Origin: a virus
Lineage: Duplodnaviria; Caudoviricetes
Strand: one strand, 5' to 3'
Length of the DNA: 64,000 nucleotides
Virus record (IMG/VR): IMGVR_UViG_3300021511_000006
Coordinates: 18,562 to 82,561 of that record
Shown: one piece after another, positions 1-64,000 of the stretch
How positions within the stretch are numbered: the stretch's first letter is position 1
Layout: the number at the start of each line of letters is the position of its first letter
The notes under the pieces: model-generated
Told to the model about the DNA's origin: nothing
Databases searched by the model: none
Seen by the model: the letters and a program-made list of their open reading frames with translations, nothing else
Program-made: the position numbers and the translations under genes

Positions 1-1053
1 GCTGGAGCAGATGAAGAAGAAATTACAGTCTTTTCCGAAATATCATTAGCAACACAATCATGGAATGGAGCTGTAACAGAATTTGATGATGCTTCTGAAA
101 TTGAATATCGTATTAAGAAATCATACGGTTCAGTTGCTCAAGCATTTACATCAGCTGACCCTGTTCCATTAAGAAAAGGAAGTGATGGTGATCTATTACA
201 AGCTGATGGTTCTTTAGATCCTGCTGAAGCTGTACAACTTCTGAATCAAGCATATAATGGTATCATTGATGATAACGTGCTTGATACTGAAAATACTTAT
301 TTCTCAATGGTATGGGATTGTGGTTATCCATCTGATGTTAAATCTGCAATTAGTACATTATGTCAAACAAGACGTGACTGTGTTGGTATTCTTGATAATG
401 GGGATAACGCAAGTGTTAATCTTGCCCTTGCTACAAGAAATAATACCAATACATTTAATAATTACTTTGTTGCTCTTTACGAATCATATAATAAAGTGTA
501 TGATCCATTTACAGGACAAGATGTATGGTTCTCACCAATTTATCATATGTCATATATCCTACCAAGAAACGATACTGTAGCTGAACTTTGGTTCGCAGCA
601 GCTGGTTTCAATAGAGCAGCGATTGACACAATTAAAGAACTTCGTTATAATCCAAGACTTGGACAAAGAGATCAACTATATCTAAAACAGCTAAATCCAA
701 TTGTTAAATTTAATCCTGGATATGTTGTTTGGGGTCAGTTGACATCTCAAGCAAAAGCAAGTGCTTTACAGGACTTAAATATTGTTAGACTTGTTCTGTA
801 TATCAAGAGAGCATTTGAAGACTTCTGTCGTTTCTTCATCTTTGAACAAAATGATGAAATTACCTGGTCACTTGTAGCAGGTAATCTAGTTGACTTCCTT
901 GAAGTGATTAGAAAGAAACGTGGTCTGACAAACTTCTCAGTAGACGTAGGCGCAACAGAATACGAAAGACGTACAAAGAAATTCCACGTTAACGTAACTC
1001 TAGAACCTACAAGAACTGTAGAACAGATTGAACTGAACTTCTTTATTGTATAA
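1..1053 (+). CDS. Contractile tail sheath protein, C-terminal part (5'-truncated by the window edge)
   Basis: Frame is open from base 1 (AGADEEEITVF...). Sheath C-terminal motifs: WFAAAGFNRA, LNPIVKFNPGYVVWGQLT, LNIVRLVLYIKR, FIFEQND, LEPTRTVEQIELNF. Confidence 0.9.
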   Translation, partial: AGADEEEITVFSEISLATQSWNGAVTEFDDASEIEYRIKKSYGSVAQAFTSADPVPLRKGSDGDLLQADGSLDPAEAVQLLNQAYNGIIDDNVLDTENTYFSMVWDCGYPSDVKSAISTLCQTRRDCVGILDNGDNASVNLALATRNNTNTFNNYFVALYESYNKVYDPFTGQDVWFSPIYHMSYILPRNDTVAELWFAAAGFNRAAIDTIKELRYNPRLGQRDQLYLKQLNPIVKFNPGYVVWGQLTSQAKASALQDLNIVRLVLYIKRAFEDFCRFFIFEQNDEITWSLVAGNLVDFLEVIRKKRGLTNFSVDVGATEYERRTKKFHVNVTLEPTRTVEQIELNFFIV

Positions 1054-1060
1054 TCTAACC

Positions 1061-1105
1061 AAAAAAAATGAGTCGCTCAAGAGTAAATCCTGAGTGACTC
1101 ATTTT
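1061..1105. terminator. Bidirectional intrinsic terminator between convergent genes
   Basis: Arms AAAATGAGTCGCTCAAGA and TCCTGAGTGACTCATTTT form a long stem flanked by A and T runs, between the sheath stop and the creA-like stop. Confidence 0.75.
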
Positions 1106-1111
1106 CCGTCG

Positions 1112-1615
1112 TTATTGAGATAACGGATTTCCTAACGAAACAGCTGATAATGAATGTTTTAATGAACCATCTAACATCTTTGTAGTATATACCAAATATA
1201 CTAGAGTATTCATTTCTTTATCATAAAATCTAGCAATTTTCATTACCTTCGATCCGATAGATTTTTGTATATGAGCAATATCTTTATTAGTGGTTTTATT
1301 AATAAGAAGTTTTCCGTTTTTATCAACAGGAATTTTACCGGTTAATTCAACGTCAATTGACGTGTTACTTGGATCTGCCCATGCAAGCATTTTACCACTT
1401 TTAATTGTAGTAAAATATATTGATATAAATGGATTTTCTGGGTCTTGAACTCGAATGACTTTAATTTTATCATTACCTTGAATCATTCTTTTGATGCAGT
1501 CAGCCTCACCTATTTGAACAGCAGGTGGACCCGCATATGAGATTCCTGCTATTATAGATAATAGTAAAATTATAAATAAAAATATAATACAATTAATCAT
1601 GCATCTTTTGGACAT
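1112..1615 (-). CDS. creA: CreA-family exported protein
   Basis: Signal peptide, then IGEAD..DKIKV..VQDPE..., KIARFYDKEMNTLVYLVYTTKMLDGSLKHSLSAV. This closely parallels E. coli CreA ([33 protein letters not shown]). Confidence 0.8.
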   Translation of the reverse strand: MSKRCMINCIIFLFIILLLSIIAGISYAGPPAVQIGEADCIKRMIQGNDKIKVIRVQDPENPFISIYFTTIKSGKMLAWADPSNTSIDVELTGKIPVDKNGKLLINKTTNKDIAHIQKSIGSKVMKIARFYDKEMNTLVYLVYTTKMLDGSLKHSLSAVSLGNPLSQ

Positions 1616-1627
1616 AAAACTTTTCCC

Positions 1628-2152
1628 CTAATCGAACTTGTAGTTTGTGTTGTTAATTTCATTTTGATATTTTTTCAATTCAGTTAATGAATCCCATGCT
1701 TCATCAATAATAGTTTGATCCAATAAAGGAACAATATTGATAATAAGGAAACTTATCCTCTCAATATCTTGCCCTCGAATATATGTACGATGGTCCTTTT
1801 TCCACCTTTCTGCAAATTGTTTATATTGTTCTTGACTTCTTCTCAATGGATTATCAATTCCTTTAAGGACTAGTTTTAGTTCTGTCATCAATTGTAAGAA
1901 AAAGAAGCATGATCTAGGATGTAATAATGCATTATTTAAAGTGCTGAAAACTGGAGAATTCGCAACTGCATCTGATATAATTTTAACTTGACTTAAGTTA
2001 ACATCTTTAATTTTAAACATACCAACTTGTTCCCTCATTGTTAAATGACTTTTGAAGTCAAAATCGGGTGGGACGGCAACGAACTCTGCCATAACATAAT
2101 TTTTAACGTGTGTATTTAATTCCCTATGATCATTAGATTTGTCAAGATTCAT
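1628..2152 (-). CDS. Hypothetical protein (~174 aa)
   Basis: Start re-assigned to the ATG at 2152 (MNLDKSND) behind a GGAG SD. The longer ORF-track start overlaps the neighbouring gene. Confidence 0.6.
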   Translation of the reverse strand: MNLDKSNDHRELNTHVKNYVMAEFVAVPPDFDFKSHLTMREQVGMFKIKDVNLSQVKIISDAVANSPVFSTLNNALLHPRSCFFFLQLMTELKLVLKGIDNPLRRSQEQYKQFAERWKKDHRTYIRGQDIERISFLIINIVPLLDQTIIDEAWDSLTELKKYQNEINNTNYKFD

Positions 2153-2168
2153 ATTATCTTCTCCTGTA

Positions 2169-2675
2169 TTAGTGATGGCTAATTCTGATGTACGGTAACC
2201 CACCCCAGTCGTTGCCATGTTCAAGTTCAGAATAGATGCCACCATCTTCATCACTGTAAGTAAAATAGTAGACATATCCATTATCCTTCCATGATTCAAT
2301 AAATTTCTTAGCTTTTTCTCTTGCTTGTTCGGTTTGCCTAATTTCTCCTTCTTCGTTGCATAATTCTTGCCATACTCGATTATCCCAAAGATCATCTTGT
2401 GATATTCCTTCCCTTTTACAGAATTCTTTTTCATAATCCCAAGCACCTACAATATCATCAGTATAACCACTTATGATTTCTTCAACCATTTTAGATATGC
2501 ATCTTTGACTAAGTTTTTGAGGAGTTTGATCTACTGCATCTCTAAAAATAATATCGACAAAATCAGATCTAAATATATATGGATTTAAATCTTGAATTTT
2601 GGTAATTTTACACGGCCAAATAACGATGAATGATGAAGAGCTAGAGTTAGTTACAAAGTCAGATTTTATTTTCAT
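2169..2675 (-). CDS. TNSS-motif family protein, copy 1
   Basis: N-terminus MKIKSDFVTNSSSSSFIVI, shared with five other ORFs in the window. Confidence 0.8.
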   Translation of the reverse strand: MKIKSDFVTNSSSSSFIVIWPCKITKIQDLNPYIFRSDFVDIIFRDAVDQTPQKLSQRCISKMVEEIISGYTDDIVGAWDYEKEFCKREGISQDDLWDNRVWQELCNEEGEIRQTEQAREKAKKFIESWKDNGYVYYFTYSDEDGGIYSELEHGNDWGGLPYIRISHH

Positions 2676-3045
2676 CTTTTTTTATTTCCTTATTCTTTTC
2701 TGATTTAAGATAACGATCCATTCCTATCCCTGCACAAACTAGTATGACGGCCCAACATACAGCCGACCCCCACCATGCAAATGCTACACATACTAGAAGA
2801 TTAAGAAAGTATATGGAATAATAAATCACTGATGGGTCGACTTGACATTTTACAAACAGACTAAATATAAACATAAGTGTAAGTATAGTTAATGCACACA
2901 TATAAATTATTGCAGCCCATCGTTGTCCATTATATCCAACTCCTGCAAGAATAAGAATAATCCCGAGTAGAGAAATTTCAATGCCATTTTGCAGAGTAAA
3001 GTGTTTTATTTCTTCGCTTATAGAATACTGTGTTCCTTTCTTCAT
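2659..3045 (-). CDS. Small multi-pass membrane protein
   Basis: About four hydrophobic segments. Likely start MKKGTQ at 3045 behind an AAGGGG SD. Confidence 0.6.
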   Translation of the reverse strand: MKKGTQYSISEEIKHFTLQNGIEISLLGIILILAGVGYNGQRWAAIIYMCALTILTLMFIFSLFVKCQVDPSVIYYSIYFLNLLVCVAFAWWGSAVCWAVILVCAGIGMDRYLKSEKNKEIKKDENKI

Positions 3046-3056
3046 TATATTCCCCT

Positions 3057-4061
3057 TTATAATCCCAATGGGCAACAGTTTGGCTTGCCTTGTAATATTT
3101 TTCTAAATGATTTGAACTTCATTGAGCGATTCCAGATGTAGTCAATGTCCTTATCATCTTTTATTGGAACGGCCCATATAGTGGCGTCTGCAAAGCTACA
3201 AGGCATCATTTTCATGTCGTGAGTAATATATGCTGACATTCTTGCACCTTCACATGTATCAATTGATATTTTTTGAAGTTTATCTGGTTCAACATAATTT
3301 AAAACATGATTGACTAAACAACTATCCATCCCAATTTTGAATTTAGATTTTGGATTGAATACGAGTTTTGCAAAAGTTGAAAATTGATACGTAGATGGTT
3401 TCCATTTAAGATTAGCTCCTGCCCCAGCTGGTTTGAATAATAAAAATATTACGGCATTTAATCTATTAATGTCTACCAGATCCCTTTTGTGTTTTTGTTT
3501 CCAAGGATTATGCCCGTATAAAATTTTAAGAGATTTGAAATATGAATCCTTAGTAAACATTAAATGAATATTAGTTTTTACTCCAGCATCTATCAATTTT
3601 GTTAGAGCTTCATATGTATAATCTCTTTCGTAATCCGAAACTGCAACCGCTCCACACATTTTGGATATTTCAACTTGTTTATCTGTTAAGTCAATGCCAC
3701 TGGTTGTGTAATTTGGGACGACTCCGTTCTTACGAGCATATGAAACTATTTCTTCAAAGTTCTCATGTTGATTTGGATCACCTCTGCCTCCCAAAGCAAC
3801 CTGATTTGTATGATGTTTAACTTGATCTATAATTGATTTGAAATCCTCAAGCTTCATGTTGGGATTATTTGTATGTCCTTGATAACAGAATTCACATTTA
3901 TGCTTACAATGCCCCATAACTCCAACATCTATTAACGAGGGAAGATATAAAGAGAATGGATCTTCTTTACCCTTAGTCCCTCGTAACATTTCAATGCCAT
4001 TTGTTGTATCAAAAAAAAGTTCATAATCAGAATTTGCGAAAAATTTATTGAATTTTATCAT
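3057..4061 (-). CDS. Radical SAM protein with SPASM/twitch-like C-terminus
   Basis: CKHKCEFC (CxxxCxxC), LGGRGDP, C-terminal CEGARMSAYI...MMPCSF...CCP. Confidence 0.85.
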   Translation of the reverse strand: MIKFNKFFANSDYELFFDTTNGIEMLRGTKGKEDPFSLYLPSLIDVGVMGHCKHKCEFCYQGHTNNPNMKLEDFKSIIDQVKHHTNQVALGGRGDPNQHENFEEIVSYARKNGVVPNYTTSGIDLTDKQVEISKMCGAVAVSDYERDYTYEALTKLIDAGVKTNIHLMFTKDSYFKSLKILYGHNPWKQKHKRDLVDINRLNAVIFLLFKPAGAGANLKWKPSTYQFSTFAKLVFNPKSKFKIGMDSCLVNHVLNYVEPDKLQKISIDTCEGARMSAYITHDMKMMPCSFADATIWAVPIKDDKDIDYIWNRSMKFKSFRKILQGKPNCCPLGL

Positions 4062-4456
4062 AATTTTTTAAACCTCACTTTCTCTTTGACAGTACCTTTC
4101 TCCATAGGTTTTGTGTCCATTTCCACTTTTTCTTTTTCGATTCGTCTCTCAACAACTTCTTTTTCTGACGTTTGCTTATCTTGTGCCTTGTCAATTTGTT
4201 CACCTTCTTTCTTTATATTTAGTTCTTCTCTGACTTTATTTTTTACTCCCTTAAATGCTTCTTTAGCTGAAGTGACAACGTCCTGAAGATTATCTTTGAT
4301 TTCTTTTTTTGATTCGTCCACAACTTCTTCCTGTGTTTCAACTACAATCTCTTTTACATCTGTTTTATCATCATCACAGAAAAGTATGTTAAAAATAAAA
4401 GCACATACAATAATTGTCCCTATACCTATGCCACCACTACTACTACTATTAGACAT
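4058..4456 (-). CDS. Membrane-anchored protein with highly charged C-terminal tail
   Basis: Start MSNSSSSGG at 4456 behind AAAGGAGG. One N-terminal TM segment, then an E/K-rich region. Confidence 0.65.
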   Translation of the reverse strand: MSNSSSSGGIGIGTIIVCAFIFNILFCDDDKTDVKEIVVETQEEVVDESKKEIKDNLQDVVTSAKEAFKGVKNKVREELNIKKEGEQIDKAQDKQTSEKEVVERRIEKEKVEMDTKPMEKGTVKEKVRFKKL

Positions 4457-4502
4457 TTTACAATCCCCTCCTTTATAAAAATTAAAGTTAAATAGTTTAT
4501 TC

Positions 4503-4523
4503 TTCATTTATTAATATATATAG
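4503..4523 (-). promoter_or_regulatory. Candidate phage promoter motif A (CTATATATATTAATwAATGAA)
   Basis: 20/21 identical to 21522-21542 on the + strand. Lies at the head of the leftward 4456-1112 gene run. Confidence 0.5.
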
Positions 4524-4558
4524 ATAATGGTATAAATCATGAACAATGTCTTAGCGAG

Positions 4559-4577
4559 TTTAGAACAAAATATAAAA
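4559..4577 (+). promoter_or_regulatory. Candidate late promoter motif B (TTTRGAACAAAAWAWAAAA)
   Basis: TTTAGAACAAAATATAAAA at the head of the + strand structural operon. Similar motifs precede terL and the hub-like gene. Confidence 0.5.
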
Positions 4578-4595
4578 TTGACCTCTGGTAATATA

Positions 4596-5123
4596 ATGAA
4601 CTATATAGATAAAATTTTAGAAGAAGTTGAAGATAATGAATCTGTTGGTACGTTTGCAATCGACTCATTTCCCAAAAGTCAAAAAAAGAAGAAAAGGCAA
4701 ATTATAAGAACTATTTATCCTGAGAGTAAAGATGAACAGATTCCTAAAAGAGCGATGGTTGATCTTGACGGAACAATTCATAGATATTCTAAAGGATATA
4801 AAGATGGAACAATTTATGATAACGCATTTGATAATGCAAAAGAAGTCATTAATTGGTTAAAACGAAATGGTTATGAAATAGTTATATTTACTACAAGAGC
4901 ATCAAAACAAAATGCTGATGAGCTTGGGGGTGATCATAAAGATCAAATAAAGAAAGTTGGTAAGTGGTTAAAAGATAAAGGTATTTATTTTGATCGGATT
5001 ACAGCTGAGAAACTTGCAGCAGATTTTTATATTGATGATAAAGCTATTAGTATTTATAATGGTGATTGGAAAACTGTTTTAAAAGTTATAAAGAAGCGTA
5101 TTAAGTATAGGGATATTAAATGA
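4596..5123 (+). CDS. HAD-superfamily phosphatase-like protein
   Basis: Motif I VDLDGTI, IVIFTTR, C-terminal YIDDKA. Likely start MNYIDK at 4596. Confidence 0.7.
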   Translation: MNYIDKILEEVEDNESVGTFAIDSFPKSQKKKKRQIIRTIYPESKDEQIPKRAMVDLDGTIHRYSKGYKDGTIYDNAFDNAKEVINWLKRNGYEIVIFTTRASKQNADELGGDHKDQIKKVGKWLKDKGIYFDRITAEKLAADFYIDDKAISIYNGDWKTVLKVIKKRIKYRDIK

Positions 5124-5890
5124 AATGTGAATATGGTTGTGGTCAAGAAGCAAACCATCAACTAAAAAATAATAAATGGTGTTGTGAACGTACCACAAAA
5201 AAATGTCCAGAAATAATAAGAAAAAGTTCAGAAGGGAGACGGGGAAGTAAAAGAACTAGAGAACAAATAATAAATATTTCAAAAGGTCATATTGGTCAGC
5301 TTTCAGAAAAGAAAGGATTATCTTATAAAGAATTATATGGAAATAAGGCAAATATAATTAAAAGAAAAATGCGAAACGCTAAATTACTAGTTAAGGATAT
5401 TAATAAAATAAAACAAAGATTTCCTTTTCTTTATTTAGTTGAACGTTTTAAAGTAGATAAATCTGACAATGTTTATGTAAAATGTAAGAATTCTGCTTGT
5501 GAAAGATGGTTCATTCCAACATATTCACAAATTTATGAAAGACATAGAGCATTAAATACACCTGCTGGTTTTGAAGAAAATAATTTTTATTGCTCTATAC
5601 AATGTAAAAATAATTGTATTTTATATGGATCATCTGCTAGCTTTTTAATAACAAATTCTGAACTTCAAATACTCAGTAAATTTGTTCTTGAAAGAGAAAA
5701 TTATATTTGCGAATACTGTGGGGAAAAAGCAATAGAAGTTCATCACATAAAACCTAAAAAATTAGAACCATTTTTTGCGCTTGACCCTGATTATGTTATT
5801 GCGGTGTGTAAAAAATGTCATTATAAATATGGACATAAAAACGGAACAAAATGCTCAACTGGTAATTTATCTGCAGCAATTTGTTCTTAA
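5120..5890 (+). CDS. Free-standing HNH homing endonuclease
   Basis: CEYCG..VHHIKP..VCKKCH HNH/Zn domain. Paralog of 49694-50704. Confidence 0.85.
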   Translation: MKCEYGCGQEANHQLKNNKWCCERTTKKCPEIIRKSSEGRRGSKRTREQIINISKGHIGQLSEKKGLSYKELYGNKANIIKRKMRNAKLLVKDINKIKQRFPFLYLVERFKVDKSDNVYVKCKNSACERWFIPTYSQIYERHRALNTPAGFEENNFYCSIQCKNNCILYGSSASFLITNSELQILSKFVLERENYICEYCGEKAIEVHHIKPKKLEPFFALDPDYVIAVCKKCHYKYGHKNGTKCSTGNLSAAICS

Positions 5891-5904
5891 TAGGAGATAA
5901 AACA

Positions 5905-6630
5905 ATGGGTATGAAATATTCATTTGCCGAACTTGGACAAAATATTTTAACAAGAAAGTTTGGTGGAACTACAGTTGGGGTTGCAGATCCTTACACTACA
6001 GGTTATCATTTTATATGGTTTGATAAGTTACCGCCTGCCTTAACTGCTTATGTTTCGGAAGGTATTAGTGGTATAACAAATCTCGGAGAAATACAGACAG
6101 TGCTTGCAGCATCTTGTCTATCGGTAACACCTCCAGGTGGAACTCTAAATAAAATTGAGTACACTGGGCTTGGTGGTGTCAAATGGGCTGTGCCGGGAAA
6201 TATCGACTATGGAAATACTGTATCTGTAAAATTCTTAGAATTTAACAAGACCCCAATTCTTGATATTATGCATTCTTGGGTTAAAATGATAAGAGATTAT
6301 AGAACTGGTATTACTGAATTAGTGGATGGATCGGAAGGTGAAGGATATACAAAGAAAACTTATGCTGGTCTTATGTATTACTGGACTACAGCACCTGATG
6401 CTAGAACAGTAGAATATTATGCAGCATATGATGGTGTATTTCCAGGAAAAGATCCACAAGATTTATTTACAAGCGATGTTGAAACAGTTGGTAGATTAGA
6501 TCTTGAGATCGAATTCAATGTAGATTACGCATGGCATGAACCTTGGGTACTAGCTAAGTGTAATACTTTTGCTGAAACATTTGCTAAAGTCGGAGATACT
6601 GTTAAAGGATATGGTGCAAGACAAGCATAA
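5905..6630 (+). CDS. Tail tube protein (T4 gp19-like)
   Basis: ATG at 5905 behind AGGAG. Tube-like signature (TPPGGTLNKIEY..GGVKWAVPGNIDY..VSVKFLE..W..YDGVFP..IEFNVDY) and tail-module context. Confidence 0.7.
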   Translation: MGMKYSFAELGQNILTRKFGGTTVGVADPYTTGYHFIWFDKLPPALTAYVSEGISGITNLGEIQTVLAASCLSVTPPGGTLNKIEYTGLGGVKWAVPGNIDYGNTVSVKFLEFNKTPILDIMHSWVKMIRDYRTGITELVDGSEGEGYTKKTYAGLMYYWTTAPDARTVEYYAAYDGVFPGKDPQDLFTSDVETVGRLDLEIEFNVDYAWHEPWVLAKCNTFAETFAKVGDTVKGYGARQA

Positions 6631-6643
6631 TTGAGGTAAACTA

Positions 6644-7111
6644 ATGTTACAAAAATCTTATCTTAAAGTCGTTGCTGCGTATATTGTTGATGAATCCACC
6701 CTTTCAAAATACGCTAAAATTCAGATGCTTCGTTTTATTGAGAATGATGCATCTGAAGCTCAGTTAAAAGTATTCATTACTGAAGGTAAAATACGAAGTG
6801 AAAGCGAGAACATATCAGAAATTGCTCCTATTGCTGCTGCATTAGTAATTGGTGCTGGTCTTGCAGTTGGAAAGGCGGTATATAATAAATTTTATAGTGA
6901 TGTTGCTAAGGCATGTGCTGGAAGAAAGCAGGATGATAAAAGAAGATGCATACGAGATTTTAAACTAAAAGCAAGTTATGCTAAATTAACAGCGTTAAAG
7001 AGAGAAATGGGAAAATGTAATCAGACAAATAACGTAAAAAAATGTAGAAATACTTTTATTAAGCATATGAAAAAAGTGGAAAAACAGATTCAAAAAGATA
7101 GGGTTATCTAG
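6644..7111 (+). CDS. Putative virion protein: shared N-terminal domain, hydrophobic segment and Cys-rich module
   Basis: N-terminus resembles 7126-7401. The KC-x8-C module resembles the repeats in 8870-10063. Confidence 0.55.
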   Translation: MLQKSYLKVVAAYIVDESTLSKYAKIQMLRFIENDASEAQLKVFITEGKIRSESENISEIAPIAAALVIGAGLAVGKAVYNKFYSDVAKACAGRKQDDKRRCIRDFKLKASYAKLTALKREMGKCNQTNNVKKCRNTFIKHMKKVEKQIQKDRVI

Positions 7112-7125
7112 GAGGTAGTTAAAAG

Positions 7126-7401
7126 ATGGATATTAATAAAATGAAGTTAGGTCTTATGTATATTTTTTCAGAGAATGAAAAGGTATCGAAGCCAGCTAAA
7201 CTTCAACTTATAAATTTTATTGAGCAAGCTGATGAGTATCAGTTGAAAGTTTTAATAATGGATGGTGAGCTTGTGTCTAAAGATAAATTAGATGAACAAT
7301 CAATGGGTATTATTAATGATAGATTTGATGATACTCTATTAAATAATATTTATGATGCAGCTTTAAAAGGTATTACAGCTGCTATAGCTTTAAAGAAATA
7401 A
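7126..7401 (+). CDS. Hypothetical protein, paralog of the 6644-7111 N-terminal domain
   Basis: SKPAKLQLINFIEQADEYQLKVLIMDG vs SKYAKIQMLRFIENDASEAQLKVFITEG. Confidence 0.6.
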   Translation: MDINKMKLGLMYIFSENEKVSKPAKLQLINFIEQADEYQLKVLIMDGELVSKDKLDEQSMGIINDRFDDTLLNNIYDAALKGITAAIALKK

Positions 7402-7442
7402 AAGAATAATAATTTTGAAACGAAAGAAAGGAGATATGGAAA

Positions 7443-8234
7443 ATGACATTCAAAGGATTTGCAGTAGAACTCCCGGTGTATGAAGTAATTACACCACAAA
7501 CCAAACAATCATTTACTTTAAAAACTCTTAATGTACAAGAGGAAGAAAAGTTAAAAGGAAGTTTAGTTACTCCAGCAAAAATTGCGGAGCATTTAAATAA
7601 GTGTATTTTTGACTCTTTGGTATCTAAACCAGAGGGTATTACAGACCTTGATTCTTTTCTTCGTAATGTAACATTGAAAGATAGAGATGCTCTTTTGTAT
7701 GGTCTTTATCACATTACATATGAGGAAATAAGAAACTATCAGGTAAAATGTACAGCTTGTGCTCACGAGTATGCTATAACTATACAAGCATCAAGTACAT
7801 TCAATTTCAATTCATATCCGAATAAAGATATTTTAAAAGATAAAGAAAAAATTGAACTCCCTGTTTCAAAAGGTGTTTTTGTAACAGTTAAACAACCAAC
7901 TCTATTTGATGAAATATCAGGCATAACTCAATTAGGGAATAGACCAGGAAGTACAATTGAACTAATAACAGAAACTCTTATCATTGATAGATTTGAGCAA
8001 GACGTTGAGGATAAAAAAGCTCCTATTATTTATTCTGAGAGAATTGATGTTATTGATGCTTATCTTTCATTACCTGCTCGAGACAAACGTGCTATATATC
8101 GTGCATATGAAAAGGCGTTTGGAAATTATGGTATTGAGTTAAAGATGCAAAGTAATTGTACTAGTTGTGGTAATCAAGATGAGTATGATATTGATTTAGT
8201 GGAAAGCTTTTTTCGCGCATTGTTCTCAGCATGA
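7443..8234 (+). CDS. Baseplate hub assembly / tail chaperone protein (T4 gp26-like)
   Basis: LPVYEVITP..FTLKTLNVQEE, DRDALLYGL, two CxxC motifs (CTAC, CTSC), ending ESFFR. Located in the tail module. Confidence 0.65.
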   Translation: MTFKGFAVELPVYEVITPQTKQSFTLKTLNVQEEEKLKGSLVTPAKIAEHLNKCIFDSLVSKPEGITDLDSFLRNVTLKDRDALLYGLYHITYEEIRNYQVKCTACAHEYAITIQASSTFNFNSYPNKDILKDKEKIELPVSKGVFVTVKQPTLFDEISGITQLGNRPGSTIELITETLIIDRFEQDVEDKKAPIIYSERIDVIDAYLSLPARDKRAIYRAYEKAFGNYGIELKMQSNCTSCGNQDEYDIDLVESFFRALFSA

Positions 8235-8421
8235 TCAGATTTCAGATTTTAGAGATAATCTTACTGAGAACATTTTTGCATGTATGGAGATGAGTAAACA
8301 ATCATATGTAGATGTTATACTTATGCCAGTTAAAAGATTTCAAGATTACCTTAAATGGAAATCACAACTAGAGGAACAAAAGCAAAAGAGATTTGAAGAG
8401 GAAAGTAAAAAATATGGCTAA
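8212..8421 (+). CDS. gp51-like ORF in the +1 frame, candidate frameshift extension of the gp26-like gene
   Basis: Frame open 8200-8421: HDQISDFRDNLTENIFACMEMSKQSYVDVILMPVKRFQDYLKWKSQLEEQKQKRFEEESKKYG. No well-placed SD/ATG. Stop overlaps the gp25 ATG. Not in the ORF track. Confidence 0.55.
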   Translation, partial: FAHCSQHDQISDFRDNLTENIFACMEMSKQSYVDVILMPVKRFQDYLKWKSQLEEQKQKRFEEESKKYG

Positions 8422-8857
8422 TATATTAGATAGATTTAATGAAGCAGTTGCTGGTTCAAATTCTAAATTAGCTGATTATACTTCAAAAGTTAGTGTTAGA
8501 GGAGACTTCAAAAGGATTTCAAGTATAGAAGTTCTTATTAGTTCTTGGAATAATATATTAATGACTCCAAGAAGAACTTACCAGTTTGATCCTGAGTATG
8601 GAAGTAATCTATATAAAATGGTTTTTGAACCTGCTGATCAAGTAACTGTTAATAAAGTTGTGGAAGAAGTTACATCTACTTTATTAAAATATGATGATCG
8701 AGCAGATATTGAAAATGTGAATGTTACGTTTTTTAAAAATCTAAAAGGTTTTTCTGTTGCTATAGATGTTAATTATCAAGGAGAAACTGGTCAATTAGAA
8801 ATTATTATTGATGAATCTACATACTTTAAATTCTTCGAAGCATCGGATTCACAATAA
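8414..8857 (+). CDS. Baseplate wedge subunit, gp25/GPW-like
   Basis: NILMTPRRTYQFDPEYGSNLYKMVFEP..YDDRA.I..VNV gp25 signature. Start MANIL at 8414. Confidence 0.85.
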   Translation: MANILDRFNEAVAGSNSKLADYTSKVSVRGDFKRISSIEVLISSWNNILMTPRRTYQFDPEYGSNLYKMVFEPADQVTVNKVVEEVTSTLLKYDDRADIENVNVTFFKNLKGFSVAIDVNYQGETGQLEIIIDESTYFKFFEASDSQ

Positions 8858-8869
8858 GGGGTTATATAA

Positions 8870-10063
8870 ATGATTACACAAACAGATAGAAATATTTTAA
8901 AGGATGTTGGGAGAAAGTATTTGCTTGATATTGCTCTTGATAGTCAGATATTAAAAAATAAACTTACCTTTAAGGAGCATGTTGAATTATGTAACTCTAT
9001 TGGTAGCTTATCATATAAAGAAGTTGTAGCTCTGACTATTACAGAAGACATTAAAGAATTTGAAGGTAAGTTTCGTAAATTTCTAAAATATGGTTTTGCA
9101 GCAATTGCAGGTATGACTGCCGGAGCGGTAGCTGCCACAGGTATACTTGCCACGGCTGGAGGTGCTCTTTTGGGACCCCCTCTTGCTATGTTTGTATTAT
9201 ACATATTTAGAAAATTAACAGATACTTGCTCAAGATCATGTTTAGCTAAATTTCCAATGTCAACTCAAAGAAAGATTTGTCGTTATCAATGTCAAGTTAA
9301 CGCAGCTCGTAAAATTGTTAATGATCTTAGATCAGAAATCACAAAATGTAATCAGTTTGCAAACCCTGAAAAGTGTGAGAAAAAACTCAGAAAAGAATAT
9401 ATAAAATGGTCAAGAAGATTACAACAACAAATGGTTAAATTGAATAAAGCTAGTTTGGGTACAGAAGAAAAACTAAGAAAACAAAGACAAAAAGAATTAG
9501 CCAAAAAAGCGAAAACCCTTGCCGCAGGATATCAAGTTCCAGTATCTAAATTATTAAATATTGTTACTGAAAGTAAACAATTCAGACAAAACATCCCATT
9601 TAGACAACACTTAAAAATATATCAAGCAGTCAATTCAATCAAAGAAGAAGATGATAGTTTAGCAGTCAAACCTCCCAAGATAGATCCCAAGAAAGAGAAA
9701 TATGCAAGAAATGCATTATATCTTGGTCTTTGGGTAGTACCTATTCCCTTCTTTAATGACGTTGTAAATTATATTATAAAAAAACATAATTTTGCATGTA
9801 TTGGAAAATGTTTAAAACAAAGAAAATTTTCTAGAACATTATGTATTCATCAGTGTAGTTATTTATCAGCAAAATATGCAGTACAGATGTTAAACAAACA
9901 ATTATCAAAATGTGGCAAATCTAATAAGCCTGTTAAATGCAAAAAGAAAATTTATGATATGCTCGAAGATTGGAAACAAAGAGAGGTTGAAGCTAAGATT
10001 AAGTTTAATGCATCTATGAGATCAGAGATGCGAAAAGCAAAAGAGAGAGAAGGTAAACTATAA
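8870..10063 (+). CDS. Putative virion protein with a hydrophobic segment and two Cys-rich repeats
   Basis: Gly/Ala-rich TM-like stretch and two C-x3-C...C-x3-C...KC-x8-C modules. Confidence 0.6.
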   Translation: MITQTDRNILKDVGRKYLLDIALDSQILKNKLTFKEHVELCNSIGSLSYKEVVALTITEDIKEFEGKFRKFLKYGFAAIAGMTAGAVAATGILATAGGALLGPPLAMFVLYIFRKLTDTCSRSCLAKFPMSTQRKICRYQCQVNAARKIVNDLRSEITKCNQFANPEKCEKKLRKEYIKWSRRLQQQMVKLNKASLGTEEKLRKQRQKELAKKAKTLAAGYQVPVSKLLNIVTESKQFRQNIPFRQHLKIYQAVNSIKEEDDSLAVKPPKIDPKKEKYARNALYLGLWVVPIPFFNDVVNYIIKKHNFACIGKCLKQRKFSRTLCIHQCSYLSAKYAVQMLNKQLSKCGKSNKPVKCKKKIYDMLEDWKQREVEAKIKFNASMRSEMRKAKEREGKL

Positions 10064-10740
10064 TGTCAGATATTCAAAATTATAATCGCTTATATAGTTA
10101 TGTACATGAGTATCAAAATCTATTATATGATTATTATAGTAAACATGCGGTTAGATTTTTAGTAACATATTATAACTTAAATATTGATGAAACAATCTGG
10201 GAAGATGAAGATATTTTTGGTGGTTCATATGAGCAAACTGGAGATCTGACAGGCATAAAAAGAAATAAACTTTTACTTCTTCCTGTTTATTATCCAGAAG
10301 AAGTAACAACTTCATTTGATGCTGAGGAAATTGGTTATAATAAAAATACTGAAACTACTATTGTTATACCAAGCTCTTATGGATTTAAACCATATCCACA
10401 TGATATTATAAAATTTGAACAAGGATTTTTAAAACCTACAAATGATATATCTCCTCTATATACAGTTACTGGAGTAGAGATTCATCCAAACACTGATAAA
10501 AGATATTGGAGATTAAAATGTCAAGTATTTCAAAGTGAAACTTTATCATCTGTAGATAGTCAGGTTGTTAATACATATGCTTTTGTTGAATATGATAAAA
10601 AGATACATACTCTTTCCAATTCACAGTTTATATCTAGACTTCTATATAAAGATTCACTTTTACGACCTGTTTTAAAAGATACCCTATTTGACGATAGAGT
10701 TGGGTTTTATTTCACACCCAGAATACCACCAAATTGTTAG
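10063..10740 (+). CDS. Putative neck/head-tail or other structural protein
   Basis: Translationally coupled inside the structural operon. Neck-like function inferred from context only. Confidence 0.35.
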   Translation: MSDIQNYNRLYSYVHEYQNLLYDYYSKHAVRFLVTYYNLNIDETIWEDEDIFGGSYEQTGDLTGIKRNKLLLLPVYYPEEVTTSFDAEEIGYNKNTETTIVIPSSYGFKPYPHDIIKFEQGFLKPTNDISPLYTVTGVEIHPNTDKRYWRLKCQVFQSETLSSVDSQVVNTYAFVEYDKKIHTLSNSQFISRLLYKDSLLRPVLKDTLFDDRVGFYFTPRIPPNC

Positions 10741-10750
10741 GAGATAAAGA

Positions 10751-13237
10751 ATGGCCAATACATTATTATCGGAGCAAATATATTTATCCAGAGATTCAAT
10801 TCGTGAATTAGTTAGCAACGAAGTAAAGAATTATCTTGAACTAGAAAATGTGGATCTTGTAAAATCATCATTCCTTACTTTTTTGGTTGACACCATTTCG
10901 ACATTGACTGGTAACCTTTTATTTTATCAGCTATCAACATATCGTGAATTTTTCTTAACAAAAGCACAACTTCCAGAATCAATATTAAATCTATCTTCAT
11001 TTCTTGGGTATAATACAAAAGAAGCTATCCCTTCAACTGTAAACGTATTAATGACAATTCCATTTGGGTTTGATGATCCAATTACTCAATTTACAATACC
11101 AGAAGGTTTTAAATTTACGGCAGACGGGGATGTTGAATTTGTAACTTATTATAGTACAACTGTTGAAGTAGTAAATAATGCAAATGTAACAATTAAAGTC
11201 ATTGAGGATAATAAAAGATTTAATCTCCCTGTTGATTTATCAACTGAATCTTTTAGTTTTGTATTACCATTAACTCAAACTAAAATTATTGAACAAGAAT
11301 TTCAGATTGATACTGATATACAACAATTCCAATTTGTAACATTAGACGTTCCAATTACTGGTGAAGTCGCTGAACTACAAGTTAATATTCAAGAACCTGG
11401 AAGTTCAGGTACAACAACATGGACTGAATTTGATAGTCTATTTCTTATGGATCCGACAGATAAGGGATATGTATCAAGAAGAACAGATACAGGAAGAAAG
11501 TTAACTTTTGGTAACGGACTGGTTGGTGTACAACCAGTTGGAGGGTCTACTGTTTATGTAACAACTCTAACAACAGATGGCGTTGAAGGTAATGTTATTG
11601 GAGGTTCAATTAGAGAAGGAGATAGAATTTATCTAACGACTTTAGCAGGTGTTACCCAAATTGTTGAATACGAAGTAATTAATGCCTCATCTGCATATGG
11701 TGGTCAGGATGAAGAATCATTAGAAGAAATCAGGAGAAATTCAATTGCAGCAATTAGATCATTAGAACGTTTAGTTACAGAAGGTGACTATAAAGATATT
11801 AATGTCGTTGTTCCTGATGTTCCATTTGCTCAAAACTCACTACCTGTTCTTAAACGATCTGATTTGCAGGTCAATGAGATTGAACTTTTTAGCGCCTTAT
11901 TATTTGGGACTGGAACAACAGAAATTGAAAATTTGGTTCCCACAAGAAACGCTGTATTTACTGTACCACAGGGGACTACAAGATTATTTAGAAATGAAAT
12001 TATAACTATTGGGGACAGTGATTATTATAATATATTTGAGATAGATATTGATACACACAATACAGTTGGTATATATGAATATATTATTTTAGCAATAGAT
12101 ATTCTTCCTGCATTAGAAACAAGTTTTACATCAACATATGATATTTATTCTGATTTATTAGAAGTTGAAAGAACAGGTACTCAAGGTATATTTAAACTTC
12201 ATTATAAATCTACAGAATCTGATTCTGAATTAACAACATGTGAAATGGTTATTCAGTCAAGCGGCTCAACAAGAATTATGACTAATGATTCAACAGCAGG
12301 TTATTTTACTTATACATTTGATCCTTATACTAATATCCCAGCGGGTGAACAAACATATGAGTTTACAATAAGAGATCCAAGTAATGCTGAAGTTGCATTA
12401 TATTCTAATAAAGTTACATTCAGGGCAGACTTAAGCACATTTATGAGATCAAATGTTGCTATTGATTCAACCAATATTATTGTATATGATGTTCCTGTTA
12501 TAGAAAAAGAATATTATGATGGTATTAATCAGAAAACATTTGAATCTCAAGTACTTCAAGAATTAACTAGTGCTGCAGATTTGTCTGATCGTAGAATGCT
12601 AACTGACTTTTCAAATATAAAGTTTACAAATACGTTTGGTGTGTTGAATACAATGCTTCTCAATCAGCCTACGATTTCATCCGTTATTGATATTGTCCCA
12701 ACTGAACCTACGTTGTGTGATGTTGGAGATAGATATATTCTGGATCTGTATCCAAATAGGCATTTAGAACATCAAGATAATATTATTAGATGCACAGACG
12801 CTACAGCATTAACGTTTGCTTACGAAGAAGCTGTTTCTGATGCAATTGTGTATGTTGAAAATAAAGGAATAAATTATATCTATTCAGTAAAAGGATGGAT
12901 TCCATTACCTCTTTATCAAATCCCTCTTGAAATTGAAATTGAAGTATTTAGAGATATATCGTTTAGTGGTACTTTAACATCATTACAGGATACTGTTAGA
13001 ACATCTATCATAGATGCATTTAAGGATAGATTTGGTACTGGTGCTGAAGTATATAGATCAGAAATTATTGATGTTGTTCAAGAAATTGATGGTATAAGTC
13101 ATTGTAGTTTAAGAAAACCAGAAACAAGTATATTCTTTAATTTTGAATTGAAAGAGTTAACTGAAGATCAATTATTAGAGTATGGCCCAGAATACGTTTA
13201 CTTTAATGAAGATAATATTACAGTTAGGGTGGTATAA
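10751..13237 (+). CDS. Baseplate wedge protein (T4 gp6 / baseplate J-like)
   Basis: FLTKAQLPESILNLSSFLGYN, LTFGNG..G..P, GGQDEESLEEIRRN, RLVTEGDY gp6 motifs. Confidence 0.85.
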   Translation: MANTLLSEQIYLSRDSIRELVSNEVKNYLELENVDLVKSSFLTFLVDTISTLTGNLLFYQLSTYREFFLTKAQLPESILNLSSFLGYNTKEAIPSTVNVLMTIPFGFDDPITQFTIPEGFKFTADGDVEFVTYYSTTVEVVNNANVTIKVIEDNKRFNLPVDLSTESFSFVLPLTQTKIIEQEFQIDTDIQQFQFVTLDVPITGEVAELQVNIQEPGSSGTTTWTEFDSLFLMDPTDKGYVSRRTDTGRKLTFGNGLVGVQPVGGSTVYVTTLTTDGVEGNVIGGSIREGDRIYLTTLAGVTQIVEYEVINASSAYGGQDEESLEEIRRNSIAAIRSLERLVTEGDYKDINVVVPDVPFAQNSLPVLKRSDLQVNEIELFSALLFGTGTTEIENLVPTRNAVFTVPQGTTRLFRNEIITIGDSDYYNIFEIDIDTHNTVGIYEYIILAIDILPALETSFTSTYDIYSDLLEVERTGTQGIFKLHYKSTESDSELTTCEMVIQSSGSTRIMTNDSTAGYFTYTFDPYTNIPAGEQTYEFTIRDPSNAEVALYSNKVTFRADLSTFMRSNVAIDSTNIIVYDVPVIEKEYYDGINQKTFESQVLQELTSAADLSDRRMLTDFSNIKFTNTFGVLNTMLLNQPTISSVIDIVPTEPTLCDVGDRYILDLYPNRHLEHQDNIIRCTDATALTFAYEEAVSDAIVYVENKGINYIYSVKGWIPLPLYQIPLEIEIEVFRDISFSGTLTSLQDTVRTSIIDAFKDRFGTGAEVYRSEIIDVVQEIDGISHCSLRKPETSIFFNFELKELTEDQLLEYGPEYVYFNEDNITVRVV

Positions 13238-13239
13238 TT

Positions 13240-14349
13240 ATGGAGCAGTTACTTGCAAAAGCAAATATTAATGATGCCAGATTAAAAAGTCATTTAACAA
13301 GAGTTGTGGCTAAGAATTTGGGAGCTTTATCTGCACCGTGTTATTATCCCGAAGTTAAAAAGAATTTTTATGAATTTTTAAAGCTAACAGGACTTACAGA
13401 AAAAGATATAAAGGAATTTGCAAAAAGACGCTGGAAGGGAAGAAAAGAATCTAAATTTGCAACTCAAAGTAATGCAATTGCTAATTTTAATGTATTCTTA
13501 CTTCAATACTTTCTAAAGAAGAAAGATAAAACAGCGTATAAATATATGATGATTTTTTTCATCATAAGGCATTATGCAAACTTGATGCACAAAACATTTA
13601 AGTATTGTAACGATGAAACATTTAAATATGCTCTGGAAGTCTTAACAAAAACCCACCTATTTGCAAGAGAGAAAACAATCTCTAATGCTCTTTTTTATAT
13701 TGCAAGTGAAATGGTAAGACGTTGGTCGAGAGGTTTACGAACTGGCGATTTAGATGCAATATCAAGATTTATGCAAGATAGTAGAACTAGAGTTTCTCAA
13801 AGTATGAAGAGTTTTGCGCAAACATATTATAAAGCAGCAGAAGAAGGATCAGCATTGAGAAGTGAAGAAGAACCATCAGAAGAAGAGAATGTATATCAGA
13901 TTAAAGCAGCGAGTAAGGGAATTCAATTAGCTGATGAAATAACTAAAAAAATAACTGTGTATAGATTTAGTGATTATAAATCACAAGAGACTGCCCGTAA
14001 TCTTGCAAAAATTAATTCTTCTCTTGCAACACAGATAGTATCTAAATTAAATAACACAAAACATTCGGACAATTTAAGAATTATTTTTAGATTATTTTTA
14101 AAAGATTTAAAAGATGCACAATCATTATGCGGAAAGAAATATGAAGTATATATTAGACAACTAATGTCTATAAAAAGAACGAAAATGAAAATCTATTTTA
14201 AACAACAAGTTAATGTTTTGCTTATAAAAATTTTAGACGAAATAGATTACAAATTAAAATATGACAAACTCACATCACAAACTCAATTCCTTATTAATTT
14301 ATATCTCGCCTATTATTTAACTATGGTATTGAAAAATACTGTATGTTAA
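13240..14349 (+). CDS. Hypothetical protein (369 aa, basic, helical)
   Basis: Long ORF ending the + strand operon. No recognised motif. Confidence 0.6.
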   Translation: MEQLLAKANINDARLKSHLTRVVAKNLGALSAPCYYPEVKKNFYEFLKLTGLTEKDIKEFAKRRWKGRKESKFATQSNAIANFNVFLLQYFLKKKDKTAYKYMMIFFIIRHYANLMHKTFKYCNDETFKYALEVLTKTHLFAREKTISNALFYIASEMVRRWSRGLRTGDLDAISRFMQDSRTRVSQSMKSFAQTYYKAAEEGSALRSEEEPSEEENVYQIKAASKGIQLADEITKKITVYRFSDYKSQETARNLAKINSSLATQIVSKLNNTKHSDNLRIIFRLFLKDLKDAQSLCGKKYEVYIRQLMSIKRTKMKIYFKQQVNVLLIKILDEIDYKLKYDKLTSQTQFLINLYLAYYLTMVLKNTVC

Positions 14350-15605
14350 AGATGCGGAATAAAACTAGCATCAGTATCAGTTACTAGATCGTTCTGTGTT
14401 TGAAATGCGTCATGAGGTACTCTATTTTGTTCGCTTGCAGCGACTACTTTGGGTGCTTGTCTTTGTTTGGCTGCTGCATTTTTAACTGAGTGTATTAATT
14501 CTTCTATAGATGGTTGATGTACTCGTGTTGTTAAAAGGTTTATACCAGCTCTATCTCCAACAACTTGATTTATTTTATTTCTTTTTGTATATAATGCAGC
14601 ATCTGATTCTGTAAGAGATTTTATATAATTTCTTACAGTTGGTCTATTTGTGAATGTATTTTTTCCTTCTTCAACAAGCATACTATTATATAAACTTGAA
14701 AAATCAAGTCTCACATCTACTATACCAAGATTTTGATTATATGCAATTTGTTGTTGGTCTCCACCTTTAATCACAGTAATATTTGTAATGACAGCTGGAT
14801 TTAAATTATAAATTCCAGTAGATTTTATTTTATGAAAAAATGGCCAATTATATGTTTTACCATCATCTGATCTTGGAACAGCTAAGCATAAGAGTACAGC
14901 AAGAGGACCAGCTATATGTTCTTCAGTTGATGCTTTATTTCCTGGATTTGGATTATATAATCTAATGGTTGCAGTATATGATGGAGTGAATCCACTATTT
15001 ACCCAAACTTGCGGAAAGTCAACTCTTTGACCAGCCACCATTTTACTAATTAGAGCTGCTCCACCTCCCATAAGTTTACTTAGTCCAGAGGCTTCTCCAG
15101 ATTGCATTCTTTTAATTAATTTATCAAGACCTGCAGCTGTTGATTGTGCTGCACTACCAGCTCCCGACATCAAACCTCCAGCAGCGCCTCCCATTTCTCC
15201 ACCAATATCTGTCATAAGTTTTCCAAATTTACCTGCAGCTTCTATTCCTGTATCTGCTCCTGCCATTTGTGCTAATTGTGACATACCTTGTGAAGCAACA
15301 TCTGTAAACTTTTGAAGATATGTTTCAGTATAATTATTTGTAAATGAATCTGTTGGAAAGTTATCAGCTAAGAAAGCGCATTTAATTGGTACTTGAGTTG
15401 CAAATCCGTGATTCCCCAATATTTTTAAATATGTATCCGGAACTTCATCAAGTCTGAATAAGTTTAGTCCGCTTTCATAATGGGGTTTACATGGTACTAT
15501 TTCAAGAATAGGCATACTATTTACAACCATTTCATCGCTTATCCATGTAGATGGAGGAAGTCCAAATACTCCATTAAAAGGGTTTAATTGTTTTATATTA
15601 GCCAT
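14346..15605 (-). CDS. Putative baseplate-tail tube junction / tube initiator (gp48/gp54-like)
   Basis: FPQVWVNSGFTPSYTATIRLYNP..PAVITNITV..VDVRLDF pattern. Directly downstream of the tape measure gene. Confidence 0.45.
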   Translation of the reverse strand: MANIKQLNPFNGVFGLPPSTWISDEMVVNSMPILEIVPCKPHYESGLNLFRLDEVPDTYLKILGNHGFATQVPIKCAFLADNFPTDSFTNNYTETYLQKFTDVASQGMSQLAQMAGADTGIEAAGKFGKLMTDIGGEMGGAAGGLMSGAGSAAQSTAAGLDKLIKRMQSGEASGLSKLMGGGAALISKMVAGQRVDFPQVWVNSGFTPSYTATIRLYNPNPGNKASTEEHIAGPLAVLLCLAVPRSDDGKTYNWPFFHKIKSTGIYNLNPAVITNITVIKGGDQQQIAYNQNLGIVDVRLDFSSLYNSMLVEEGKNTFTNRPTVRNYIKSLTESDAALYTKRNKINQVVGDRAGINLLTTRVHQPSIEELIHSVKNAAAKQRQAPKVVAASEQNRVPHDAFQTQNDLVTDTDASFIPHL

Positions 15606-15617
15606 TATTATATCTCC

Positions 15618-18600
15618 TTACCTTATATTACATCTAGTTACATCTTGTGCGAATCCATGTCCAGAACTAAATGGGCCCGCGCCGCCACCACCACCAGAGG
15701 AAGTGGACATTTGATTGCTATTCGATGAAGCTACTACATTTGTGTTCATCATTATAGCAGCTGTAGTTTGTTTACTTCCTGTATCTACTTTTTCACCCAG
15801 TTGTTTAGAAAGTTCATTATAACCTCTTTTTCTTGATTCTTGATCTAAAGCAAACCTTTTTGTTTCAGTATCCATATAGTTTTCAAGTGCGTTATTTCTT
15901 CTAGTACTCACACTCTGAACTACGGATGAAGGATCAAATCCTTTTGGTACTGGTACTGGTTTAGGTACTGTACTTGCTGGTTCATTTAAAGCAGATTCTA
16001 ATTTACTTGCTAAAGTTCCTTCATGAATATCTTTAACCGTGCTCATAACTTTCTTAAAAATAGCACCAATTATTGGAAGGTTAGATACTTTTTCAATAAA
16101 TTTGTCTTTTAGATATGTATATGCTTTTTTCATACCAACTATTGGGAACATCATATTGTAAAGAACTACTTTTACAGTTTTTGATATTTTATCCAATAGA
16201 TCACTACCAAACATATTTTTTAGTTTTTTACCAATCCATACGAATGGCATTTTGATATATCCAAAAATAGTGGCCATAGTACCTCCAATCCATTTCATTG
16301 CTGATTGTACAAGACCAGGTTTTTCCCACCATGTTTTAAAACTTTCCCATACTTTTCCAAGAGTCATTTTAAAACCCCATTTCATTAATACCCATGCACT
16401 TTTTAAGCCTTCTTTTAACATTTTATATGGGAAGATAACAATATTCCATACACCTTTTACCATATCTTTTATAGCACCAAAAGTTTTGGACATACCTTCA
16501 GATATTTTCTTTCCACCAACGAAACCGAGAATACCCCCTGCTGCTGCTCCAATACCACCACCTATTAATGTACCAATACCTGGAACAATAGATCCAATTG
16601 CTGCTCCAAGAGCACCACCTTTCATGGCTCCATGTGTGGCACCAGCAAAACCGGTGTCTGAACCTCCAAGAAATCCAGCTAGTCCTCTAGTTAAAATACT
16701 TCCTGCAAAACCTTCTGGATCTCTCATTGCTGAAAATGCATCCCACGCTCCCATTGCACCACCAACTAAAAGACCAGCTCCTGCTCCTGCAAGTTTTCCT
16801 CCAAACTTAAGAACCTTTCCTCCGACACCAAGAGCTCGTCCAGCAAGTCCTTTTTTTGCAGCTCCAGTAGCTGCTTTTCCTGCCACCCCTTTAGCTGCTG
16901 CTTTTCCTGCTGCTCCTTTAGCTGCTCGTCCTGCTGCCATTGTTCCAAGTTTCTTTAATCCTAAAAATTGTAGAACGGGTGCTAGAAATCCCAAAAATTT
17001 ATTAATGACACGACCCATCATATTTTGAAGGAATCCTAAAGCAAGGACTATCATATCCCAAGTTTTGCTTCCTAATTTTCTTAGTCTTCTTCGAACTCCT
17101 TTTGTCTCTGAAAGATGTTCTTTTGCAAATTTATTACCTTTCTTTCCAAGATCTTCAAACTTCGCATCAGATTTCTTTCCTTCCTTAAGATCTTTTTCAG
17201 CCATCTCAGCAGTCTTTGAAATATTTTCTGCCATACTTGGAGAATGAGGACCTTCTCTTTCTTCTTGATCTTCTTTAAGTTTGCGTATTTTTTCTAGTTC
17301 AGATACTACAGTATCTTTACCTTGTTCATATTTTGATCTAGCCCATTCCTTTGTTGCACCCCATTTTTCTGTAGCTTCTTGAGGTACGCCCATGCTGCTT
17401 ACGACTCTACCAGGATGTGCAAAACCCCCAAATCCTGTGATACCAGCTTTAGCCATAGACCCTTTATCAAGTTCAAGTTTTTCAACCATTCTATCAAACA
17501 TTTTTTCAGAGAATGATTTTTGTTCCTCTATACCTTTTTCTCCAGTTAAGGCTTCTCGTATTTTATCGAACATTGTATATGTGACTTGTTTTGAAGGTGT
17601 AATTTCCTCACCAACAAGGGCTTCTGCTGCTGCCTTTGTATAGATTATAAGATCATCAATCTTTGGCATTAAGGTTGTATATGTCATTCCTAGTATATTT
17701 GATATTTTTAAAAAGACATTATGTGTTTGTGTTGCGCCCCTAACATCTCCAGCATAACCGCCTCTAACACCAAATAAAAATTTAATTGGGCTAACTATAG
17801 CTGACTTCATAATATCAGAAAATAGAAGCATATTTCTAAATGCTGGATGTTGAATAAGAGTTCTTTGCCATGCAATTCTCATACGAGAAGTCATACCAAT
17901 TAATCCAACTTTTAGTTCAAGAATGGCTCTTAATAATCTTTTTTGATGACCTTCTTGTTTTGTATCTCGAACATTTTGAAATTCTTTTATAAATGTTTGA
18001 ACTATGCTTCCCTGTTGTTCATCTCTTTCTACAACAACAGTTTCTAATTTTACTAAATTTTGAGACATTAATGATAATGTCTTATCTAGTTTCTTTGATA
18101 TATCTGCAGATTTTGCTTCATCAATTTGTTTAAGGAGTTTATCAATTGGAGTAACAACTTCTGCTGCATGAACTTCAACCATTCCTCCTTGTTTAATATA
18201 ACCACCTTCTTGTAGTTTTGGGGCCGCTCCTTCAATAGTCTGTTGAAGCTTTTCTAGATCTGATACTGTTGCTGGTTCTCTTTCCCTTTCTTCTTTTACT
18301 ATATCTTTCCCTTTTTTGAATATGTTAGCAATCCCATGACCAGCTTTTGATAATCCTTCAGACATTGCTGATCCGACTTTATCTTTAATTTTTCTGGCTG
18401 CACCTTGAAAAACATCAGTTTCCATAAATTTTGCAGCGAAGTAACCAAAGAGAGGAGTTGCTCTGGAAAGGGCCATAGCAATAGTGTTAGTTTTATTTAT
18501 ACTAATATCTTCACTAATTGCTTTACCGTATTGACTAATAGCCTGTGTAGTTGCTTTTCCCGTATCAACTGTAATAGTTTTAACACCTGTTGCTAGGGAA

Positions 18601-18884
18601 TTGATTGTGCGGCCCAACCCTTTTAAGACAGTGTTATATCCTTGAGCTGTTTCACTTGTAAAGTCTCCACGTTCCATCTCTAGTTGTGCCGTCATTTTTT
18701 GTTGCTGTTTTGTTAATGCATCAACCTCAGTTGAAATTTGAAGTCTTTTTCTATTTTGCTCTTGGGTTAGATCATCAACAGATCGGTGGAGACTACTAAT
18801 TCTACGAGCTCTATCAGCAGCCATGTCACTAGCACCTTGATTCAATAGATCTGTACCAGGTAAAGTTTTTTCATCCTCTGGCAT
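15618..18884 (-). CDS. Tail tape measure protein
   Basis: 1088 aa with coiled-coil N-terminus, Gly/Ala-rich TM-like region (GAALGAAIGSIVPGIGTLIGGGIG) and periodic W/F amphipathic repeats. Confidence 0.75.
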   Translation of the reverse strand: MPEDEKTLPGTDLLNQGASDMAADRARRISSLHRSVDDLTQEQNRKRLQISTEVDALTKQQQKMTAQLEMERGDFTSETAQGYNTVLKGLGRTINSLATGVKTITVDTGKATTQAISQYGKAISEDISINKTNTIAMALSRATPLFGYFAAKFMETDVFQGAARKIKDKVGSAMSEGLSKAGHGIANIFKKGKDIVKEEREREPATVSDLEKLQQTIEGAAPKLQEGGYIKQGGMVEVHAAEVVTPIDKLLKQIDEAKSADISKKLDKTLSLMSQNLVKLETVVVERDEQQGSIVQTFIKEFQNVRDTKQEGHQKRLLRAILELKVGLIGMTSRMRIAWQRTLIQHPAFRNMLLFSDIMKSAIVSPIKFLFGVRGGYAGDVRGATQTHNVFLKISNILGMTYTTLMPKIDDLIIYTKAAAEALVGEEITPSKQVTYTMFDKIREALTGEKGIEEQKSFSEKMFDRMVEKLELDKGSMAKAGITGFGGFAHPGRVVSSMGVPQEATEKWGATKEWARSKYEQGKDTVVSELEKIRKLKEDQEEREGPHSPSMAENISKTAEMAEKDLKEGKKSDAKFEDLGKKGNKFAKEHLSETKGVRRRLRKLGSKTWDMIVLALGFLQNMMGRVINKFLGFLAPVLQFLGLKKLGTMAAGRAAKGAAGKAAAKGVAGKAATGAAKKGLAGRALGVGGKVLKFGGKLAGAGAGLLVGGAMGAWDAFSAMRDPEGFAGSILTRGLAGFLGGSDTGFAGATHGAMKGGALGAAIGSIVPGIGTLIGGGIGAAAGGILGFVGGKKISEGMSKTFGAIKDMVKGVWNIVIFPYKMLKEGLKSAWVLMKWGFKMTLGKVWESFKTWWEKPGLVQSAMKWIGGTMATIFGYIKMPFVWIGKKLKNMFGSDLLDKISKTVKVVLYNMMFPIVGMKKAYTYLKDKFIEKVSNLPIIGAIFKKVMSTVKDIHEGTLASKLESALNEPASTVPKPVPVPKGFDPSSVVQSVSTRRNNALENYMDTETKRFALDQESRKRGYNELSKQLGEKVDTGSKQTTAAIMMNTNVVASSNSNQMSTSSGGGGGAGPFSSGHGFAQDVTRCNIR

Positions 18885-18897
18885 GTTTTAAATCTCC

Positions 18898-19809
18898 TTA
18901 CAGTTTGTTAACCATCTTATATACTTTTTGACTTGGGCGTTTGACTAATGCTGGTAATGAAATTACCTCGGATGGTGCATATAATTCTTGATAACATAAT
19001 TCCTTAATATGTTTTACATTTATCCCAAACGTCGTTTTATATGCTGTATATAATGGAGTAACAATGTGTCTATTAGCATAAGCGGCTTTGACAATCAAAG
19101 ATGGTACTCCGCTTGCCATTGCTTTAAATATAATTTTAATAAGAACAATATACTCAGTAACTAATTTTTTTAATTTCTCAGGAGGTAATGTAGATATATC
19201 ACCAAATGTTTCTAATAACATTTTATGATATTCAATTAATACTTTATTAGATGGAATATTTCTTTCTGTATTATTATAAATAAAATTAATTATTCTTTGA
19301 GCTCTTTTATCATCAAGACCATTTCGTTGAATCATAAAAAGCTGTGACCAATAATTTTTATAATATGAAGTTAGTTCTTGCTTAAATGTTGATAAAAATT
19401 GTCTTGGAAATTTATAAGAAGTCTTGTGTATCAGTTCATGTAAAGTTGTAATTGATAATTCATTATTAGATGCAAACCCAAAAATATTTGACTCATTCTC
19501 AACGAATACAAGAATATATTTTCCTAAAGTTTGTCCTGCAAATCCTTTAAATTCAGGAGGTTGTTTCTTTAGAATACTTTTAAGAACTCTATCTGTTAGA
19601 TAACAAGGAATAAATTCTCCTTTGGTTATTAATTTAACCATTGTTGGTACAATAGGAGCTACCCGTGAAGATTTCATCATTGCTTTTATAAAATTTTGTT
19701 TTAACACAGAAGATGTATATATTTTGACTCCCCCATAATTCATTACAAGTTGAAGGGTTCCTCTTGGGGCAGCAAATAACTCAGTAATTTGCGCAATTTG
19801 ATCTTCCAT
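18898..19809 (-). CDS. Hypothetical protein with HEXXH zinc-metallopeptidase-like motif
   Basis: TTLHELIHK, with a candidate third ligand in CYQELY. Confidence 0.45.
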   Translation of the reverse strand: MEDQIAQITELFAAPRGTLQLVMNYGGVKIYTSSVLKQNFIKAMMKSSRVAPIVPTMVKLITKGEFIPCYLTDRVLKSILKKQPPEFKGFAGQTLGKYILVFVENESNIFGFASNNELSITTLHELIHKTSYKFPRQFLSTFKQELTSYYKNYWSQLFMIQRNGLDDKRAQRIINFIYNNTERNIPSNKVLIEYHKMLLETFGDISTLPPEKLKKLVTEYIVLIKIIFKAMASGVPSLIVKAAYANRHIVTPLYTAYKTTFGINVKHIKELCYQELYAPSEVISLPALVKRPSQKVYKMVNKL

Positions 19810-19821
19810 CTAATCTTCTCC

Positions 19822-21474
19822 TTAAGCTTGATCATACATATTTAAAATATCAATAAATCCACCCATTTCGTCAATGTGATTTTTAATATGTTTCATAATT
19901 CCATCATTGCTAAAATCAGATTGTGTATCTGCATTTCCTGCAATGATATTAGCCATCTCATTTGAGAGAGCAGTATATTCTTGAGTATCAATCATCATTG
20001 GTGGATCATATTTTCTTACATAGAATACACAAGATGTACCTAATGCTAAATCGTCATGACATCCTGTGTCTGCTTCAACTTTGCCATTTGTTTTTGTTAC
20101 AAGCCCAGTTAGTTCCAGTGCTAATCTTTCAGACTTAACACATTCAGGATATTGTGTAATATAAGAATATAAAGCATCAATCATTAATGGTCTAGTTTTT
20201 GTATTAGTTGATAGACCTGGTAATACTGTTTGTTTGCCTCGTTTTTCTTTGTATATCATAGATGAAAATTCACTATTATTAAGCTGTTCAACAACCTGAT
20301 TTCCATATGAGTTTGATTCTACAACAATCATTCCTGGATATTGTGTTGCTAATACTTTAACAACTTTTATAAAATCAAGTACTTTACATTTTCCTTGATA
20401 CTCGGCGACTTGTTCAAGAGTTTCATAATCCCATACAGTTACTGCAGATTTATCATCTCCATGTTCAGGTGCTGTATCTACACCCATTATATAATATCTG
20501 CCAGGAATTGGATTTACAAATCTCCATAATTCCCCATTAAACAATCTCAATTTTTCAGTAGGTTCCATAACAGCATTCTGAACTTTTTCTACAGTATCTG
20601 CTTCAAAGAATGATCCTTCTGTTGGTAAGAATTTAAGTTCTAACTCTTGCGCAATTTTTCGCTTATCATTATCGAATAGCTCACATTGAGTTTTGTACCA
20701 ATCAGCATCATCTGCTAATTCAGGAATCATTTTCCAATGAATTACAAAAGGTTCAAAAATATCATGTCTTGAAACTGCTTTATAGTATCTTTTAAAGTAC
20801 CATTCTCCAACTCCATTAGTTTTATTAGGTGTTGAAAGAACAACAGTTCCGTATGGAACATTTGCCTTTTTTGCTTGCATCTGATTAGTAGAAAGAGCGG
20901 GAACCATTGATGTCCAAGCAGAATCAATATGATGAACAAATGCTGCCTCATCTATAACTAGAAAAGTAATTGCTTTACCACGAAGAGTTTTATCTGGAGC
21001 ATTTGGATTAACAGGTGAAGCAAATACTTTACTTCCATTTGTAAGAATAAATGATTGTTCTGTCCTTTTTGCAAAACCTCTTCCTAACGGTCCTTTCGGA
21101 GGTTTCATCCATTCAGGAAGTTTTTCAACCATTCCTCTAATTGCTCTAGCAAAGTCAGTAGCTTCTCTACCGTCTTTAGAAATAATACCAATAACCGCAT
21201 TGTCATAAAATATCGTTAACCAGGCGGAATATGCTTGAATAATTGTAGAAATCCCTATTTGACGACTCTTTAAAACTAATACATAATGTTTGTTTTCAAT
21301 AAGATTAACAAGTTCAACTTGTTTCCTATATGGTTGAAGAAGAACGTCTTTACCGGGAACTTCTATCAGTATGTAACTACGACAAAAGTAATCAAAGTCG
21401 GCCTTACACTTTAAAAATTCAGCTACATAATTATCCGCCATTCCTTGAATTTCAGTGACTTGAAGTTTTGGCAT
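19822..21474 (-). CDS. terL: Terminase large subunit (T4 gp17-like)
   Basis: VLKSRQIGIST Walker A, FLVIDEAAF Walker B, LSTPN motif III, nuclease IMGVDTA and HDDLALG. Confidence 0.85.
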   Translation of the reverse strand: MPKLQVTEIQGMADNYVAEFLKCKADFDYFCRSYILIEVPGKDVLLQPYRKQVELVNLIENKHYVLVLKSRQIGISTIIQAYSAWLTIFYDNAVIGIISKDGREATDFARAIRGMVEKLPEWMKPPKGPLGRGFAKRTEQSFILTNGSKVFASPVNPNAPDKTLRGKAITFLVIDEAAFVHHIDSAWTSMVPALSTNQMQAKKANVPYGTVVLSTPNKTNGVGEWYFKRYYKAVSRHDIFEPFVIHWKMIPELADDADWYKTQCELFDNDKRKIAQELELKFLPTEGSFFEADTVEKVQNAVMEPTEKLRLFNGELWRFVNPIPGRYYIMGVDTAPEHGDDKSAVTVWDYETLEQVAEYQGKCKVLDFIKVVKVLATQYPGMIVVESNSYGNQVVEQLNNSEFSSMIYKEKRGKQTVLPGLSTNTKTRPLMIDALYSYITQYPECVKSERLALELTGLVTKTNGKVEADTGCHDDLALGTSCVFYVRKYDPPMMIDTQEYTALSNEMANIIAGNADTQSDFSNDGIMKHIKNHIDEMGGFIDILNMYDQA

Positions 21475-21480
21475 ACTAAT

Positions 21481-21502
21481 CTCCTTTTATTTTTGTTCTA
21501 AA
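21481..21502 (-). promoter_or_regulatory. Candidate late promoter motif B fused to the SD of terL
   Basis: Minus strand reads TTTAGAACAAAAATAAAAGGAG. Confidence 0.5.
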
Positions 21503-21521
21503 TTAGGATATATATCTCATA

Positions 21522-21542
21522 CTATATATATTAATTAATGAA
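21522..21542 (+). promoter_or_regulatory. Candidate phage promoter motif A, second copy
   Basis: CTATATATATTAATTAATGAA, 20/21 identical to the copy at 4503-4523. Confidence 0.5.
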
Positions 21543-21588
21543 TAAGAACTTGAGAATTTTTTAAAAATCATAAAAAAAGGAGTCTGAA

Positions 21589-21654
21589 ATGAAGAAGAGC
21601 GGTTTAGGGTTATGTGAAAGTCTCGATATACTTATTTTTTATTTTTCTTACTGA
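21589..21654 (+). CDS. Candidate 21-aa micro-ORF (MKKSGLGLCESLDILIFYFSY)
   Basis: Strong AAAGGAG SD 7 nt upstream. Preceded by motif A and followed by a G/C hairpin and T-run. Confidence 0.3.
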   Translation: MKKSGLGLCESLDILIFYFSY

Positions 21655-21663
21655 CGTGGTATT

Positions 21664-21699
21664 AATTAGGGTGGGGGGGGTTTCCCCTTAATTCTTTTT
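21664..21699 (+). terminator. Possible terminator hairpin
   Basis: AATTAGGGTGGGGGGGGTTTCCCCTTAATT followed by CTTTTT. Confidence 0.35.
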
Positions 21700-22965
21700 A
21701 TTTGTTCTAACTAAATTTATTGTCGCTGTAGTTTCCCAATTACCTGACTTTGAAAAATTTATAGCAGAACTCCAAAGAATATACTTCCCTTCAAAATCTG
21801 CATATTCTATAGTCTTTGGTTTAAACTTTACACATTCACCAACATTAATTAAATTTAAAACTGGTAAGTTTCTTTCTATATTAATTGAGATAGTTGATAA
21901 GTCAGCAATCGTTCTAGAAAATCTAGAATTAAATATTACTGGTTCAGTATTAAAACCAGTATCTTCATTATAATATCTTGTTCTATATACGGCAGGATCT
22001 ATATATAATGGACTTGAAATTGATTTTGATTGGTAATGTAATGAATACGATTCTGCTACAGTTTCTAACTCCTGATTAATTGTTGCGCTTATTGTATTGT
22101 TCGGTCTTACAAGATGTTTTAATGAAGTTGCCAGCTTTGCAAATTTTGCGTTACCGGAATAATCTGTTTGTATTGTATCATAAGTATAAAAGACTTCTCC
22201 GGTTGCTGATTCATCTATAATACGATCCATTTCTTTTTTGTCTTTCATACTTGCCATTTCATAAACTGTGAACGTCTGAGCTTTTTTCAACTTTGCAGTT
22301 AGATTTTTAATATAAACAGTACTATCATATTGACAGAAAACACCAGGTACTCCATCAAATAGCCCAAATCTTTGATCTAAAAAACCATCAAATACATCTG
22401 GATCATTTCTTGTATGCTCTTTAACGATTTTATAGAAAGTTGTTGGAGGAATACATACTTGATCAATTGCAAGTTTATTTTGACCATTTATATCATATTC
22501 TAATGTTGCTCCCACATCAGATGCTAAACTTGATATTATTGAAGATAGATTAGTACCGATAAATACTTTATTAACAAGAGAGTTCATAATGATATATGCT
22601 TTTCTTGCTACAGTTGTTACAGTTAATGTTGTTCTATCTTTTTGAGTCATTTTAGACATTTCATCTTTCTGTGTAAGTTGAAAACCAGAAGATACATATA
22701 ATAATTCAATATCAATTCTAGGACCAGGATAACTTTGTTCTCTAAGTAATGTTATACTTAACTTAATTGGTTCCCCACCAAAGATATCTTCTACTATTAC
22801 ATCATTGGGGTCGATCTGCATTGTTAAGGTTACAACCTGATATGCAGTTGAAAGAGACGAACCAAATACTATATTTGTCATATCATTTGTATAATCTAAA
22901 TCTTTTATTTTAACTTGGAGATCATATGATTCGCTTGGAGTAAATACTCTTTTTTCTTCTGGCAT
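21688..22965 (-). CDS. Putative baseplate hub / tail protein (gp27-like)
   Basis: Start MPEEKR at 22965 behind AAAGGAG. Beta-rich with C-terminal GECVKF..GKYIL..ETTATINLVR typical of hub proteins. Confidence 0.45.
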   Translation of the reverse strand: MPEEKRVFTPSESYDLQVKIKDLDYTNDMTNIVFGSSLSTAYQVVTLTMQIDPNDVIVEDIFGGEPIKLSITLLREQSYPGPRIDIELLYVSSGFQLTQKDEMSKMTQKDRTTLTVTTVARKAYIIMNSLVNKVFIGTNLSSIISSLASDVGATLEYDINGQNKLAIDQVCIPPTTFYKIVKEHTRNDPDVFDGFLDQRFGLFDGVPGVFCQYDSTVYIKNLTAKLKKAQTFTVYEMASMKDKKEMDRIIDESATGEVFYTYDTIQTDYSGNAKFAKLATSLKHLVRPNNTISATINQELETVAESYSLHYQSKSISSPLYIDPAVYRTRYYNEDTGFNTEPVIFNSRFSRTIADLSTISINIERNLPVLNLINVGECVKFKPKTIEYADFEGKYILWSSAINFSKSGNWETTATINLVRTNKKN

Positions 22966-22976
22966 ATTAAATCGAA

Positions 22977-22999
22977 CTCCTTTTATTTTTTGTTCCAAA
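22977..22999 (-). promoter_or_regulatory. Candidate late promoter motif B fused to an SD
   Basis: Minus strand reads TTTGGAACAAAAAATAAAAGGAG. Confidence 0.5.
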
Positions 23000-23013
23000 A
23001 AAAATCTATAAAA

Positions 23014-23142
23014 AGTGAAGGATGAGAGGTATGGTCTCCAAACTGGTACCAACCCAGTTCATACCTCCCACCCGACACCCCTTCACTAACTCTCCGGTAT
23101 GGTCTAAGTACCGGATACAACAAGGAGGACCCGCTATGGGTC
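23014..23142 (-). ncRNA. GC-rich structured intergenic RNA element (nested stem-loop plus two hairpins)
   Basis: AGTGAAGG/CCTTCACT, GAGGTATG/CATACCTC and AACTGG/CCAGTT nested; then TCCGGTA/TACCGGA and GACCC/GGGTC. GGTATGGTCT occurs twice. Confidence 0.45.
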
Positions 23143-24053
23143 TATGATGATTGAAGTCTATCTAAGACTTCATACATCCGTGGTGGAATTACAAGTACGC
23201 TTTCCGCAGCATTCTCCAATAACCTTTTGATATTCAGGTTAGGTTCAAAACTACTGTAGCATACAATTGCAAGAAATATCTGCCAAGCTGATGGAAGTCC
23301 TGACTCGGGAGATATATTATCAAGAAGAGCTGAAATTCCCTCTCTTCTTTTTTTGCCGTAACCTTCAATAACATCTAATAAGGTCAGCATTTCGTCCTCT
23401 GTTACTCTACTCTCAAAACTTTGAGTAATCATATCAAGGATACTATCTGTAAAGACCTGCATATATGAATTTACGGCAGAAGTTACACTGGTCATTGAAC
23501 TCTCAATATGCACTTGTCTTAATTCTCCCAAAGTAAATGCAAATGTGATTTTACTGTGATCATAATCCATAGTGATACCAAATGCAATAGTTGCTGCTCT
23601 AGTACCGTTATAGCTATTATTGACAATCATCACTGGTAATACATCACCAGCATTTGGGACATTTTGAGAACTTTGGATGATAATTTCATTTCTCATCCTT
23701 GTGAGAAGATCATCTAGAATTGTATTCTCTTCTAATATTGGCATGCCAACAGATAAGATTGCTTCTCGAATCTTTTGATTTAAAACATCGTTGCCAATAA
23801 ACTTGTACATGTCAGAGACACATCCAGCATATTTATAATCTATCCACTCTGGTTTTTTGGTAAATATACCTAGTTTAGGAACTGCTAAACCGTCTGTTTC
23901 ATGTAGACTAGGAGTAGCTATGTTTGTAAATTTTGTAGCAAGCTGACGATATATAACTTCACCATATAAATCGTTGTAAGAGTACATACCTTTTTCTTCA
24001 GCGTGTGTTATATCGAGGCCCATTTGTTCTGCTCGTTCATGAAACGGTGTCAC
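23142..24053 (-). CDS. DUF932-like phage protein
   Basis: VSDMYKFIGN and MIVNNSYNGT resemble DUF932 (LLNSHDGS) motifs. GTG start. Confidence 0.4.
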   Translation of the reverse strand: MTPFHERAEQMGLDITHAEEKGMYSYNDLYGEVIYRQLATKFTNIATPSLHETDGLAVPKLGIFTKKPEWIDYKYAGCVSDMYKFIGNDVLNQKIREAILSVGMPILEENTILDDLLTRMRNEIIIQSSQNVPNAGDVLPVMIVNNSYNGTRAATIAFGITMDYDHSKITFAFTLGELRQVHIESSMTSVTSAVNSYMQVFTDSILDMITQSFESRVTEDEMLTLLDVIEGYGKKRREGISALLDNISPESGLPSAWQIFLAIVCYSSFEPNLNIKRLLENAAESVLVIPPRMYEVLDRLQSS

Positions 24054-24057
24054 CTAA

Positions 24058-24348
24058 TCACCCCTTTTTGATTATTTTAGTCATTGCTTTTATCAACTTT
24101 CTTTTCATACCTTCTTGAAACATTACCATTCTACCATCAAATACCTGTTCAGCTAATATATGACTTAATATATCAACAAGACATTCTGTATTAACATTTC
24201 CTGATGGACCATAACGATTTTTTGCAATATGTACTCCGTCTATATGATCAACATATAAAATTAAATTGGCACTGTGAGTACGTTCTGATATAGTTGGATG
24301 TTTTATCTTATATGGATTTGTTGTGCAATCGGAATTTAACCCATTCAT
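24058..24348 (-). CDS. Small protein resembling the DnaB/RadA C-terminal KNRxG segment
   Basis: HSANLILYV...HIAKNRYGPSG. Confidence 0.4.
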   Translation of the reverse strand: MNGLNSDCTTNPYKIKHPTISERTHSANLILYVDHIDGVHIAKNRYGPSGNVNTECLVDILSHILAEQVFDGRMVMFQEGMKRKLIKAMTKIIKKG

Positions 24349-24947
24349 ATTCTTTCAGCCAAAAATCTTAAATATATATCTCGACCATCGAAATCATAAG
24401 AAGATATACAATTCTTCACTATAAATCTTTCTTCTAAGCCAAAGAAATACTCTGCTCGAGAGGATGTCCATATGGATGCATGTGGACATCCTGGTTCATT
24501 TAGAAGCTCAGTTGTTAGTATTATATTATGTGCTTCAAAGTTTCCGCCAGCTGGATCCAATGGATCTTCTTTTAAAATCATACTTGCTAATATTTCGTAA
24601 TCAGGAACAACAATATCTACAAGACCTTCTTTTTTAACAACAGTTGACATAAGATATATAAAATATAGAACTCTATCCATAGGAATATGTTCAAGAAATC
24701 TATATGCACAAACCCGATCAAACACTATCTGTGTCCTTTCCATAAATGTAAATGCATCTTCTTTACAAAAATATTCCATATCTATTGTACTGCCATTTTT
24801 TCTCCAAAGAGAAACTATATCTTCAAGATCTTCTGGTTCCCAAGCTGAATAATAGGATGTATCTAAATTAATTAAAAGATGCGGTCCTTTATCCTGACCA
24901 AGCAGTATTGGTTGAATTTTTCCTGCGCCTAAATTTAATATTATCAT
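24345..24947 (-). CDS. Class I SAM-dependent methyltransferase
   Basis: ILNLGAG motif I, FLEHI, VKKEGLV.IVVPD. Confidence 0.7.
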   Translation of the reverse strand: MIILNLGAGKIQPILLGQDKGPHLLINLDTSYYSAWEPEDLEDIVSLWRKNGSTIDMEYFCKEDAFTFMERTQIVFDRVCAYRFLEHIPMDRVLYFIYLMSTVVKKEGLVDIVVPDYEILASMILKEDPLDPAGGNFEAHNIILTTELLNEPGCPHASIWTSSRAEYFFGLEERFIVKNCISSYDFDGRDIYLRFLAERI

Positions 24948-24950
24948 TTT

Positions 24951-25682
24951 TTACCTCACAAATTCTGTTACGATACTTTTAGTAAACGGTTGAATATAAA
25001 ACTTAAAGTATCTATCTTTATCAATATCATCTGTATCCATAATTTTTAATGTTTGTGGAGAAATCTCCATTTCACCATAAGCTTTTAAGAAGACATTGAC
25101 TTTTCCGTTTTTTAATGGAACTCCAAACAAGTTTGGATTGTTTGAGTTTATAAATTTATCTTTTATTTTTTGTAGATTCCGAAAGATGGAATCTTTATTT
25201 GCGTAATTGATTCTACAAATTTGCTCGTAGATTTTATCAATTGCATTATATCTAAATGCAACACCTTTTATAGATGTGTTAAGTTCACTATCAAATGCAA
25301 TATATTTTTTTCGGTCAATAGATGAAATGAATATTTGAAAATGTTTTCTTATGTTTAATGGAACATGATGGATATTAGTTTCTGCTAAAGTTTTAGTTAT
25401 TATAATACCATCATATTGTCTAAGAATAATATCATCATCTGTGATATTATTACGTAAGATATATTCATCAATTATTGATCTGGTTGTAGTACGTAATATT
25501 GATGTTAATTTGGGATTCTTTCTCATCATTTTGCCTATCTGAATATTTCTTTCTAATTTATTATTTCGATCAACTCCAGATAGATCCATTCCAAGTTTTG
25601 TCATTATTGTATAATGACATGCTTCAATATCGTAAAGATAAACATCTCTTAAAATTAGCTTTACATTTTTGTTAATATTCAT
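24951..25682 (-). CDS. Minimal family-B-like DNA polymerase palm/fingers domain
   Basis: YLYDIEACHY (motif A-like), KLERNIQIG (KxxxNxxxG motif B-like), RQYDGII (motif C-like), IKGV. Confidence 0.45.
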   Translation of the reverse strand: MNINKNVKLILRDVYLYDIEACHYTIMTKLGMDLSGVDRNNKLERNIQIGKMMRKNPKLTSILRTTTRSIIDEYILRNNITDDDIILRQYDGIIITKTLAETNIHHVPLNIRKHFQIFISSIDRKKYIAFDSELNTSIKGVAFRYNAIDKIYEQICRINYANKDSIFRNLQKIKDKFINSNNPNLFGVPLKNGKVNVFLKAYGEMEISPQTLKIMDTDDIDKDRYFKFYIQPFTKSIVTEFVR

Positions 25683-25691
25683 AATAAGTAA

Positions 25692-25757
25692 TGGGCGGGG
25701 TGGTCGCCTTTTGACTTTTAAGTATTACTGTCAATCCACGGCTCACAGTCCCGCCCA
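25692..25757 (-). other. Long bulged GC-rich intergenic stem-loop
   Basis: TGGGCGGG/CCCGCCCA, GTGG/CCAC and TTGAC/GTCAA nested pairs. Confidence 0.5.
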
Positions 25758-25763
25758 ACTTCC

Positions 25764-26507
25764 TTATGTTAAAATGTCAATGAGAGCACCATCAATTTGA
25801 AGATGATGGTTAATATCTGTGACTTCTTCTTGTCTCTCAAGCAACCAGTTTACAACATCCTGATTAGTTGTAAATCCATCAATTGCTTTTGCGCTTTGTT
25901 TGTATAGAAGTTGTAATGCTTCTAAATCAGCATTGACTAATAGTTTTGCTGATATTTCAGTGACATTACTTGTAGTTACTTCGAGTTCAGTATCTTTCTT
26001 TTTAACTCTGGCCGTAGCATACGGAATCATCTTTCCATCAATGTTATTACAGAAAACAGCAATGAGTCCTGTTTTTACCCCATAACATTTAATGAAGATA
26101 TTATTCTCATATTCATAGACTATTCTGAACCCGTTGTTATATACATCCATCAATGTAGCAGGAAGGTTCAGAACTGGATGTACGTCAGCGTTTTCAAATA
26201 CTCTTAGATTCCTCTTATCATTGCCTTCGGAATCCGGTTCAATATTTGAATCTTTGACTGCCATAATTAAGGTTTTCGCCGGATCGACTCCTCTGATGGC
26301 AACTTTAACTTGATTGATGTTATCAAACTGGTCACAATTTTGTTCAAACCAGTCAGACAGAGATATAATACTGATTGTATTGTCTTGTACTTCTTCACTT
26401 ATTGCTTCTACTTCTTCGGCGGGTAAATCTAAATCTGCCTCCGAAAATGCAACTGCTTCATCTATAGCAGGTCCATCTTTTACCATTTGAGATAAATTCT
26501 CGTTCAT
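25764..26507 (-). CDS. Hypothetical acidic protein
   Basis: 247-aa ORF with SD. No recognised motif. Confidence 0.6.
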   Translation of the reverse strand: MNENLSQMVKDGPAIDEAVAFSEADLDLPAEEVEAISEEVQDNTISIISLSDWFEQNCDQFDNINQVKVAIRGVDPAKTLIMAVKDSNIEPDSEGNDKRNLRVFENADVHPVLNLPATLMDVYNNGFRIVYEYENNIFIKCYGVKTGLIAVFCNNIDGKMIPYATARVKKKDTELEVTTSNVTEISAKLLVNADLEALQLLYKQSAKAIDGFTTNQDVVNWLLERQEEVTDINHHLQIDGALIDILT

Positions 26508-26530
26508 ATTGATTAAGTCTCCTTAAAATA

Positions 26531-26887
26531 TTAGTCTTTCCACTTCTTTGAATCCTCTTTGGGATTCTCTCTCCATTTTTCGGCATTAATTTTAGTATAT
26601 GTTTCGAGTGCAGCTCCTGCGAGAGCTAGGATTTTTATAACCTCTTCGTATGCCTTTACTGGTGCTACTCCATGATTATCAAATTCTACACATGAATCTA
26701 ACCATGGTGGTAATTCTTTTTCCCATTTTCCTGCGTATGCTTCTATAGCTTTATCTGCATATCTTTTTAGAAATAGGAGGAAACTAGGAAAGCTTAAAGA
26801 TTTGTCATCTGAATATTCTCCAAAGGCTTCGACTTCATAATCTCGTTCTTTGAAGTAAAGATTTATTACATCGAACTCTTTATTCAT
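26531..26887 (-). CDS. Hypothetical protein, possibly MazG-like helical fold
   Basis: YEEVIKILALAGAALE resembles the ELIQVAAVA motif of MazG-like proteins. Confidence 0.35.
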   Translation of the reverse strand: MNKEFDVINLYFKERDYEVEAFGEYSDDKSLSFPSFLLFLKRYADKAIEAYAGKWEKELPPWLDSCVEFDNHGVAPVKAYEEVIKILALAGAALETYTKINAEKWRENPKEDSKKWKD

Positions 26888-27513
26888 ATGTTTGTCTCCA
26901 GTATTTGTTTTGTTTTCTTAAGAAACATGTCTCGAGATTCTTCTGAATCTCCATACTTAGTTAATAGTTTTGCGATAAACTCTGATAAATTAAAATCAAA
27001 TAAAAACCACGTCTTATCAATAACTTTAAATGGTTTTTTCATTTTAACGTAAATATTCCCATCTCTGTGTAAATGTGGAAAAGTTGATGTTTTCCTATAT
27101 GGTTTAGTAACATAATATTTTCTTGTTTTACAGGGTTTAGATCCTGTAAGAAACATGAGTATTTTACCATAGTCTATATATGTTTGTCGTTTATATTTAA
27201 TCCATCTATAGCGATTAACAATCACAGCGTATTGGTTATCAGCGTATTTTGCTATAATTGGATTACGTCTCCAAAACTTTTTCTTATCAACTCTACTAGT
27301 TGGAAACCAATCTCTCCAATCTCCAAAATCTCGCTCATAATATCCAGAACCAAATCTGACTATATCTCCTTTTCTAATAGATAGTCTTTCAGAATCTTCT
27401 ACTGTTTCATATCTTGTAGGATATTCTTGTCCAGTAAGGTGGAATCGAAAACGTCCACAAGAAGGACTATAAACATTATATGAGTTAAAACTCTCATGTT
27501 TCCAAGCTTCCAT
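26884..27513 (-). CDS. Hypothetical basic protein
   Basis: 209-aa ORF, translationally coupled to folE2. Confidence 0.55.
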   Translation of the reverse strand: MEAWKHESFNSYNVYSPSCGRFRFHLTGQEYPTRYETVEDSERLSIRKGDIVRFGSGYYERDFGDWRDWFPTSRVDKKKFWRRNPIIAKYADNQYAVIVNRYRWIKYKRQTYIDYGKILMFLTGSKPCKTRKYYVTKPYRKTSTFPHLHRDGNIYVKMKKPFKVIDKTWFLFDFNLSEFIAKLLTKYGDSEESRDMFLKKTKQILETNI

Positions 27514-28400
27514 TATAAGTAACGTTTCCCATCAAATCCTCCTGGGATTCCTTTCCAGTTGACTGCAATGGCTTCAGAAGTATGTATTGATTCTTCATGG
27601 CTACACTTAATAATCCAATCACGAATTCCGTCAATGTTAGTTAATGATTGAGATATAGCTCTTATCGCATCTTCAACAAACATAGGATTCTCACCTGCGA
27701 CTCGAGCAATCTCCTGTTCATCAACTCTCTTAATAATTGGATATGGTTGCGTTGGTATTACGTTTTCAACGGCTTCAATAATATCCTCCAACCAAACATA
27801 TTTATCAGTATAAGGATTAGCTTCAACCATTATATGAGCAAATGATCTTTGATTATGAGGGAATCCTTTTGTATCAAGAACACTACATAATTCAGCAGAG
27901 CATGGACAATATGAAGCATATTGAATTGTTGCTCCTTGAAAGAATCTGTAAACCAATCCAGGTTTTTTTGGTCCGGTTGGTTGTGTTACTTGAACCTCAT
28001 ATACCTGTCCTTCAAATCTACATTTATAATAGATAGGAAATTGATTATCAGATATAATTGATTTTTTAATAATTGGCATTCTAAAATCGAATGTCATATA
28101 CGCTCCGGCACCTCCAACATTTTCAAGCATTTTTTGTAAAATTTCTTTAATCAATGCGCTTTTTAATGGTAGATCTAAATATGGTTTTAATGTAAGTAGG
28201 AGTCTAGACATTGAGATGCCTTTAGTATCAGCATCAAGACTAGTTCTTATAGCAACGTTTGCAATCATTTGATGAAATCCACCATACTTAGATTCAAGTT
28301 TAAATGGAACTTCAACATTTTCGACTCCTACTTGCATAATAGGAATTTTGATATTTGGTTCTGTACATTGAATATCAGGTAAACATTTTTTATCTATCAT
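27513..28400 (-). CDS. folE2: GTP cyclohydrolase IB (FolE2/MptA family)
   Basis: QVGVENV, KGISMSRL, YCPCS, HNQRS, PMFVEDAIR, HEESIH. Confidence 0.9.
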   Translation of the reverse strand: MIDKKCLPDIQCTEPNIKIPIMQVGVENVEVPFKLESKYGGFHQMIANVAIRTSLDADTKGISMSRLLLTLKPYLDLPLKSALIKEILQKMLENVGGAGAYMTFDFRMPIIKKSIISDNQFPIYYKCRFEGQVYEVQVTQPTGPKKPGLVYRFFQGATIQYASYCPCSAELCSVLDTKGFPHNQRSFAHIMVEANPYTDKYVWLEDIIEAVENVIPTQPYPIIKRVDEQEIARVAGENPMFVEDAIRAISQSLTNIDGIRDWIIKCSHEESIHTSEAIAVNWKGIPGGFDGKRYL

Positions 28401-28412
28401 AAATTTTTTCTC

Positions 28413-28682
28413 CTATAAAGTTGGGAGCACAGTTTTATTAAAAATTATTTCAACTTCATCTTGCCACTGCTGGAAATCAGATGGGGTAACTTTAGAATCT
28501 GGCTGTGGTTCAATATTGTGCTCTATATCGTCCATGCAATGGAATATTAGATCTGAAGGATACCCAAAAGGATCATGATCAGCACTTTCAAGAAAATTCT
28601 CTTCAATAGTAAATGACCGGTCCGGAACTTTTCGAGTGATCATAATTTCGGCACCACATATTGGACAATACATTTTTTTCAT
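28413..28682 (-). CDS. Small Zn-ribbon protein
   Basis: N-terminal CPICG and later FHC...H. Confidence 0.5.
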   Translation of the reverse strand: MKKMYCPICGAEIMITRKVPDRSFTIEENFLESADHDPFGYPSDLIFHCMDDIEHNIEPQPDSKVTPSDFQQWQDEVEIIFNKTVLPTL

Positions 28683-28861
28683 ATATCTAAATCCTTTGGA
28701 TTAAATATTGGTAAATGTTTTTCTTTATCTTCTTCTTGTTCTTTAGCTATTTTTTTAAGTTCTGCTTTTATTTTTTCTTTATCTTCTTCAATCTTTAAAT
28801 TTTCCCAAACAACTTTATAATTTCCAGTAGTAGCAGTAGCAGTATAATAACCATTTTCCAT
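28679..28861 (-). CDS. Hypothetical 60-aa protein
   Basis: Stop/start coupling with both neighbours. Confidence 0.45.
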   Translation of the reverse strand: MENGYYTATATTGNYKVVWENLKIEEDKEKIKAELKKIAKEQEEDKEKHLPIFNPKDLDI

Positions 28862-28863
28862 TG

Positions 28864-31860
28864 TTAATCAACTCCTATTACTGTTAGATATGAACTAAGT
28901 AATTTAACAGATTCGGGTACTGCATCTAATTCTTTACTATCATCGGTTAGATTTGACTCAATGAATTTACGAATATAACTATTTTTCAAATCAATACAGT
29001 CAGATTTAGTTGTGAGAAACTCATGTAAATTAATTGGAGCATCGTGCCCAATCAAACATGCTGTTTCCATTTCACCACATCTTTGACCACCCTTATTCTT
29101 TCTGCCGCCAAGAGGTTGTAGTGTTCGTCTTGCATATGCTCCAATACCTCTTGCTGCAAGTTTCTCTTCTGCAATATGAACCATTCTAAAGAAATGAATG
29201 AATCCAACAGCGATTCGATTAGCCAAATGAACTTTAGATAACGGATCATATATTTTATATTTAAATTCTGCTCCTGTAAATTTTAGGGCATCTTCAACTT
29301 GCTCCAATCTACATGATTGAAATGGAGGTTGGACGATGGTAAAATTTTGAATAAAGTCTTCCGTTATTGTTTTTGGAAGTTGTTCAAATAGTTGTTTAAA
29401 ATACCATCCATCTTCTGTACAATCAATTATTCGTATAAATTTTAGTAAGTATTTTCTTATGAGTTTCTGTGTTATATTCTCTTTGAGCATTTGTGACATT
29501 GATTGTTTTAGACAATCGACTGCCATAGATAAATGCATTTCGTATAACTGCCCAATATTCATTCTTGATATTATACCGAGAGGGTTAATACAGATATCTA
29601 AATGTCGCCCATCTGGTAGTTGTGGCATTTTATTATGAGGAACAATTCTGGAGATTACTCCTTTATTCCCATGTCTATTTGCCATTTTATCGCCTACTTT
29701 TACACGCCTGAAATGAACTCCATACATTTCAACATAAAGACCATTTATCCTCTCACGTTTTCGTTTATACTTTCCGGCGAATGAGAATTTATCTAGATTA
29801 TGATCTTTAATAGTTTTCATAGCTTGATCTTTAGGCATAACTTTTTTGAGGATTTTTTGTAGATCTTTTTCCTTGTCTTGTTGTTTATCTAGTTGCCCTT
29901 CAATCCAATCTTTATATTCAGGTATTTCTGTATTCCATAAGTTACCGTATAAATTAATTTCAGATATTATATAGTTTTTTCGAGCTTCTAATGGAATACC
30001 CTCAGAGAAAACTGAATAATATTCGTCAGTGTTTAATTTTTTAAGAATAGCATATGGATTGCCTGCTTTAATTGTTTCAAGTTCTTCTGGTAATGGTTTA
30101 TATTCGTCTTCTTTTAAAGAAAGAAGAACTTTATCTGGAGATAATGTGAATGACAAATCTTTATAGTGAACTGATGTTAATATATCATCATTAACCAGTC
30201 TATCTGAAATTACAATACCGTCTTCATAGTTATTTCCATAATATACCATAACGCCTGTAAGCAAGTTTCTTCCAATGTTAATATTCCCGTCTTTACAAAA
30301 ATTACTTTCTGCTAAAATATCTCCGGATTTAAATTTGTCACCCGATTTAACATATATGTTCATAAAGTCCATGTGTTCAACATAGATTTTTCTATGCTGA
30401 ACATCAAACAACTCAACGGTTTCGTCATTATATAGAACAATGATATAGTTACTGTCAATATGGACTACTTCTCCATTCTTTTTAGCTGTCTTAACAAATT
30501 GTGTGTATTTTGTATATAGACCTTCACAACCAGAGCTTATTAAAGGAGTATCAAATTCTCTTAACATAATTGATTGTCTCATCTGTGAAGATGCCATTTG
30601 CAATCTTGTTTGATCATCATGTTTAAGAAACGGAGTCATTGAAACAGGAATCGAAATTGGATTATCTTCACAAATATCATCTGTAAATTTTAAGTTTTCA
30701 TCAAGATGTACATTTGGAATCAGATTCTGTAAAACTCCACAGTTGTCTCTATCTGGAGTGTCAACTGGGCATAAACGCCCAAACATAGTTGGACAAATAT
30801 CTCTTAAATGTTTCGGAATATTTTCTCTTTTAAAACCACCTGGTCCAAGTAGACTTATCCTTGATAATTTTGTAAGTTCTTCAATTGGGTTTATTGAGAA
30901 ATCAAACTGAACAATATCTGAAACATTACAGTCTGATAAAATCTGGGTGGAGTTAATATTAAACTTTGGTTGTCTTGATGTTCTATTTGCAAAACATAAA
31001 TCAAATATAATCTTTGATACTTTTCCAATGACAACATATTCAAAACATCTTACCCGTTTATTTATAAATAGTGTATCATCAACAAATCCTGTTTTTAGAA
31101 TTTCAGACAACTCTTCTAAAATAGAATCATACTGCATAAACTTTGCTGTGAGTATATCAACTTTAGAAATTAGATCAATAGCATATAATATATCTTCGCC
31201 TTTTGACTTCGCATTATATCTAGAATACAATTTACCAAGTTCAAGAGTAAAATCATCAGTTGTGTATCCGATTGATTCTTCACAATAAGTTTTTAAATCA
31301 ACTCTTAATAAATCATAAAGATTACTACTGCTTGGGTCAATATCAAGGTCAAGTTCATATATTTTGGTAACTTCTTCAATACCATAGTACGCCAATAATA
31401 TTAAAGAAAATGGAACTTTTTTACCCAAGAAACTGATCTGAATGTGCGGGATTTCTTTATCTTTAAATACCATTATAGTTGCTACATTTGTTCGTAGTTT
31501 TATACTTTCACCCCTTGTAACAATGGGGGTATCAAAAAGCTGAAATAAAGGGATTTTTCTTCTTCCATTAATATAAACATAGTTACCATCAATTAATTTG
31601 GGGATAAATATACTTATATCAATTTCAGAGCTTCCCTTTTGTAATTTAATAACCAATGTTTGTTTAAGAGTCTTGGCGAGCTCTCCTGATGAGAAACGAG
31701 AATCTTTAAGACTAATCTCGTTTATCTGAAATCCAATTTCTTCAACAGGTTTAACTATTTCTTGTACAGTAGATAAAATTTGATCATAATCTAGTTGTCG
31801 TATTGTGAAGATATTTTTATCTTCGTTGTGAATTGTAGATATTGGATTAATTATTTTCAA
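28864..31860 (-). CDS. rpoB: Phage multisubunit RNA polymerase beta subunit (compact, 998 aa)
   Basis: RISLLGPGG, GRLCPVDTPD, MASSQMRQ, GNNYEDGIVIS, VGDKMANRHGNKGVIS, NPLGIISRMNIGQ, GGQRCGEME. Confidence 0.95.
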   Translation of the reverse strand: MKIINPISTIHNEDKNIFTIRQLDYDQILSTVQEIVKPVEEIGFQINEISLKDSRFSSGELAKTLKQTLVIKLQKGSSEIDISIFIPKLIDGNYVYINGRRKIPLFQLFDTPIVTRGESIKLRTNVATIMVFKDKEIPHIQISFLGKKVPFSLILLAYYGIEEVTKIYELDLDIDPSSSNLYDLLRVDLKTYCEESIGYTTDDFTLELGKLYSRYNAKSKGEDILYAIDLISKVDILTAKFMQYDSILEELSEILKTGFVDDTLFINKRVRCFEYVVIGKVSKIIFDLCFANRTSRQPKFNINSTQILSDCNVSDIVQFDFSINPIEELTKLSRISLLGPGGFKRENIPKHLRDICPTMFGRLCPVDTPDRDNCGVLQNLIPNVHLDENLKFTDDICEDNPISIPVSMTPFLKHDDQTRLQMASSQMRQSIMLREFDTPLISSGCEGLYTKYTQFVKTAKKNGEVVHIDSNYIIVLYNDETVELFDVQHRKIYVEHMDFMNIYVKSGDKFKSGDILAESNFCKDGNINIGRNLLTGVMVYYGNNYEDGIVISDRLVNDDILTSVHYKDLSFTLSPDKVLLSLKEDEYKPLPEELETIKAGNPYAILKKLNTDEYYSVFSEGIPLEARKNYIISEINLYGNLWNTEIPEYKDWIEGQLDKQQDKEKDLQKILKKVMPKDQAMKTIKDHNLDKFSFAGKYKRKRERINGLYVEMYGVHFRRVKVGDKMANRHGNKGVISRIVPHNKMPQLPDGRHLDICINPLGIISRMNIGQLYEMHLSMAVDCLKQSMSQMLKENITQKLIRKYLLKFIRIIDCTEDGWYFKQLFEQLPKTITEDFIQNFTIVQPPFQSCRLEQVEDALKFTGAEFKYKIYDPLSKVHLANRIAVGFIHFFRMVHIAEEKLAARGIGAYARRTLQPLGGRKNKGGQRCGEMETACLIGHDAPINLHEFLTTKSDCIDLKNSYIRKFIESNLTDDSKELDAVPESVKLLSSYLTVIGVD

Positions 31861-31862
31861 TG

Positions 31863-32048
31863 TTATATCCCCTTTTCTTTACAGTCTGATTTTAAAGCGT
31901 CCTCTAGTTTATCATCCTCAATATAATAAGGATCGCTATTCATTCTTAGAACATTCATTATAATTTGAGTTAGTCGAAGATCCGGTGCATCATTCCAGAT
32001 CTTCTCAACCAACCCTAATATACGTTTAATTCTAGCTGGATCTCTCAT
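31863..32048 (-). CDS. Small phage protein (DUF1040/YihD-like)
   Basis: MRDPARIKRIL..IW...PDLRLTQII pattern common in phages. Confidence 0.5.
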   Translation of the reverse strand: MRDPARIKRILGLVEKIWNDAPDLRLTQIIMNVLRMNSDPYYIEDDKLEDALKSDCKEKGI

Positions 32049-34750
32049 GTAATTTTCTCTCCCTTAAGTATTTTATCCATAACTCCGGAATATCTTCCTT
32101 CATATAATATTCCTTGAAGAATAGACTTCTTTGGATTTGAAAATGCCATAGCAAGAATCCAACTTTCTCGGTTAGGTACAGATTGTACAGAGTAGAAATT
32201 TGGTATAATTTTTTCTCTATCTTCTATCAGTCTCCATTTTTTGTAATCTTTCCACATCAATTGTGTAACTACACATTCAAAATGTATGTGATGAATATCT
32301 TTATCATATACATCAAATAAAGCATCAACTATTTCGGTATATGTTTTTCCTTTAAATTTATGTAATAATTCAGCAACAGATGCAAGATCTCCAATAATAT
32401 CTCTTTGTTTCATGGAGTTTTCTTTATTTTCTTCTCCCTTAATTACTGCTGAACCTGAAGTATGAAAAGTTCTTAAAACTAATTGTGTTCCCCTCTCTCC
32501 TAATGTTTGAGCAGCAATAATACCAACAAATCGGCTATTTAAACTTTTATATAAATCTCCATAACACTTTTTACAGAGTCTATCAGATTTACATAAAATA
32601 GGACTTCGTATCTGAATTAATTTTCCAATTATATCTTTATAATTATCTTGAGTAATTTTATATAGTGATGATTCATCTTCTGAAAGACACCATCTATTTA
32701 CTAACATATGAGCCTTTCGTTCTGTTTTTACATCGACTTCTAATAAGTCTGTAGTGCCACAATCATCAAGATCTTGATCAATCTGTAAGTTAGCACATGT
32801 AAAAATGAGTTTCCTTGATAGATATCCGCTTGTGCCCGTATTTAATGCAACATCTAAGAGACCTTTTCTACATCCATATGTTGAGAAGAAAAATTCTTTT
32901 TGATTCAAACCTTCAAGTAAAGAATTTTTAATTGGATGATCTAAAATCTCTCCATCAAAGTTTGAAATGAATCCTCTGGATAATACAAGTTGTTTAACTT
33001 GATCCCAACTTCCCCTTGCGCCAGATTCTATCATATATGAATATTTAAATTTATCTCTAAGTTCATGAATCAAACTAGGATCTGAAAATGCAACAATTTG
33101 ATCTCTTGTTTCCTTATGAGAATAAATATTATCTTTTATTTTGGATATCCCTTCAATTTTACAATCTTGTAAAGACATAGTACATCCATATAAAGTTGCA
33201 AATTTGAATCCTATCCTTTTAATATTATCAAGAACCTGTATAGTTATATCGCTAGAATATTTATCTTTAATATCATTAAGGATTGTAAGAAGTTCTTTAT
33301 TAGCAACAAGACCTTCAACTATTGGATAATCTTCTGGAAGTTGTTTGTTAAATTCAGCTTGACCCAATGGAAGGCTTTTATTTTTAAACATAACTGTCTT
33401 ATCTGAAAAGCTGGGTGATGTTAAATAATAAATTCCTAGTATTATATCTTGGCTTGGAGTTGTAGTAAGACCTTCATTTGAAGGGCTATTTAAATTAGAA
33501 GAAATTAAAATTTTCTTTAAAATCTCTTCTTTAGCTTCATTAGTAACCGGAATATAAACTGCCATTTGATCTCCATCAAAATCTGCATTGAATGGAGGGC
33601 ATGCTAAAGGATGTATTTTGATTACTTGATCTAACGTAATCTTAATTTTAAAAGCAAGCATGCTCAATTTATGAAGAGATGGTTGTCTATTTAATATACA
33701 ACATTCTTCACTTGTTATTTCTTCACAAACTTTTAATAGAACAGGTGAATAATTATCAATACATTGATCTACAAAATCAATCGCCTTATTAAGAAGTTTA
33801 AATTTACCAAGTTGAATGATTCTCTTGGCAATCGGAAGTTTAAATAATTCAAGTACCATTAAATATGGTAGTTTACACTCATATAGTGAAAGAGTTGGAT
33901 CTGGAGTAATAACTGCGCGTCCAGAAAAATCAATTCTTTTACCAAGAATATTCCCTCTAATTAATCCTTCTTTTTTTGCCATCTTTTCCAAAATTCTGGT
34001 ATACAACTCACTCACATCTTTTTGTAGTTGTTTGAAATAAGTATAGTAAAGAGCTTTATCTCGATGAATATCAATGATCGTATCTTTCATCGCTTCTTTC
34101 TTGGTGAGTATTTGGACATAGTAACGATTGATTTTGTCCATTAGTTGTTTTGCTTCTCCAGAACTTTTTGATGTTGGTCTAAGATCAGGTGGGAGAACAA
34201 TAATTTCGTCTATGAGCAGACTATTAATATTATTTAAAATAATTTGCCATTCAGCAATTCCTTCTTCAATCATTTCTGTTGCAATGTTTTTAACAAGAAC
34301 TTCAATAGCTTCTGCACGTTCCCATGTTTCTACTCCTTCTGGGATTTGTTCGGGTATAGGTGTAACAACAAGTTCATCTCCAGTTTTATAGAGAACGCTT
34401 TGATCATTTTTCATAAGATTATCAATTGCTTTTTTCAAAGTCTTCCCACCCAGATCTATCAGTAGATCATAAAATATTGGATTTACAACTGGTATTGGTA
34501 TTTTGATTTTTGCAAATCTTTTTCTTCGAGCATCACTATTTATAATATCAACTCCACAGTCATCACATTTGCCTCCAGATCTTGATACTCCATGATATGT
34601 ACCACATTGACAAGTATAATTCCTCATTGGACCAAATATTTGTTCAGAAAATAATCCAAATGGGTGAAACTTTTTCTTTCCAAATGTTTTTAGAGACGTC
34701 ACTTCGTCTAAGGGTTCACAAAATGTTTCATAATCTAATAACTTAGGCAT
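32045..34750 (-). CDS. rpoC: Phage multisubunit RNA polymerase beta' subunit (compact, 901 aa)
   Basis: Zn finger CQC..CDDC, GKRIDFSGRAVI, LNRQPSLH, catalytic NADFDGDQM, TSGYLSRKL, TQLVLRTFH. Confidence 0.95.
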   Translation of the reverse strand: MPKLLDYETFCEPLDEVTSLKTFGKKKFHPFGLFSEQIFGPMRNYTCQCGTYHGVSRSGGKCDDCGVDIINSDARRKRFAKIKIPIPVVNPIFYDLLIDLGGKTLKKAIDNLMKNDQSVLYKTGDELVVTPIPEQIPEGVETWERAEAIEVLVKNIATEMIEEGIAEWQIILNNINSLLIDEIIVLPPDLRPTSKSSGEAKQLMDKINRYYVQILTKKEAMKDTIIDIHRDKALYYTYFKQLQKDVSELYTRILEKMAKKEGLIRGNILGKRIDFSGRAVITPDPTLSLYECKLPYLMVLELFKLPIAKRIIQLGKFKLLNKAIDFVDQCIDNYSPVLLKVCEEITSEECCILNRQPSLHKLSMLAFKIKITLDQVIKIHPLACPPFNADFDGDQMAVYIPVTNEAKEEILKKILISSNLNSPSNEGLTTTPSQDIILGIYYLTSPSFSDKTVMFKNKSLPLGQAEFNKQLPEDYPIVEGLVANKELLTILNDIKDKYSSDITIQVLDNIKRIGFKFATLYGCTMSLQDCKIEGISKIKDNIYSHKETRDQIVAFSDPSLIHELRDKFKYSYMIESGARGSWDQVKQLVLSRGFISNFDGEILDHPIKNSLLEGLNQKEFFFSTYGCRKGLLDVALNTGTSGYLSRKLIFTCANLQIDQDLDDCGTTDLLEVDVKTERKAHMLVNRWCLSEDESSLYKITQDNYKDIIGKLIQIRSPILCKSDRLCKKCYGDLYKSLNSRFVGIIAAQTLGERGTQLVLRTFHTSGSAVIKGEENKENSMKQRDIIGDLASVAELLHKFKGKTYTEIVDALFDVYDKDIHHIHFECVVTQLMWKDYKKWRLIEDREKIIPNFYSVQSVPNRESWILAMAFSNPKKSILQGILYEGRYSGVMDKILKGEKIT

Positions 34751-34753
34751 TTA

Positions 34754-35005
34754 TTAATCCCCCGCTTTGAATTTGTCGCTTATAAATTGTCCTATCTCAC
34801 AGAAATGTTGACTTACTTTATTTGCAATCAATTGATCTATATCAGGCATTACTTCATGCGCAATTATTTTTATATCATCTACTGCCAACTGTATCTGTGA
34901 GTTTTTGATAGCCTTATCGACTATGCGAACAATCTCTTGTTCTAACAATGATGGTGGTTCTGTTAAATTAAACTTTTTTGTCTTGGCCATCTGACTCTCT
35001 TTCAT
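34754..35005 (-). CDS. Hypothetical protein
   Basis: 83-aa ORF between rpoC and the E2-like gene. Confidence 0.5.
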   Translation of the reverse strand: MKESQMAKTKKFNLTEPPSLLEQEIVRIVDKAIKNSQIQLAVDDIKIIAHEVMPDIDQLIANKVSQHFCEIGQFISDKFKAGD

Positions 35006-35186
35006 TTATTTTTTGTTTTAAATTACCAATGCCTTTATCAACTAAGTCTTCTGCTGTTTGTGCAGTTCTATTAACCATCAAATTAAAAAATGATCTAACA
35101 GCTTTTTTACCATTACTTACAAGATCATCAATAATTGTTTCGACCTGATTTGACATTTCTTTATCACTCAATCGTTTTTCTTCCAT
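34968..35186 (-). CDS. Hypothetical protein
   Basis: 72-aa ORF overlapping both neighbours. Confidence 0.5.
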   Translation of the reverse strand: MEEKRLSDKEMSNQVETIIDDLVSNGKKAVRSFFNLMVNRTAQTAEDLVDKGIGNLKQKINERESDGQDKKV

Positions 35187-35530
35187 GTCCCTAGTACCCC
35201 TTGTTTTTTATATTTTATTTCGCCCCAAGGTGTAAAGTAACAGTTGTCTAAGTTAAAGCAAGATAACATACTAATTATCATTGAGTTTGAGTTTTTTGTT
35301 AGTTCATGCTGTCTCAAACTATTTGGAATACAAAACTCTCCAGTCCTTGGAATTGCATTTGGATGTGGATTGTTTAAAATTACCATGTCGATTTTACCAT
35401 CAACAGTTTTAACTATATAATTTTTAATCTCGAATTTTTTTGCTAATTTCGTAATTTGGTATAATTCATTTTTATAAATTAATTTTCTTGGCATAATAAA
35501 TTCTCTTACTTCAACATTTAGTATTTCCAT
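35168..35530 (-). CDS. Ubiquitin-conjugating enzyme (E2/UBC)-like protein
   Basis: HPNAIPRTGEFCI matches the UBC HPN...C active-site motif, followed by MLSCFNLD (cf. LL..PN.D). Coupled to an E1-like gene. Confidence 0.6.
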   Translation of the reverse strand: MEILNVEVREFIMPRKLIYKNELYQITKLAKKFEIKNYIVKTVDGKIDMVILNNPHPNAIPRTGEFCIPNSLRQHELTKNSNSMIISMLSCFNLDNCYFTPWGEIKYKKQGVLGTWKKND

Positions 35531-36390
35531 TATGCAGCTCCTGTTTCAGGAATTAATTCAATATAAGTATTATTACCTTCATCAAAAACTGATACTACAA
35601 AATTATTAAAATCTTCTTGACAACTTACAATAGATGTCAATACTGAAATTAAGTCTTTGCTATTCTTTAAAGCATTCACAGGAATTACTTTTTCAGAAAT
35701 TGGATAAACTTTACTTCCAAGAAATAAAGTTAATTCTTTGTTTTTATTTATATCTAAAATTGGGACGATCTTATCCGGCAGATTTACAAATTTATCTTCG
35801 CCGATTACATTATCATAAATAACATCATAACAATTATTCTCAAAATATTTAACATAATCAAGTTCATATTTTTCGACAGTTTGAATTTCTATAAGAGCTG
35901 CAATTGAAACGTTATCAATCATCATTGAAATAATTGATGCTGCATGTCTTAAATCATTCTTTGTCAATTCCGTAATGTATTTTCCAGCTTGTTGTTTTTT
36001 ATAAGTAACATTCTTTCTAAAATCAGCCATCAAGTATCTTGATGATATATAAAATCTTGCGTCAATTTCAGACTTTCGATCATATGTAAAATCTCGACAA
36101 TCAATTACCAAATCTTCTTTTGGAAGTTTCGTAACACCTTCAATATATTCAGTTTGAAACGCCCAGATTTCTATATTTGGATTTTGATCCATTAAAATAT
36201 CTTTTAAAGCTTCAACTTTTGGAATACCTACATCAATCTGTCTGTAGATAGAATTTTTTAAATTCTTCTTCTTAACTATATCGTGGTCTATTATGACTAG
36301 CTTTTCGGTGTTCTCTAAATTAGAGATTGCTTCTGCTGTGAACCCTCCAAGGGTTCCTAATCCAATAATTACAACGTTTTTAAATACCAC
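35530..36390 (-). CDS. ThiF/E1-like adenylation-fold protein (divergent)
   Basis: VIIGLGTLGG, IDHDIVKKKNLKNSIY, VGIPKVEAL, VIDCRD. GTG start with AAAGGAG SD. Confidence 0.8.
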   Translation of the reverse strand: MVFKNVVIIGLGTLGGFTAEAISNLENTEKLVIIDHDIVKKKNLKNSIYRQIDVGIPKVEALKDILMDQNPNIEIWAFQTEYIEGVTKLPKEDLVIDCRDFTYDRKSEIDARFYISSRYLMADFRKNVTYKKQQAGKYITELTKNDLRHAASIISMMIDNVSIAALIEIQTVEKYELDYVKYFENNCYDVIYDNVIGEDKFVNLPDKIVPILDINKNKELTLFLGSKVYPISEKVIPVNALKNSKDLISVLTSIVSCQEDFNNFVVSVFDEGNNTYIELIPETGAA

Positions 36391-36423
36391 GTTTTATAGT
36401 CTCCTTTTCAATCATTATTTTTT

Positions 36424-36447
36424 GGGGGGAGTTAAAAGCATCCCCCC
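36424..36447. other. Intercistronic G/C hairpin
   Basis: GGGGGGA-N10-TCCCCCC with no U-tract on the sense (minus) strand. Confidence 0.5.
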
Positions 36448-36454
36448 ATAAGAA

Positions 36455-37042
36455 TTAAGCCAATCTTGAGTCTAACTCCTCACTATGATTTTCAATTGGT
36501 TCTGTAAATATAATTGCTCTTCTTATTAGTTCTTGTTCGTCATCTCCAACTGGGGTAGGTCTATAATGAGATTTATATTTATATAGCGAGTTGGCTAATT
36601 TGACAGGATAACTCACAGGAATCTCATATGAATATTTTTTATATCCTCTGGTTGTTCTGACAGTTATAGGCATGCTCGGATCTATTCGTTTGAGTTCTTC
36701 TGCAATTTCATTCCTGAAATGGAGCTCATCGTCATTTGATTTTATCTTTACACCACGTTTTACGAGCTCGTCATCACGACCAGAACCATTTATTTTCCAG
36801 TTGTTCTCTTTTCTGACTAGAGCTTTAATAGCACGACCAAATGCTTTGTTCTTTCCCTCAGATTTAGAAAATGTATCTAAGAGAGAACATATAGATACTC
36901 CTCGTGCTTCAATTCGCTGTTTTGAGGAGTTTATAAAAACACAAGTTGTAAATGCATTATTTACAACTGGACTGTTGACAAAGTAAAATGAAATTTTATC
37001 AACGTCATTGTCTTGTAAGATTTTTTGTATGTCTTCATTCAT
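36455..37042 (-). CDS. Hypothetical protein within the Ubl locus
   Basis: ARGVSICSLLDTFSKSEGKNKAFGRA, resembling a common phage motif of unknown function. Confidence 0.6.
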   Translation of the reverse strand: MNEDIQKILQDNDVDKISFYFVNSPVVNNAFTTCVFINSSKQRIEARGVSICSLLDTFSKSEGKNKAFGRAIKALVRKENNWKINGSGRDDELVKRGVKIKSNDDELHFRNEIAEELKRIDPSMPITVRTTRGYKKYSYEIPVSYPVKLANSLYKYKSHYRPTPVGDDEQELIRRAIIFTEPIENHSEELDSRLA

Positions 37043-37063
37043 GGTTTCATTCCTTTATCTGGT

Positions 37064-37083
37064 GGGGGGTCCGAAGACCCCCC
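37064..37083 (-). other. Stable C(UUCG)G tetraloop hairpin just 3' of the Ubl gene
   Basis: Minus strand reads GGGGGGTC-TTCG-GACCCCCC, with no U-tract. Confidence 0.65.
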
Positions 37084-37093
37084 AACAGTTAAG

Positions 37094-37561
37094 TTAGCAA
37101 CCCTTCTTGCCTGCTGGTTTCAGGAATTCCAGATTGTCACCGTTTTTCAGTACGTAATCAGCATCGACTGCTTTACCATTTACCAGACCGGTAGACAGAC
37201 GATCAACGTTCAGTACTTCTCTCAGGAAGTCCCCAACATCTTTTACTGTCTTCCCTGCGACTGGGAAATTACCCGAAGATGCACCACATGATACATGAAT
37301 GGTAGTAGTAGCTCTGCTACCGAAAGGTGCTCCTGGTTTGGTCAGCGTACTTTGCCCGGAAAATTCCAGTCCGGTCAGTTTACCACCTGCAGTTTTAGCA
37401 ATGGTTGCTCCTTTTTTACCGTACTGAGCCATAATGGCGTTAACAACATCGTCCTTCGGTTTCTTGGTAACACCGACGATACCCAGTTCATCAACACACA
37501 TTCTTTTCAGATCTTTTGAAGTTTTTGCCTCTAAGAAATCTCGATTAAAACTTTTACCCAT
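37094..37561 (-). CDS. Ubiquitin-like (beta-grasp) protein with N-terminal Rho-N/HeH-like domain
   Basis: C-terminal TIHVSCGASSGNFPVAGKTV..LVNGKAVDADYVLKNGDNLEFLKPAGKKGC. N-terminal KTSKDLKRMCVDELGI..KKPKDDVVNAI. Confidence 0.8.
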   Translation of the reverse strand: MGKSFNRDFLEAKTSKDLKRMCVDELGIVGVTKKPKDDVVNAIMAQYGKKGATIAKTAGGKLTGLEFSGQSTLTKPGAPFGSRATTTIHVSCGASSGNFPVAGKTVKDVGDFLREVLNVDRLSTGLVNGKAVDADYVLKNGDNLEFLKPAGKKGC

Positions 37562-37576
37562 GATAATAAGTCTCCT

Positions 37577-38260
37577 TCATTTCACTATTCGGATTTTTGC
37601 GTCTGTAGTCATACTAAGCATATCAAAGTAGATTTCAGACCGTTCATACTGTTCTTTTATAACCACGTTATAAAAAGCCCAGCACATCAATGTTGCTACC
37701 CCCAAATTTGTAAAATACAACTGAGGGTCTGATTGTGAAAGTTCTTCACAACTCATTTCTTCGGGTAACTTATCGTTAGGGTTTGCAATTTCCGGATGGT
37801 AAGCACATAAGTCCGGAGTTAAATCTTTTCCTTCCTTCCGGACATAAATCTGTACATTACCATCTGTAAATTCGTTCCCACCAGAGATTAAAATAACATC
37901 TTGTAAAGTTTTACAGTAATTAGAAACGATCATTCTGGTTTTGTGATTATCAACACATAGAAATACAATATCGCCTTCTCTTATAGTTTCCACAATATTT
38001 TTTTCGTTTACGAAGGCTTCATAAGAATCAAACCGTAGCTCACTAAATTTTATCTGAAGTTCAGTGCCTTTAATATCGGCTTTATTCCCCATGCGGGTAA
38101 ACTCTTGCCTCTCATAGTTTTTATGCTCATATTCATCTCCATCTACTAATAGAATATCTGCGGCTAAATCCTTTGAATAATTCAGAAATCTGCATATTCT
38201 TTCAGAGAGAATAGAACCTACTCCCCCAAGTCCAATAATAGTTATAGGTAATCTAGTCAC
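37577..38260 (-). CDS. E1/ThiF-family activating enzyme
   Basis: IIGLGGVGS, LVDGDEYEHKNYERQ, FLCVDNHKTR, ISGGN, putative catalytic MSCEE. Confidence 0.9.
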   Translation of the reverse strand: MTRLPITIIGLGGVGSILSERICRFLNYSKDLAADILLVDGDEYEHKNYERQEFTRMGNKADIKGTELQIKFSELRFDSYEAFVNEKNIVETIREGDIVFLCVDNHKTRMIVSNYCKTLQDVILISGGNEFTDGNVQIYVRKEGKDLTPDLCAYHPEIANPNDKLPEEMSCEELSQSDPQLYFTNLGVATLMCWAFYNVVIKEQYERSEIYFDMLSMTTDAKIRIVK

Positions 38261-39809
38261 TACTTCTCTCCCTTGAAAATACTCGTCTAAACATGTTTTT
38301 TAATGACGCGTTAGGTTTCTCAGGAATTGGAGTGTAACTGGATCCTGGTTCTTTTATTTTTTCAATAGTTTCTTCCTTGGCTGCTAAGTCTAGTGCAGCA
38401 ATATTAGCTTCTTCTTTTTCGGAATCTAGAAATGTTCCTGCATCTTTTTCAAGTTGTTCTTCTAATAATTCTTTTGAAGAAACTTCTGGTATAAATTCGC
38501 TATAGCAAAAAGGGCATATTGCGTCTTCTTGAACTGCACGAAAGCTGCTATTACATGATGGACATACTACGTATTCAGATTTAGGTTGATCTTTTTCAAA
38601 TAAGTGATCAAATTCATCAGATGGAGCATAACTGTTAAGTAGAGTATCATCATCCACAAGAATTAGGTGTTCATCAGTTAAACAATTAGAACATATGGTT
38701 GTACCTTCAAGACCTTCTTCTTTAACCAATTCACCACATTGATTACATTGGTATATATCCTCTGTGAAGTCTTCCTTCTCTATCTCATTTGTTAGTTTAC
38801 ACTCTCTATGAACACATGTTGCGCAAGGAACAAAGTCACCCTCTGGCGTATGTGGAGGAAATTTAAGAGGTGATTTATTACCAGGCCCAACATTTAATGG
38901 AGATACTCGTGTACCAGTTACATGACGTACGATACCTGTTCGTTTCCAGGCATCTGAGTTATAATGTTGTCCCCAACCAGCATATCCTCGGGAACCATAA
39001 CCATAACCATATTGATGTCCCCAACTCTTATATGTGTAAACTCCTTTGCTTACCATCTTCATCCATTTTTTGTTAAAGACTCGATCACTTGGAGATACAT
39101 TCACATCATAGCGCCTATCAAACTTTCGATAGCTATAAAATTTTGGTGTTGCTGTTGCGTCTTCAACTAGTTTGCCATCTTGTACTTTATAGATTGTTCT
39201 TACAGCTTTATTATCGACTTCATTTGTTTCTGCCATAAGAATTAATTTGTCAATATATTCATCTGGATCAACCATAACTCTATGGCCATTTGCTACAATT
39301 GATGAAGAGATGCTTGGATACTCTTCATCAAGATCGCCCAATGTAATATGAAGACCGTCAAAGTGCTCTTCATCATCATCATCAACACCAGAATGAAATG
39401 CTGACATATTCCCATGACTATGAATAGTACCGATCATTGTCATTCCTTCAATAGTAATTCCTTTATCGTAGTCACAGGATGCACCTGCAACTTTTTGTAC
39501 CGGCGGAATGATTTTATATTTTCCTGTTTCTTCATTATAAAACAGGAGCACAATAGATTCTGATCTATATTCTTCATATACTGCTTTAAAAAATCCCATG
39601 ACTTTAGCAATCCATTTACCAGGAATTTTAGTAATATGCATTTTAGCCATAGTAGTAACACTATTTAGAATAGAGATATTTTTAACGGGCGCAAGACTTT
39701 CCATGACCCCAAGTTTTTTCTTTAGATACACACCTTCTTTTGCAATAATATAAAATACATCATCCTTAGGCATTTCATTTTGACCATCATTTAGGATTAC
39801 TTTGAACAT
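38253..39809 (-). CDS. JAB/MPN metallopeptidase with C-terminal GY-rich and Zn-ribbon extension
   Basis: SESIVLL, GTIHSHGNMSAFHSGVDDDDE (HxH...S..D), DGLHITLG, several CxxC motifs. Confidence 0.9.
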   Translation of the reverse strand: MFKVILNDGQNEMPKDDVFYIIAKEGVYLKKKLGVMESLAPVKNISILNSVTTMAKMHITKIPGKWIAKVMGFFKAVYEEYRSESIVLLFYNEETGKYKIIPPVQKVAGASCDYDKGITIEGMTMIGTIHSHGNMSAFHSGVDDDDEEHFDGLHITLGDLDEEYPSISSSIVANGHRVMVDPDEYIDKLILMAETNEVDNKAVRTIYKVQDGKLVEDATATPKFYSYRKFDRRYDVNVSPSDRVFNKKWMKMVSKGVYTYKSWGHQYGYGYGSRGYAGWGQHYNSDAWKRTGIVRHVTGTRVSPLNVGPGNKSPLKFPPHTPEGDFVPCATCVHRECKLTNEIEKEDFTEDIYQCNQCGELVKEEGLEGTTICSNCLTDEHLILVDDDTLLNSYAPSDEFDHLFEKDQPKSEYVVCPSCNSSFRAVQEDAICPFCYSEFIPEVSSKELLEEQLEKDAGTFLDSEKEEANIAALDLAAKEETIEKIKEPGSSYTPIPEKPNASLKNMFRRVFSRERSSD

Positions 39810-42372
39810 TTACTATACTCCTCTCTTCGTTTATAAGTCTTAATTCAGATGCTTCACATGTAAAGAAGTGACCATGTAAATTTGGCCACGCTCTAACTAT
39901 ACCCGCTTCATTTTGAATTTTTGGTCCAATTCTTGGATTCGGAATACAATCTAATATAGAATTAGCTGTAATATATCTATCTAAACTATAATAATCAGCA
40001 TATGATGTAAAGTATGCAAAATCTAATACTTTAAGACCACCTACTCCATTAGTAAAGACAAACCATCCCTTTCGATTACTATACTCATTAATACCTTGAA
40101 TAATATCACCAGGTTGATACTTAATTTTTGATACATCAATTGAAGCATGCTTTAATGATGGCCATCTTTTTGACTTAATTGTAGTTTTTTGGAATTTTGT
40201 TAATACGTCGCTGTACCATAAAGTACAACAATTTGAGCACAGAACAAGGGGTTCTGGTCCTCCCGTATCAGTTATAAATCCAATAATAATATTTATATCT
40301 TTCTTTGGGAATTGTGAAATGCTGGCTTCTTTAGCTTTGATCTTTGTTCCTGCAATCAATTTACCAAATTTATTTGTAATCTTTCTTATTCTACCAACAT
40401 AAATGATTCCATTTGCTCCATCAACATATCTTTCTTGATGTAGAGTCCCTTCTTTATCAGCTAATATGAAAAATATATCACCAATAGCTGAGTCGAATTT
40501 AAACCCTTGAATTACTTTGACTGACAACATATTAACTGGATTATGCCAATCTGAAACAACTACTTTATCTCCTATAGTAAATTCAATATCCATATCAAAA
40601 CTCTGGATACGAAATTTATCTTCCCCCAACATATATTTTTTTATTTCTGGAGGAATTGGTTTAATAAGTCTAGTTCTGTTTCCTTCAAATATAACGCCAG
40701 CAGGAGAACCAAACACACTATTATTTAATAATTTTGTCTCATTTATATCTTTTATAGCTAGCATTTTTCGACCCACTCTAAATACTGGTGGTAGAGGTTT
40801 AAGTTTATCAATTTCATATAGACTTTTAGCTCGTTTTGCTGCTGATGAGTTTAAGGTAAGATTATATGATCTTATACTTTGATTAACATGTTTCATTTCA
40901 ATATGTAATTGATTTCTACTGGTAGAAATTTGATTAAATTTAACAACGACACCATTTTGAAACGGAACGTTTGCAATAGTTGGTACATAGACATATCGTT
41001 TGTTCTTTTTCAACATAATATTTTCATATTTTGGTTTTGACGTATCAAATATCTCTCCCTCAGTATTTTCCAAAATATAAAATCCATCTCCGAATCTACC
41101 TTCATGAAATCCATCTGCAGATTTACGAACAAAGGAAACCCTTTTATATGTAATGCCCCCGATGGCATTTTTCATAATTAGAATATCACCTTCTTTAATC
41201 TTTACTCCATTTTTCAGAATTCCCGTTTCTTCAAATCTGAGTTTCTTTGTTTCTTTAAGGAGATATTTTGTAAACATTTTGGTTTTCTTAAATATAATAA
41301 GTCTTCCATCATCTCGTTCAACTCTTATATATTTTACATCTCCACTATCCATGAAGCTAATAAGTGAATTAATATAACAAAGAGATTTACCATTTTTAAT
41401 ATAAAAAGGATCTCCAACATGAACATAAAAAGTTTCATTTAAATATACGCCCGATGCAACATCATAAAATAAACTAAATTTCTTTCTAGATCTTGGAGTA
41501 GGTTTTTCATCCTTGCCTGTACTTAAAGGTTGACTAAACATACTAGCAAGGCTGTGATATTGAACATCATTTTGTTTTGATATGCTATAAGTTCGTTTTA
41601 CTTCTTCTATTGCTTGTCCTATATTCATAGGAATTTTAACCCAATCAACATTATAAATAAACATTGGATTTAATTGTGACAATGCTTGCCACTCCATATA
41701 AGAATTAACCCCAGCAATTTTTGAATATGAGTTATAGTTATACATAAAGTCAGTATTAAATTCAGATCCCCAAAAGACATTGATTGCTTTTTCTACTGTT
41801 GAATTTAATGATTGTGTCCGACCATCTGCTCTATCTCCAAAACAAATATACTGATTATCAGCTATATTTAGTAATGGTATTTTAAGCAAGTAATCAGCTA
41901 ACCCCGAGAGTCTTGCAATCCTAAGATATGCTTGCCCACCAGATATATCATAATAATCTGATATATATAGAAGAAATATAACATACGGAAATGCCAATGT
42001 AAATTGCCTTGGACCTCCCTTCTCAGCGAAGTTTTTCTTATATTTGTATTCTTCTAATTTTCCTTCTGCTTTTAATTTATCAACTTCAGCATGAAAATGC
42101 ATATTAATGCTGACAGTTCTAAATGCCGGAGGTTCTTCAACAACAATAATATGACCTTTGTTTACTTTTTCCATATATCTACAATTTGGTGGAATAACTA
42201 CTGGTGTTTCGCTACCAAATTCCAGACTTATACGTCTTAGATAGTCAGGTGTTAATAACACTTTTTTATTAATTTTTGGGGTTGATTCCCCCTTCATTGA
42301 TTTATCATATTCAGAAGAATAAAGATGTGTATATTTCTGATTAATTCGTATTTCATTTTGTAAATCGAGCAT
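39787..42372 (-). CDS. Prokaryotic E2 (family D / PRTRC protein B-like) domain fused to a long beta-rich C-terminal region
   Basis: FTLAFPYVIF..YLLKIPLLNIADNQYICFG..FWGSEFN. The stop overlaps the JAB gene. Confidence 0.65.
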   Translation of the reverse strand: MLDLQNEIRINQKYTHLYSSEYDKSMKGESTPKINKKVLLTPDYLRRISLEFGSETPVVIPPNCRYMEKVNKGHIIVVEEPPAFRTVSINMHFHAEVDKLKAEGKLEEYKYKKNFAEKGGPRQFTLAFPYVIFLLYISDYYDISGGQAYLRIARLSGLADYLLKIPLLNIADNQYICFGDRADGRTQSLNSTVEKAINVFWGSEFNTDFMYNYNSYSKIAGVNSYMEWQALSQLNPMFIYNVDWVKIPMNIGQAIEEVKRTYSISKQNDVQYHSLASMFSQPLSTGKDEKPTPRSRKKFSLFYDVASGVYLNETFYVHVGDPFYIKNGKSLCYINSLISFMDSGDVKYIRVERDDGRLIIFKKTKMFTKYLLKETKKLRFEETGILKNGVKIKEGDILIMKNAIGGITYKRVSFVRKSADGFHEGRFGDGFYILENTEGEIFDTSKPKYENIMLKKNKRYVYVPTIANVPFQNGVVVKFNQISTSRNQLHIEMKHVNQSIRSYNLTLNSSAAKRAKSLYEIDKLKPLPPVFRVGRKMLAIKDINETKLLNNSVFGSPAGVIFEGNRTRLIKPIPPEIKKYMLGEDKFRIQSFDMDIEFTIGDKVVVSDWHNPVNMLSVKVIQGFKFDSAIGDIFFILADKEGTLHQERYVDGANGIIYVGRIRKITNKFGKLIAGTKIKAKEASISQFPKKDINIIIGFITDTGGPEPLVLCSNCCTLWYSDVLTKFQKTTIKSKRWPSLKHASIDVSKIKYQPGDIIQGINEYSNRKGWFVFTNGVGGLKVLDFAYFTSYADYYSLDRYITANSILDCIPNPRIGPKIQNEAGIVRAWPNLHGHFFTCEASELRLINEERSIVNVQSNPK

Positions 42373-42750
42373 TTATTCACCCCTTAAAAATTTATACTGT
42401 TTAGCATATCCAGTTAGTATTTGCTCTGGTCTATGATCATTAATTTCCCAAACTCTTTGCCTCTTTATTGATGGACTCTCTGGATTCTTTTGCAGTTCTT
42501 TTTCACTTGTTATAAATAGAACTGCTAGATATACATCTTCACTTTCACGTTCTAATGATAAGAATGAAATTTCTCCTTGAGTCCGACCTGGTACTTCCAG
42601 TGTAATAAATATATTTGGTCCTTTTGGAAGTATTGTTATATGCTCAATGTTGCCCGTTTCTTGCTCAAATATTTGATCGCATAATATTCTGATTTTTTCA
42701 AGTACATCATCACTTTTGATTTCTGCAAGAAGTTTCTTTAAGATACCCAC
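42373..42750 (-). CDS. Hypothetical protein
   Basis: 125-aa ORF abutting the E2-fusion start. Confidence 0.55.
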   Translation of the reverse strand: MGILKKLLAEIKSDDVLEKIRILCDQIFEQETGNIEHITILPKGPNIFITLEVPGRTQGEISFLSLERESEDVYLAVLFITSEKELQKNPESPSIKRQRVWEINDHRPEQILTGYAKQYKFLRGE

Positions 42751-42764
42751 TTATAAGTTCTCCT

Positions 42765-43091
42765 TTACGGTTGTTTCTTTGTATAATATCTTCTCTCTTT
42801 AGTATCCATCCATTCAATCCGATCAAATGGAACTGACCTCCAACCTTTCATATTCAGATCATAAACATGCATAATTTTATTTTTCTGAATAAGTTTCAGG
42901 ATTTTTTCAATGTTTACAGATTTTGGATGGTCTCTTTTTGGAATTTGTTTAAAATCCAAAGTACACTTCATGATACGATTCGAACCATCTTTCTTTGTAA
43001 ATCTTATAATTACTTGCTTCTCATCATATACTTTTTTCCAGAACTGTATGGCACTTACAATTATATTAGTATCTAATTCTTTTTCTGCCAT
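42765..43091 (-). CDS. WYL_2-like SH3-barrel protein
   Basis: IRFTKKDGSNRIMKCTL...VYDLNMKGWRSV. Confidence 0.65.
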   Translation of the reverse strand: MAEKELDTNIIVSAIQFWKKVYDEKQVIIRFTKKDGSNRIMKCTLDFKQIPKRDHPKSVNIEKILKLIQKNKIMHVYDLNMKGWRSVPFDRIEWMDTKERRYYTKKQP

Positions 43092-43094
43092 AGT

Positions 43095-44141
43095 TTAATC
43101 CTCCCGTTTATCTGAGTGAACTAGTGTGCCCACTTCCTTATTTGTTCTATCAAAATATTGACTCATCATTAAGCATGAATGATTACAGAGGTCACAAAGA
43201 CGCTTTTTATCTGTTCTTATTCCAGTTAATACATCACTGGACAAAAGTTGTGGATATGCTGAATCGAATAGATTTTTTATGGTGTTATATGGAGTTATTA
43301 CTCCTTTAATTCTTAAACATAATCTTATTGTTCCATCAGAGTCAATTGTTAAGTTATGTATACCATCCTCAAGCTCGCAGTCAAAATTTGATGGTAATGT
43401 ATCAAACATTCTTGGAATTAAAATATCTTTCATATGAACTAACAATGAATGGTCGTGCATAATATCAAGCAACTGTCCTGCTAAACTTAATGTTGGTTGA
43501 ACTAAAAGATTCTTATCCCTAATATTTGAAAAATCGTAATAGATGTTTTTTGTAATATCTACAAATGTAATATCGCTATATATTTCTTCCTTACTTAAAT
43601 TACAGATAAGTTGGTGTAAGAAATGTTGATTATGTTTCATAACTGTTATTTCAGCTACAACATCTTTAACCAACCCTGCTGCTTGAAGTTCTTTTAATCT
43701 TTGTAATCCTTCAATACTTTTTCTGACTCGATCTTTGTTGAGTTCAGGCTCGTTAAAAATAGGATCAACAGAACTTGTAAAACCTTCTATATGACCTACT
43801 TTATTAAATAGTTTTATCAATGCAGGTTGAACTTCAGGTGTGTTATTACTGATTATTGTATAATATATTTCATTATCATTACAATAATTAATAATGTCTG
43901 CAAGGTCTGGTCTTAATAATGGCTCGCCTCCATAAAAGATATTGAAGACATTTGGATTATGTATTTTTAATTTTCCTAATGTTTCAATAACAACTTCAGT
44001 TGGCATTTCGTTTTTGATATAATGTTTCATATCAGGATAGCAAGAAGGTTTATTTTCATAGTTTCGAACTATACCACAGTAATCACATTTCAAATTGCAC
44101 TTCCTTGTGAGAAGCCAATTTACAATTCTAACTTGACTCAT
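43095..44141 (-). CDS. Radical SAM protein with C-terminal Cys cluster
   Basis: CNLKCDYC, YGGEPLL, C-terminal C..CLRI..CDLCNHSC. Likely start MSQVRI at 44141. Confidence 0.9.
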   Translation of the reverse strand: MSQVRIVNWLLTRKCNLKCDYCGIVRNYENKPSCYPDMKHYIKNEMPTEVVIETLGKLKIHNPNVFNIFYGGEPLLRPDLADIINYCNDNEIYYTIISNNTPEVQPALIKLFNKVGHIEGFTSSVDPIFNEPELNKDRVRKSIEGLQRLKELQAAGLVKDVVAEITVMKHNQHFLHQLICNLSKEEIYSDITFVDITKNIYYDFSNIRDKNLLVQPTLSLAGQLLDIMHDHSLLVHMKDILIPRMFDTLPSNFDCELEDGIHNLTIDSDGTIRLCLRIKGVITPYNTIKNLFDSAYPQLLSSDVLTGIRTDKKRLCDLCNHSCLMMSQYFDRTNKEVGTLVHSDKRED

Positions 44142-44142
44142 A

Positions 44143-44523
44143 TTAATCTCCAGTTTCAAGTAATATCGTTCCGTCATATTCTTCTATAATATCACGAAAT
44201 CTGTCTATTCGATAACAGTCATTTCTGTCTATTCTAGCATAAGCGATAAACTTACCCCTATCTAATATCTCAGCAGCTTCTTTATAACATATTTTATCCA
44301 TATTATAAAAATCGCTAGGAACTCCTCTTGCTTTTGCAATCCAATCGTTTCTTCCTGCTTCGGTAAAATTGATAAGATTTTTTTTATTCTTGAAGAATCT
44401 AAAAGATTCATCATGATGGAATTCGAATTTCTTTTGTATATCTTTCCTCAATGTTTTGTTGCCTAGTTCAATAATGAACATTGTGGACGAGCTATTTGTT
44501 ATAAAATCAAGATTTATTTTCAT
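44143..44523 (-). CDS. TNSS-motif family protein, copy 2
   Basis: MKINLDFITNSSSTMFII. Confidence 0.8.
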   Translation of the reverse strand: MKINLDFITNSSSTMFIIELGNKTLRKDIQKKFEFHHDESFRFFKNKKNLINFTEAGRNDWIAKARGVPSDFYNMDKICYKEAAEILDRGKFIAYARIDRNDCYRIDRFRDIIEEYDGTILLETGD

Positions 44524-44903
44524 TGATTTTCTACCTTCACTACTAATTTTTTAAGCTCCCTTAAGCTTATTGGAGAAACTGTGGTTGCACCCTCTCCATC
44601 AACATCAATCGCTTTTAAAATTAAATCATCTTTTCTTAAGATATCAAATAAAATTAAAGAGTCCCACCCATACGGACCAAGCATAATTTCTTTTCCATCT
44701 TTAAGAAGTTTTCCCTCTTTAATTATCTCGTTTAATGTACATTCAATTTCTTCATTACTTGGCTTTTCAACTTCTATATAATCTTTATATTCTTGTGAAT
44801 GTCTAATTCTATTTATTTCGATATTATAGTCTTCTGGTATAAAGATTATAAAAGCAGAAGATGAACTATTTGTTATAAAATCCATTTTAATTTTCATAAT
44901 CAT
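44520..44903 (-). CDS. TNSS-motif family protein, copy 3
   Basis: MKIKMDFITNSSSSAFII. Confidence 0.8.
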   Translation of the reverse strand: MIMKIKMDFITNSSSSAFIIFIPEDYNIEINRIRHSQEYKDYIEVEKPSNEEIECTLNEIIKEGKLLKDGKEIMLGPYGWDSLILFDILRKDDLILKAIDVDGEGATTVSPISLRELKKLVVKVENQ

Positions 44904-44906
44904 TCC

Positions 44907-47108
44907 TTAGTGCAAAGTCAATATTTCATCAGCTTCAAGTTGATCTTCGTGTCTATGAGAAATCAGATATATTGATTTTCCAAACTTCAGCTTAGATAAA
45001 ACCTTTGATACATATCCAACATTCTCTTCATCTAAAGCATCGAATATTTCATCGAATAATAAGATGTTTATTGATACGTCTTGAATGCTTGCTTGTAAAT
45101 CACCAAGAGTTAAAATTGTAGCAATATCAATAATCCTTGTTTGGCCGCCTGATAATTGAATTCTTGAGTTTGCTCGAGTATGTGTATCAACAACATTAAC
45201 TGAAATTTTATCTCTAAATTCTCCAGCTTTAGTTGCTGCTAATGTATCAAATGATACAATATATCGCCCGTTTGTAAGTTTGTCTAAGTAATAAGAAACC
45301 TTTTCATTCATAAATGGAATCGCTTCATCAATTAACATTGATGGAATTCCAGATGAAGAAAATGCCATTTTCCAAAAATCTAATATTGTTTGTCTTCTCT
45401 TAAGAACTTGTAAATCTATATCAGCTTTTTCAATTTGAATCTTAAGAACTTTTTGTCTTTTTAGATATGAATTCAGTTGAGTTTTGTCGTACTCCTCATT
45501 TTCTTTATCCTGAATCTGAATTCCTCGGATCTTTAGATCATGTTTGATGTTGTCAATTGTTTTTTTCGCTTCATCCAATTGTTCTACAGTATATTCTTGG
45601 TCTTTCTTTTTCGATAACAATACCAACTTCTCAGAATTAAGATCATTATCAATACTTTGTACTTTCTTTTGTACTTTTTGTATTTGTAGTCGTGATAATT
45701 CATCAATCTTTTCAATAGCAACATTCCATCTATTATTGACTTCTTTTAATTGATCCTCTTCTTGTTGTTTTATCTGTTTGTGTTCTTCTCGAAAAGTTAC
45801 TTGTTGTGCGTTAATACTATTTGATTCTTTTGTATATACAGCATTATTCTCATTAATTTGTTCTTGAAATGAAGAAACTAACTTAAATGCATTGTCAATG
45901 TCATTATTATATTTTGTGACTTTTTTATTTAATAAGTCAATTGTTTTTTCTGATACTTCTTGTTCACAAAGAGGACATTCGGAAACTTCAGCCTTAATAA
46001 CATTCTCTTCAATTTCATTTATTCGAGTCTGGTAGTTTCTCATATCGGACTCAAGATTTTGACTTTTCAATTCAATTTTGTGATTTTCTTCTTGAGTTGA
46101 AGTATTTAAATTATTTAATAAATCTTTTAATTTTGATTGTTCATCCTGAATACGATCATATTCTTTTTGGGATAAAATATGTATAATATTTTTTGCCTCA
46201 ACTGCTTTATTTTGTATTTCAAGAAGTTTAGTTTCTCGTTGTTGTTCTATAGATTGAACTTGACTATCTAAATCACTTTCCATGGAATTTAACTTTGATT
46301 CAATATTTGATAATTCCGATATTGTTTTCTCAATATCTATATCTTCTTTCTCCATACCCACTAAATTTTCTTCCCATTGATTTAATAATCTTTGGTTTGA
46401 CTCGATAGATTTTTTCAGTTCTAATATAGCATTTTGTTTTTCTGTATCGAATCTTTTTTCTGCAGCAAGTAATATTTGAATCTGTTGTCTCGCATCAGTT
46501 TGTAGTCCAAGATCAATTCCTTTATTTCTTTCAACTCCAGAAATAGATTCTATAACTTGCTTTAGTCGCTTGTCAGTTTCTTTATAAAATAATTGATACT
46601 GTTCTAATGCTAAAAGTTCTCGAAAGATTAACTTTTTATCAGAATCAAGTAAATCTGTAAAGAAGTTTTTAACCTTTTGACCAAACATTAATGTATTCGT
46701 AAATGCTCTTCTTGAACATACTAATTTTTCAATTTCGGGTAATACTTCTTTATGACCTTTTTTAATATCAACACCATTTTTATTTAAAATCACTGTATTG
46801 CCAAGTTTTGTATATTTTTGGTATCGAGTGACAAGATATTGATTGTCATTATCCATAAACTTAACCCACGTTTTACAGTTACGACCAATTACATTATTTA
46901 CTACATCATCTCCTTTTGCTCCCTTACTTGTTAAACCCCAGAAGGTAAAAGGGATGGCATCGAGGGCCATAGTTTTTCCTATCCCATTTGGGCCAGTTAT
47001 TAATGTTAAAGAGTCATTTTTAAATTGTAAAATCATTGGATCAATATAAGGACCAAAATTTTCCATTCCCACTTCTTGAATATTGATTTGCCTCATATTA
47101 TACCTCAC
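44907..47108 (-). CDS. SbcC/Rad50/gp46-like SMC ATPase
   Basis: GPNGIGKT Walker A, Q-loop, CPLC zinc hook within coiled coil, LSGGQ signature, LLFDEIF, SH. Confidence 0.95.
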   Translation of the reverse strand: MRYNMRQINIQEVGMENFGPYIDPMILQFKNDSLTLITGPNGIGKTMALDAIPFTFWGLTSKGAKGDDVVNNVIGRNCKTWVKFMDNDNQYLVTRYQKYTKLGNTVILNKNGVDIKKGHKEVLPEIEKLVCSRRAFTNTLMFGQKVKNFFTDLLDSDKKLIFRELLALEQYQLFYKETDKRLKQVIESISGVERNKGIDLGLQTDARQQIQILLAAEKRFDTEKQNAILELKKSIESNQRLLNQWEENLVGMEKEDIDIEKTISELSNIESKLNSMESDLDSQVQSIEQQRETKLLEIQNKAVEAKNIIHILSQKEYDRIQDEQSKLKDLLNNLNTSTQEENHKIELKSQNLESDMRNYQTRINEIEENVIKAEVSECPLCEQEVSEKTIDLLNKKVTKYNNDIDNAFKLVSSFQEQINENNAVYTKESNSINAQQVTFREEHKQIKQQEEDQLKEVNNRWNVAIEKIDELSRLQIQKVQKKVQSIDNDLNSEKLVLLSKKKDQEYTVEQLDEAKKTIDNIKHDLKIRGIQIQDKENEEYDKTQLNSYLKRQKVLKIQIEKADIDLQVLKRRQTILDFWKMAFSSSGIPSMLIDEAIPFMNEKVSYYLDKLTNGRYIVSFDTLAATKAGEFRDKISVNVVDTHTRANSRIQLSGGQTRIIDIATILTLGDLQASIQDVSINILLFDEIFDALDEENVGYVSKVLSKLKFGKSIYLISHRHEDQLEADEILTLH

Positions 47109-48114
47109 AATTCTGAATTATATCAAATGCTTCTTTGGTATACTCATCTACATCTATTTGTGGAATCTCTTTGATCTTAACAAACCGATTAATTCTATCT
47201 TCCTGAGACATTGAACTTGTAATCCCTCTATCAGTAATATCGGCTTCTGTTTTATCAACAATATTAAAGTCATCCTTAAAACCTGTTATATCGACTTTTT
47301 CCTTCATAAGAACTTTGACATGATGGCCATCATCCTTAGCTTGTTGGGCAGCTTTTAACGCGTCATCTTTATTAAGACTATTCATTTCAATTTCAATATA
47401 TTTTCTATATTGAATTATCGGAATTTCATCAACTTGAAGAGTATCTGTATCGACAACCAGAAAGCGTTTTTCTTCCCCTTTCTCGCCCCAATCTAATTGA
47501 ATTAGGGAACCAACATAATAGATTTTAATATCATCTCTTATAATTTGTTGAGGTTTATGATAATGTCCTAACAGTACCAATTCATATCTTCCAATTAAAT
47601 CTTTTATTCCAATGTCAGAAACGATACTTATCCCTGAATTTAATACTCCTTCATTTAATCCAAAATGAGATATAAGTATCCTTCCCTTATTTTGTTTGAC
47701 TTGATTTACAATATCATAAGAATATGGGATACATATTAAATCATTATCTACAGTTTGAAATTGAGTTACCCATTCAACATTAATATAATTCCTTATTGGT
47801 CTTAGTGCTGATATTGCATCTGCTCCCTTTCCAGATAAGTCATGATTCCCATCAAGTACCCAAAATTCTAAATCTTCATATTGTTCAAAGAAATCTAACA
47901 TTATCTCTTGAGCAATTGCATAGATGATTGATTTGTTGTGATAAAGATCACCGCCTATTATGATTCTTTTAATATCATTTTCACAACAATAATCTCCTAC
48001 TTCACAAAGAGCTCTTTTTATACTATGCAATCGCTCAGGAAGATTTGTTTCATCTTCAATTTTATCTTGACTATATCTCGAAAGATGAAGGTCTGCAATA
48101 AATGCGAATTTCAT
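47098..48114 (-). CDS. SbcD/Mre11/gp47-like metallophosphoesterase nuclease
   Basis: ADLH, GGDLYH, GNHD, SHF, GHYH. Confidence 0.95.
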   Translation of the reverse strand: MKFAFIADLHLSRYSQDKIEDETNLPERLHSIKRALCEVGDYCCENDIKRIIIGGDLYHNKSIIYAIAQEIMLDFFEQYEDLEFWVLDGNHDLSGKGADAISALRPIRNYINVEWVTQFQTVDNDLICIPYSYDIVNQVKQNKGRILISHFGLNEGVLNSGISIVSDIGIKDLIGRYELVLLGHYHKPQQIIRDDIKIYYVGSLIQLDWGEKGEEKRFLVVDTDTLQVDEIPIIQYRKYIEIEMNSLNKDDALKAAQQAKDDGHHVKVLMKEKVDITGFKDDFNIVDKTEADITDRGITSSMSQEDRINRFVKIKEIPQIDVDEYTKEAFDIIQNCEV

Positions 48115-48347
48115 AATTTATTCATTTCTCCTTTTTGTTTAGTAACCTCCTTTTGTTTCGGAGGAGTCGTAGCTTTTTCATCTACTTTTTCTTCTTGTGT
48201 TGTAGTTTGTGGTTGTTTACTATCAGAATCTGACTTTGCAAGAAAGAGTCCAAACAGAAGAATCATTATAATACCAGTTATTGCTAAACCAAATAGCAAG
48301 TCAACTAATTCAAAACCTTTTTGATTATTTATCTTTTTAAGAAACAT
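48111..48347 (-). CDS. Mini-protein with variant type IV prepilin signal
   Basis: NNQKG|FELVDLLFGLAITGIIMILLF followed by a short charged tail. Paralog of 48359-48601. Confidence 0.65.
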   Translation of the reverse strand: MFLKKINNQKGFELVDLLFGLAITGIIMILLFGLFLAKSDSDSKQPQTTTQEEKVDEKATTPPKQKEVTKQKGEMNKL

Positions 48348-48358
48348 TTTATTCTCCT

Positions 48359-48601
48359 TTACAGCTGATTCATTTTACCATCTGATTTAGTAATCTCCGG
48401 TTGTTTTGGCGGACTTGGAGCTTTTTCATCTACTACTTTTTCTTCCTGTTGTGTTATAATTTTTATATTATTTTCTGACTTTGTAGTCATCGAATAAAAA
48501 TGTGGAACTACAATTGCTATCAAAATAGCAATTATTGATATAGCGACCATTAACTCAAGCAAAGTAAAACCTTTTTGATTATTTATTCTTTGAAGTATCA
48601 T
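48359..48601 (-). CDS. Mini-protein with canonical type IV prepilin cleavage/methylation signal
   Basis: NNQKG|FTLLELMVAISIIAILIAIVVP. Likely start MILQR at 48601. Confidence 0.8.
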   Translation of the reverse strand: MILQRINNQKGFTLLELMVAISIIAILIAIVVPHFYSMTTKSENNIKIITQQEEKVVDEKAPSPPKQPEITKSDGKMNQL

Positions 48602-49016
48602 TTTTATCATTTCTTTGTATAGATTTAAACATAGATAAAACATCCATATTATTAATTAACATATTTTCAATGATTTCTTCTTTCACACCTTGTATAATAT
48701 TATTTCCTTCTCCATTCATTTCGAGAGATGCTAAAATAAACTTATGTTCGTTGCATAGATCAAGTATGGAATTATATATGGTAAAGTGAACTCCATCTGT
48801 TCCATACGTCCAAAGATTATCACCTTTTTTTAAAGATGCTATACAGTCATATATTTCATCAAATGCTTCTGCTTCTTTAGCCTCTTCATATGTCTCATCA
48901 TAATTATTATTTATATATGTTTTTATTTCGTCTTCATTTATATGGAAGCTATTTGGTACCATAACAACAAAGGCAGTTGATGAACTATTTGTAACAAAAT
49001 CAGATTTAATTTTCAT
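48579..49016 (-). CDS. TNSS-motif family protein, copy 4
   Basis: MKIKSDFVTNSSSTAFVV. Confidence 0.8.
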   Translation of the reverse strand: MKIKSDFVTNSSSTAFVVMVPNSFHINEDEIKTYINNNYDETYEEAKEAEAFDEIYDCIASLKKGDNLWTYGTDGVHFTIYNSILDLCNEHKFILASLEMNGEGNNIIQGVKEEIIENMLINNMDVLSMFKSIQRNDKNDTSKNK

Positions 49017-49306
49017 TAGTCATAACATCCTTTATATTCTATATGATCTTCATTTATTCCGATCTCTAATAAAAACCATAACATATCAAAGTTATCCATT
49101 CCTGTATCACCCATAATTAAATCACCCGTTTCACTTATACCCCAACCACTATGATCTGGAGTATACTCCAAAGATTTAGGATGATATTGTTTACAAAATT
49201 CATGATGATTTTGAATAAGAAGAATTTGAATGTTGGATAAGTTTCTTTTTTCAATAATGAAACTAGCACATGAACTGTTAGTTACAAAATCCGTTTTAAT
49301 TTTCAT
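49016..49306 (-). CDS. TNSS-motif family protein, copy 5
   Basis: MKIKTDFVTNSSCASFII. Start at 49306, TAATG-coupled to copy 6. Confidence 0.8.
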   Translation of the reverse strand: MKIKTDFVTNSSCASFIIEKRNLSNIQILLIQNHHEFCKQYHPKSLEYTPDHSGWGISETGDLIMGDTGMDNFDMLWFLLEIGINEDHIEYKGCYD

Positions 49307-49674
49307 TACCGATTTTCCCAACATTCTTCAATATGCCCTGGTTCACTTTCTATTCCAAAACAATCCATAATCTGTTGTTGAACTCTTGTTTTAAATTCAT
49401 TTAATGTTTCATCATCTTTCATTTTGGTATATTCAATACCAACTATTAATCCATCATAATCATAATCAGGACCGGATGTAGAAGTGAGATCGCTTCCCTC
49501 AGTAAAAATATCAGCTTCATAGTTGAATGCTTCTTGAAGATCTATATCTTCTCCTTCTTTTTCTTTAACCTTTTGAATAATATTTTCTGGTACATCATCT
49601 AACTTTATATGAGTTCCAATAACTACAAATGATGATGAACTACTGTTGGTCACAAAATCCATTTTAATTTTCAT
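49306..49674 (-). CDS. TNSS-motif family protein, copy 6
   Basis: MKIKMDFVTNSSSSSFVV. Confidence 0.8.
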   Translation of the reverse strand: MKIKMDFVTNSSSSSFVVIGTHIKLDDVPENIIQKVKEKEGEDIDLQEAFNYEADIFTEGSDLTSTSGPDYDYDGLIVGIEYTKMKDDETLNEFKTRVQQQIMDCFGIESEPGHIEECWENR

Positions 49675-49693
49675 TGTTATTCCTCAATTGATT

Positions 49694-50704
49694 TTATTTA
49701 CAAACTAGTTTTGCTAAATTACCAGTTGAATGTTTACTACCAGTTGGGTGCCCATATTTGTAATGGCATTTTGCGCAAACAGATATTGCATAATCTGGGT
49801 CTAAAGCAAAGAATGGTTCTAATTTTTGTGGTCGTAAATGATGAACTATAGTTGCATGTTCACCACAATAGTGACAAATTTCACTATCTCGTTTTAAGAC
49901 AAACTGATTTAAAGTATTAAGTTCAGCTGAAGTATGGGGTTTATCGGTATCTGTATATGGGTCGTTTTGTAATCCATATAATGGGCAAACTTCTTTACAT
50001 TTCTGGCAACAATAGAAATAACTACCGTCATTTCCATCTTGTTTTTCTAATTGATTTTTTCTACATTGTATTTGCATTAATGTAGGAGTAAACCATCCAC
50101 CTTTTTCTTTTGAATTTTTACAATTGTGATTTTTACAGTGAACCTGAATTTCTTTGGATTTATCTGGATTGTATCTCATTTCTTCAACTTTTGAGAAAAA
50201 TGGGTATTTTTCTTTTATAGTGTCAATGGATAGTTTACTACTAATTCTCATATTACTTATTGTTTTGATAGAGAAACATGCTTTTTTATTTTTATTCCAT
50301 GGGGTTCGACCTTTATTTTTAGAACTTATATTTTTTAGTTGTTCCTTTGTTAAATAATTTTTTTTGCCTTTGTTCCATGGAATATTTCCTTTGTTCGCAT
50401 TGCTCTTTTTCTTTCTTGTTTCTTTAGAATCTTTCCATGTTTTTCCATAATTTGGATTTAACGGTCCTTTTAAAACATTGCTCTTTTTCTTTCTTGTTTC
50501 TTTAGAATCTTTTCTATCCATGGCATAATTTTTTAATATCTCTTTTGTTTTAAGTGTATGTTTTTTTGAAAAGAATGGATTATTTTTATCTGATATTTTT
50601 TTTCGTTGATTTGGGCATTGTCTATAGTGTTTATTGCAACACTGCTTCCCATTTTTAAATTGATATTTAGCTTTTTTTCCGCAACCATAGTTACATAATT
50701 CCAT
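49694..50704 (-). CDS. HNH homing endonuclease with NUMOD3-like repeats
   Basis: CHYCG..VHHLRP..VCAKCH, KDSKETRKKKSN twice, PWNKG/PWNKN motifs. Confidence 0.85.
   Translation of the reverse strand: MELCNYGCGKKAKYQFKNGKQCCNKHYRQCPNQRKKISDKNNPFFSKKHTLKTKEILKNYAMDRKDSKETRKKKSNVLKGPLNPNYGKTWKDSKETRKKKSNANKGNIPWNKGKKNYLTKEQLKNISSKNKGRTPWNKNKKACFSIKTISNMRISSKLSIDTIKEKYPFFSKVEEMRYNPDKSKEIQVHCKNHNCKNSKEKGGWFTPTLMQIQCRKNQLEKQDGNDGSYFYCCQKCKEVCPLYGLQNDPYTDTDKPHTSAELNTLNQFVLKRDSEICHYCGEHATIVHHLRPQKLEPFFALDPDYAISVCAKCHYKYGHPTGSKHSTGNLAKLVCK
50398..50512. repeat. Perfect 37-bp direct repeat (two copies, 50398-50434 and 50476-50512)
   Basis: CATTGCTCTTTTTCTTTCTTGTTTCTTTAGAATCTTT twice, encoding the duplicated NUMOD3-like KDSKETRKKKSN. 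Confidence 0.85.
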
Positions 50705-50722
50705 TTAAGTTTTCCTCTTAAT

Positions 50723-52123
50723 TTACTCGCCTCTAAGAATTTTGTGTGTTACCTCGCTATCAATGGGTTTTACTTTGTTATTTGTAAACAGAAAATATTG
50801 AACTGGCCATTGTTTTTTATTATAAAATTTTTCACGTTTATAGAATGTGTTTGCAATATCTGAACAACCATAATCGACCATATCAACTATAATAGGAGTT
50901 TGTTTATTTTCGCTATTTCGTACAATTCGGCCAGTTATTTGCTCTATATTTGATATTGGAGATGTCATTATAACTGTATCTTTCCATGGTGCATCAATTC
51001 CATCTCTACATTTACCAGGTGTTGCAAATGTTGCTTTTGCATTAAGAGTTTCAAGTCCACCAGAAGCACAAAATTTGGCTTTGCTTTTAATAGGCATCCA
51101 GTCATATAATTCATCAATTAATTTGATTCTTTCAGCCATACATATCAGATCCCTTGTTTTAAATTTGCCTAATAACCCTCTTATCGCTCGCATAAACGGT
51201 TTTGATTTTTTAATGAGGTTGAGGTATCGTGCTCTTTGAAAATCGCCACCCCACCGTATATACTGTGTCCTGCGTGGTGTATCTATTTGATAATCCAAAA
51301 GGAATACAGTAACTTTTGCCCCCATCGTACCTTCTAAATCATCATCTGAAAATATATCACCAAGATGAAATTCGATTATATCACCATTGCCGTCAAACCG
51401 ATATGGTGTAGCACTTAATCCATATGTGTATTTTGCAGGAATATGAATTGAACATTCCGAAAATGTTGGAGCTCCGACTGATGTATGAACTTCATCAGCC
51501 ACACATACTCCAATATTTGCCTCATTTAATTTTATTAAAAACCTCTCACGGTTTCTTTTTAATAATGATAAGAATGTTTGAACCATTGCTATAATAACAG
51601 GTTTATCTAAATCTTTCTCAAATGTGTTTGATCTCAAATCAGCAATATCATTATCTTCGAGATTTGTAAATTGTTTTAATCTATTTCGCCATTGTTTTGC
51701 AAGAGGGTCTCTATGAACTAAAATCATAGATTTTCTCTTTCTTTCAGCAATCATACAAATTGCTATAACAGTTTTTCCAACACCAGGTGCAAGTTGTAAT
51801 GTGGCATTCTCATTTAACATTAAATGTCGAATAGCTCTTTCTTGTGCTTTACTTCTGGGTATTATATTATGTTCAATTTCAATAAGATTACCATCATGCC
51901 TAAAATCTTTTATTTCATAATCAAACATGTATTTTTGAATCGGAAAGTTTCTTGGTATTAAAAGAAACTTTTCCGATTCAAGATAGAATTTATTTATAGT
52001 ATAGATAGACGAATTATATGCCTTCGTCCTTCTTCCCAAGGATTCTTTAATTTTAATATAATAATCATCATATTCATGTTGTCTGGGTATAAGTAGACCA
52101 GATCTTTTAATAATTTCAATCAC
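50723..52123 (-). CDS. Superfamily 2 helicase (UvsW/XPB-like)
   Basis: LAPGVGKT, VADEVH, GLSATPYR, EQITGRIVR. Confidence 0.85.
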   Translation of the reverse strand: MIEIIKRSGLLIPRQHEYDDYYIKIKESLGRRTKAYNSSIYTINKFYLESEKFLLIPRNFPIQKYMFDYEIKDFRHDGNLIEIEHNIIPRSKAQERAIRHLMLNENATLQLAPGVGKTVIAICMIAERKRKSMILVHRDPLAKQWRNRLKQFTNLEDNDIADLRSNTFEKDLDKPVIIAMVQTFLSLLKRNRERFLIKLNEANIGVCVADEVHTSVGAPTFSECSIHIPAKYTYGLSATPYRFDGNGDIIEFHLGDIFSDDDLEGTMGAKVTVFLLDYQIDTPRRTQYIRWGGDFQRARYLNLIKKSKPFMRAIRGLLGKFKTRDLICMAERIKLIDELYDWMPIKSKAKFCASGGLETLNAKATFATPGKCRDGIDAPWKDTVIMTSPISNIEQITGRIVRNSENKQTPIIVDMVDYGCSDIANTFYKREKFYNKKQWPVQYFLFTNNKVKPIDSEVTHKILRGE

Positions 52124-52134
52124 TATCTTATCCT

Positions 52135-52560
52135 CTAATCCGATGAATATGTTGCAGAAGACGTATCTGTTTCAAAGACAGTCACATAATCAATATCAAC
52201 ATACCACATTGTTTTTAATATTTCACCAACATGTTGAAATATATCTTTGGCCATATTCTCTGCTGTTGGTTCATAAGGAACTATAAGGATTTTTGAGGAG
52301 GGTATAATTTCCTTCATTTTTTCAGCAATCTTTTCATCTCTTTTACTGAGCATCAAAGCATGATCCATTGAATCTAAAAATCTTTTGACTACATGTTTTA
52401 GATCTGAGAAATCCATTATCATTCCTTTATCATTTAGTTGCTCACTTTTCAGACCAACAAGGACAGTATAATTATGTCCGTGAATATTTTTGCATGCTCC
52501 ACCATGACGACTAAGCCGATGACCCATAGCGAACGTAAACTCTTTTACTATTCTATACAT
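52135..52560 (-). CDS. queD: 6-carboxytetrahydropterin / 6-pyruvoyl-tetrahydropterin synthase
   Basis: FAMGHRL..CKNIHGHNY, MDFSDLK, DHALML, PTAENMA, VFETDTS. Confidence 0.9.
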   Translation of the reverse strand: MYRIVKEFTFAMGHRLSRHGGACKNIHGHNYTVLVGLKSEQLNDKGMIMDFSDLKHVVKRFLDSMDHALMLSKRDEKIAEKMKEIIPSSKILIVPYEPTAENMAKDIFQHVGEILKTMWYVDIDYVTVFETDTSSATYSSD

Positions 52561-52571
52561 AAATATCTCCT

Positions 52572-52919
52572 TTACAAACCCCTAATTTTTGGGAATGATT
52601 CACTTGTAATCGGATAGTTATCCGTTAGATGTGGTCCATGCCCGCTTCTGTGTTTAAATTCTACCGAAACATCAGCAGTTATTCCCAATTCTAATGCTTG
52701 CATGTGAATTTCACTTACAAGTATTTGAATATTTCTCATAACTAAATTATGTAGAAATTGATGGTCAGGAGGTTCATAAGGATTTTTTTCTCCCATAGCA
52801 TAAGTTATCCAGTCTTTTCTTCCCCGGCCATGACAAGCAGGACACACTCTATCTATTATAGAATGCCCTCTAACAATTTTTCTTCCCCCCACATTCTCTA
52901 CATATATAATCAGTTTCAT
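52572..52919 (-). CDS. Hypothetical protein with CxxC motif
   Basis: CPACHGRG. Coupled to the gyrA stop. Confidence 0.45.
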   Translation of the reverse strand: MKLIIYVENVGGRKIVRGHSIIDRVCPACHGRGRKDWITYAMGEKNPYEPPDHQFLHNLVMRNIQILVSEIHMQALELGITADVSVEFKHRSGHGPHLTDNYPITSESFPKIRGL

Positions 52920-54217
52920 TGAAGTCCATTATATTGCTCCAATACAAAGTTATTTAAATTTGATAAACAGTTATTGTATTCTTTTATTTCATTATTTATT
53001 TCAGTTGTTTCTGTATTCAGAGTGAACATTTTATTAATCCTGTATTTATTGATCAATGCTTTTGCAGTTTCGGCAGAGACATCTGTTGTTTTTTCAATTG
53101 ATTTGAGAGCATCTTCAATATCCCAATTTTTACTGATATATATTCCAAGAGGTTTCCGGATTATCTCCAGAGCTTTATATTCTGCAATAAGTTCAACTAA
53201 TCTTTTAACTTTATGTTTTAACATCTTTTCATTTATTGCACAGAACATCTTGTATGTATCAAGTAGCATATCATCTACTGATTTTACAATAACTTTTTGG
53301 TTTACATCAGTTACAACAATTTCAAAAGGGATGCTCCCTTTAATAACATTTTTTAATTTATTAACAAATTCTTTATAAATCTTATCTCTATTTCGTTCTC
53401 TTAAAACTTGAAATTTAATTTCTGTTTCTGTTACTGAAAGATCAGTAAATCCGATCATTCCATCGTTGAGTTCATTTGAAAACTTTCTTAGAAGTGATTC
53501 AAATTTCTTTCCGGGTGGCCACGATTTTAATATTACCGAATTAGTTCTTGGTTGTTCTATGATCACACCCTCAACTAAAATCTTAGCTTTCCCCGTTGTT
53601 AATAGTTTTTCAATATCTTCTGGTGTTGAAGTTATTGCGCAATTAGTTATCGGGGCAATAATAGGCTTCCTTTTTCTGACACCAAGAAGCCATAATAATC
53701 TTTGCAATAGATCTCTTTCAGCATAACAAGGAATAAATGTTTTGAATCCAAATCCTATTCCTTGAGTGTATTCAGATCCCAATAAACATGCTGGATACAT
53801 AATCGGCAGATGAGACGGCTCTTTATCGTCAAATTCTGTTTGAATCCATTGAACATGATCGACTATTTTGAATGCCATATCAATTGTTCTCTGTTTTGAT
53901 TTACATTCAGTATAACGTGGGGCAGCTGGTCCAATTGATTCAATGCCAACATTTGAACCGAAGTTTCCTTGTCCTGTCAAGAAACCTTGTCTGACCAATT
54001 GAACAATTGTTCCATAACATTCACCATGAGGATGATAATGACCAATCGTATAAGCATCAACTTGTCTTGACTTTGCAAATTTATTTCTAGCAATCTTAAA
54101 TGCTGATAATAATACTCTTCTTTCTACTGGTTTTAAACCATCAACTTCTGATGGAAAATTCCTCCAGTTGGAATATTGACCATAATCTCTATATAGCTTC
54201 GGTAGGTTGTAGTCCAT
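52916..54217 (-). CDS. gyrA: Type IIA topoisomerase subunit A (GyrA/ParC-like, no C-terminal pinwheel)
   Basis: DGLKPVERRVL, GHYHPHGE, GQGNFGS, AAPRYTE (catalytic Tyr). Only 433 aa. Confidence 0.9.
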   Translation of the reverse strand: MDYNLPKLYRDYGQYSNWRNFPSEVDGLKPVERRVLLSAFKIARNKFAKSRQVDAYTIGHYHPHGECYGTIVQLVRQGFLTGQGNFGSNVGIESIGPAAPRYTECKSKQRTIDMAFKIVDHVQWIQTEFDDKEPSHLPIMYPACLLGSEYTQGIGFGFKTFIPCYAERDLLQRLLWLLGVRKRKPIIAPITNCAITSTPEDIEKLLTTGKAKILVEGVIIEQPRTNSVILKSWPPGKKFESLLRKFSNELNDGMIGFTDLSVTETEIKFQVLRERNRDKIYKEFVNKLKNVIKGSIPFEIVVTDVNQKVIVKSVDDMLLDTYKMFCAINEKMLKHKVKRLVELIAEYKALEIIRKPLGIYISKNWDIEDALKSIEKTTDVSAETAKALINKYRINKMFTLNTETTEINNEIKEYNNCLSNLNNFVLEQYNGLQ

Positions 54218-54641
54218 ATTTAGCTATCATCTCCTCTGTCATATTTATTAGATACTTTGACTTTGACATTATTGGAAAATTTGGTACTCCCAAAATATGA
54301 GCAGATGTTAAATCTTTTCCTTGAACTATTTGTAAAGGATCAAAAAAGCCTGTACTGGGAGAATATGCAATAACTCGTTCATATTGATGAAGTCCAAAGA
54401 TATATGAATAATCAGTTATTCGACTATCTGCCCAAGGCCACGGCCATCTCTCGCCTTTTAATGCTATTTTTGAATCTACTTTTTGTAAAAACTCTACTGT
54501 TAGTTCTTCAAACATTACAGGGCTTATTTGAATTAGTATATCCGTTGGAATATTCACCGGATGTCCATCTTTATATAAGCTCCCAATCCAGTCAGTTTTA
54601 TTATCATCTCTGATAATATAAAAATCAGCTCTCGTTCCCAT
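54189..54641 (-). CDS. Hypothetical protein
   Basis: MGTRADFYI...DGHP N-terminus typical of phage hypothetical proteins. Confidence 0.55.
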   Translation of the reverse strand: MGTRADFYIIRDDNKTDWIGSLYKDGHPVNIPTDILIQISPVMFEELTVEFLQKVDSKIALKGERWPWPWADSRITDYSYIFGLHQYERVIAYSPSTGFFDPLQIVQGKDLTSAHILGVPNFPIMSKSKYLINMTEEMIAKYGLQPTEAI

Positions 54642-54861
54642 AACACTCCTCTTCTAAATTCTGCACTTTTTTACAATATTTGATTAGTCTCTTATCTGAT
54701 AAATCGCCAAGATAACCACCTATAATTTTTCTATATAACCAATAATCATCAATAAATAAATGTTTGTGTTCTCTAATTTTAGAACACAACTGACGTCTTA
54801 TTCTTTTTCTTAGTCTACTGTGGTGTTCTAATATTTGAGATAAAATTCTAACTGGTTCCAT
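54625..54861 (-). CDS. Hypothetical basic protein
   Basis: 78-aa ORF in the operon. Confidence 0.45.
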   Translation of the reverse strand: MEPVRILSQILEHHSRLRKRIRRQLCSKIREHKHLFIDDYWLYRKIIGGYLGDLSDKRLIKYCKKVQNLEEECYGNES

Positions 54862-54865
54862 TCTT

Positions 54866-55165
54866 TTATCCTTTCATAATTTCACGAACTATGTCACCAC
54901 TTTCTGAAAGTTCCAAATCACCATTTTCTGCAATTTTAATATCTTCATAAGGAGCAACAATACGTCTATATAGTTCCAACTTTGCTGCCTCTAATACTCC
55001 TATACAATCGTTTAAGGTTGCATATGACAAACCGTGAGATTCTATATACTTATGAAGCAAAATAGTAATACAATAGTTTAAGTCTCCTTGGCCAGTTGTA
55101 TGTGGTCCAATTTCCTTAAGATGTTTATCAAATAGAGTTCTTCTGTTTTTCTCTATATATGGCAT
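54866..55165 (-). CDS. Conserved phage helical protein (DUF6899-like)
   Basis: MPYI..GDLNYCIT..GVLEAAKLELYRRIVAPYEDIKIAENGD. Confidence 0.65.
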   Translation of the reverse strand: MPYIEKNRRTLFDKHLKEIGPHTTGQGDLNYCITILLHKYIESHGLSYATLNDCIGVLEAAKLELYRRIVAPYEDIKIAENGDLELSESGDIVREIMKG

Positions 55166-55169
55166 ACTC

Positions 55170-55328
55170 TCACCTCTTTAATTTACAAAACAAGGGTTTC
55201 TTCCCTTTTTGGGGTTCTAGCTTTTTCCCCGTCTTCGTCTTTCCCCAATGACAAATCATTTGACTATTGTCATTGATTTTCATAAGATCACATGCTGTAC
55301 AGTCACTAGTTATTGCTTTAGTTTTCAT
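55170..55328 (-). CDS. Small Cys-containing protein (52 aa), not in the ORF track
   Basis: MKTKAITSDCTACDLM..CHWG..FCKLKR with AAGGAG SD. Confidence 0.5.
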   Translation of the reverse strand: MKTKAITSDCTACDLMKINDNSQMICHWGKTKTGKKLEPQKGKKPLFCKLKR

Positions 55329-55473
55329 TAGCTTTCTCCTTTTTATATATTCTTTCTATCTTTTTAATATAGAATCTAGCCAATTTGTCACAACCTATAT
55401 CAACATTCATTTTACAACAACTTCTTACAATACATTCTTTACATACTTCTGGTGTATTATTTGAGGAATCCAA
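55318..55473 (-). CDS. Small Cys-rich protein (51 aa, TTG start), not in the ORF track
   Basis: (M)DSSNNTPEVCKECIVRSCCKMNVDIGCDKL... with a GGAG SD 9 nt upstream. Overlaps both neighbours. Confidence 0.4.
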   Translation of the reverse strand: MDSSNNTPEVCKECIVRSCCKMNVDIGCDKLARFYIKKIERIYKKEKANEN

Positions 55474-57931
55474 ATTTATATACTCCTTCTCTCATTCTGT
55501 TTTCAAACTTTTTATATAATAGATTAAATTCTTTTAAATCATCCTTGAAGTATTTCTTTAGAATGAGTTTAATTTGATACCAACCAGCATCCCAAGTATT
55601 TAAATGCCATTCAGGATGTTCTTCATGTAGTTGTTCCCTATATGGAAATGTTTTAATAACCAATTCAATAGCTTTGTTTAATACTTCTGCTGCATCTTTT
55701 GAAAATGATGATTCTTGTATTTTCTTGAATACGAATCTATCATGATCTCCAGTTGCATCATGGTATAATTCATCAAACCCATTTTCATTTGCTAACTGTA
55801 ACATTTGTTTATTTGGCATCCAGAACCATTCATTTTTAATATCCCAGATTTTATCTTTATATGTGATTTTTCTTAGGGATGATTGGTTTGATGAACCATT
55901 GAATAATGAATATATGATTGCATCTGTATTCCATTGTGGATATTCTGGATGTTGTTCATTTGGTGCAATATATTCATCTTTTTGATTAATCCAGTTTGGG
56001 GTAATTATTTTTCTTGCTGTAAAAAGAGATATCACTTCATAAAAATTTTTTTCAATGAAGGGAAACCCATGAAATAATGTATCACCAGATGAAAACAAAG
56101 ATACTTGTTTTGTATTGCATATTACATTATTTGAGGCATTACACATATAACCAATTGCGTTATCACACCACGTTCCTCCTCCATGTTCTTTTATAGAAAT
56201 TGGATTTGATAAATGTGGACAATCATATCTTTTTATTCCCTTGATTTTTTCTTTTGTCCATATATTAGCAGGAATACAATCATCTGTATTATACAATTCT
56301 TTATAACTATTAGTTTCTATAATACCATCTTCATTAAAATCTTTAACTTCTACTATAAATTTATTAGTATTTTTTCTTGGACTCCATAAAGAGAACATGA
56401 CTGACCACGATGATGCAGTATTAGAGAAGTGTTTTGAACAAAAGATAAACCCTTTTTCAAAACAAAACTCATTTAAAAATACTTCTCTAAATTTTTTGAA
56501 ACTACTCCCAGTAAGAAATAGAGTAGGAGAAAAGAAAGATAAAAATATATTTGTTCTTGATGTTCTTTTGAATTTAATTATTCTATATAAAAATTGGGCA
56601 TATAATTGTTCTGATGATTTTCCAAGATTTTCGTAATTCAACATTTCATAATTAATTTGGTTTTTTGAAATTGAATCTTTATTATTTCCACTAAAATTAA
56701 AATTAGATGCTGTTCCAAACGGAGGATTAAAATAAAACAATAAATCTTTTTTTATTTCATTTCCATCTTTATCTTTTTCAGGATAAAATATATTTTGTAA
56801 TCCCCCAGGAATTTTTTTACTATCTTCAATCGGAACCATTAAATCAGGAATAACATCATCATTCAGAAAATCATACTGAAACTTTACAGCTTCTGGATTA
56901 TAATGTTTAGCAACGTTTAAATATCCATAATTTATTTCAGAACAATACAACTCTTTAAATTTGAAATCTCTTGTTAAATTACCAGTTCCCCAAGCAGGAT
57001 CCCATACAACATATTCTTCTTTCCAATCAGGACCAAATTGTTCTTCAATCATTTTATGAGCTTCTAATACCCACTCTGTTGGAGTGAAAAATTCTCCTCT
57101 GAATCGTCTTGCCTCATCTTCAACTAAACGATCACATATAGCTGTTAATCTTTTCTTTTCATCAATTGAATAATTCGTTTCAAAATGTTCAAAGAAAGAA
57201 TCAAACACACTTCTGTTAATAGATACATCTCCAATTGGAGTAACTAATAGATTTTTCTTTTTTGGATGTGGATAATTATTATTAGAATCAATAAGACATC
57301 CCAAGAAAATAGATACTAATGTTTCCGAATCATATTTCTTTTTCTGTTTGATAATTCTTTCTTCAAAATATGAAAAGAATCTATTAATATTTAATTCCGT
57401 TATACGAAGTTTTTGGACTGTGTCATTATGCAGTTGTTTAATTTTATCAACTACAAATTTAAAATCAAAACGGTTATTATTAATACTAAATATATATGGT
57501 TTAATATTTTGATCATTATATAATTTTTTTGCTAATACTGGATTTTTAGAAGAAGCAACACTTGGCATGATGCTCCAATCTATATCCTCGTTTAAGTACG
57601 GTACTAAGTCATTTGAATGTAAGCAAAAACACTCGTCAAAGTCACCACCAAATATTATGCTTGGTAGTTCATCACCATGATTTTCAAAATCTTTTAAATA
57701 GTAAATTAATTGTATTAATAAATCAACTAATTGAAGTCTTTTTGTTAAATCAAAGTTGTATTTAAATTCCATTAACATTTTCAAACCATTTTCCATAAGA
57801 CCATCAGTATAATAAGGAGAACTAATTTTGGCATCTGGAAAATAGTTACTTATAACTCTTTTATATTTTTCTTCAACGTCACTTTCTACTTTACATTCTT
57901 GTAGTAGATTATACAGATTGAGTGTAGTCAT
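55457..57931 (-). CDS. Fused restriction endonuclease / amino-methyltransferase (type IIG-like)
   Basis: N-terminal TDGL..MEFK (PD-ExK-like), FFTP, VWDPAWGTGNL motif I, FNPPFG motif IV. Confidence 0.7.
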   Translation of the reverse strand: MTTLNLYNLLQECKVESDVEEKYKRVISNYFPDAKISSPYYTDGLMENGLKMLMEFKYNFDLTKRLQLVDLLIQLIYYLKDFENHGDELPSIIFGGDFDECFCLHSNDLVPYLNEDIDWSIMPSVASSKNPVLAKKLYNDQNIKPYIFSINNNRFDFKFVVDKIKQLHNDTVQKLRITELNINRFFSYFEERIIKQKKKYDSETLVSIFLGCLIDSNNNYPHPKKKNLLVTPIGDVSINRSVFDSFFEHFETNYSIDEKKRLTAICDRLVEDEARRFRGEFFTPTEWVLEAHKMIEEQFGPDWKEEYVVWDPAWGTGNLTRDFKFKELYCSEINYGYLNVAKHYNPEAVKFQYDFLNDDVIPDLMVPIEDSKKIPGGLQNIFYPEKDKDGNEIKKDLLFYFNPPFGTASNFNFSGNNKDSISKNQINYEMLNYENLGKSSEQLYAQFLYRIIKFKRTSRTNIFLSFFSPTLFLTGSSFKKFREVFLNEFCFEKGFIFCSKHFSNTASSWSVMFSLWSPRKNTNKFIVEVKDFNEDGIIETNSYKELYNTDDCIPANIWTKEKIKGIKRYDCPHLSNPISIKEHGGGTWCDNAIGYMCNASNNVICNTKQVSLFSSGDTLFHGFPFIEKNFYEVISLFTARKIITPNWINQKDEYIAPNEQHPEYPQWNTDAIIYSLFNGSSNQSSLRKITYKDKIWDIKNEWFWMPNKQMLQLANENGFDELYHDATGDHDRFVFKKIQESSFSKDAAEVLNKAIELVIKTFPYREQLHEEHPEWHLNTWDAGWYQIKLILKKYFKDDLKEFNLLYKKFENRMREGVYKFGFLK

Positions 57932-57952
57932 TTAAGTCTCCTTTTTGTTATT

Positions 57953-59740
57953 TTATCCCATTACCAACTTTCTTTTCTCTTCTGGACTCGAAAATAGTTT
58001 TACAAGACTATTAATATCCTTGCTATATTCAATAGACATTAAGTTTCTTGTTCCTTCATCCAACAAACAAATTTTCAATTGTGCAGGATTCATTTCCCCA
58101 AGCCCTTTATATCTTTGAATAGTTCTGCCCTTATCTCTTGCCTTCTGTACCATCTTATCAGACCATAATGGAATAAATGTTTTCTTCTCATTAATAGCAA
58201 ATAGTGGAGTTTGGACAATATAATATCTACCTGATTTAATAATCTCAGGTAATAATATAGCAATAACCATCGTTACAAGACATGCAATATGAAACCCATC
58301 AAAATCTGCATCAGTTGCACATATTATTTTGTCATATCTCATTTTAGATAAGTCAAATTGTGGTTCAATACCTGTACCAATTGCTCTAACCAATTCACCA
58401 ACCTCCTTATTATCAAGGATACTTTTTTTGGTTGTAATGTTTGGTATTGATTTTCCTTTCAATGGAAGAACTGCATGTAAACGGGGATCTCTTGATTGAA
58501 GTATAGAACCTCCAGCTGACTCTCCTTCCACAATATATAACTCGCCATTTCTGCTTGTACAATCTCGAAGTTTTGTAAATTGTGTAGAAGCTCTTCGGCC
58601 TCCTGTTCCATTTTTCTTTAACTTTTGTGAGTCAAGTCTCCTTCTATAATCCTGAAATCTTTCTAGGTATTCTATTAGAAGTTGTTCTTTTTCTACAGCG
58701 AAAATGTCTAATTGTTTCCGAAAGTCACTTCTAAATTTATTAAAATCAGTTTTATGATTAATTAATTTATCTTTTGTCTGACCTGAAAATTTTGGTTCAA
58801 GCATACTTAATATCAGATATGCTCTTAATCTAAAGAATACATCATTAGGTTGAAAGGAGAAACCATGTTTTTTACCTTTTGCTAAGAAAAAATCTTTTAA
58901 CATATCCCAAAATACTCCAACATGACTTCCGCCATGATCAACTGGCAATAAATTTACCGAAGACATAATCTTTGGAGACACTGGACCAGTTGGTTCATAT
59001 GTAAACAATACTTGAAACTTTTCTGGTTTTCTTTCTGATAATAAAGTTGTAATCTCTATATCTTTTGCTGAATCTAATGTTGATTCTACAAAATGCTTTT
59101 CAATATTTAATTTAAATACTTCACTTTTCCCGTCTATATCTAAGACAAATCTTAAATTATCTGGCATCTCTGCTGAAGCAGTAGTTAATCGTTTTCTTAT
59201 TCTATCTATATTAGGCATTAAAGTGTGAAAATATTTCTTATTTGGTACAAACTCGATCTTTGTGGAAAAGGGACACACACCCTTATGATCTTCAATATCT
59301 GATTTCTTTAACTTACTGTCTTTAAAGTAATATATTGCATGTTTTTTGTTTCTGTAAATTTCAACTGTATATTCTTTACTCAGGGCATTAACGGCAACAA
59401 GCCCAATTCCATGTAGCCCGCTACAAATTTTATATGCTGATTTCTTATCTTGAAATTTTGCACCTGAAAATAATTTAGAAGATATAATAACTGGAGTATC
59501 ATTACCAAAAGGTATCCCCCTTCCGTTGTCGAGCACTGAGAATTTATTTTCTTTTGTATTAATTATAACAGCGACTATATTAGCATATCCTGCCAGAGCT
59601 TCATCGAGAGCATTATCAATCGCTTCTTCCCATAAATGTGTGGGGGTATTTGTGTCCCCTATATACATGGATGGGTTTAATTGAATATGTTCAATTTCTT
59701 CAAGGACACGAATATCAGTTGATTTGTATTTTCCTTCCAT
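57953..59740 (-). CDS. gyrB: Type IIA topoisomerase subunit B (GyrB/ParE-like)
   Basis: EAIDNALDE, DNGRGIP, GLHGIG, TOPRIM IVEGESAGGS, PLKGK, DADFDG, RYKGLGEMN. Confidence 0.95.
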   Translation of the reverse strand: MEGKYKSTDIRVLEEIEHIQLNPSMYIGDTNTPTHLWEEAIDNALDEALAGYANIVAVIINTKENKFSVLDNGRGIPFGNDTPVIISSKLFSGAKFQDKKSAYKICSGLHGIGLVAVNALSKEYTVEIYRNKKHAIYYFKDSKLKKSDIEDHKGVCPFSTKIEFVPNKKYFHTLMPNIDRIRKRLTTASAEMPDNLRFVLDIDGKSEVFKLNIEKHFVESTLDSAKDIEITTLLSERKPEKFQVLFTYEPTGPVSPKIMSSVNLLPVDHGGSHVGVFWDMLKDFFLAKGKKHGFSFQPNDVFFRLRAYLILSMLEPKFSGQTKDKLINHKTDFNKFRSDFRKQLDIFAVEKEQLLIEYLERFQDYRRRLDSQKLKKNGTGGRRASTQFTKLRDCTSRNGELYIVEGESAGGSILQSRDPRLHAVLPLKGKSIPNITTKKSILDNKEVGELVRAIGTGIEPQFDLSKMRYDKIICATDADFDGFHIACLVTMVIAILLPEIIKSGRYYIVQTPLFAINEKKTFIPLWSDKMVQKARDKGRTIQRYKGLGEMNPAQLKICLLDEGTRNLMSIEYSKDINSLVKLFSSPEEKRKLVMG

Positions 59741-60486
59741 CTATTTCTCTCCTTTAATAATCTATTACATAACCACCCATTTTTATGTTGCTTTATTTTT
59801 CCGTTAGCAACATATTGCATACAATCATAATTAAGACTATATTTATCACAGAATTTTTTAAGATTAAATACTCTAAAACTTTCTCCTATGGGAGATGTAC
59901 AAAGATATTCAAATTTTGTTCTGCCAGATAATTTATCACTAACTTTTTTTACTGTTTCTGCATTATGCATTGGAGGATTTTGTTTAGTAAAAATACTTTG
60001 ATCAGGTCTTTTTCTTCCTCTCAAAGTATTACCGTGCTTTATACATTCTTCAACATTTGACATTCTTCCTCTGCCTTTCTTAATCATATCCACAGCATTA
60101 TCCTTATATGTACCAATAAATAAATGTTCTGGATTTACACAACAAGGATTATCACAATGGTGACACACTAACATTCCATCTGGTATTGATCCTTTATATA
60201 ATTCATAAAGTAGTCTGTGGGCAAGATTGTCATCATATTTTCCATAATTCTTTGATATTTTGCCTTGTATCCATTCCCAACATTCTGTATCTTTATTAAT
60301 AATATATCGTGTACCTACTTCTATTTTAAGATACTCTTTAAGCAAATCAGGATATTTTAACCAGTATTGTTCTTTACTTATATTATGGTTTTTCATTCTT
60401 GTAATGTGTTGATTTAAATATCTTAAACTATAGAAAGAGGCATCACATATTTGACATACAAATAATCTCTCTTTTGTTTTTATCAT
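59677..60486 (-). CDS. HNH homing endonuclease (HNH_3 type) with N-terminal Zn finger
   Basis: CWEW, AHRLLY, VCHHCDNPCCVNPEHLFIGT..DN. Confidence 0.85.
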   Translation of the reverse strand: MIKTKERLFVCQICDASFYSLRYLNQHITRMKNHNISKEQYWLKYPDLLKEYLKIEVGTRYIINKDTECWEWIQGKISKNYGKYDDNLAHRLLYELYKGSIPDGMLVCHHCDNPCCVNPEHLFIGTYKDNAVDMIKKGRGRMSNVEECIKHGNTLRGRKRPDQSIFTKQNPPMHNAETVKKVSDKLSGRTKFEYLCTSPIGESFRVFNLKKFCDKYSLNYDCMQYVANGKIKQHKNGWLCNRLLKERNRWKENTNQLIFVSLKKLNIFN

Positions 60487-60580
60487 TTATCCTCCTCCTA
60501 TTATTATAGTTCTACAAAATAAGTTTAATAGCCAGACTTTAATAAGTCCAGCTACCAAACTTTTTACTGACTATATTTTA

Positions 60581-60727
60581 CTACTTGTTTTCCGGTATAA
60601 ATAACGGGAATACCCATACTATTCCAATGAACATTCCCACTATTGAGATTATTAGTGCCTTGCTATTTCCATTTAAAATTGCAGAAATAAAACACCACCA
60701 CTGAACCGTATAAAATAAAAATTTCAT
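60581..60727 (-). CDS. Small two-TM membrane protein (48 aa), not in the ORF track
   Basis: MKFLFYTVQWWCFISAILNGNSKALIISIVGMFIGIVWVFPLFIPENK. ATGA overlap with the vWA stop. Confidence 0.45.
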   Translation of the reverse strand: MKFLFYTVQWWCFISAILNGNSKALIISIVGMFIGIVWVFPLFIPENK

Positions 60728-61980
60728 ATCTGCACCACGTATCCAGTTCGGTTGACATTTTCTGCTGTACCACCTTTAGTAATAACCCAAATCAATTTCT
60801 TTGGTAGAGATTTCCTTGGGAGATTATTTATATCTTCAGTATAACCATCTGTGAAAGCAAGACAAACATCACAGTTAAGTTGTCTAGCCCTTTCAAGACC
60901 AGGAAACAAAGTTGTTCCGCCTCTTCCTTTAATATTGAATTGAATATCTCTTATTCTCCTGACTTCATATTCTTTTTCTACAGCGGCATCTACTTCTAAA
61001 ACAGTAGTATAACAATGACGATCATTCTCAATAATATTTTTAACACCAGAGAGACCCTCTAAAATATCATCCACGTTCATACTTCCAGATGTATCAATCA
61101 ACACAACAATATCAAAAGTCATGTCTCTTGTTTTACCTGGAAATGGAGATATCTGCGGAATATACTTATTATCTTTTAATGCAAAGACATAAGTTCGTTT
61201 TCTATTAATTTTAGTTGGGCTTCTCAAAAACTTACTGAATCTTGATCCTCTAATTAATTTCCTGATGATTTGATAATATGGAGCTTTTGGTGGAGCAAGG
61301 GCTCCTTCTATTAGTTGAGCTATATGAGATGGTATAGTTCCTCTATCTTTATTAAAACTCTTGACCGATTCTTTAATAATATTCTGAACATGTTGGTCAA
61401 TCTTTCTCGACAGTGAACTAAGGTCGGGAACACCCTCTGTACCTTTTTTCCATGTAGCGTGATCATTGAATGCCTTATTTCCTGCCATGTTTACAGTTTT
61501 GGCAGTCTTCAATAGTTCATAAAAATAGTATTCGGTTACTTTACCTTCTTCTAATTTATAATTTTCTGGAAGACATGGAGGCCAAGGTTTCCCATCTATT
61601 ACAATTGGTTCTCTGATATTTGCCTGTGTATTAACAGTACAATCTGCTGCAACATTCCAAACTTCAGTCTTAATTGTTTTCCTTTGCTCAGAAGTTTCAT
61701 TCGCTAAAATGCGAAGATATCTTGGAATATGTTTATTAAGAATATGCATTCCTTCGTGCTCAATTATTTTTAATATTGATTTATCACTAGTATTCACCAT
61801 TAAGTCGGGCTCGAAGTATAATGAAATTGTACCGTCTTTTTCAGGACCTACCCCCATAATTGAGGGTAGTCCTTTTACAGGTTTTCTTCTTATTCTTGAG
61901 AACAAGTAACCCCAGTAATTATATTTCAAGACGAATCTTGCAACTAATTCTCTGAGACGTTCTCCTTGAGGTCTACTCAT
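60724..61980 (-). CDS. Metallopeptidase-like + vWA domain protein (DUF2201 type)
   Basis: EHEGMH (HExxH), WNVAADC.VN, MIDAS DTSGSM, GRGGT, FTDG. Confidence 0.85.
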   Translation of the reverse strand: MSRPQGERLRELVARFVLKYNYWGYLFSRIRRKPVKGLPSIMGVGPEKDGTISLYFEPDLMVNTSDKSILKIIEHEGMHILNKHIPRYLRILANETSEQRKTIKTEVWNVAADCTVNTQANIREPIVIDGKPWPPCLPENYKLEEGKVTEYYFYELLKTAKTVNMAGNKAFNDHATWKKGTEGVPDLSSLSRKIDQHVQNIIKESVKSFNKDRGTIPSHIAQLIEGALAPPKAPYYQIIRKLIRGSRFSKFLRSPTKINRKRTYVFALKDNKYIPQISPFPGKTRDMTFDIVVLIDTSGSMNVDDILEGLSGVKNIIENDRHCYTTVLEVDAAVEKEYEVRRIRDIQFNIKGRGGTTLFPGLERARQLNCDVCLAFTDGYTEDINNLPRKSLPKKLIWVITKGGTAENVNRTGYVVQI

Positions 61981-63224
61981 TAGAGATTTCCCTCACCTGC
62001 TTTAACAATTGGATCATAGAAATTTTTCTTATAGGATTTAGATCCTTTCAAAAGTGACAGGTGAATTTTTGTCATATATTTAAATGGTTCAGATGATCTG
62101 TTAAATGAATCTATCTGTGATATAAATAATGCCGATGTATCAATAGGCATCATTAATAGAAAATCAAGTACATTCTTTAACTTATTATCATCATGCTGAG
62201 GCATTGATGTTGTCATAAATGTACAGAATCCAACCATAAGCTCCCCTAATTTAGCGTTATTATTATCTTTAAGAAGCTGTTGAATTTGAGGTTTGATCTC
62301 TCTTAAATTATAAAACACATCTTTAGGATTGATGTCTTTCTTATCCCGGGCGAATTCAATGAATAATCGAGTCATATTTGTATTAAGAAGTCCAGCAGCT
62401 TTAACTTCAATTTCATCAAAGTCTATGGTTTTACGTCGAATCTTCATTTTCCATAAATGATCTGATAATTTTTCATAACTTGCTGGATTTGCATAAACCG
62501 ACCCAATCTTTTGGGCTTGAAAATCATAAAGATATTCTGGGTGGGTTTGAATGAACTCAATAATATATGGATGAAAATCTTGTGCTATTGCATATGCAAG
62601 AAAGTCAGTTGCAAGAACTTCAGTATATAGATGTAATTGTCTTCTTAGTCCTGCTGCATCTTCAAGATTGTCCATTGAATATTCAGAATCATCTGGATTA
62701 TCAATTGATATAACAAACCACCCCTTTGGGAATGGATGCCTATGGACAGAATATTCATTTTGAATCTGCCATAGTAATTGTTGTAGCTGATGATCACCTC
62801 GTGAAAATTCATCAATTACAAATATTCCAAATGAGTTCTTTTCTTTCGGTACAAAATCCGAATATAACATTTTAAATGTTGGTTCCCCAGTTTCTGCTCC
62901 AACTGGGAATGGAATGATAAAATCATCTCTTGATAGAACAGGAGATTTGATCATAAGACAACCAAACTCCTGCTCTTTTTTATTACCAAATATTTCTTGT
63001 GTTAATTCTTCGGCAATCTGATAGCATATCTGTGTTTTTCCAACACCGGCTGGACCGATGATATGATAACATTGTTTATCAACTTCTCGACCTGCTTGCC
63101 AGGCTGCAATTGTGTCTTTAATGTCTTCTTTTAGTAATGTTTTAATTTTCGCAATAGAGAGAACTGATATATTCAATCTCTCATGGTATTTCAATTCTTG
63201 TTCTTGAGTATTTTCGTCAGGCAT
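61980..63224 (-). CDS. MoxR-like AAA+ ATPase
   Basis: GPAGVGKT, FVIDEFSRG, SIDNP, AGLRRQ. Coupled to the vWA gene. Confidence 0.85.
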   Translation of the reverse strand: MPDENTQEQELKYHERLNISVLSIAKIKTLLKEDIKDTIAAWQAGREVDKQCYHIIGPAGVGKTQICYQIAEELTQEIFGNKKEQEFGCLMIKSPVLSRDDFIIPFPVGAETGEPTFKMLYSDFVPKEKNSFGIFVIDEFSRGDHQLQQLLWQIQNEYSVHRHPFPKGWFVISIDNPDDSEYSMDNLEDAAGLRRQLHLYTEVLATDFLAYAIAQDFHPYIIEFIQTHPEYLYDFQAQKIGSVYANPASYEKLSDHLWKMKIRRKTIDFDEIEVKAAGLLNTNMTRLFIEFARDKKDINPKDVFYNLREIKPQIQQLLKDNNNAKLGELMVGFCTFMTTSMPQHDDNKLKNVLDFLLMMPIDTSALFISQIDSFNRSSEPFKYMTKIHLSLLKGSKSYKKNFYDPIVKAGEGNL

Positions 63225-63250
63225 TGCGGATCTCCTTTTCTTTGGTTAAC

Positions 63251-64000
63251 TTAAAATTCTATGTCATCAAAACTGAACAATTTATCTGATACTTCTTCCT
63301 TTGCCGGTTCCGAAGCTGCTTCGCTTTTTGTTTCTGGAGCTTTCTCTGCTTCTGTTGATAATACACCTTCTGGTTTTGCTCCGTAACCTGTAGTTTGCTT
63401 TCTTTTAGACCAGTCGAATTTATCATTGAATTGTTCGAGAGTGTCTTTAGATAGCTTCAATATTTTAAGAACAGCTTCTTTTGGGAGTTCAACACCTTTA
63501 TTAAGTTCAAAGATGTTTACTTCATTATTAAATGATGAAGTTGCTGTCCCTCTGGTTATTTTTGTAACGAACCTTTTGTTATTGACTACAGCTTTTTCAA
63601 ATGCTTTGCTTTGATCTGTAACAGGTTCAAAAATAGGAGACAACTCTTCATTATACATATTGTTAAGATATTCTGAAACATTTGAATATCTCATTCCCTT
63701 TCCCCTTATAAATATAAATACTGGTCTCTTTTCTTCTGTGAGGATAGGACTTCCATTTTCATTACAATAAATACCTGCAACCAGTATTTGAGATCTGCAT
63801 GGATTACAGAAATCAACTGCTGCTCGGTCTGCTGATGTAAGAGGACATTCTCTCAGCTTTCCATCACCTGTTTTAGCTGTACCGAACCAGGGAGCTTGTC
63901 CTTCTTTAAATGAAGTACATACAATACTATCACGCCCACGTTCAGTCTTAATATTTACGAGAATCTCTTTAGTATGAGTGATAATCATATGAACACAATC
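63251..64000 (-). CDS. Putative ssDNA-binding protein (5'-truncated by the window edge)
   Basis: Frame open to base 64000. Cys-containing beta-rich core, flexible linker and acidic-aromatic tail LFSFDDIEF. Confidence 0.4.
   Translation of the reverse strand, partial: DCVHMIITHTKEILVNIKTERGRDSIVCTSFKEGQAPWFGTAKTGDGKLRECPLTSADRAAVDFCNPCRSQILVAGIYCNENGSPILTEEKRPVFIFIRGKGMRYSNVSEYLNNMYNEELSPIFEPVTDQSKAFEKAVVNNKRFVTKITRGTATSSFNNEVNIFELNKGVELPKEAVLKILKLSKDTLEQFNDKFDWSKRKQTTGYGAKPEGVLSTEAEKAPETKSEAASEPAKEEVSDKLFSFDDIEF

What the first reader, a model, noticed from the sequence alone, without database searches (positions are those of the whole stretch)
2169..49674. Six dispersed paralogs share only an N-terminal MKIKxDF(V/I)TNSS(S/C)xxF motif, partly next to radical SAM enzymes
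Seen: ORFs 2169-2675, 44143-44523, 44520-44903, 48579-49016, 49016-49306 and 49306-49674 have nearly invariant first ~17 residues and divergent bodies. Copies 2 and 3 lie immediately upstream of rSAM 43095-44141, and copy 1 lies two genes downstream of rSAM 3057-4061. Established: conserved leaders plus rSAM/SPASM enzymes define RiPP-like modification systems, and Asn-Ser or Ser-Ser bonds are used for autoprocessing (intein N-S, pyruvoyl S-S). Inference: a phage post-translational modification or autoprocessing system acting on a family of client proteins, or a shared docking tag for one partner.
Basis: partly seen in the sequence, partly recalled or inferred. Interest (0 to 1): 0.82.

Follow-up and report, generated by a model that had tools for sequence, protein, structure and literature searches.

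The report
Phage proteins tagged for radical-SAM enzymes
Six otherwise unrelated small proteins of a jumbo phage all begin with the same 18-residue serine-rich tag, and this tag travels with a radical-SAM enzyme in phages and in bacterial Avs2-type immune operons, which points to an undescribed system that docks or chemically modifies whole proteins.

Summary
Six minus-strand ORFs start with MKIKxDF[VI]TNSS[SC]xxF. The 7-residue core is expected 0.0007 times by chance. Codons differ synonymously, and the six bodies show no significant similarity to each other.

The tag is not strand 1 of one shared domain. Family profiles without the tag are unrelated, except c3 and c4. In two confident AlphaFold models of different architecture, residues 1-12 are a loose tail before the first core strand.

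A profile of the six finds 3,173 protein clusters, with the tag at residue 1 in almost all of the 148 inspected.

The radical-SAM link is real for the clade of the 3057-4061 enzyme. An ortholog lies upstream on the same strand in 74 of 80 c1-type viral loci. One of the two window enzymes' clades is present in 39 of 46 long c6-type loci. In 17 of 28 bacterial or archaeal loci it lies directly after a tagged gene, 16 of them behind an Avs2-like STAND NTPase. The second enzyme (43095-44141) is confined to one phage lineage.

Best reading (about 0.5): the tag is a recognition and probable modification site for the enzyme. No chemistry was shown.

I found no published description. The nearest is the KpAvs2-Avap1-Avap2 operon. 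This scan has met the same tag system on other DNA before.

The parts
2169..2675 (-). c1: tagged protein of 168 aa (MKIKSDFVTNSSSSSF...), PHROG phrog_7397. The body carries conserved Y136, Y140, D142, E152, H153 and H168.
   Evidence: (E 2.3e-13). AlphaFold pLDDT is 92.3, with residues 1-12 as coil at pLDDT about 50. No PDB fold match.
2659..3045 (-). Small predicted membrane ORF between the radical-SAM gene and c1. It is present only in close relatives; in many other loci c1 follows the enzyme directly.
   Evidence: no PHROG hit; gap distribution.
3057..4061 (-). rSAM1: radical-SAM enzyme of 334 aa with a C-terminal auxiliary-cluster (SPASM/twitch-like) region, PHROG phrog_7293. This is the clade that accompanies the tag in phages, bacteria and archaea.
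   Evidence: Pfam Radical_SAM 35.4 bits against a cut-off of 29.5; SPASM 17.1 bits, below its cut-off. Family-invariant C52, C59, C248, C270, C288 and C330. Linkage.
4058..4507 (-). First gene of the rSAM1 operon: a 149-aa membrane-anchored, Lys/Glu-rich protein. It has an internal Met followed by SNSSSSGG but not the tag.
   Evidence: no PHROG hit. Its role was not tested.
43095..44141 (-). rSAM2: a second radical-SAM enzyme of 348 aa, not significantly similar to rSAM1, with a CX2CX3C-containing C-terminus. It is found only in this phage lineage.
   Evidence: Pfam Radical_SAM 49.9 bits; SPASM 18.1 bits, below its cut-off. rSAM1 versus rSAM2 BLASTP E 0.16. Only 13 viral loci, all at least 56% identical.
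44143..44523 (-). c2: tagged protein of 126 aa that ends at the start of rSAM2.
   Evidence: The same arrangement is seen in 9 of 10 informative rSAM2 loci.
44520..44897 (-). c3: tagged protein of 125 aa. Its body family is the same as that of c4.
48579..49016 (-). c4: tagged protein of 145 aa.
49016..49306 (-). c5: tagged protein of 96 aa with Cys at tag position 13 (TNSSC).
49306..49674 (-). c6: tagged protein of 122 aa, first gene of the c6-c5-c4 array.
   Evidence: AlphaFold pLDDT is 85.6, with residues 1-13 as coil at pLDDT about 52. No PDB fold match.

Best explanation
The first 18 or so residues (M-K-I-K-x-D-F-V/I-T-N-S-S-S-x-x-F-h-h) are a portable N-terminal tag attached to at least five unrelated small protein bodies. 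The tag is the handle by which a dedicated radical-SAM enzyme with an auxiliary Fe-S cluster recognises these proteins. In this window that enzyme is rSAM1 (3057-4061), possibly joined by the lineage-specific rSAM2 (43095-44141). Most likely the enzyme binds residues 1-9 as an extended strand and performs radical chemistry on the invariant Asn-Ser-Ser-Ser stretch that sits just before the first core strand. One enzyme would then mature a whole battery of different phage proteins.

Shown here: the tag, its modularity, its loose modelled state, the genomic coupling to the enzyme clade, and the embedding of the bacterial form in Avs2-like STAND operons.

Inferred, not shown: physical binding, any covalent change and its chemistry, and the role of the phage copies (counter-defence or host takeover are guesses).
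For: (1) The tag carries roughly 60 bits over 18 positions, and a profile of the six finds 3,173 clusters at 50% identity. It starts at residue 1 in almost all of the 148 representatives inspected; the rest are miscalled starts or second copies inside tandem fusions.

(2) Bodies without the tag are unrelated by profile-profile comparison (all probabilities under 10%), except that c3 and c4 share a family. Within families the tag is kept while bodies drift to about 30% identity. The constraint on the tag must therefore come from outside the protein.

(3) Two high-confidence models with different secondary-structure order both leave residues 1-12/13 as low-confidence coil.

(4) In bacterial operons a tag-less paralog 'A' aligns with tagged 'B' from residue 13/14 onward (hhalign probability 97.6%, E 4e-12). 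The tag is thus a separable add-on.

(5) Linkage in c1-type viral loci: an rSAM1 ortholog lies upstream on the same strand in 74 of 80, and 55 of those are within 500 nt. Four of the six exceptions are cut by a contig end.

(6) Linkage in c6-selected viral loci: 39 of 46 loci of at least 15 kb hold an rSAM1- or rSAM2-clade gene on the same strand.

(7) Linkage in cells: in 17 of 28 bacterial or archaeal loci from many phyla, a roughly 345-aa rSAM1-clade gene directly follows the tagged gene. The same is seen on Agrobacterium plasmid pAt.

(8) Cultured phages: the rSAM1 homolog occurs in 168 of 50,697 records and the two tagged proteins in 174 and 175, with almost the same genus breakdown, although the genes lie 20 kb apart.

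(9) The enzyme looks functional. The radical-SAM cysteines and four further C-terminal cysteines are invariant in 106 sequences. Its nearest named families are peptide or cofactor maturases of the SPASM type, and a bacterial clade member passes the SPASM model cut-off.
Against: No modification or binding has been observed; all evidence is comparative or modelled. No fused tag-enzyme protein was found (weak evidence). The enzymes have no recognisable RiPP recognition element. rSAM2 is confined to one lineage, so its adjacency to c2 may be plain synteny. In Pseudotevenvirus and Slopekvirus the enzyme and the tagged genes are not adjacent. Many viral loci are related phages, so the counts are not independent events. 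An earlier check by this scan on other DNA reported enzyme proximity for only 10 of 129 loci with a phage form of the tag, which I did not reproduce but also did not resolve. Low pLDDT for the tag could equally mean that it pairs in an oligomer.
Confidence: 0.5

Rival explanations
1. The tag is a docking peptide only. It binds the radical-SAM enzyme as a regulator, inhibitor or targeting subunit, or it binds another shared partner such as the STAND NTPase, and is never covalently changed. The enzyme then acts on a different substrate.
For: The same linkage and modularity data fit this reading. In the published KpAvs2 operon the small accessory protein binds the STAND protein, and its removal appeared toxic (PMC11564622).
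Against: An invariant Asn-Ser-Ser-Ser next to an extended strand, together with SPASM/twitch-type maturase affinities of the enzyme, is more typical of a substrate site. Phages carry tagged genes and the enzyme without any STAND gene nearby in this window.
Confidence: 0.22
2. The tag is a structural strand used for homo- or hetero-oligomerisation (strand swap) of small proteins that share an undetectably diverged fold. The radical-SAM gene is a pathway neighbour with no direct contact.
For: Residues 13/14-20/23 right after the tag form the first core strand in both models. Low confidence in a monomer model is expected for a swapped strand. A and B are paralogs and may pair.
Against: Near-invariance across more than 3,000 clusters with unrelated bodies is hard to explain by self-association, because each family could drift with its own partner surface. 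The tag also heads a 480-aa coiled-coil protein. Linkage to one enzyme clade across phages, bacteria and archaea would be left unexplained.
Confidence: 0.1
3. Autoprocessing at Asn-Ser or Ser-Ser (intein-like or pyruvoyl-forming).
For: The tag contains N-S and S-S bonds. Position 13 is sometimes Cys.
Against: Known self-processing sites lie inside folded cores, whereas here the tag is a loose tail on unrelated bodies. Autoprocessing needs no radical-SAM partner, yet the partner is nearly always present.
Confidence: 0.04
4. The tag is a capsid-targeting, packaging or export signal, like the N-terminal capsid-targeting sequence of T4 internal proteins.
For: A conserved extreme N-terminus on varied small phage proteins resembles T4 internal proteins (own knowledge).
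Against: The same tag heads proteins in chromosomal and plasmid Avs2-like operons of bacteria. It also occurs in T4-like enterobacterial phages, whose capsid-targeting consensus is different (own knowledge). It has no Glu cleavage site.
Confidence: 0.03

Closest known systems
KpAvs2 operon with Avap1 (radical SAM) and Avap2 (DUF6375) (Bechon et al. 2024, PMC11564622)
   Same: It is an Avs2-type STAND NTPase operon that also encodes a radical-SAM enzyme and a roughly 130-aa accessory protein. The accessory genes are needed for full defence and their mechanism is unknown. The bacterial relatives of this window's tag-enzyme pair sit behind Avs2-like NTPases. DUF6375 examples begin MKIW+GYGxEHSxNLVMIG, which resembles the tag by eye.
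   Different: Pfam DUF6375 hits none of the tagged or A proteins, and hhalign gives under 4% probability. Gene order and number differ: here it is STAND, A, B, enzyme. The Avap1-type enzyme is shorter (300 aa) and only weakly similar (E about 1e-11). The window itself has no STAND gene next to its tagged genes.
RiPP systems with a radical-SAM/SPASM or twitch maturase and several precursors sharing a leader (SkfB, MftC, PqqE, WgkB-type)
   Same: One enzyme is encoded beside several genes that share a conserved N-terminal recognition sequence. The nearest named enzyme families are of this kind.
   Different: The clients are folded proteins of 96-170 aa (up to 480 aa) with unrelated bodies, not short peptides. 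The conserved part is only 18 residues and probably includes the target itself. All family-specific model scores are far below their cut-offs.
FxSxx-COOH system: radical-SAM/SPASM enzyme, variable small protein and STAND-type ATPase (Haft and Basu 2011; Kaur et al. 2020, PMC7159879)
   Same: A rapidly diverging small protein with one conserved terminal peptide is paired with a radical-SAM/SPASM enzyme and linked to STAND/AP-ATPase conflict systems.
   Different: The conserved piece there is C-terminal and released by a metallopeptidase. Here it is N-terminal, and no peptidase is conserved in the cassette.
Anaerobic sulfatase-maturating enzyme with its sulfatase substrates
   Same: A radical-SAM/SPASM enzyme alters a Ser or Cys in a short motif near the N-terminus of whole proteins (own knowledge).
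   Different: The tag lacks the (C/S)xPxR motif, the bodies are not sulfatases, and no anSME model appears among the best hits listed.

Membership tests
N-terminal MKIKxDFVTNSSS-tagged proteins (unnamed superfamily; c1 is also PHROG phrog_7397) | Tag at residue 1 with invariant N10-S11-S12 and F7, followed by a hydrophobic strand | tested here: met
   All six ORFs carry it. The profile finds 3,173 clusters. c1 matches phrog_7397 at E 2.3e-13 over its full length, and the other copies match only its first 19-43 positions.
Radical SAM superfamily (PF04055) | Pfam score above the gathering cut-off, and a CX3CX2C cluster motif | tested here: met
   rSAM1 scores 35.4 bits and rSAM2 49.9 bits against a cut-off of 29.5. 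The motif is visible in both translations. C52 and C59 are invariant in 106 rSAM1-clade sequences.
SPASM/twitch auxiliary-cluster domain (PF13186, TIGR04085) | Score above the cut-off; conserved C-terminal cysteines | tested here: inconclusive
   The window enzymes score 17.1 and 18.1 bits against a cut-off of 21.5. A bacterial rSAM1-clade member scores 32.4 against 27 for TIGR04085. Four C-terminal cysteines are invariant in the clade.
RiPP biosynthetic system | Short precursor peptide with a leader and a hypervariable core that is released | tested here: not met
   The clients are 96-168 aa with confidently folded bodies. No protease is conserved in the cassette.
RiPP biosynthetic system | Maturase encoded beside several precursors that share the recognition sequence | tested here: met
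RiPP biosynthetic system | Enzyme-dependent covalent modification of the precursor | not testable with these tools
   This needs mass spectrometry after co-expression.
KpAvs2-Avap1-Avap2 defence operon | Small accessory protein belongs to DUF6375 (PF19902) | tested here: not met
   No PF19902 hit in tagged or A proteins, nor in four genomes and one plasmid that carry the cassette. hhalign probability is under 4%.
KpAvs2-Avap1-Avap2 defence operon | Avs2-type STAND NTPase encoded in the same operon | tested here: inconclusive
   This is met in bacterial relatives of the pair: PADLOC Avs2 E 1e-13 to 4e-26, in 16 of 17 cassettes. In the window the neighbours of the tagged genes are SbcCD-like, pilin-like and HNH genes, and I did not look for a STAND gene elsewhere in the window.
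Anaerobic sulfatase-maturating enzyme system | Substrate motif (C/S)xPxR | tested here: not met
   The tag sequence has no such motif.
T4-type capsid-targeting sequence of internal proteins | N-terminal roughly 10-residue signal that ends in a prohead-protease site (L/I-x-E), on phage-only proteins | tested here: not met
   There is no Glu in the tag. The tag also heads proteins in bacterial chromosomal and plasmid operons. The consensus itself is from my own knowledge.

The most novel reading that the evidence does not exclude
The tagged 'B' protein, matured by its radical-SAM enzyme, is an adaptor or arming subunit of a branch of Avs2-type bacterial immune receptors. Phages have captured the enzyme and multiplied the tag onto many small bodies as matured decoys that jam or divert these receptors. 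This would be a prokaryotic counterpart of viral CARD-only or pyrin-only proteins, and it would depend on a new radical modification of an N-terminal Asn-Ser-Ser-Ser site.
Probability: 0.12. Interest if true: 0.9.

Novelty: new variant of a known kind. Interest (0 to 1): 0.76.

Why it matters
If the enzyme really acts on the tag, this is a very widespread way (over 3,000 protein clusters, in jumbo phages, T4-like phages, and bacterial and archaeal defence operons) of marking whole proteins by radical chemistry. Its product and purpose are unknown. It would also give a concrete hypothesis for the unexplained radical-SAM accessory genes of Avs2-type immune operons. It is directly testable, because cultured phages (RB16, Lw1, KP15, Margaery and about 170 others) and an Agrobacterium plasmid carry the pair.

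Tried and rejected
- Pfam, NCBIfam and PADLOC gave no family for any tagged protein.
- Foldseek and VIA-align found no convincing solved fold for c6 or c1. The best Z was 4.5, within the noise range stated by the tool.
- The ESM Atlas returned only unnamed viral clusters for c1.
- tblastn of c4 and c6 against cultured phages found nothing, perhaps because of the low-complexity filter. blastn of the c2-c6 region found nothing.
- A search for longer proteins with the tag fused to an enzyme found none. The 511-aa ORF in L118 is a coiled-coil protein, not a fusion.
- SbcCD linkage was rejected. The large bacterial neighbour is Avs2-like, not SbcC-like.
- DUF6375 homology was rejected at the sensitivity available.
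- A wider rSAM2 clade was not found. An alignment-based scan returned only 13 close relatives.
- Literature searches for the motif, for phage radical-SAM tag systems and for follow-ups on Avap1 gave no description of this system. The library lacks most subscription journals.


Full report
**1. What is in the window**

All six ORFs lie on the minus strand and begin with MKI(K/N)xDF(V/I)TNSS(S/C)xxF. No other ORF in the window has this start.

The core DF[VI]TNSS is expected 0.00065 times from the window's amino-acid composition. It never appeared in 100 shuffles.

The tag codons differ synonymously between copies, for example TCT, AGC, AGT and TCA for Ser. Selection therefore acts on the peptide, not on DNA or on recent gene conversion.

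Beyond residue 18 the six proteins show no significant pairwise similarity (best E 0.54).

In one operon it is [4058-4507], rSAM1 (3057-4061), a small membrane ORF, then c1. In the other it is c6-c5-c4, two pilin-like ORFs, SbcD-like and SbcC-like genes, c3-c2, then rSAM2 (43095-44141).

The phage encodes split multisubunit RNA-polymerase beta-like genes, a large terminase, a baseplate wedge protein and a T4-type topoisomerase II. Related contigs reach 223-248 kb. It is therefore a jumbo phage and not a close relative of any cultured phage.

**2. The tag is a portable module, not strand 1 of one domain**

A profile of the six proteins, searched against 1.84 billion representatives, found 3,173 clusters with E of 0.001 or better. 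In the 148 inspected, the tag starts at residue 1 in almost all. The exceptions are miscalled starts and second copies inside tandem fusions. Protein lengths are about 70-290 aa.

The tag logo is M K I K x D F V/I T N S S S [T/S] [S/A] [F/Y] [V/I] [V/I].

With the tag removed, the proteins fall into separate body families: c6 type, c3/c4 type, c2 type, c5 type, c1 type and a bacterial 'B' type. Profile-profile comparison between these gives probabilities under 10%.

Within a family the tag stays invariant while the body falls to about 30% identity.

AlphaFold2 models with family alignments are confident. c6 has pLDDT 85.6 and c1 has 92.3, and their secondary-structure orders differ. In both, residues 1-12/13 are coil with pLDDT about 50, and the first core strand starts at Ser13/14. 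Neither body matches a solved fold.

In bacterial operons a tag-less paralog 'A' aligns with tagged 'B' from position 13/14 onward (hhalign probability 97.6%). The tag also heads a 480-aa coiled-coil protein.

A segment this invariant on unrelated bodies must be constrained by an external partner or by shared chemistry.

**3. The radical-SAM link**

*Viral loci chosen by c1 similarity.* An ortholog of rSAM1 lies upstream on the same strand in 74 of 80 loci. It is within 30 nt in 32 loci and within 500 nt in 55. Four of the six exceptions end at a contig edge. In the same set, 33 of 80 loci hold two to six tagged ORFs.

*Viral loci chosen by c6 similarity.* This selection is independent of c1. 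Here 55 of 75 loci, and 39 of 46 loci of at least 15 kb, contain an rSAM1- or rSAM2-clade gene on the same strand. Up to 10 tagged ORFs occur per 20 kb.

*Species-representative genomes.* The tag occurs in Bacillota, Bacteroidota, Campylobacterota, Chloroflexota, Desulfobacterota, Nitrospirota, Spirochaetota, Ignavibacteriota and archaeal MAG contigs. In 17 of 28 loci the tagged gene of about 135 aa is directly followed by a radical-SAM gene of about 345 aa. These enzymes are clear rSAM1-clade members, with E of 1e-42 to 1e-58 against the window enzyme. The same cassette is on Agrobacterium tumefaciens Ach5 plasmid pAt, where both small genes are annotated 'hypothetical'.

*Cultured phages.* The rSAM1 homolog occurs in 168 of 50,697 records. 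The two tagged proteins occur in 174 and 175 records, with nearly the same genus breakdown. Margaery (Pseudotevenvirus) and KP15 (Slopekvirus) were checked directly, and the hit list includes RB16, Lw1 and Miro. In these genomes the genes lie about 20 kb apart. These two genera form one clade, so this counts as one or two independent observations.

*The second enzyme.* rSAM2 is not significantly similar to rSAM1. It occurs only in 13 closely related viral loci, where a c2-type gene nearly always abuts it. I treat this link as suggestive only.

**4. The enzymes**

Both pass the Pfam radical-SAM cut-off and fall just below the SPASM cut-off. A bacterial rSAM1-clade member passes the TIGR04085 SPASM model.

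In 106 rSAM1-clade sequences, C52 and C59 of the SAM-cluster motif and four C-terminal cysteines are invariant. This fits an auxiliary Fe-S cluster.

The nearest named families are peptide or cofactor maturases (PqqE, MftC, WgkB, NirJ/AhbD, the tungsten-cofactor oxidoreductase maturase). All are far below their family cut-offs. PDB sequence matches are marginal: SkfB, PqqE and ChlB.

**5. The bacterial context**

In 16 of 17 cassettes the order is large protein, A, B, enzyme. The large protein matches PADLOC Avs2 models (E 1e-13 to 4e-26). Its N-terminal domains vary (trypsin-like peptidase, LmuA-like, SMEK), and an Avs1a-like metallo-beta-lactamase gene sometimes lies upstream.

This resembles the KpAvs2 operon studied by Bechon et al. 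(PMC11564622). There a radical-SAM protein (Avap1) and a small DUF6375 protein (Avap2) accompany Avs2. Avap2 binds Avs2 and is needed for defence. Avap1 is needed against phage T2. Both mechanisms are unknown.

I fetched two DUF6375 operons. Their order is enzyme, DUF6375, Avs2. The small protein begins MKIW+GYGxEHSxNLVMIG, which looks tag-like by eye. However, neither the Pfam model nor hhalign connects it to the families here.

The relation is therefore 'works like, probably analogous', not membership.

**6. Explanation and rivals**

The best-supported reading is that the tag is the handle, and probably the target, for the rSAM1-clade enzyme, with one enzyme serving many client proteins (confidence about 0.5).

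A docking-only tag (about 0.22) fits the same comparative data and the published Avap2-Avs2 binding.

Oligomerisation (0.1), autoprocessing (0.04) and a capsid or export signal (0.03) fit less well. The reasons are given under the rival explanations.

What the phage gains is unknown. Counter-defence by matured decoys of the bacterial B protein is the most interesting possibility that the evidence leaves open.

**7. Novelty**

I found no paper or family model that describes the tag or its enzyme.

This scan has met the same tag-enzyme system on other DNA several times, and once in this genome. Those notes reached similar conclusions.

- the Avs2-like operon structure with a tag-less paralog;
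- the published KpAvs2 analogy and the failed DUF6375 membership test;
- the narrow range of rSAM2;
- two concordant structure models;
- a list of cultured phages and a plasmid suitable for experiments.

One earlier check reported weak enzyme proximity for a phage form of the tag (10 of 129). My counts are much higher, but my loci were chosen by similarity to this phage's proteins. The discrepancy remains open.

Noticed in passing
window 48111-48347 and 48359-48643 (-): Two small ORFs with type IV pilin-like N-termini (NQKGF(T/E)L(L/V)(E/D)L...), lying between the SbcD-like gene and c4. One matches PHROG 'pilin' phrog_3433 at E 1.6e-6. The listed start of the second overlaps c4, so its real start is probably further downstream.
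   Followed up: partly
window 5120-5890 (+) and 49694-50704 (-): Two HNH-endonuclease-like genes on opposite strands share a near-identical C-terminal region of about 80 residues (...HH..P.KLEPFFALDPDY.I.VC.KCHYKYGH...STGNL...C) and similar Cys-rich N-termini. One flanks each tagged-gene region.
   Followed up: no
window 28864-31473 and 32045-34750 (-): Split multisubunit RNA-polymerase beta-like genes (PHROGs 3295, 3148, 3015, 2987). They mark this as a jumbo phage that carries its own RNA polymerase.
   Followed up: partly
window 4058-4507 (-): The first gene of the rSAM1 operon has an internal Met followed by SNSSSSGG and a membrane helix, then a Lys/Glu-rich tail. It is Ser-rich like the tag but lacks the MKIKxDFVT part.
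   Followed up: no
L118:7905-9440: A Tepidanaerobacteraceae MAG encodes a protein of about 480 aa with the tag, a hydrophobic segment and a long coiled coil. This shows that the tag also heads large, non-globular proteins.
   Followed up: partly
L160 (312-kb viral contig) and L199 (224-kb viral contig): There are ten tagged ORFs within 20 kb in L160 and seven in L199, each beside one rSAM1-clade gene.
   Followed up: partly
L131:1495-1896 and L132 (Nitrospirota genomes): DUF6375 (Avap2-type) proteins start MKIW+GYGxEHSxNLVMIG and lie between a 300-aa radical-SAM gene and an Avs2-like gene. The N-terminal pattern resembles the tag by eye, but the statistics do not support homology.
   Followed up: yes
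L113:3464-5390: In Tissierella praeacuta the cassette is preceded by an Avs1a-like metallo-beta-lactamase gene (E 2.8e-79) and a separate trypsin-like peptidase gene. Effector domains therefore vary around a constant A-B-enzyme core.
   Followed up: partly
P0093, P0097, P0122, P0153, P0163: A few database proteins carry two tags, one at residue 1 and one internal. These are either fused tandem genes or read-through gene calls.
   Followed up: no

What the first reader, a model, noticed from the sequence alone, without database searches (positions are those of the whole stretch)
35168..42372. Phage-encoded complete ubiquitin-like conjugation locus next to the RNA polymerase genes
Seen: one co-oriented run of E2(D)-fusion, JAB peptidase, E1/ThiF, Ubl, an unknown gene, a second E1-like and a second E2-like, then rpoC/rpoB. 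Catalytic signatures look intact in the core set (JAB HSH..S..D, E1 GxGGxG/NxxRQ/SC, E2 PLLNI..ICFG, Ubl ending KKG-C). Established: bacterial Ubl-E1-E2-JAB operons (Bil) conjugate Ubl to phage proteins as antiphage defence, and related Bub/PRTRC-type operons exist. Inference: here the virus owns the machinery. It could tag host defence or transcription proteins, regulate its own RNAP or virion assembly, or reverse host Bil/CBASS conjugation through its JAB.
Basis: partly seen in the sequence, partly recalled or inferred. Interest (0 to 1): 0.92.

Follow-up and report, generated by a model that had tools for sequence, protein, structure and literature searches.

The report
Phage-owned ubiquitin-like tagging operon
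An uncultured large phage from hydrothermal vents, like dozens of its relatives, carries intact genes for a ubiquitin-style protein-tagging kit (tag, two activating-type enzymes, two carrier-type enzymes, trimming protease). Such kits have so far been studied only as bacterial defences against phages, and what this one tags is unknown.

Summary
On the minus strand, 35168-42372 carries seven tightly packed, intact genes:
- a giant E2 (861 aa, Prok-E2_D-type N-domain)
- a JAB peptidase with zinc ribbons
- a small ThiF-type E1
- a Ubl with an HeH/Rho_N head, ending KKG-C
- a variable 195-aa unknown
- a second E1-like protein
- a 120-aa mini-E2 with invariant HPN-x8-C

The RNA polymerase beta' and beta genes follow. 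The window is a tailed phage (terminase, baseplate).

The E2-JAB-E1-Ubl quartet recurs in 60 or more IMG/VR contigs, up to 458 kb. There E1 is as conserved as RNAP beta' (median 68% each), so it is a core gene, not sporadic cargo. All catalytic residues are invariant. The Ubl Gly is invariant, with 0-2 trailing residues.

A strong hairpin after the Ubl gene is conserved in 46 of 51 relatives. This closes the quartet as a unit and weakens the proposed link to RNAP.

The nearest named relative is the unstudied PRTRC ("6d") cassette, but curated cut-offs are not met. It is not Bil or CBASS.

Relatives also occur:
- in bacterial chromosomes, some next to a proteasome-type AAA+ ATPase
- in a cultured Bacillus jumbo phage with a four-copy poly-Ubl gene

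The targets are unknown. This scan had already reported the same operon type on related phage DNA; I agree with those reports.

The parts
39787..42372 (-). Giant E2 (861 aa). The N-terminal ~250 aa form a Prok-E2_D-type UBC-like domain with invariant Asn169 and Cys177 (N-x7-C). The C-terminal ~600 aa are conserved but unannotated, with weak internal ~55-aa repeats.
   Evidence: Pfam 20.7-23 bits. 31 of 40 relatives hit Prok-E2_D, best 6.3e-7. Invariant N169 and C177. Internal repeats 308-363 vs 586-649, hhalign E 7.5e-5. 2968 representative clusters at E<=1e-3; nearly all of the best 150 are 810-990 aa.
38253..39809 (-). JAB/JAMM metallopeptidase (518 aa) with a JAB-N-like head and a variable C-terminal tail carrying up to five CxxC pairs (zinc ribbons).
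   Evidence: PRTRC_A 3.9e-12 over residues 18-177; Prok-JAB 24.3 bits. E84, H130, H132, S140 and D143 at least 90% conserved in 56 sequences. First CxxC present in 79-86%, the others in about half.
37577..38260 (-). E1a: small ThiF/MoeB-type activating enzyme (227 aa).
   Evidence: ThiF 1.1e-16; full-length but sub-threshold match to PRTRC_ThiF. Invariant G10/G12/G13/G15, D40, R51, Q52, K60, D104 and Cys171 in 53 sequences. PDB profile hits to MoeB, UBA5, Uba4 and ThiF.
37094..37561 (-). Ubl (155 aa): HeH/Rho_N-like N-domain, linker, then a beta-grasp ending ..LEFLKPAGKKG-C.
   Evidence: TGS, ThiS and MoaD hits on residues 120-150. Among 45 relatives: 27 Rho_N, 15 TGS, 11 ThiS. Gly154 invariant, followed by 0-2 residues (C, R, F or none). 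Highest GC (0.44) and GC3 (0.36) of 21 genes tested.
37064..37083 (-). Perfect 8-bp GC hairpin with a UUCG loop, 10 nt after the Ubl stop codon. Probable terminator, attenuator or 3' stabiliser.
   Evidence: Sequence. One of only two G5..C5 hairpins in 64 kb, 0.01 expected. The structure, not the sequence, is conserved after the Ubl gene in 46 of 51 relatives: median MFE -23.6 vs -5 to -6 kcal/mol after E1a, E1b or g125.
36455..37042 (-). Unknown 195-aa protein. Optional insert, present in about a third of related loci and bracketed by the two GC hairpins.
   Evidence: No Pfam, PHROG, NCBIfam or PADLOC hit. Found in 16 relatives; absent for example from L005 and L006.
36424..36447 (-). Second GC hairpin (G6A ... 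TC6), just after the stop codon of the 195-aa gene.
35530..36390 (-). E1b: second E1-like protein (286 aa). Cap2-like Rossmann domain 1-176, disordered linker, C-terminal alpha-beta-beta-alpha-beta-beta domain, and a near-invariant T-G-[A/G/S]-A carboxy-terminus.
   Evidence: ThiF 4.4e-15 (N-half); PADLOC Cap2 'E1-E2' models to 4e-11. AF2 pLDDT 88. Best solved match is the Cap2 E1 domain, Z 19.4, 177 residues. Invariant G10, G12, G15, D35, K58 and C98, but the Arg finger R50 is present in only 27 of 45. Tail G284 43/45, A286 44/45.
35168..35530 (-). E2b: minimal UBC-like protein (120 aa) with PHPN-x8-C. Its start overlaps the E1b stop (TAATG).
   Evidence: H56, N58 and C67 invariant in 35 sequences. 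AF2 pLDDT 89. Foldseek top ~50 hits are almost all UBC E2s, but E is 0.09-1. VIA best Z 4.8; the list is dominated by E2s, including BubB and Cap2. 91 clusters, all unannotated.
42373..43091 (-). Two small conserved genes (125 aa and 108 aa, the latter phrog_1086) always directly upstream of the giant E2 in the RNAP-linked clade. Possible accessory parts.
   Evidence: Synteny in ~40 loci. phrog_1086 2e-13. The 125-aa gene abuts the E2 start with no gap.
28864..35186 (-). Context: two small ORFs (72 and 83 aa), unsplit RNAP beta' (901 aa), a 61-aa ORF, and RNAP beta (998 aa).

Best explanation
This is a phage-encoded, vertically inherited ubiquitin-like protein-conjugation system of the PRTRC/'6d' kind, extended by a second E1-like/E2-like pair.

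Core cycle (inferred from intact motifs):
1. The JAB peptidase removes the residue(s) after the invariant Gly154 of the abundant HeH-Ubl.
2. E1a adenylates that Gly and takes it onto Cys171.
3. The Ubl passes to Cys177 of the giant E2.
4. The E2's conserved ~600-aa repeat-containing tail selects the target lysine.
5. JAB can also reverse the mark.

E1b and E2b look like a split, Cap2-like second branch. It would either give the same Ubl a second route through E2b Cys67, or activate E1b's own conserved ..TGAA tail.

The quartet is a transcription unit closed by a conserved hairpin after the Ubl gene.

My best guess for the target, at low confidence, is DNA- or transcription-associated proteins of the infected cell. 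This rests on the nucleic-acid-binding-type HeH head on the tag and the placement of the operon among replication and transcription genes.
For: Shown here:
- All parts are intact and tightly linked.
- Family assignments.
- Catalytic residues are invariant across 35-56 divergent homologues: E1a GxGGxG, D40, R51, Q52, K60, D104, C171; E2 N169, C177; JAB E, HxH, S, D; E2b H, N, C.
- The Ubl has an invariant terminal Gly followed by 0-2 variable residues. Type II Bil Ubls have the same precursor logic, trimmed by a JAB (PMC10557695).
- The same gene order occurs in 60 or more IMG/VR contigs. E1a identity tracks RNAP beta' (Spearman 0.86, medians 68% vs 68%).
- The hairpin after the Ubl gene is conserved in structure in 46 of 51 loci. 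The Ubl gene has the highest GC3 of the genes tested.

Support for a protein-modifier role from relatives:
- Chromosomal relatives form AAA+(PAN/Mpa-like)-Ubl-E2-JAB-E1 operons in 9 loci.
- A cultured Bacillus jumbo phage has four head-to-tail Ubl repeats, each ending ..KAGVKG, next to an E2_D-like protein, a JAB and a ThiF.
Against: - No biochemistry, no expression data, and no target is known.
- Single-sequence Pfam scores for E2_D and JAB are below the gathering cut-offs.
- The UBC fold of E2b rests on weak structural scores (Z 4.8) plus the motif.
- No structure was predicted for the Ubl.
- E1b lacks a conserved catalytic Cys, and its Arg finger is variable (27 of 45), so it may be a non-catalytic partner.
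- The fold of E1b's C-terminal domain is unassigned.
- The target guess is inference only.
Confidence: 0.7

Rival explanations
1. Defence cargo. The cassette is a Bil-like anti-phage system carried by the phage to tag virion proteins of competing phages (superinfection exclusion), not a part of its own infection programme.
For: The only characterised bacterial Ubl-E1-E2-JAB operons (Bil) defend by tagging phage tail proteins (10.1101/2023.09.04.556158; PMC10557695). Homologous quartets sit in bacterial chromosomes, one beside a transposase.
Against: The cassette occupies a fixed position in more than 50 divergent phages, and E1a is as conserved as RNAP beta'. Defence cargo is usually sporadic and sits in variable islands. 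No PADLOC Bil model hits the window proteins.
Confidence: 0.12
2. Virion-assembly role. The abundant Ubl is attached to, or chaperones, the phage's own head or tail proteins, as a covalent decoration or assembly factor. The lambda TAPI/TAPK Ubl-JAB pair is the precedent.
For: Signs of high Ubl expression. Precedent of Ubl plus JAB in lambdoid tail assembly (PMC1779556). The cassette lies on the same strand as the structural genes further along.
Against: The operon sits among replication, recombination and transcription genes, not in the structural block. Chromosomal relatives have no virion context.
Confidence: 0.15
3. Sulfur-carrier pathway. The Ubl is a ThiS/MoaD-type thiocarboxylate carrier used to thiolate a nucleic acid or cofactor, and JAB only matures it.
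For: Weak ThiS and MoaD hits. A small E1 of ThiF/MoeB size. The Gly-Cys end resembles JAMM-processed carriers. A radical SAM gene lies three genes upstream.
Against: - Two E2-like proteins with invariant active-site Cys are unnecessary for sulfur transfer.
- No rhodanese, cysteine desulfurase or sulfurtransferase hit was found among the 10 cassette and adjacent ORFs scanned.
- The terminus is KG, not GG.
- Chromosomal relatives pair with a proteasome-type AAA+ ATPase.
Confidence: 0.06

Closest known systems
PRTRC cassette (NCBIfam TIGR03735 PRTRC_A, TIGR03736 PRTRC_ThiF). I equate it, by inference, with operon type 6d of Iyer, Burroughs & Aravind 2006 (PMC1779556).
   Same: A JAB with an N-terminal extra domain, a small single-domain ThiF E1 matched over its full length, an E2 of the Prok-E2_D type with Cys but no HPN His, and a small Ubl with a C-terminal Gly.
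   Different: Scores are far below the curated cut-offs (46 vs 101.8 bits; 35.5 vs 144.75). No ParB or PRTRC D/E/F partners. The E2 carries a 600-aa extension, the Ubl an HeH head and the JAB zinc ribbons. The host element is a phage, not a plasmid or ICE. PRTRC itself has no known function.
BilABCD (Type I/II) anti-phage ubiquitination operons
   Same: The same four activities. The Ubl has a conserved Gly followed by a few residues that the JAB trims.
   Different: No PADLOC Bil hit. BilD is a two-domain pseudo-dimeric E1, whereas E1a is 227 aa. The gene order differs (E2-JAB-E1-Ubl vs Ubl-E2-JAB-E1). Bil is host-encoded defence.
Cap2 (E2-E1 fusion) of Type II CBASS
   Same: Cap2's E1 domain is the best solved match for E1b (Z 19.4, 22% identity; PADLOC 4e-11). 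A mini-E2 is encoded alongside.
   Different: Separate genes in E1-then-E2 order. No CD-NTase. E2b has a eukaryote-like HPN-x8-C. E1b has an extra C-terminal domain and a conserved ..TG[A/G]A end.
Bacillus jumbo phage vB_BauM_KLEB27-3 gp194-gp199 (OM634661.1)
   Same: ThiF 29% identical to E1a. A JAB annotated as PRTRC_A-domain. gp196 matches the E2_D N-domain profile (E 5e-6), with N-x7-C aligned. The Ubl ends ..AGVKG.
   Different: The Ubl is a four-copy head-to-tail precursor with a 7-residue cap and no HeH head. No E1b/E2b, no giant E2 tail, not next to RNAP. Ubl similarity is at motif level only.

Membership tests
PRTRC system (NCBIfam) | JAB protein reaches the PRTRC_A curated cut-off (101.8 bits) | tested here: not met
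   46.1 bits, E 3.9e-12, residues 18-177. Homologous, but outside the equivalog.
PRTRC system (NCBIfam) | E1 reaches the PRTRC_ThiF cut-off (144.75 bits) | tested here: not met
   35.5 bits, but aligned over 3-208 of 227 residues.
PRTRC system (NCBIfam) | ParB-like and PRTRC D/E/F partner genes in the cassette | tested here: not met
   No such NCBIfam or Pfam hit on any of the 10 cassette and flanking ORFs scanned.
Prok-E2_D (Pfam PF14460) | Match to the family model with the conserved Cys | tested here: inconclusive
   The window protein scores 20.7-23 bits vs a cut-off of 25. 31 of 40 relatives match at E<0.01 (best 6.3e-7), and no other family matches. C177 and N169 are invariant.
JAMM/JAB metallopeptidase | E ... 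HxH-x7-S-xx-D motif | tested here: met
   HSHGNMSAFHSGVD. E84, H130, H132, S140 and D143 at least 90% conserved in 56 sequences.
E1/ThiF adenylating enzymes (E1a) | Gly-rich ATP loop, Arg finger, Mg-binding Asp, plus a conserved Cys after the Rossmann core | tested here: met
   Invariant G10/12/13/15, D40, R51, Q52, K60, D104 and C171 in 53 sequences. ThiF 61 bits.
UBC/E2 superfamily (E2b) | HPN motif followed 7-9 residues later by the catalytic Cys | tested here: met
   H56, N58 and C67 invariant; P57 at least 90% in 35 sequences.
UBC/E2 superfamily (E2b) | UBC fold | tested here: inconclusive
   AF2 pLDDT 89. Foldseek hits are nearly all E2s but E is 0.09-1. VIA best Z 4.8, rmsd 4.4 over 94 residues.
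Ubiquitin-like beta-grasp modifiers | Beta-grasp domain with a conserved C-terminal Gly at or near the end | tested here: met
   Sequence level only. TGS 23.5 bits (above cut-off). 15 of 45 relatives hit TGS, 11 ThiS, 1 Ub-Mut7C. G154 invariant with 0-2 trailing residues. Fold not modelled.
BilABCD | Match to Bil protein models; two-domain (IAD+AAD) E1 | tested here: not met
   No PADLOC Bil hit for any window protein. E1a is a single 227-aa domain.
Type II CBASS Cap2/Cap3 | E2-E1 fusion next to a CD-NTase | tested here: not met
   E1b and E2b are separate genes. No nucleotidyltransferase hit in the locus. Only the E1 domain resembles Cap2.
ThiS/MoaD sulfur-carrier pathways | Thiocarboxylate formation with a sulfurtransferase partner | not testable with these tools
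   No rhodanese or desulfurase hit on the 10 cassette and adjacent ORFs scanned. The chemistry needs an experiment.

The most novel reading that the evidence does not exclude
A whole lineage of large phages depends on its own two-branch ubiquitin-like system as a core infection function. An abundant DNA-binding-headed Ubl would be conjugated by a giant substrate-selecting E2 and by a eukaryote-like HPN mini-E2 to host or viral proteins. The same family in bacteria would feed a proteasome-type AAA+ unfoldase. If so, a ubiquitin-to-unfoldase logic exists in bacteria and their viruses, independent of Pup and of defence.
Probability: 0.3. Interest if true: 0.88.

Novelty: new variant of a known kind. 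Interest (0 to 1): 0.74.

Why it matters
Ubiquitin-like conjugation in bacteria is currently understood as host immunity (CBASS Cap2, Bil, probably Bub). Here the machinery is a conserved core operon of the virus itself, as well conserved as its RNA polymerase. This would reverse the usual picture and parallels the way eukaryotic viruses exploit ubiquitination.

It also gives a function-free family (PRTRC/6d) a large natural data set: about 3000 representative clusters for the E2 alone. A cultured Bacillus jumbo phage carries a related module with a polyubiquitin-like precursor, so targets and essentiality can be tested directly. Chromosomal relatives joined to a proteasome-type AAA+ ATPase suggest what the tag may be read by.

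Tried and rejected
- No DNA match in GenBank phages. tblastn of the Ubl and of E2b against GenBank phages found nothing.
- Profile searches against PDB sequences gave nothing for E2b, the E2_D N-domain or the E1b C-domain, and only a chance-level hit for the Ubl.
- hhalign of the E1b C-domain against the Ubl beta-grasp found no similarity, so I do not claim it is a second Ubl. VIA and Foldseek rows cover only residues 1-185 of E1b, so the C-domain fold is untested.
- ESM Atlas for the E2 tail: its own model is poor (pLDDT 0.48) and TM is 0.25 or less, to KOW/TraI-2B repeat proteins. This is a lead only.
- No RNA holder was listed among public runs. All holders are hydrothermal-vent or sediment DNA metagenomes.
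- Sigma-70 promoter and intrinsic-terminator scans are at chance level.
- Literature searches for phage-encoded Ubl/E1/E2 systems found no description in the held library. Two Aravind-group papers that might mention them are not held.
- No whole genome is held for the window.
Full report
**What is there**

The window is a low-GC (about 31%) tailed phage. It encodes:
- a large terminase (phrog_2, 1e-37), a virion protein and a baseplate wedge (2e-31)
- SbcCD, topoisomerase II and a helicase
- unsplit RNAP beta' (901 aa) and beta (998 aa)

It has no DNA match in GenBank phages. Public runs that hold it are hydrothermal-vent metagenomes.

On the minus strand between 42372 and 35168 lie seven intact genes, with overlaps or short gaps:
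- an 861-aa protein whose residues 162-234 match Prok-E2_D
- a 518-aa JAB (Prok-JAB; PRTRC_A 3.9e-12)
- a 227-aa ThiF (E1a)
- a 155-aa protein with a Rho_N/HeH head and TGS/ThiS/MoaD-like C-terminus, ending KKGC
- a 195-aa unknown
- a 286-aa ThiF-like protein (E1b)
- a 120-aa protein with PHPNAIPRTGEFC (E2b)

**More than chance**

A scan of IMG/VR with the giant E2 and then with E1a gave 67 loci, on contigs up to 458 kb.
- In about 50 loci the order is SbcCD, radical SAM, two small genes, E2, JAB, E1a, Ubl, (195-aa gene), E1b, E2b, small ORFs, rpoC, rpoB.
- E1a identity to the window protein (median 68%) equals that of RNAP beta' (68%) and tracks it (Spearman 0.86). This fits vertical inheritance of a core gene.
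- Another group of phage contigs has only the E2-JAB-E1a-Ubl quartet, with no E1b, E2b or RNAP within 9 kb.
- A full HMMER search with the E2 N-domain profile found 2968 representative clusters at E<=1e-3 and 381 at 1e-30. Nearly all of the best 150 are 810-990 aa.

**Active sites**

- E1a, 53 sequences: the ATP loop, D40, R51, Q52, K60, D104 and Cys171 are invariant.
- E2 N-domains, 40 sequences: Asn169 and Cys177 are invariant, with the N-x7-C spacing of UBC enzymes. 31 of 40 hit Prok-E2_D and nothing else.
- JAB: the JAMM residues are at least 90% conserved in 56 sequences.
- Ubl, 45 sequences: Gly154 is invariant and is followed by nothing or by 1-2 variable residues. 27 carry a recognisable Rho_N head; 15 hit TGS and 11 hit ThiS.

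Type II Bil Ubls show the same pattern: a conserved Gly plus a few residues, which a JAB trims (PMC10557695).

**The second pair**

E2b has no family hit, but H56, N58 and C67 are invariant in 35 sequences. Its AF2 model (pLDDT 89) retrieves almost only UBC E2s, at weak scores: Foldseek E 0.09-1 and VIA Z up to 4.8, including bacterial BubB and Cap2. I call it a probable minimal E2.

E1b (AF2 pLDDT 88) has three parts:
- an E1 Rossmann domain whose best solved match is the Cap2 E1 domain (Z 19.4)
- a disordered linker
- a C-terminal alpha-beta-beta-alpha-beta-beta domain of unassigned fold, ending in a near-invariant T-G-[A/G/S]-A

E1b keeps the ATP loop, D35, K58 and D97. It lacks a conserved catalytic Cys, and its Arg finger is present in only 27 of 45 sequences. 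It may therefore be:
- an adenylating enzyme that hands substrate directly to E2b
- a partner subunit of E1a
- an enzyme acting on its own tail

**Transcription unit**

Ten nucleotides after the Ubl stop codon lies a perfect GGGGGGTC-UUCG-GACCCCCC hairpin. A second GC hairpin follows the 195-aa gene. These are the only two such hairpins in 64 kb.

In 46 of 51 distinct relatives, the 70 nt after the Ubl gene fold to -16 kcal/mol or lower. The median is -23.6, against -5 to -6 after E1a, E1b or the 125-aa gene. The sequences differ and some are followed by U-runs. The Ubl gene also has the highest GC and GC3 of 21 genes tested.

I read this as a terminator, attenuator or stabiliser that makes the tag more abundant than the enzymes and closes the quartet as a unit. 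Together with quartets that lack RNAP neighbours, this weakens the idea that the system is functionally tied to RNAP.

**Relatives outside this clade**

A scan of GTDB genomes gave 133 hits, of which 80 were kept. GC ranges from 23 to 70%, and most are short MAG contigs that may be mis-binned viruses. Two are clearly chromosomal:
- A 957-kb Paceibacterota contig, where the quartet sits between MreC/PBP2 and an H+-pyrophosphatase.
- A 4.78-Mb Planctomycetota contig with the order AAA+ ATPase, Ubl, E2, JAB, E1.

The ATPase matches proteasome ATPases best (pup_AAA 113 bits, CDC48, PAN). The five-gene arrangement recurs in nine loci, with ATPase identity falling to 28%. Their Ubls end ..PAGEKG and ..LSGRKG, the same tail as here.

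A cultured Bacillus jumbo phage, vB_BauM_KLEB27-3, has:
- a ThiF 29% identical to E1a
- a JAB annotated as PRTRC_A-domain
- gp196, which matches the E2 N-domain profile (E 5e-6, with N-x7-C aligned)
- gp199, four head-to-tail 57-aa repeats each ending ..KAGVKG plus a 7-residue cap, that is, a polyubiquitin-like precursor

The resemblance of gp199 to the window Ubl is only at motif level.

**Classification**

The nearest named family is PRTRC, but:
- its curated cut-offs are missed by a wide margin
- its ParB and other partner genes are absent
- PRTRC itself has no known function

It is not Bil (no model hit, different E1 architecture and gene order). It is not CBASS (no CD-NTase, no fusion). 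I file it as a new, phage-borne variant of the PRTRC/6d kind, with an added Cap2-like E1 and an HPN-type E2.

**Function**

Steps shown: presence, integrity, conservation, synteny, and the hairpin.

Steps inferred: JAB maturation, adenylation, thioester transfer, target choice by the E2 tail, and the role of E1b and E2b.

A sulfur-carrier role is unlikely because of the two E2s, the lack of sulfurtransferases in the ORFs scanned, and the AAA+ link in relatives. Defence cargo is unlikely because of the core-gene behaviour. Whether the targets are host proteins, phage replication or transcription proteins, or virion parts is open. I lean weakly towards DNA-associated targets because of the HeH head.

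**Earlier reports of this scan**

The same six-gene operon beside RNAP, and related quartets, were already followed up on other phage DNA, with the same reading and the same closest family. My results agree.

- the conserved post-Ubl hairpin
- the E1b C-terminal domain and tail
- Cap2 as the nearest solved structure to E1b
- the AAA+-linked chromosomal relatives
- the poly-Ubl gene of the cultured Bacillus phage

I found no description of phage-encoded systems of this kind in the searchable literature.

Noticed in passing
L130:4763-9696 (4.78-Mb Planctomycetota contig); also L136, L118, L121, L122, L132, L139, L114, L140: Bacterial five-gene operon: AAA+ ATPase (best hits are proteasome ATPases Mpa/PAN/CDC48), Ubl, E2_D-like, JAB, E1. 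It is homologous to the phage quartet and conserved across nine loci. It may be an undescribed tag-and-unfold pathway.
   Followed up: partly
L155:5931-6638 (Bacillus phage vB_BauM_KLEB27-3 gp199, OM634661.1 172930-173637): Four head-to-tail 57-aa repeats, each ending ..FEVKAGVKG, followed by a 7-residue cap. This is a polyubiquitin-like precursor annotated as hypothetical. It sits next to an E2_D-like protein, a JAB and a ThiF in a cultured jumbo phage.
   Followed up: partly
window 43095-44903, and upstream of SbcD in L002, L004, L005 and L006: Several small proteins share only an N-terminal ~20-40-residue leader (3-5 separate tblastn hits per locus) beside a radical SAM gene. This looks like a RiPP-style precursor family with its maturase, in a phage.
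   Followed up: no
window 31863-32048: A conserved 61-aa ORF sits between rpoC and rpoB (40-77% identity in relatives). It may be a small RNAP subunit. The beta' and beta genes are unsplit and short (901 and 998 aa) and only 27-29% identical to any GenBank phage RNAP.
   Followed up: no
window 38253-38820 (JAB C-terminal part, residues ~329-435): Five CxxC pairs form probable zinc ribbons on the JAB. The first pair is present in about 80% of relatives and the others in about half. They may be an E3-like or nucleic-acid-binding add-on.
   Followed up: partly
window 36424-37083: The optional 195-aa gene is bracketed by the only two G5..C5 hairpins in the 64-kb window. This suggests a cassette inserted between the Ubl terminator and E1b.
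   Followed up: partly
L074, L076, L111 and other genome-contig loci: Contigs carrying this phage operon are binned in public MAGs named as Thermoplasmatales, Heimdallarchaeota, Woesearchaeota and many CPR bacteria. These are likely mis-binned phage contigs, so the host cannot be read from the names.
   Followed up: no

Follow-up and report, generated by a model that had tools for sequence, protein, structure and literature searches.

The window (i.e. the whole stretch of 64,000 nucleotides that was analysed) is AT-rich (~31% GC), and its phage content includes a large terminase, baseplate and tail proteins, a two-subunit RNA polymerase, a topoisomerase II and an SbcC/SbcD pair. Directly upstream of the SbcD gene, on the minus strand, lie two small genes in tandem, here called mini-pilins. 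The first, mini-pilin A (P0001; 48359..48601, minus strand), codes for 80 amino acids and was recognised from its open reading frame, its matches to PF07963 and TIGR02532 and an AlphaFold2 model; an alternative ATG at 48610 gives a product of 83 amino acids, which is the one found in the public gene calls. The second, mini-pilin B (P0002; 48111..48347, minus strand), codes for 78 amino acids and was identified by its reading frame and, through BLASTP, as a paralog of A (41% identity, E 2e-22). The pair of ~80-residue paralogs that a sequence-only reading had placed at 48111-48601 is thus present as described, in length, relatedness and position. A Shine-Dalgarno sequence for mini-pilin B (AAGGAG; 48354..48359, minus strand), read from the sequence, stands 6 nt before its ATG and overlaps the stop codon of mini-pilin A.

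Both genes are tightly packed between their neighbours. On the upstream side, the 3' end of a 145-amino-acid gene of the DFVTNSSS family (48579..49016, minus strand; characterised by alignment and AlphaFold2) shares 23-32 nt with the start of mini-pilin A, and on the downstream side the stop codon of mini-pilin B overlaps by 4 nt with the start of a gene for an SbcD/Mre11-like nuclease (47098..48114, minus strand; Metallophos domain, phrog_100 at E 1e-40). These two genes are the constant upstream and downstream neighbours of the mini-pilin. Two more DFVTNSSS paralogs (49306-49674 and 49016-49324, together 49016..49674, minus strand) complete an accessory cassette that reaches from helicase/HNH genes to SbcD, and the same cassette is also present in L004, L005 and L013. 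Within the gene run at the locus no terminator-like site was found, and by blastn the 8 kb around the locus have no counterpart at the DNA level among 50,697 phage records. At the protein level, homologs of mini-pilin A occur in public metagenomes at 100%, 93% and 65% identity. The mini-pilins are real genes and not chance open reading frames, given full-length homologs in at least 84 clusters (at 50% identity).

The gene order is the same in every context retrieved: a QueD-like PTPS gene, a ResIII/DEAD helicase gene, one to five small DFVTNSSS genes (the last of ~145 amino acids), the mini-pilin, SbcD, SbcC, one or more DFITNSSS genes, a radical SAM/SPASM gene and WYL_2, with the 4-nt overlap between mini-pilin and SbcD recurring each time. 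Presence was surveyed in 78 IMG/VR loci located through SbcD and grouped by the identity of their SbcD to that of the window. An adjacent mini-pilin was found in 14 of 18 loci at an identity of at least 60%, in 4 of 19 at 50-60%, and in 0 of 41 below 50%, where in many loci the helicase gene abuts SbcD. One close relative (L014, with an SbcD 74% identical) has no mini-pilin; in the loci that do have one, its slot never varies. From this patchy distribution by SbcD clade it follows that the mini-pilin is an accessory gene, retained in one clade of jumbo phages. Two copies occur in this phage only (the same pair is found on the near-identical contigs L002 and L003), and every other locus examined has one, so that the tandem pair must be a local duplication of what is normally a single-copy gene. 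The fixed place upstream of SbcD, the usual single copy and the conservation of the tail (see below) are three points that the sequence-only reading had missed.

Signal, helix and tail of the two copies

In mini-pilin A, an 11-residue basic leader is followed by G/FTLLE (the slash marking the predicted cleavage site), P22 and a tail that ends in GKMNQL. The protein matches the Pfam N_methyl model (PF07963) with 42 bits (E 5e-11, cut-off 21.2) and TIGR02532 with 35.7 bits (cut-off 16.3), and its mature N-terminus carries F1, E5, A14 and P22, which together are the alpha-1 signature of type IVa pilins. Mini-pilin B has retained leader and tail as well as G-1 and F+1, and differs by T2E, E5D, P22G and a rewritten hydrophobic helix; it has no N_methyl match, reaching the cut-off of neither PF07963 nor TIGR02532. 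The type IV prepilin signal that had been read in both copies is therefore confirmed by both curated models for A, and falls below them for B. The motifs themselves had been read exactly, with NNQKG followed by FTLLELMVAISII in A, NNQKG followed by FELVDLLFG (E5 to D) in B, and tails ending in G(K/E)MN(Q/K)L, in B as GEMNKL.

The AlphaFold2 model of mini-pilin A (from a 6-sequence alignment) consists of one helix (residues 14-59) followed by residues 61-80 at pLDDT <50, and it has no globular domain, which agrees with the earlier description of a signal lacking the globular pilin domain. Neither translation contains a cysteine, and hence there is no disulfide-bonded D-region. The equivalog models for pilins match only the first ~35 residues, with scores far under their cut-offs. 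The mature mini-pilin, at ~69 residues, is headless.

The two copies have not diverged evenly. Identity between A and B amounts to 8/11 in the leader, 6/26 in the hydrophobic helix, 3/13 in the linker and 21/32 in the tail. Selection has thus kept the putative cleavage site and the tail, and not the helix, in the second copy, and the tail, being the best-conserved part between the paralogs, is no mere filler.

A family of headless phage proteins

A profile search of 1.84 billion representatives returned 109 matches at E <= 1e-10. As the family we took the ~84 proteins of 65-90 amino acids that aligned over the whole profile among the best 150 matches, representing at least 84 clusters at 50% identity. 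In these 84 representatives F+1 is found in 84, G-1 in 78 (Ala in the other 6) and E+5 in 82, counts that are partly circular, as the sequences were picked with a profile or a regular expression containing those positions. With the same caveat for positions within the search profile, T+2 is present in 80/84, P+22 in 70/84 and A or G at position 14 in 56/84. TIGR02532 is matched by 78 of the 84 at E <= 0.001. Most leaders have 11 residues (consensus M-L-L-Q-K-I/L-N-N-R-K-G) and the others 6-7, with an overall range of 5-13. The helix start is followed by a variable polar linker, by (I/V)-(T/D)-Q-E-(E/Q)-E at the predicted helix end, and by a stretch rich in E, K, Q and P, after which the protein ends in K-G-(D/E)-x-N-K-L (K at -2 in 65/84, G at -6 in 49/84). 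An independent set agrees with this, since the C-terminal Leu recurs in 17 of the 18 copies that were found by adjacency to SbcD alone, using a regular expression for the N-terminus only. In distant members of the family, all that is left of the tail is an unspecific acidic run with KL at its end.

Within what was searched, the family is seen on phage contigs only. When the family alignment was compared with cellular genome contigs, no clear full-length homolog was present among the matches listed; these are N-terminal (~residues 2-45, some to ~60) and belong to ordinary pilins of many phyla, with four weak ones (~29-33%; L126, L139, L165 and L172) reaching residue 75-76. Among PDB sequences, the family profile scores best with Geobacter PilA-N (E 1e-19, profile positions 2-45), followed by PilA of Myxococcus, Pseudomonas and Thermus (1e-11 to 1e-13), while GspG of the type II secretion system (T2SS) reaches only E 1.5e-7. 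Judged by profile score, it is thus the type IVa major pilins that the family matches best.

Host machinery and possible action on type IV pili

Four related records, which are 82-248 kb long and 26-79% complete, contain exactly one N_methyl open reading frame each, and neither a Peptidase_A24 nor a credible T2SSE ATPase was found in any of them. With no prepilin peptidase or pilus ATPase in these four records, host machinery would be needed for any processing, by which the host is implied to possess type IV pili, Com machinery or a type II secretion system. Of 14 long records from related jumbo phages, 10 have one prepilin-like open reading frame of some form (a mini-pilin, a 44-residue stub, a protein of 105-135 residues with a small Cys-containing domain, or one of 267 residues), and this recurrence within the clade suggests that the host may be piliated. 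The sequence-only reading had taken the genes as a hint of a piliated host, which stands in the broader form of type IV pili, T2SS or Com. Type IV pili specifically are a putative trait of the host, because TerL and SbcD are far from those of all cultured phages (the nearest cultured TerL, of a Flavobacterium phage, is 31% identical, and cultured SbcD proteins at most 28%). A guess at the host from the nearest pilin N-termini was uninformative.

The family-wide G-1, F+1, E+5 and P+22 point to engagement with the prepilin peptidase and pilus machinery of the host. From early work and from later pilus structures, E5 is reportedly needed for methylation and assembly of pilins, and P22 is said to mark the kink of alpha-1. 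A plain membrane anchor needs neither a buried Glu nor a helix-breaking Pro, and their conservation argues that the helix must still be read as that of a pilin. We put it at about an even chance that both genes encode headless type IVa-pilin-like proteins with which a jumbo-type phage disturbs or remodels the pili of its host. In such a scheme, the protein would be inserted into the inner membrane of the host, the N-terminus facing inwards and the tail outwards, and the host prepilin peptidase would cut copy A, and probably also copy B, after Gly-1, as the motif predicts. The mature protein of ~69 residues, i.e. the alpha-1 helix and a disordered, acidic and lysine-rich tail of ~20-30 residues, would then enter the pool of pilins in the inner membrane. 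There, the retained F1, E5, A/G14 and P22 could allow docking on PilD, on the PilC platform, on filament subunits or on kinases of the PilS type, while the missing head would disturb or remodel the type IV pili or the related pseudopili of T2SS and Com.

Candidate routes for such a disturbance would be poisoning or capping of the filament, occupancy of PilD or PilC, and repression of pilin transcription via a PilS-type sensor; PilS is said to sense the conserved N-terminus of pilins in the membrane. The likeliest benefit would be that pilus-dependent phages, the phage's own progeny included, are barred from adsorbing to the infected cell. Dominant-negative action, titration of PilD and superinfection exclusion, as proposed in the sequence-only reading, are plausible by analogy. 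It speaks against pilin mimicry that the mini-pilin is translationally coupled to SbcD in a block of DNA-metabolism genes and does not lie in a recognisable host-takeover or moron island, and that copy B is without E5 and P22. The conserved tail, with its (I/V)TQE(E/Q)E and its K-G-x-x-N-K-L end, would be an added functional element, exposed in the periplasm or on the filament.

Because the tail and the C-terminal Leu are so strongly conserved, simple decoy or poison-subunit models are insufficient, and the explanation in which the tail is the working part has therefore been kept. The prepilin signal would then merely deliver or anchor in the periplasm a peptide that ends in K-G-x-M-N-K-L with a free carboxylate on the Leu, for a target other than the fibre. 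Such a target might be a secretin, an enzyme acting on the cell wall or, by pure conjecture, a PDZ-type domain like that of T2SS GspC or of a protease in the periplasm. Such a role would account for the conservation of tail and leader over that of the helix between the paralogs, for the nearly constant Leu and the frequent Lys and Gly before it, and for a tail that AlphaFold2 predicts to be disordered and accessible. A mere anchor would not, however, require E+5 or P+22, and the loss of the specific tail in distant members also speaks against it, so that we regard this explanation as unlikely. A more elaborate form, which appears decidedly doubtful, would be a new class of phage effectors in which the prepilin pathway serves as delivery. 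Once PilD has cut the protein, alpha-1 would be no more than a tether, or a ticket into the pilus or pseudopilus, and the tail with its free K-G-x-M-N-K-L end would be the ligand for a specific target in the periplasm or at the surface, perhaps together with the co-conserved DFVTNSSS proteins and their shared disordered N-terminal tag.

That the likeness to prepilins is meaningless, and that the mini-pilin is a generic small membrane protein (holin- or antiholin-like, a depolariser, or an anchor for DFVTNSSS proteins or SbcCD), seems very improbable. A small protein with one transmembrane helix and a charged C-terminus does fit loose descriptions of holins, and the coupling to genes of cytoplasmic DNA metabolism is tight, but no endolysin or spanin gene is adjacent, the patchy presence in the clade argues against an essential role in lysis or replication, and the charged E+5 and the residues at the cleavage site hardly vary among sequences with a shared identity of only ~30%. 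Hardly credible at all is a communication pro-peptide with an export signal, a charged pro-region and a released C-terminal peptide, since, for all that the succession of signal, charged spacer and conserved 6-7-residue C-terminus recalls Phr and AimP and one family member weakly matches the NCBIfam PhrA model (E 6e-5), the signal is of class III and not Sec type I (so that the mature protein stays in the membrane), the gene is flanked in every case by SbcD and a DFVTNSSS gene, with no receptor-like (TPR) gene adjacent, and the C-terminal peptide is conserved, not diversified, among close relatives.

Known pilin-like proteins and the DFVTNSSS neighbours

The reading of the mini-pilins as phage-made pilin mimics has precedents. 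The prophage protein P-FimU was shown experimentally to replace host FimU and to block pilus-dependent phages, and the truncated P-PilA (~60 residues) of six virulent Pseudomonas phages was proposed either to enter the pilus without providing a phage-binding surface or to block pilus assembly, leading to superinfection exclusion (Cell Rep 2026, PMC12952977). P-FimU differs from the mini-pilins in being a full-size minor pilin. The truncated P-PilA is phage-encoded, reduced to the N-terminal helix, without pilus machinery of its own and found in non-temperate phages, and the mini-pilins share the phage context (TerL, multisubunit RNA polymerase, baseplate), the headless ~69 residues and the lack of peptidase and ATPase in the four relatives. 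The mini-pilins differ from the P-PilA described there by the extra conserved hydrophilic tail with its K-G-x-x-N-K-L end, by the fixed place upstream of SbcD and by their occurrence in uncultivated phages of the jumbo type. A tblastn search with two family members found nothing in the 50,697 phage records, probably as a result of low-complexity masking.

Geobacter PilA-N (geopilin domain 1, GSU1496; PDB 2m7g, 6vk9, 7tgg and 9egp), which scores highest among the solved structures, is also the nearest cellular protein of like size. It is a naturally headless type IVa pilin whose ~61 mature residues make up the alpha-1 helix. The similarity stops at about residue 45, and the match covers the first ~55% only. 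PilA-N is moreover a cellular protein of a pil locus with PilA-C as its downstream partner, whereas the mini-pilins have SbcD downstream in all contexts and no PilA-C-like gene, and its C-terminus is rich in aromatic residues, in contrast to the phage tails with 0.4% Phe and 0.4% Tyr.

Tip and Aqs1 are small phage proteins that switch off type IV pili and so exclude other pilus-dependent phages. PfsE of Pf4 and Zip are likewise described as phage inhibitors of type IV pili that exclude pilus-dependent phages (PMC12378983; bioRxiv 10.1101/2024.03.05.583538). PfsE resembles the mini-pilins in being a tiny phage protein of the inner membrane, but all four differ in that they are not pilin mimics, bind PilC, PilZ or PilB, and come from temperate or filamentous phages. 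In the haloarchaeal provirus SNJ2, the viral pilin genes form a tandem duplication, and it is PilB/PilC of the host that assemble the pilins (PMC12426801); unlike the mini-pilins, these are full-size, archaeal, from a temperate virus, and build the dominant pili.

Prepilin-like phage proteins are also already present in PHROG, including some of 59-72 positions. The profiles phrog_27437, 11263, 11596, 13280, 10597 and 3433 are each matched by 68-81 of the 84 family members via the N-terminal ~35 residues; of these six, all but phrog_3433 ('pilin') are annotated as being of unknown function, and no PHROG profile was found that covers the mini-pilin tail.

The proteins were also compared with established pilin classes. 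For T2SS GspG, the match to TIGR01710 gives 32 bits against the 88.85 needed, over the N-terminal 36 residues only and with no head. A Flp/Tad (type IVc) pilin is expected to have G/xxxxEY and a long leader, whereas the family has G/FT(L)(I)E and a leader of 5-13 residues. Of a full type IVa major pilin (PilA/PilE) the alpha-1 features are present, while the head domain and the cysteines are absent.

Phage pilin mimics are thus already known, with headless ones in print in 2026, and the value of the present family is incremental because the general idea is not new. What is new is a family with clear limits, comprising at least 84 clusters, with a conserved tail and C-terminal Leu, and also a natural tandem paralog that keeps the putative cleavage site and tail without E5 and P22. 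The fixed slot upstream of SbcD and beside DFVTNSSS genes, in one uncultivated clade of jumbo phages, is new as well. That phages manipulate the host surface with pilin mimics of their own has been recognised only recently, with tests for the full-size P-FimU alone, and the family offers natural variants and controls for asking how headless pilins act on type IV pili, be it by poisoning, capping or masking them or by signalling through them. For the hosts of the clade, the presence of a prepilin peptidase is suggested as well.

As for the DFVTNSSS neighbours, five genes of the window share the N-terminal motif M-K-I-K-x-D-F-(V/I)-T-N-S-S-S and nothing else. A search of Pfam, PADLOC, PHROG, Atlas, Foldseek-PDB and VIA-align wide (best Z 4.3) gave no known family or fold for the 145-residue protein, and a literature search for the motif returned nothing. 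In 15 orthologs of this member T9, N10, S11, S12 and S13 are invariant. Its AlphaFold2 model is well folded (pLDDT 80.6, pTM 0.71) except for the initial 11 residues, among them the beginning of the motif, which stay unplaced, and the model suggests that the motif may be a shared linear tag and not an element of the fold. Two members of the DFVTNSSS type precede the radical SAM gene.

DFVTNSSS-tagged proteins flanking SbcCD

Five window proteins, all small and elsewhere unlike each other, share the N-terminal tag M-K-I-K-x-D-F-(V/I)-T-N-S-S-S. Their genes lie on the minus strand, three as DFVTNSSS-tagged genes at 49306-49674, 49016-49324 and 48579-49016 (the last encoding the 145-aa member), and two, of the D-F-(V/I)-T-N-S-S-S type, at 44520-44903 and 44143-44523, where they are placed before a radical SAM/SPASM gene (43095-44177). 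SbcCD is flanked by tag genes across the whole phage clade, and the T-N-S-S-S portion of the tag does not vary across 15 orthologs. In the 145-aa protein residues 1-11, which include the start of the tag, were left unplaced by AF2, the remainder being folded (pLDDT 80.6). Searches of Pfam, PADLOC, PDB folds and the Atlas returned no match for the DFVTNSSS proteins.

Other genes of the SbcCD block

Downstream of SbcC, the radical SAM/SPASM gene followed by WYL_2 (Sm-like SH3) forms a pair that is conserved in this phage clade (42765-44177 in the window), the same genes being present in the related records L011 and L012. The window also carries an HNH/NUMOD3 homing-endonuclease-like gene (49694-50704, minus strand), with the helicase on one side and the DFVTNSSS cassette on the other, whereas in the related phage L093 a NUMOD3 gene (4257-5261) is inserted between SbcD and SbcC, which suggests that mobile endonucleases hop around inside this block.

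Possible variant mini-pilins and other prepilin-like proteins

Two related records carry mini-pilins that are possible variants. In L061, a 157-aa open frame (1050-1523) joins an upstream Cys-rich small ORF to the mini-pilin, whose portion starts at an internal Met shortly ahead of R-N-R-G|FTLIE; the frame is either a fusion or merely the result of an in-frame start upstream. The 57-aa copy of L039 (3317-3490), found at the usual position, keeps the prepilin N-terminus and lacks the conserved tail with its C-terminal Leu, and is therefore possibly a decaying or tail-less variant.

Jumbo phages that share this SbcD lineage but are less closely related have prepilin-like proteins of other kinds, namely of 135 aa (L181/L182), 105-131 aa (L184/L185 and L059/L060), 97 aa (L035) and 267 aa (L008/L186), as well as a 44-aa stub (L183). 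Some of these forms end in a small domain with two Cys residues, and the 267-aa form carries its GFTLIE motif mid-protein, preceded by a transmembrane segment as well as a coiled coil. Exactly one prepilin-like ORF was found in 10 of the 14 long related jumbo-phage records.
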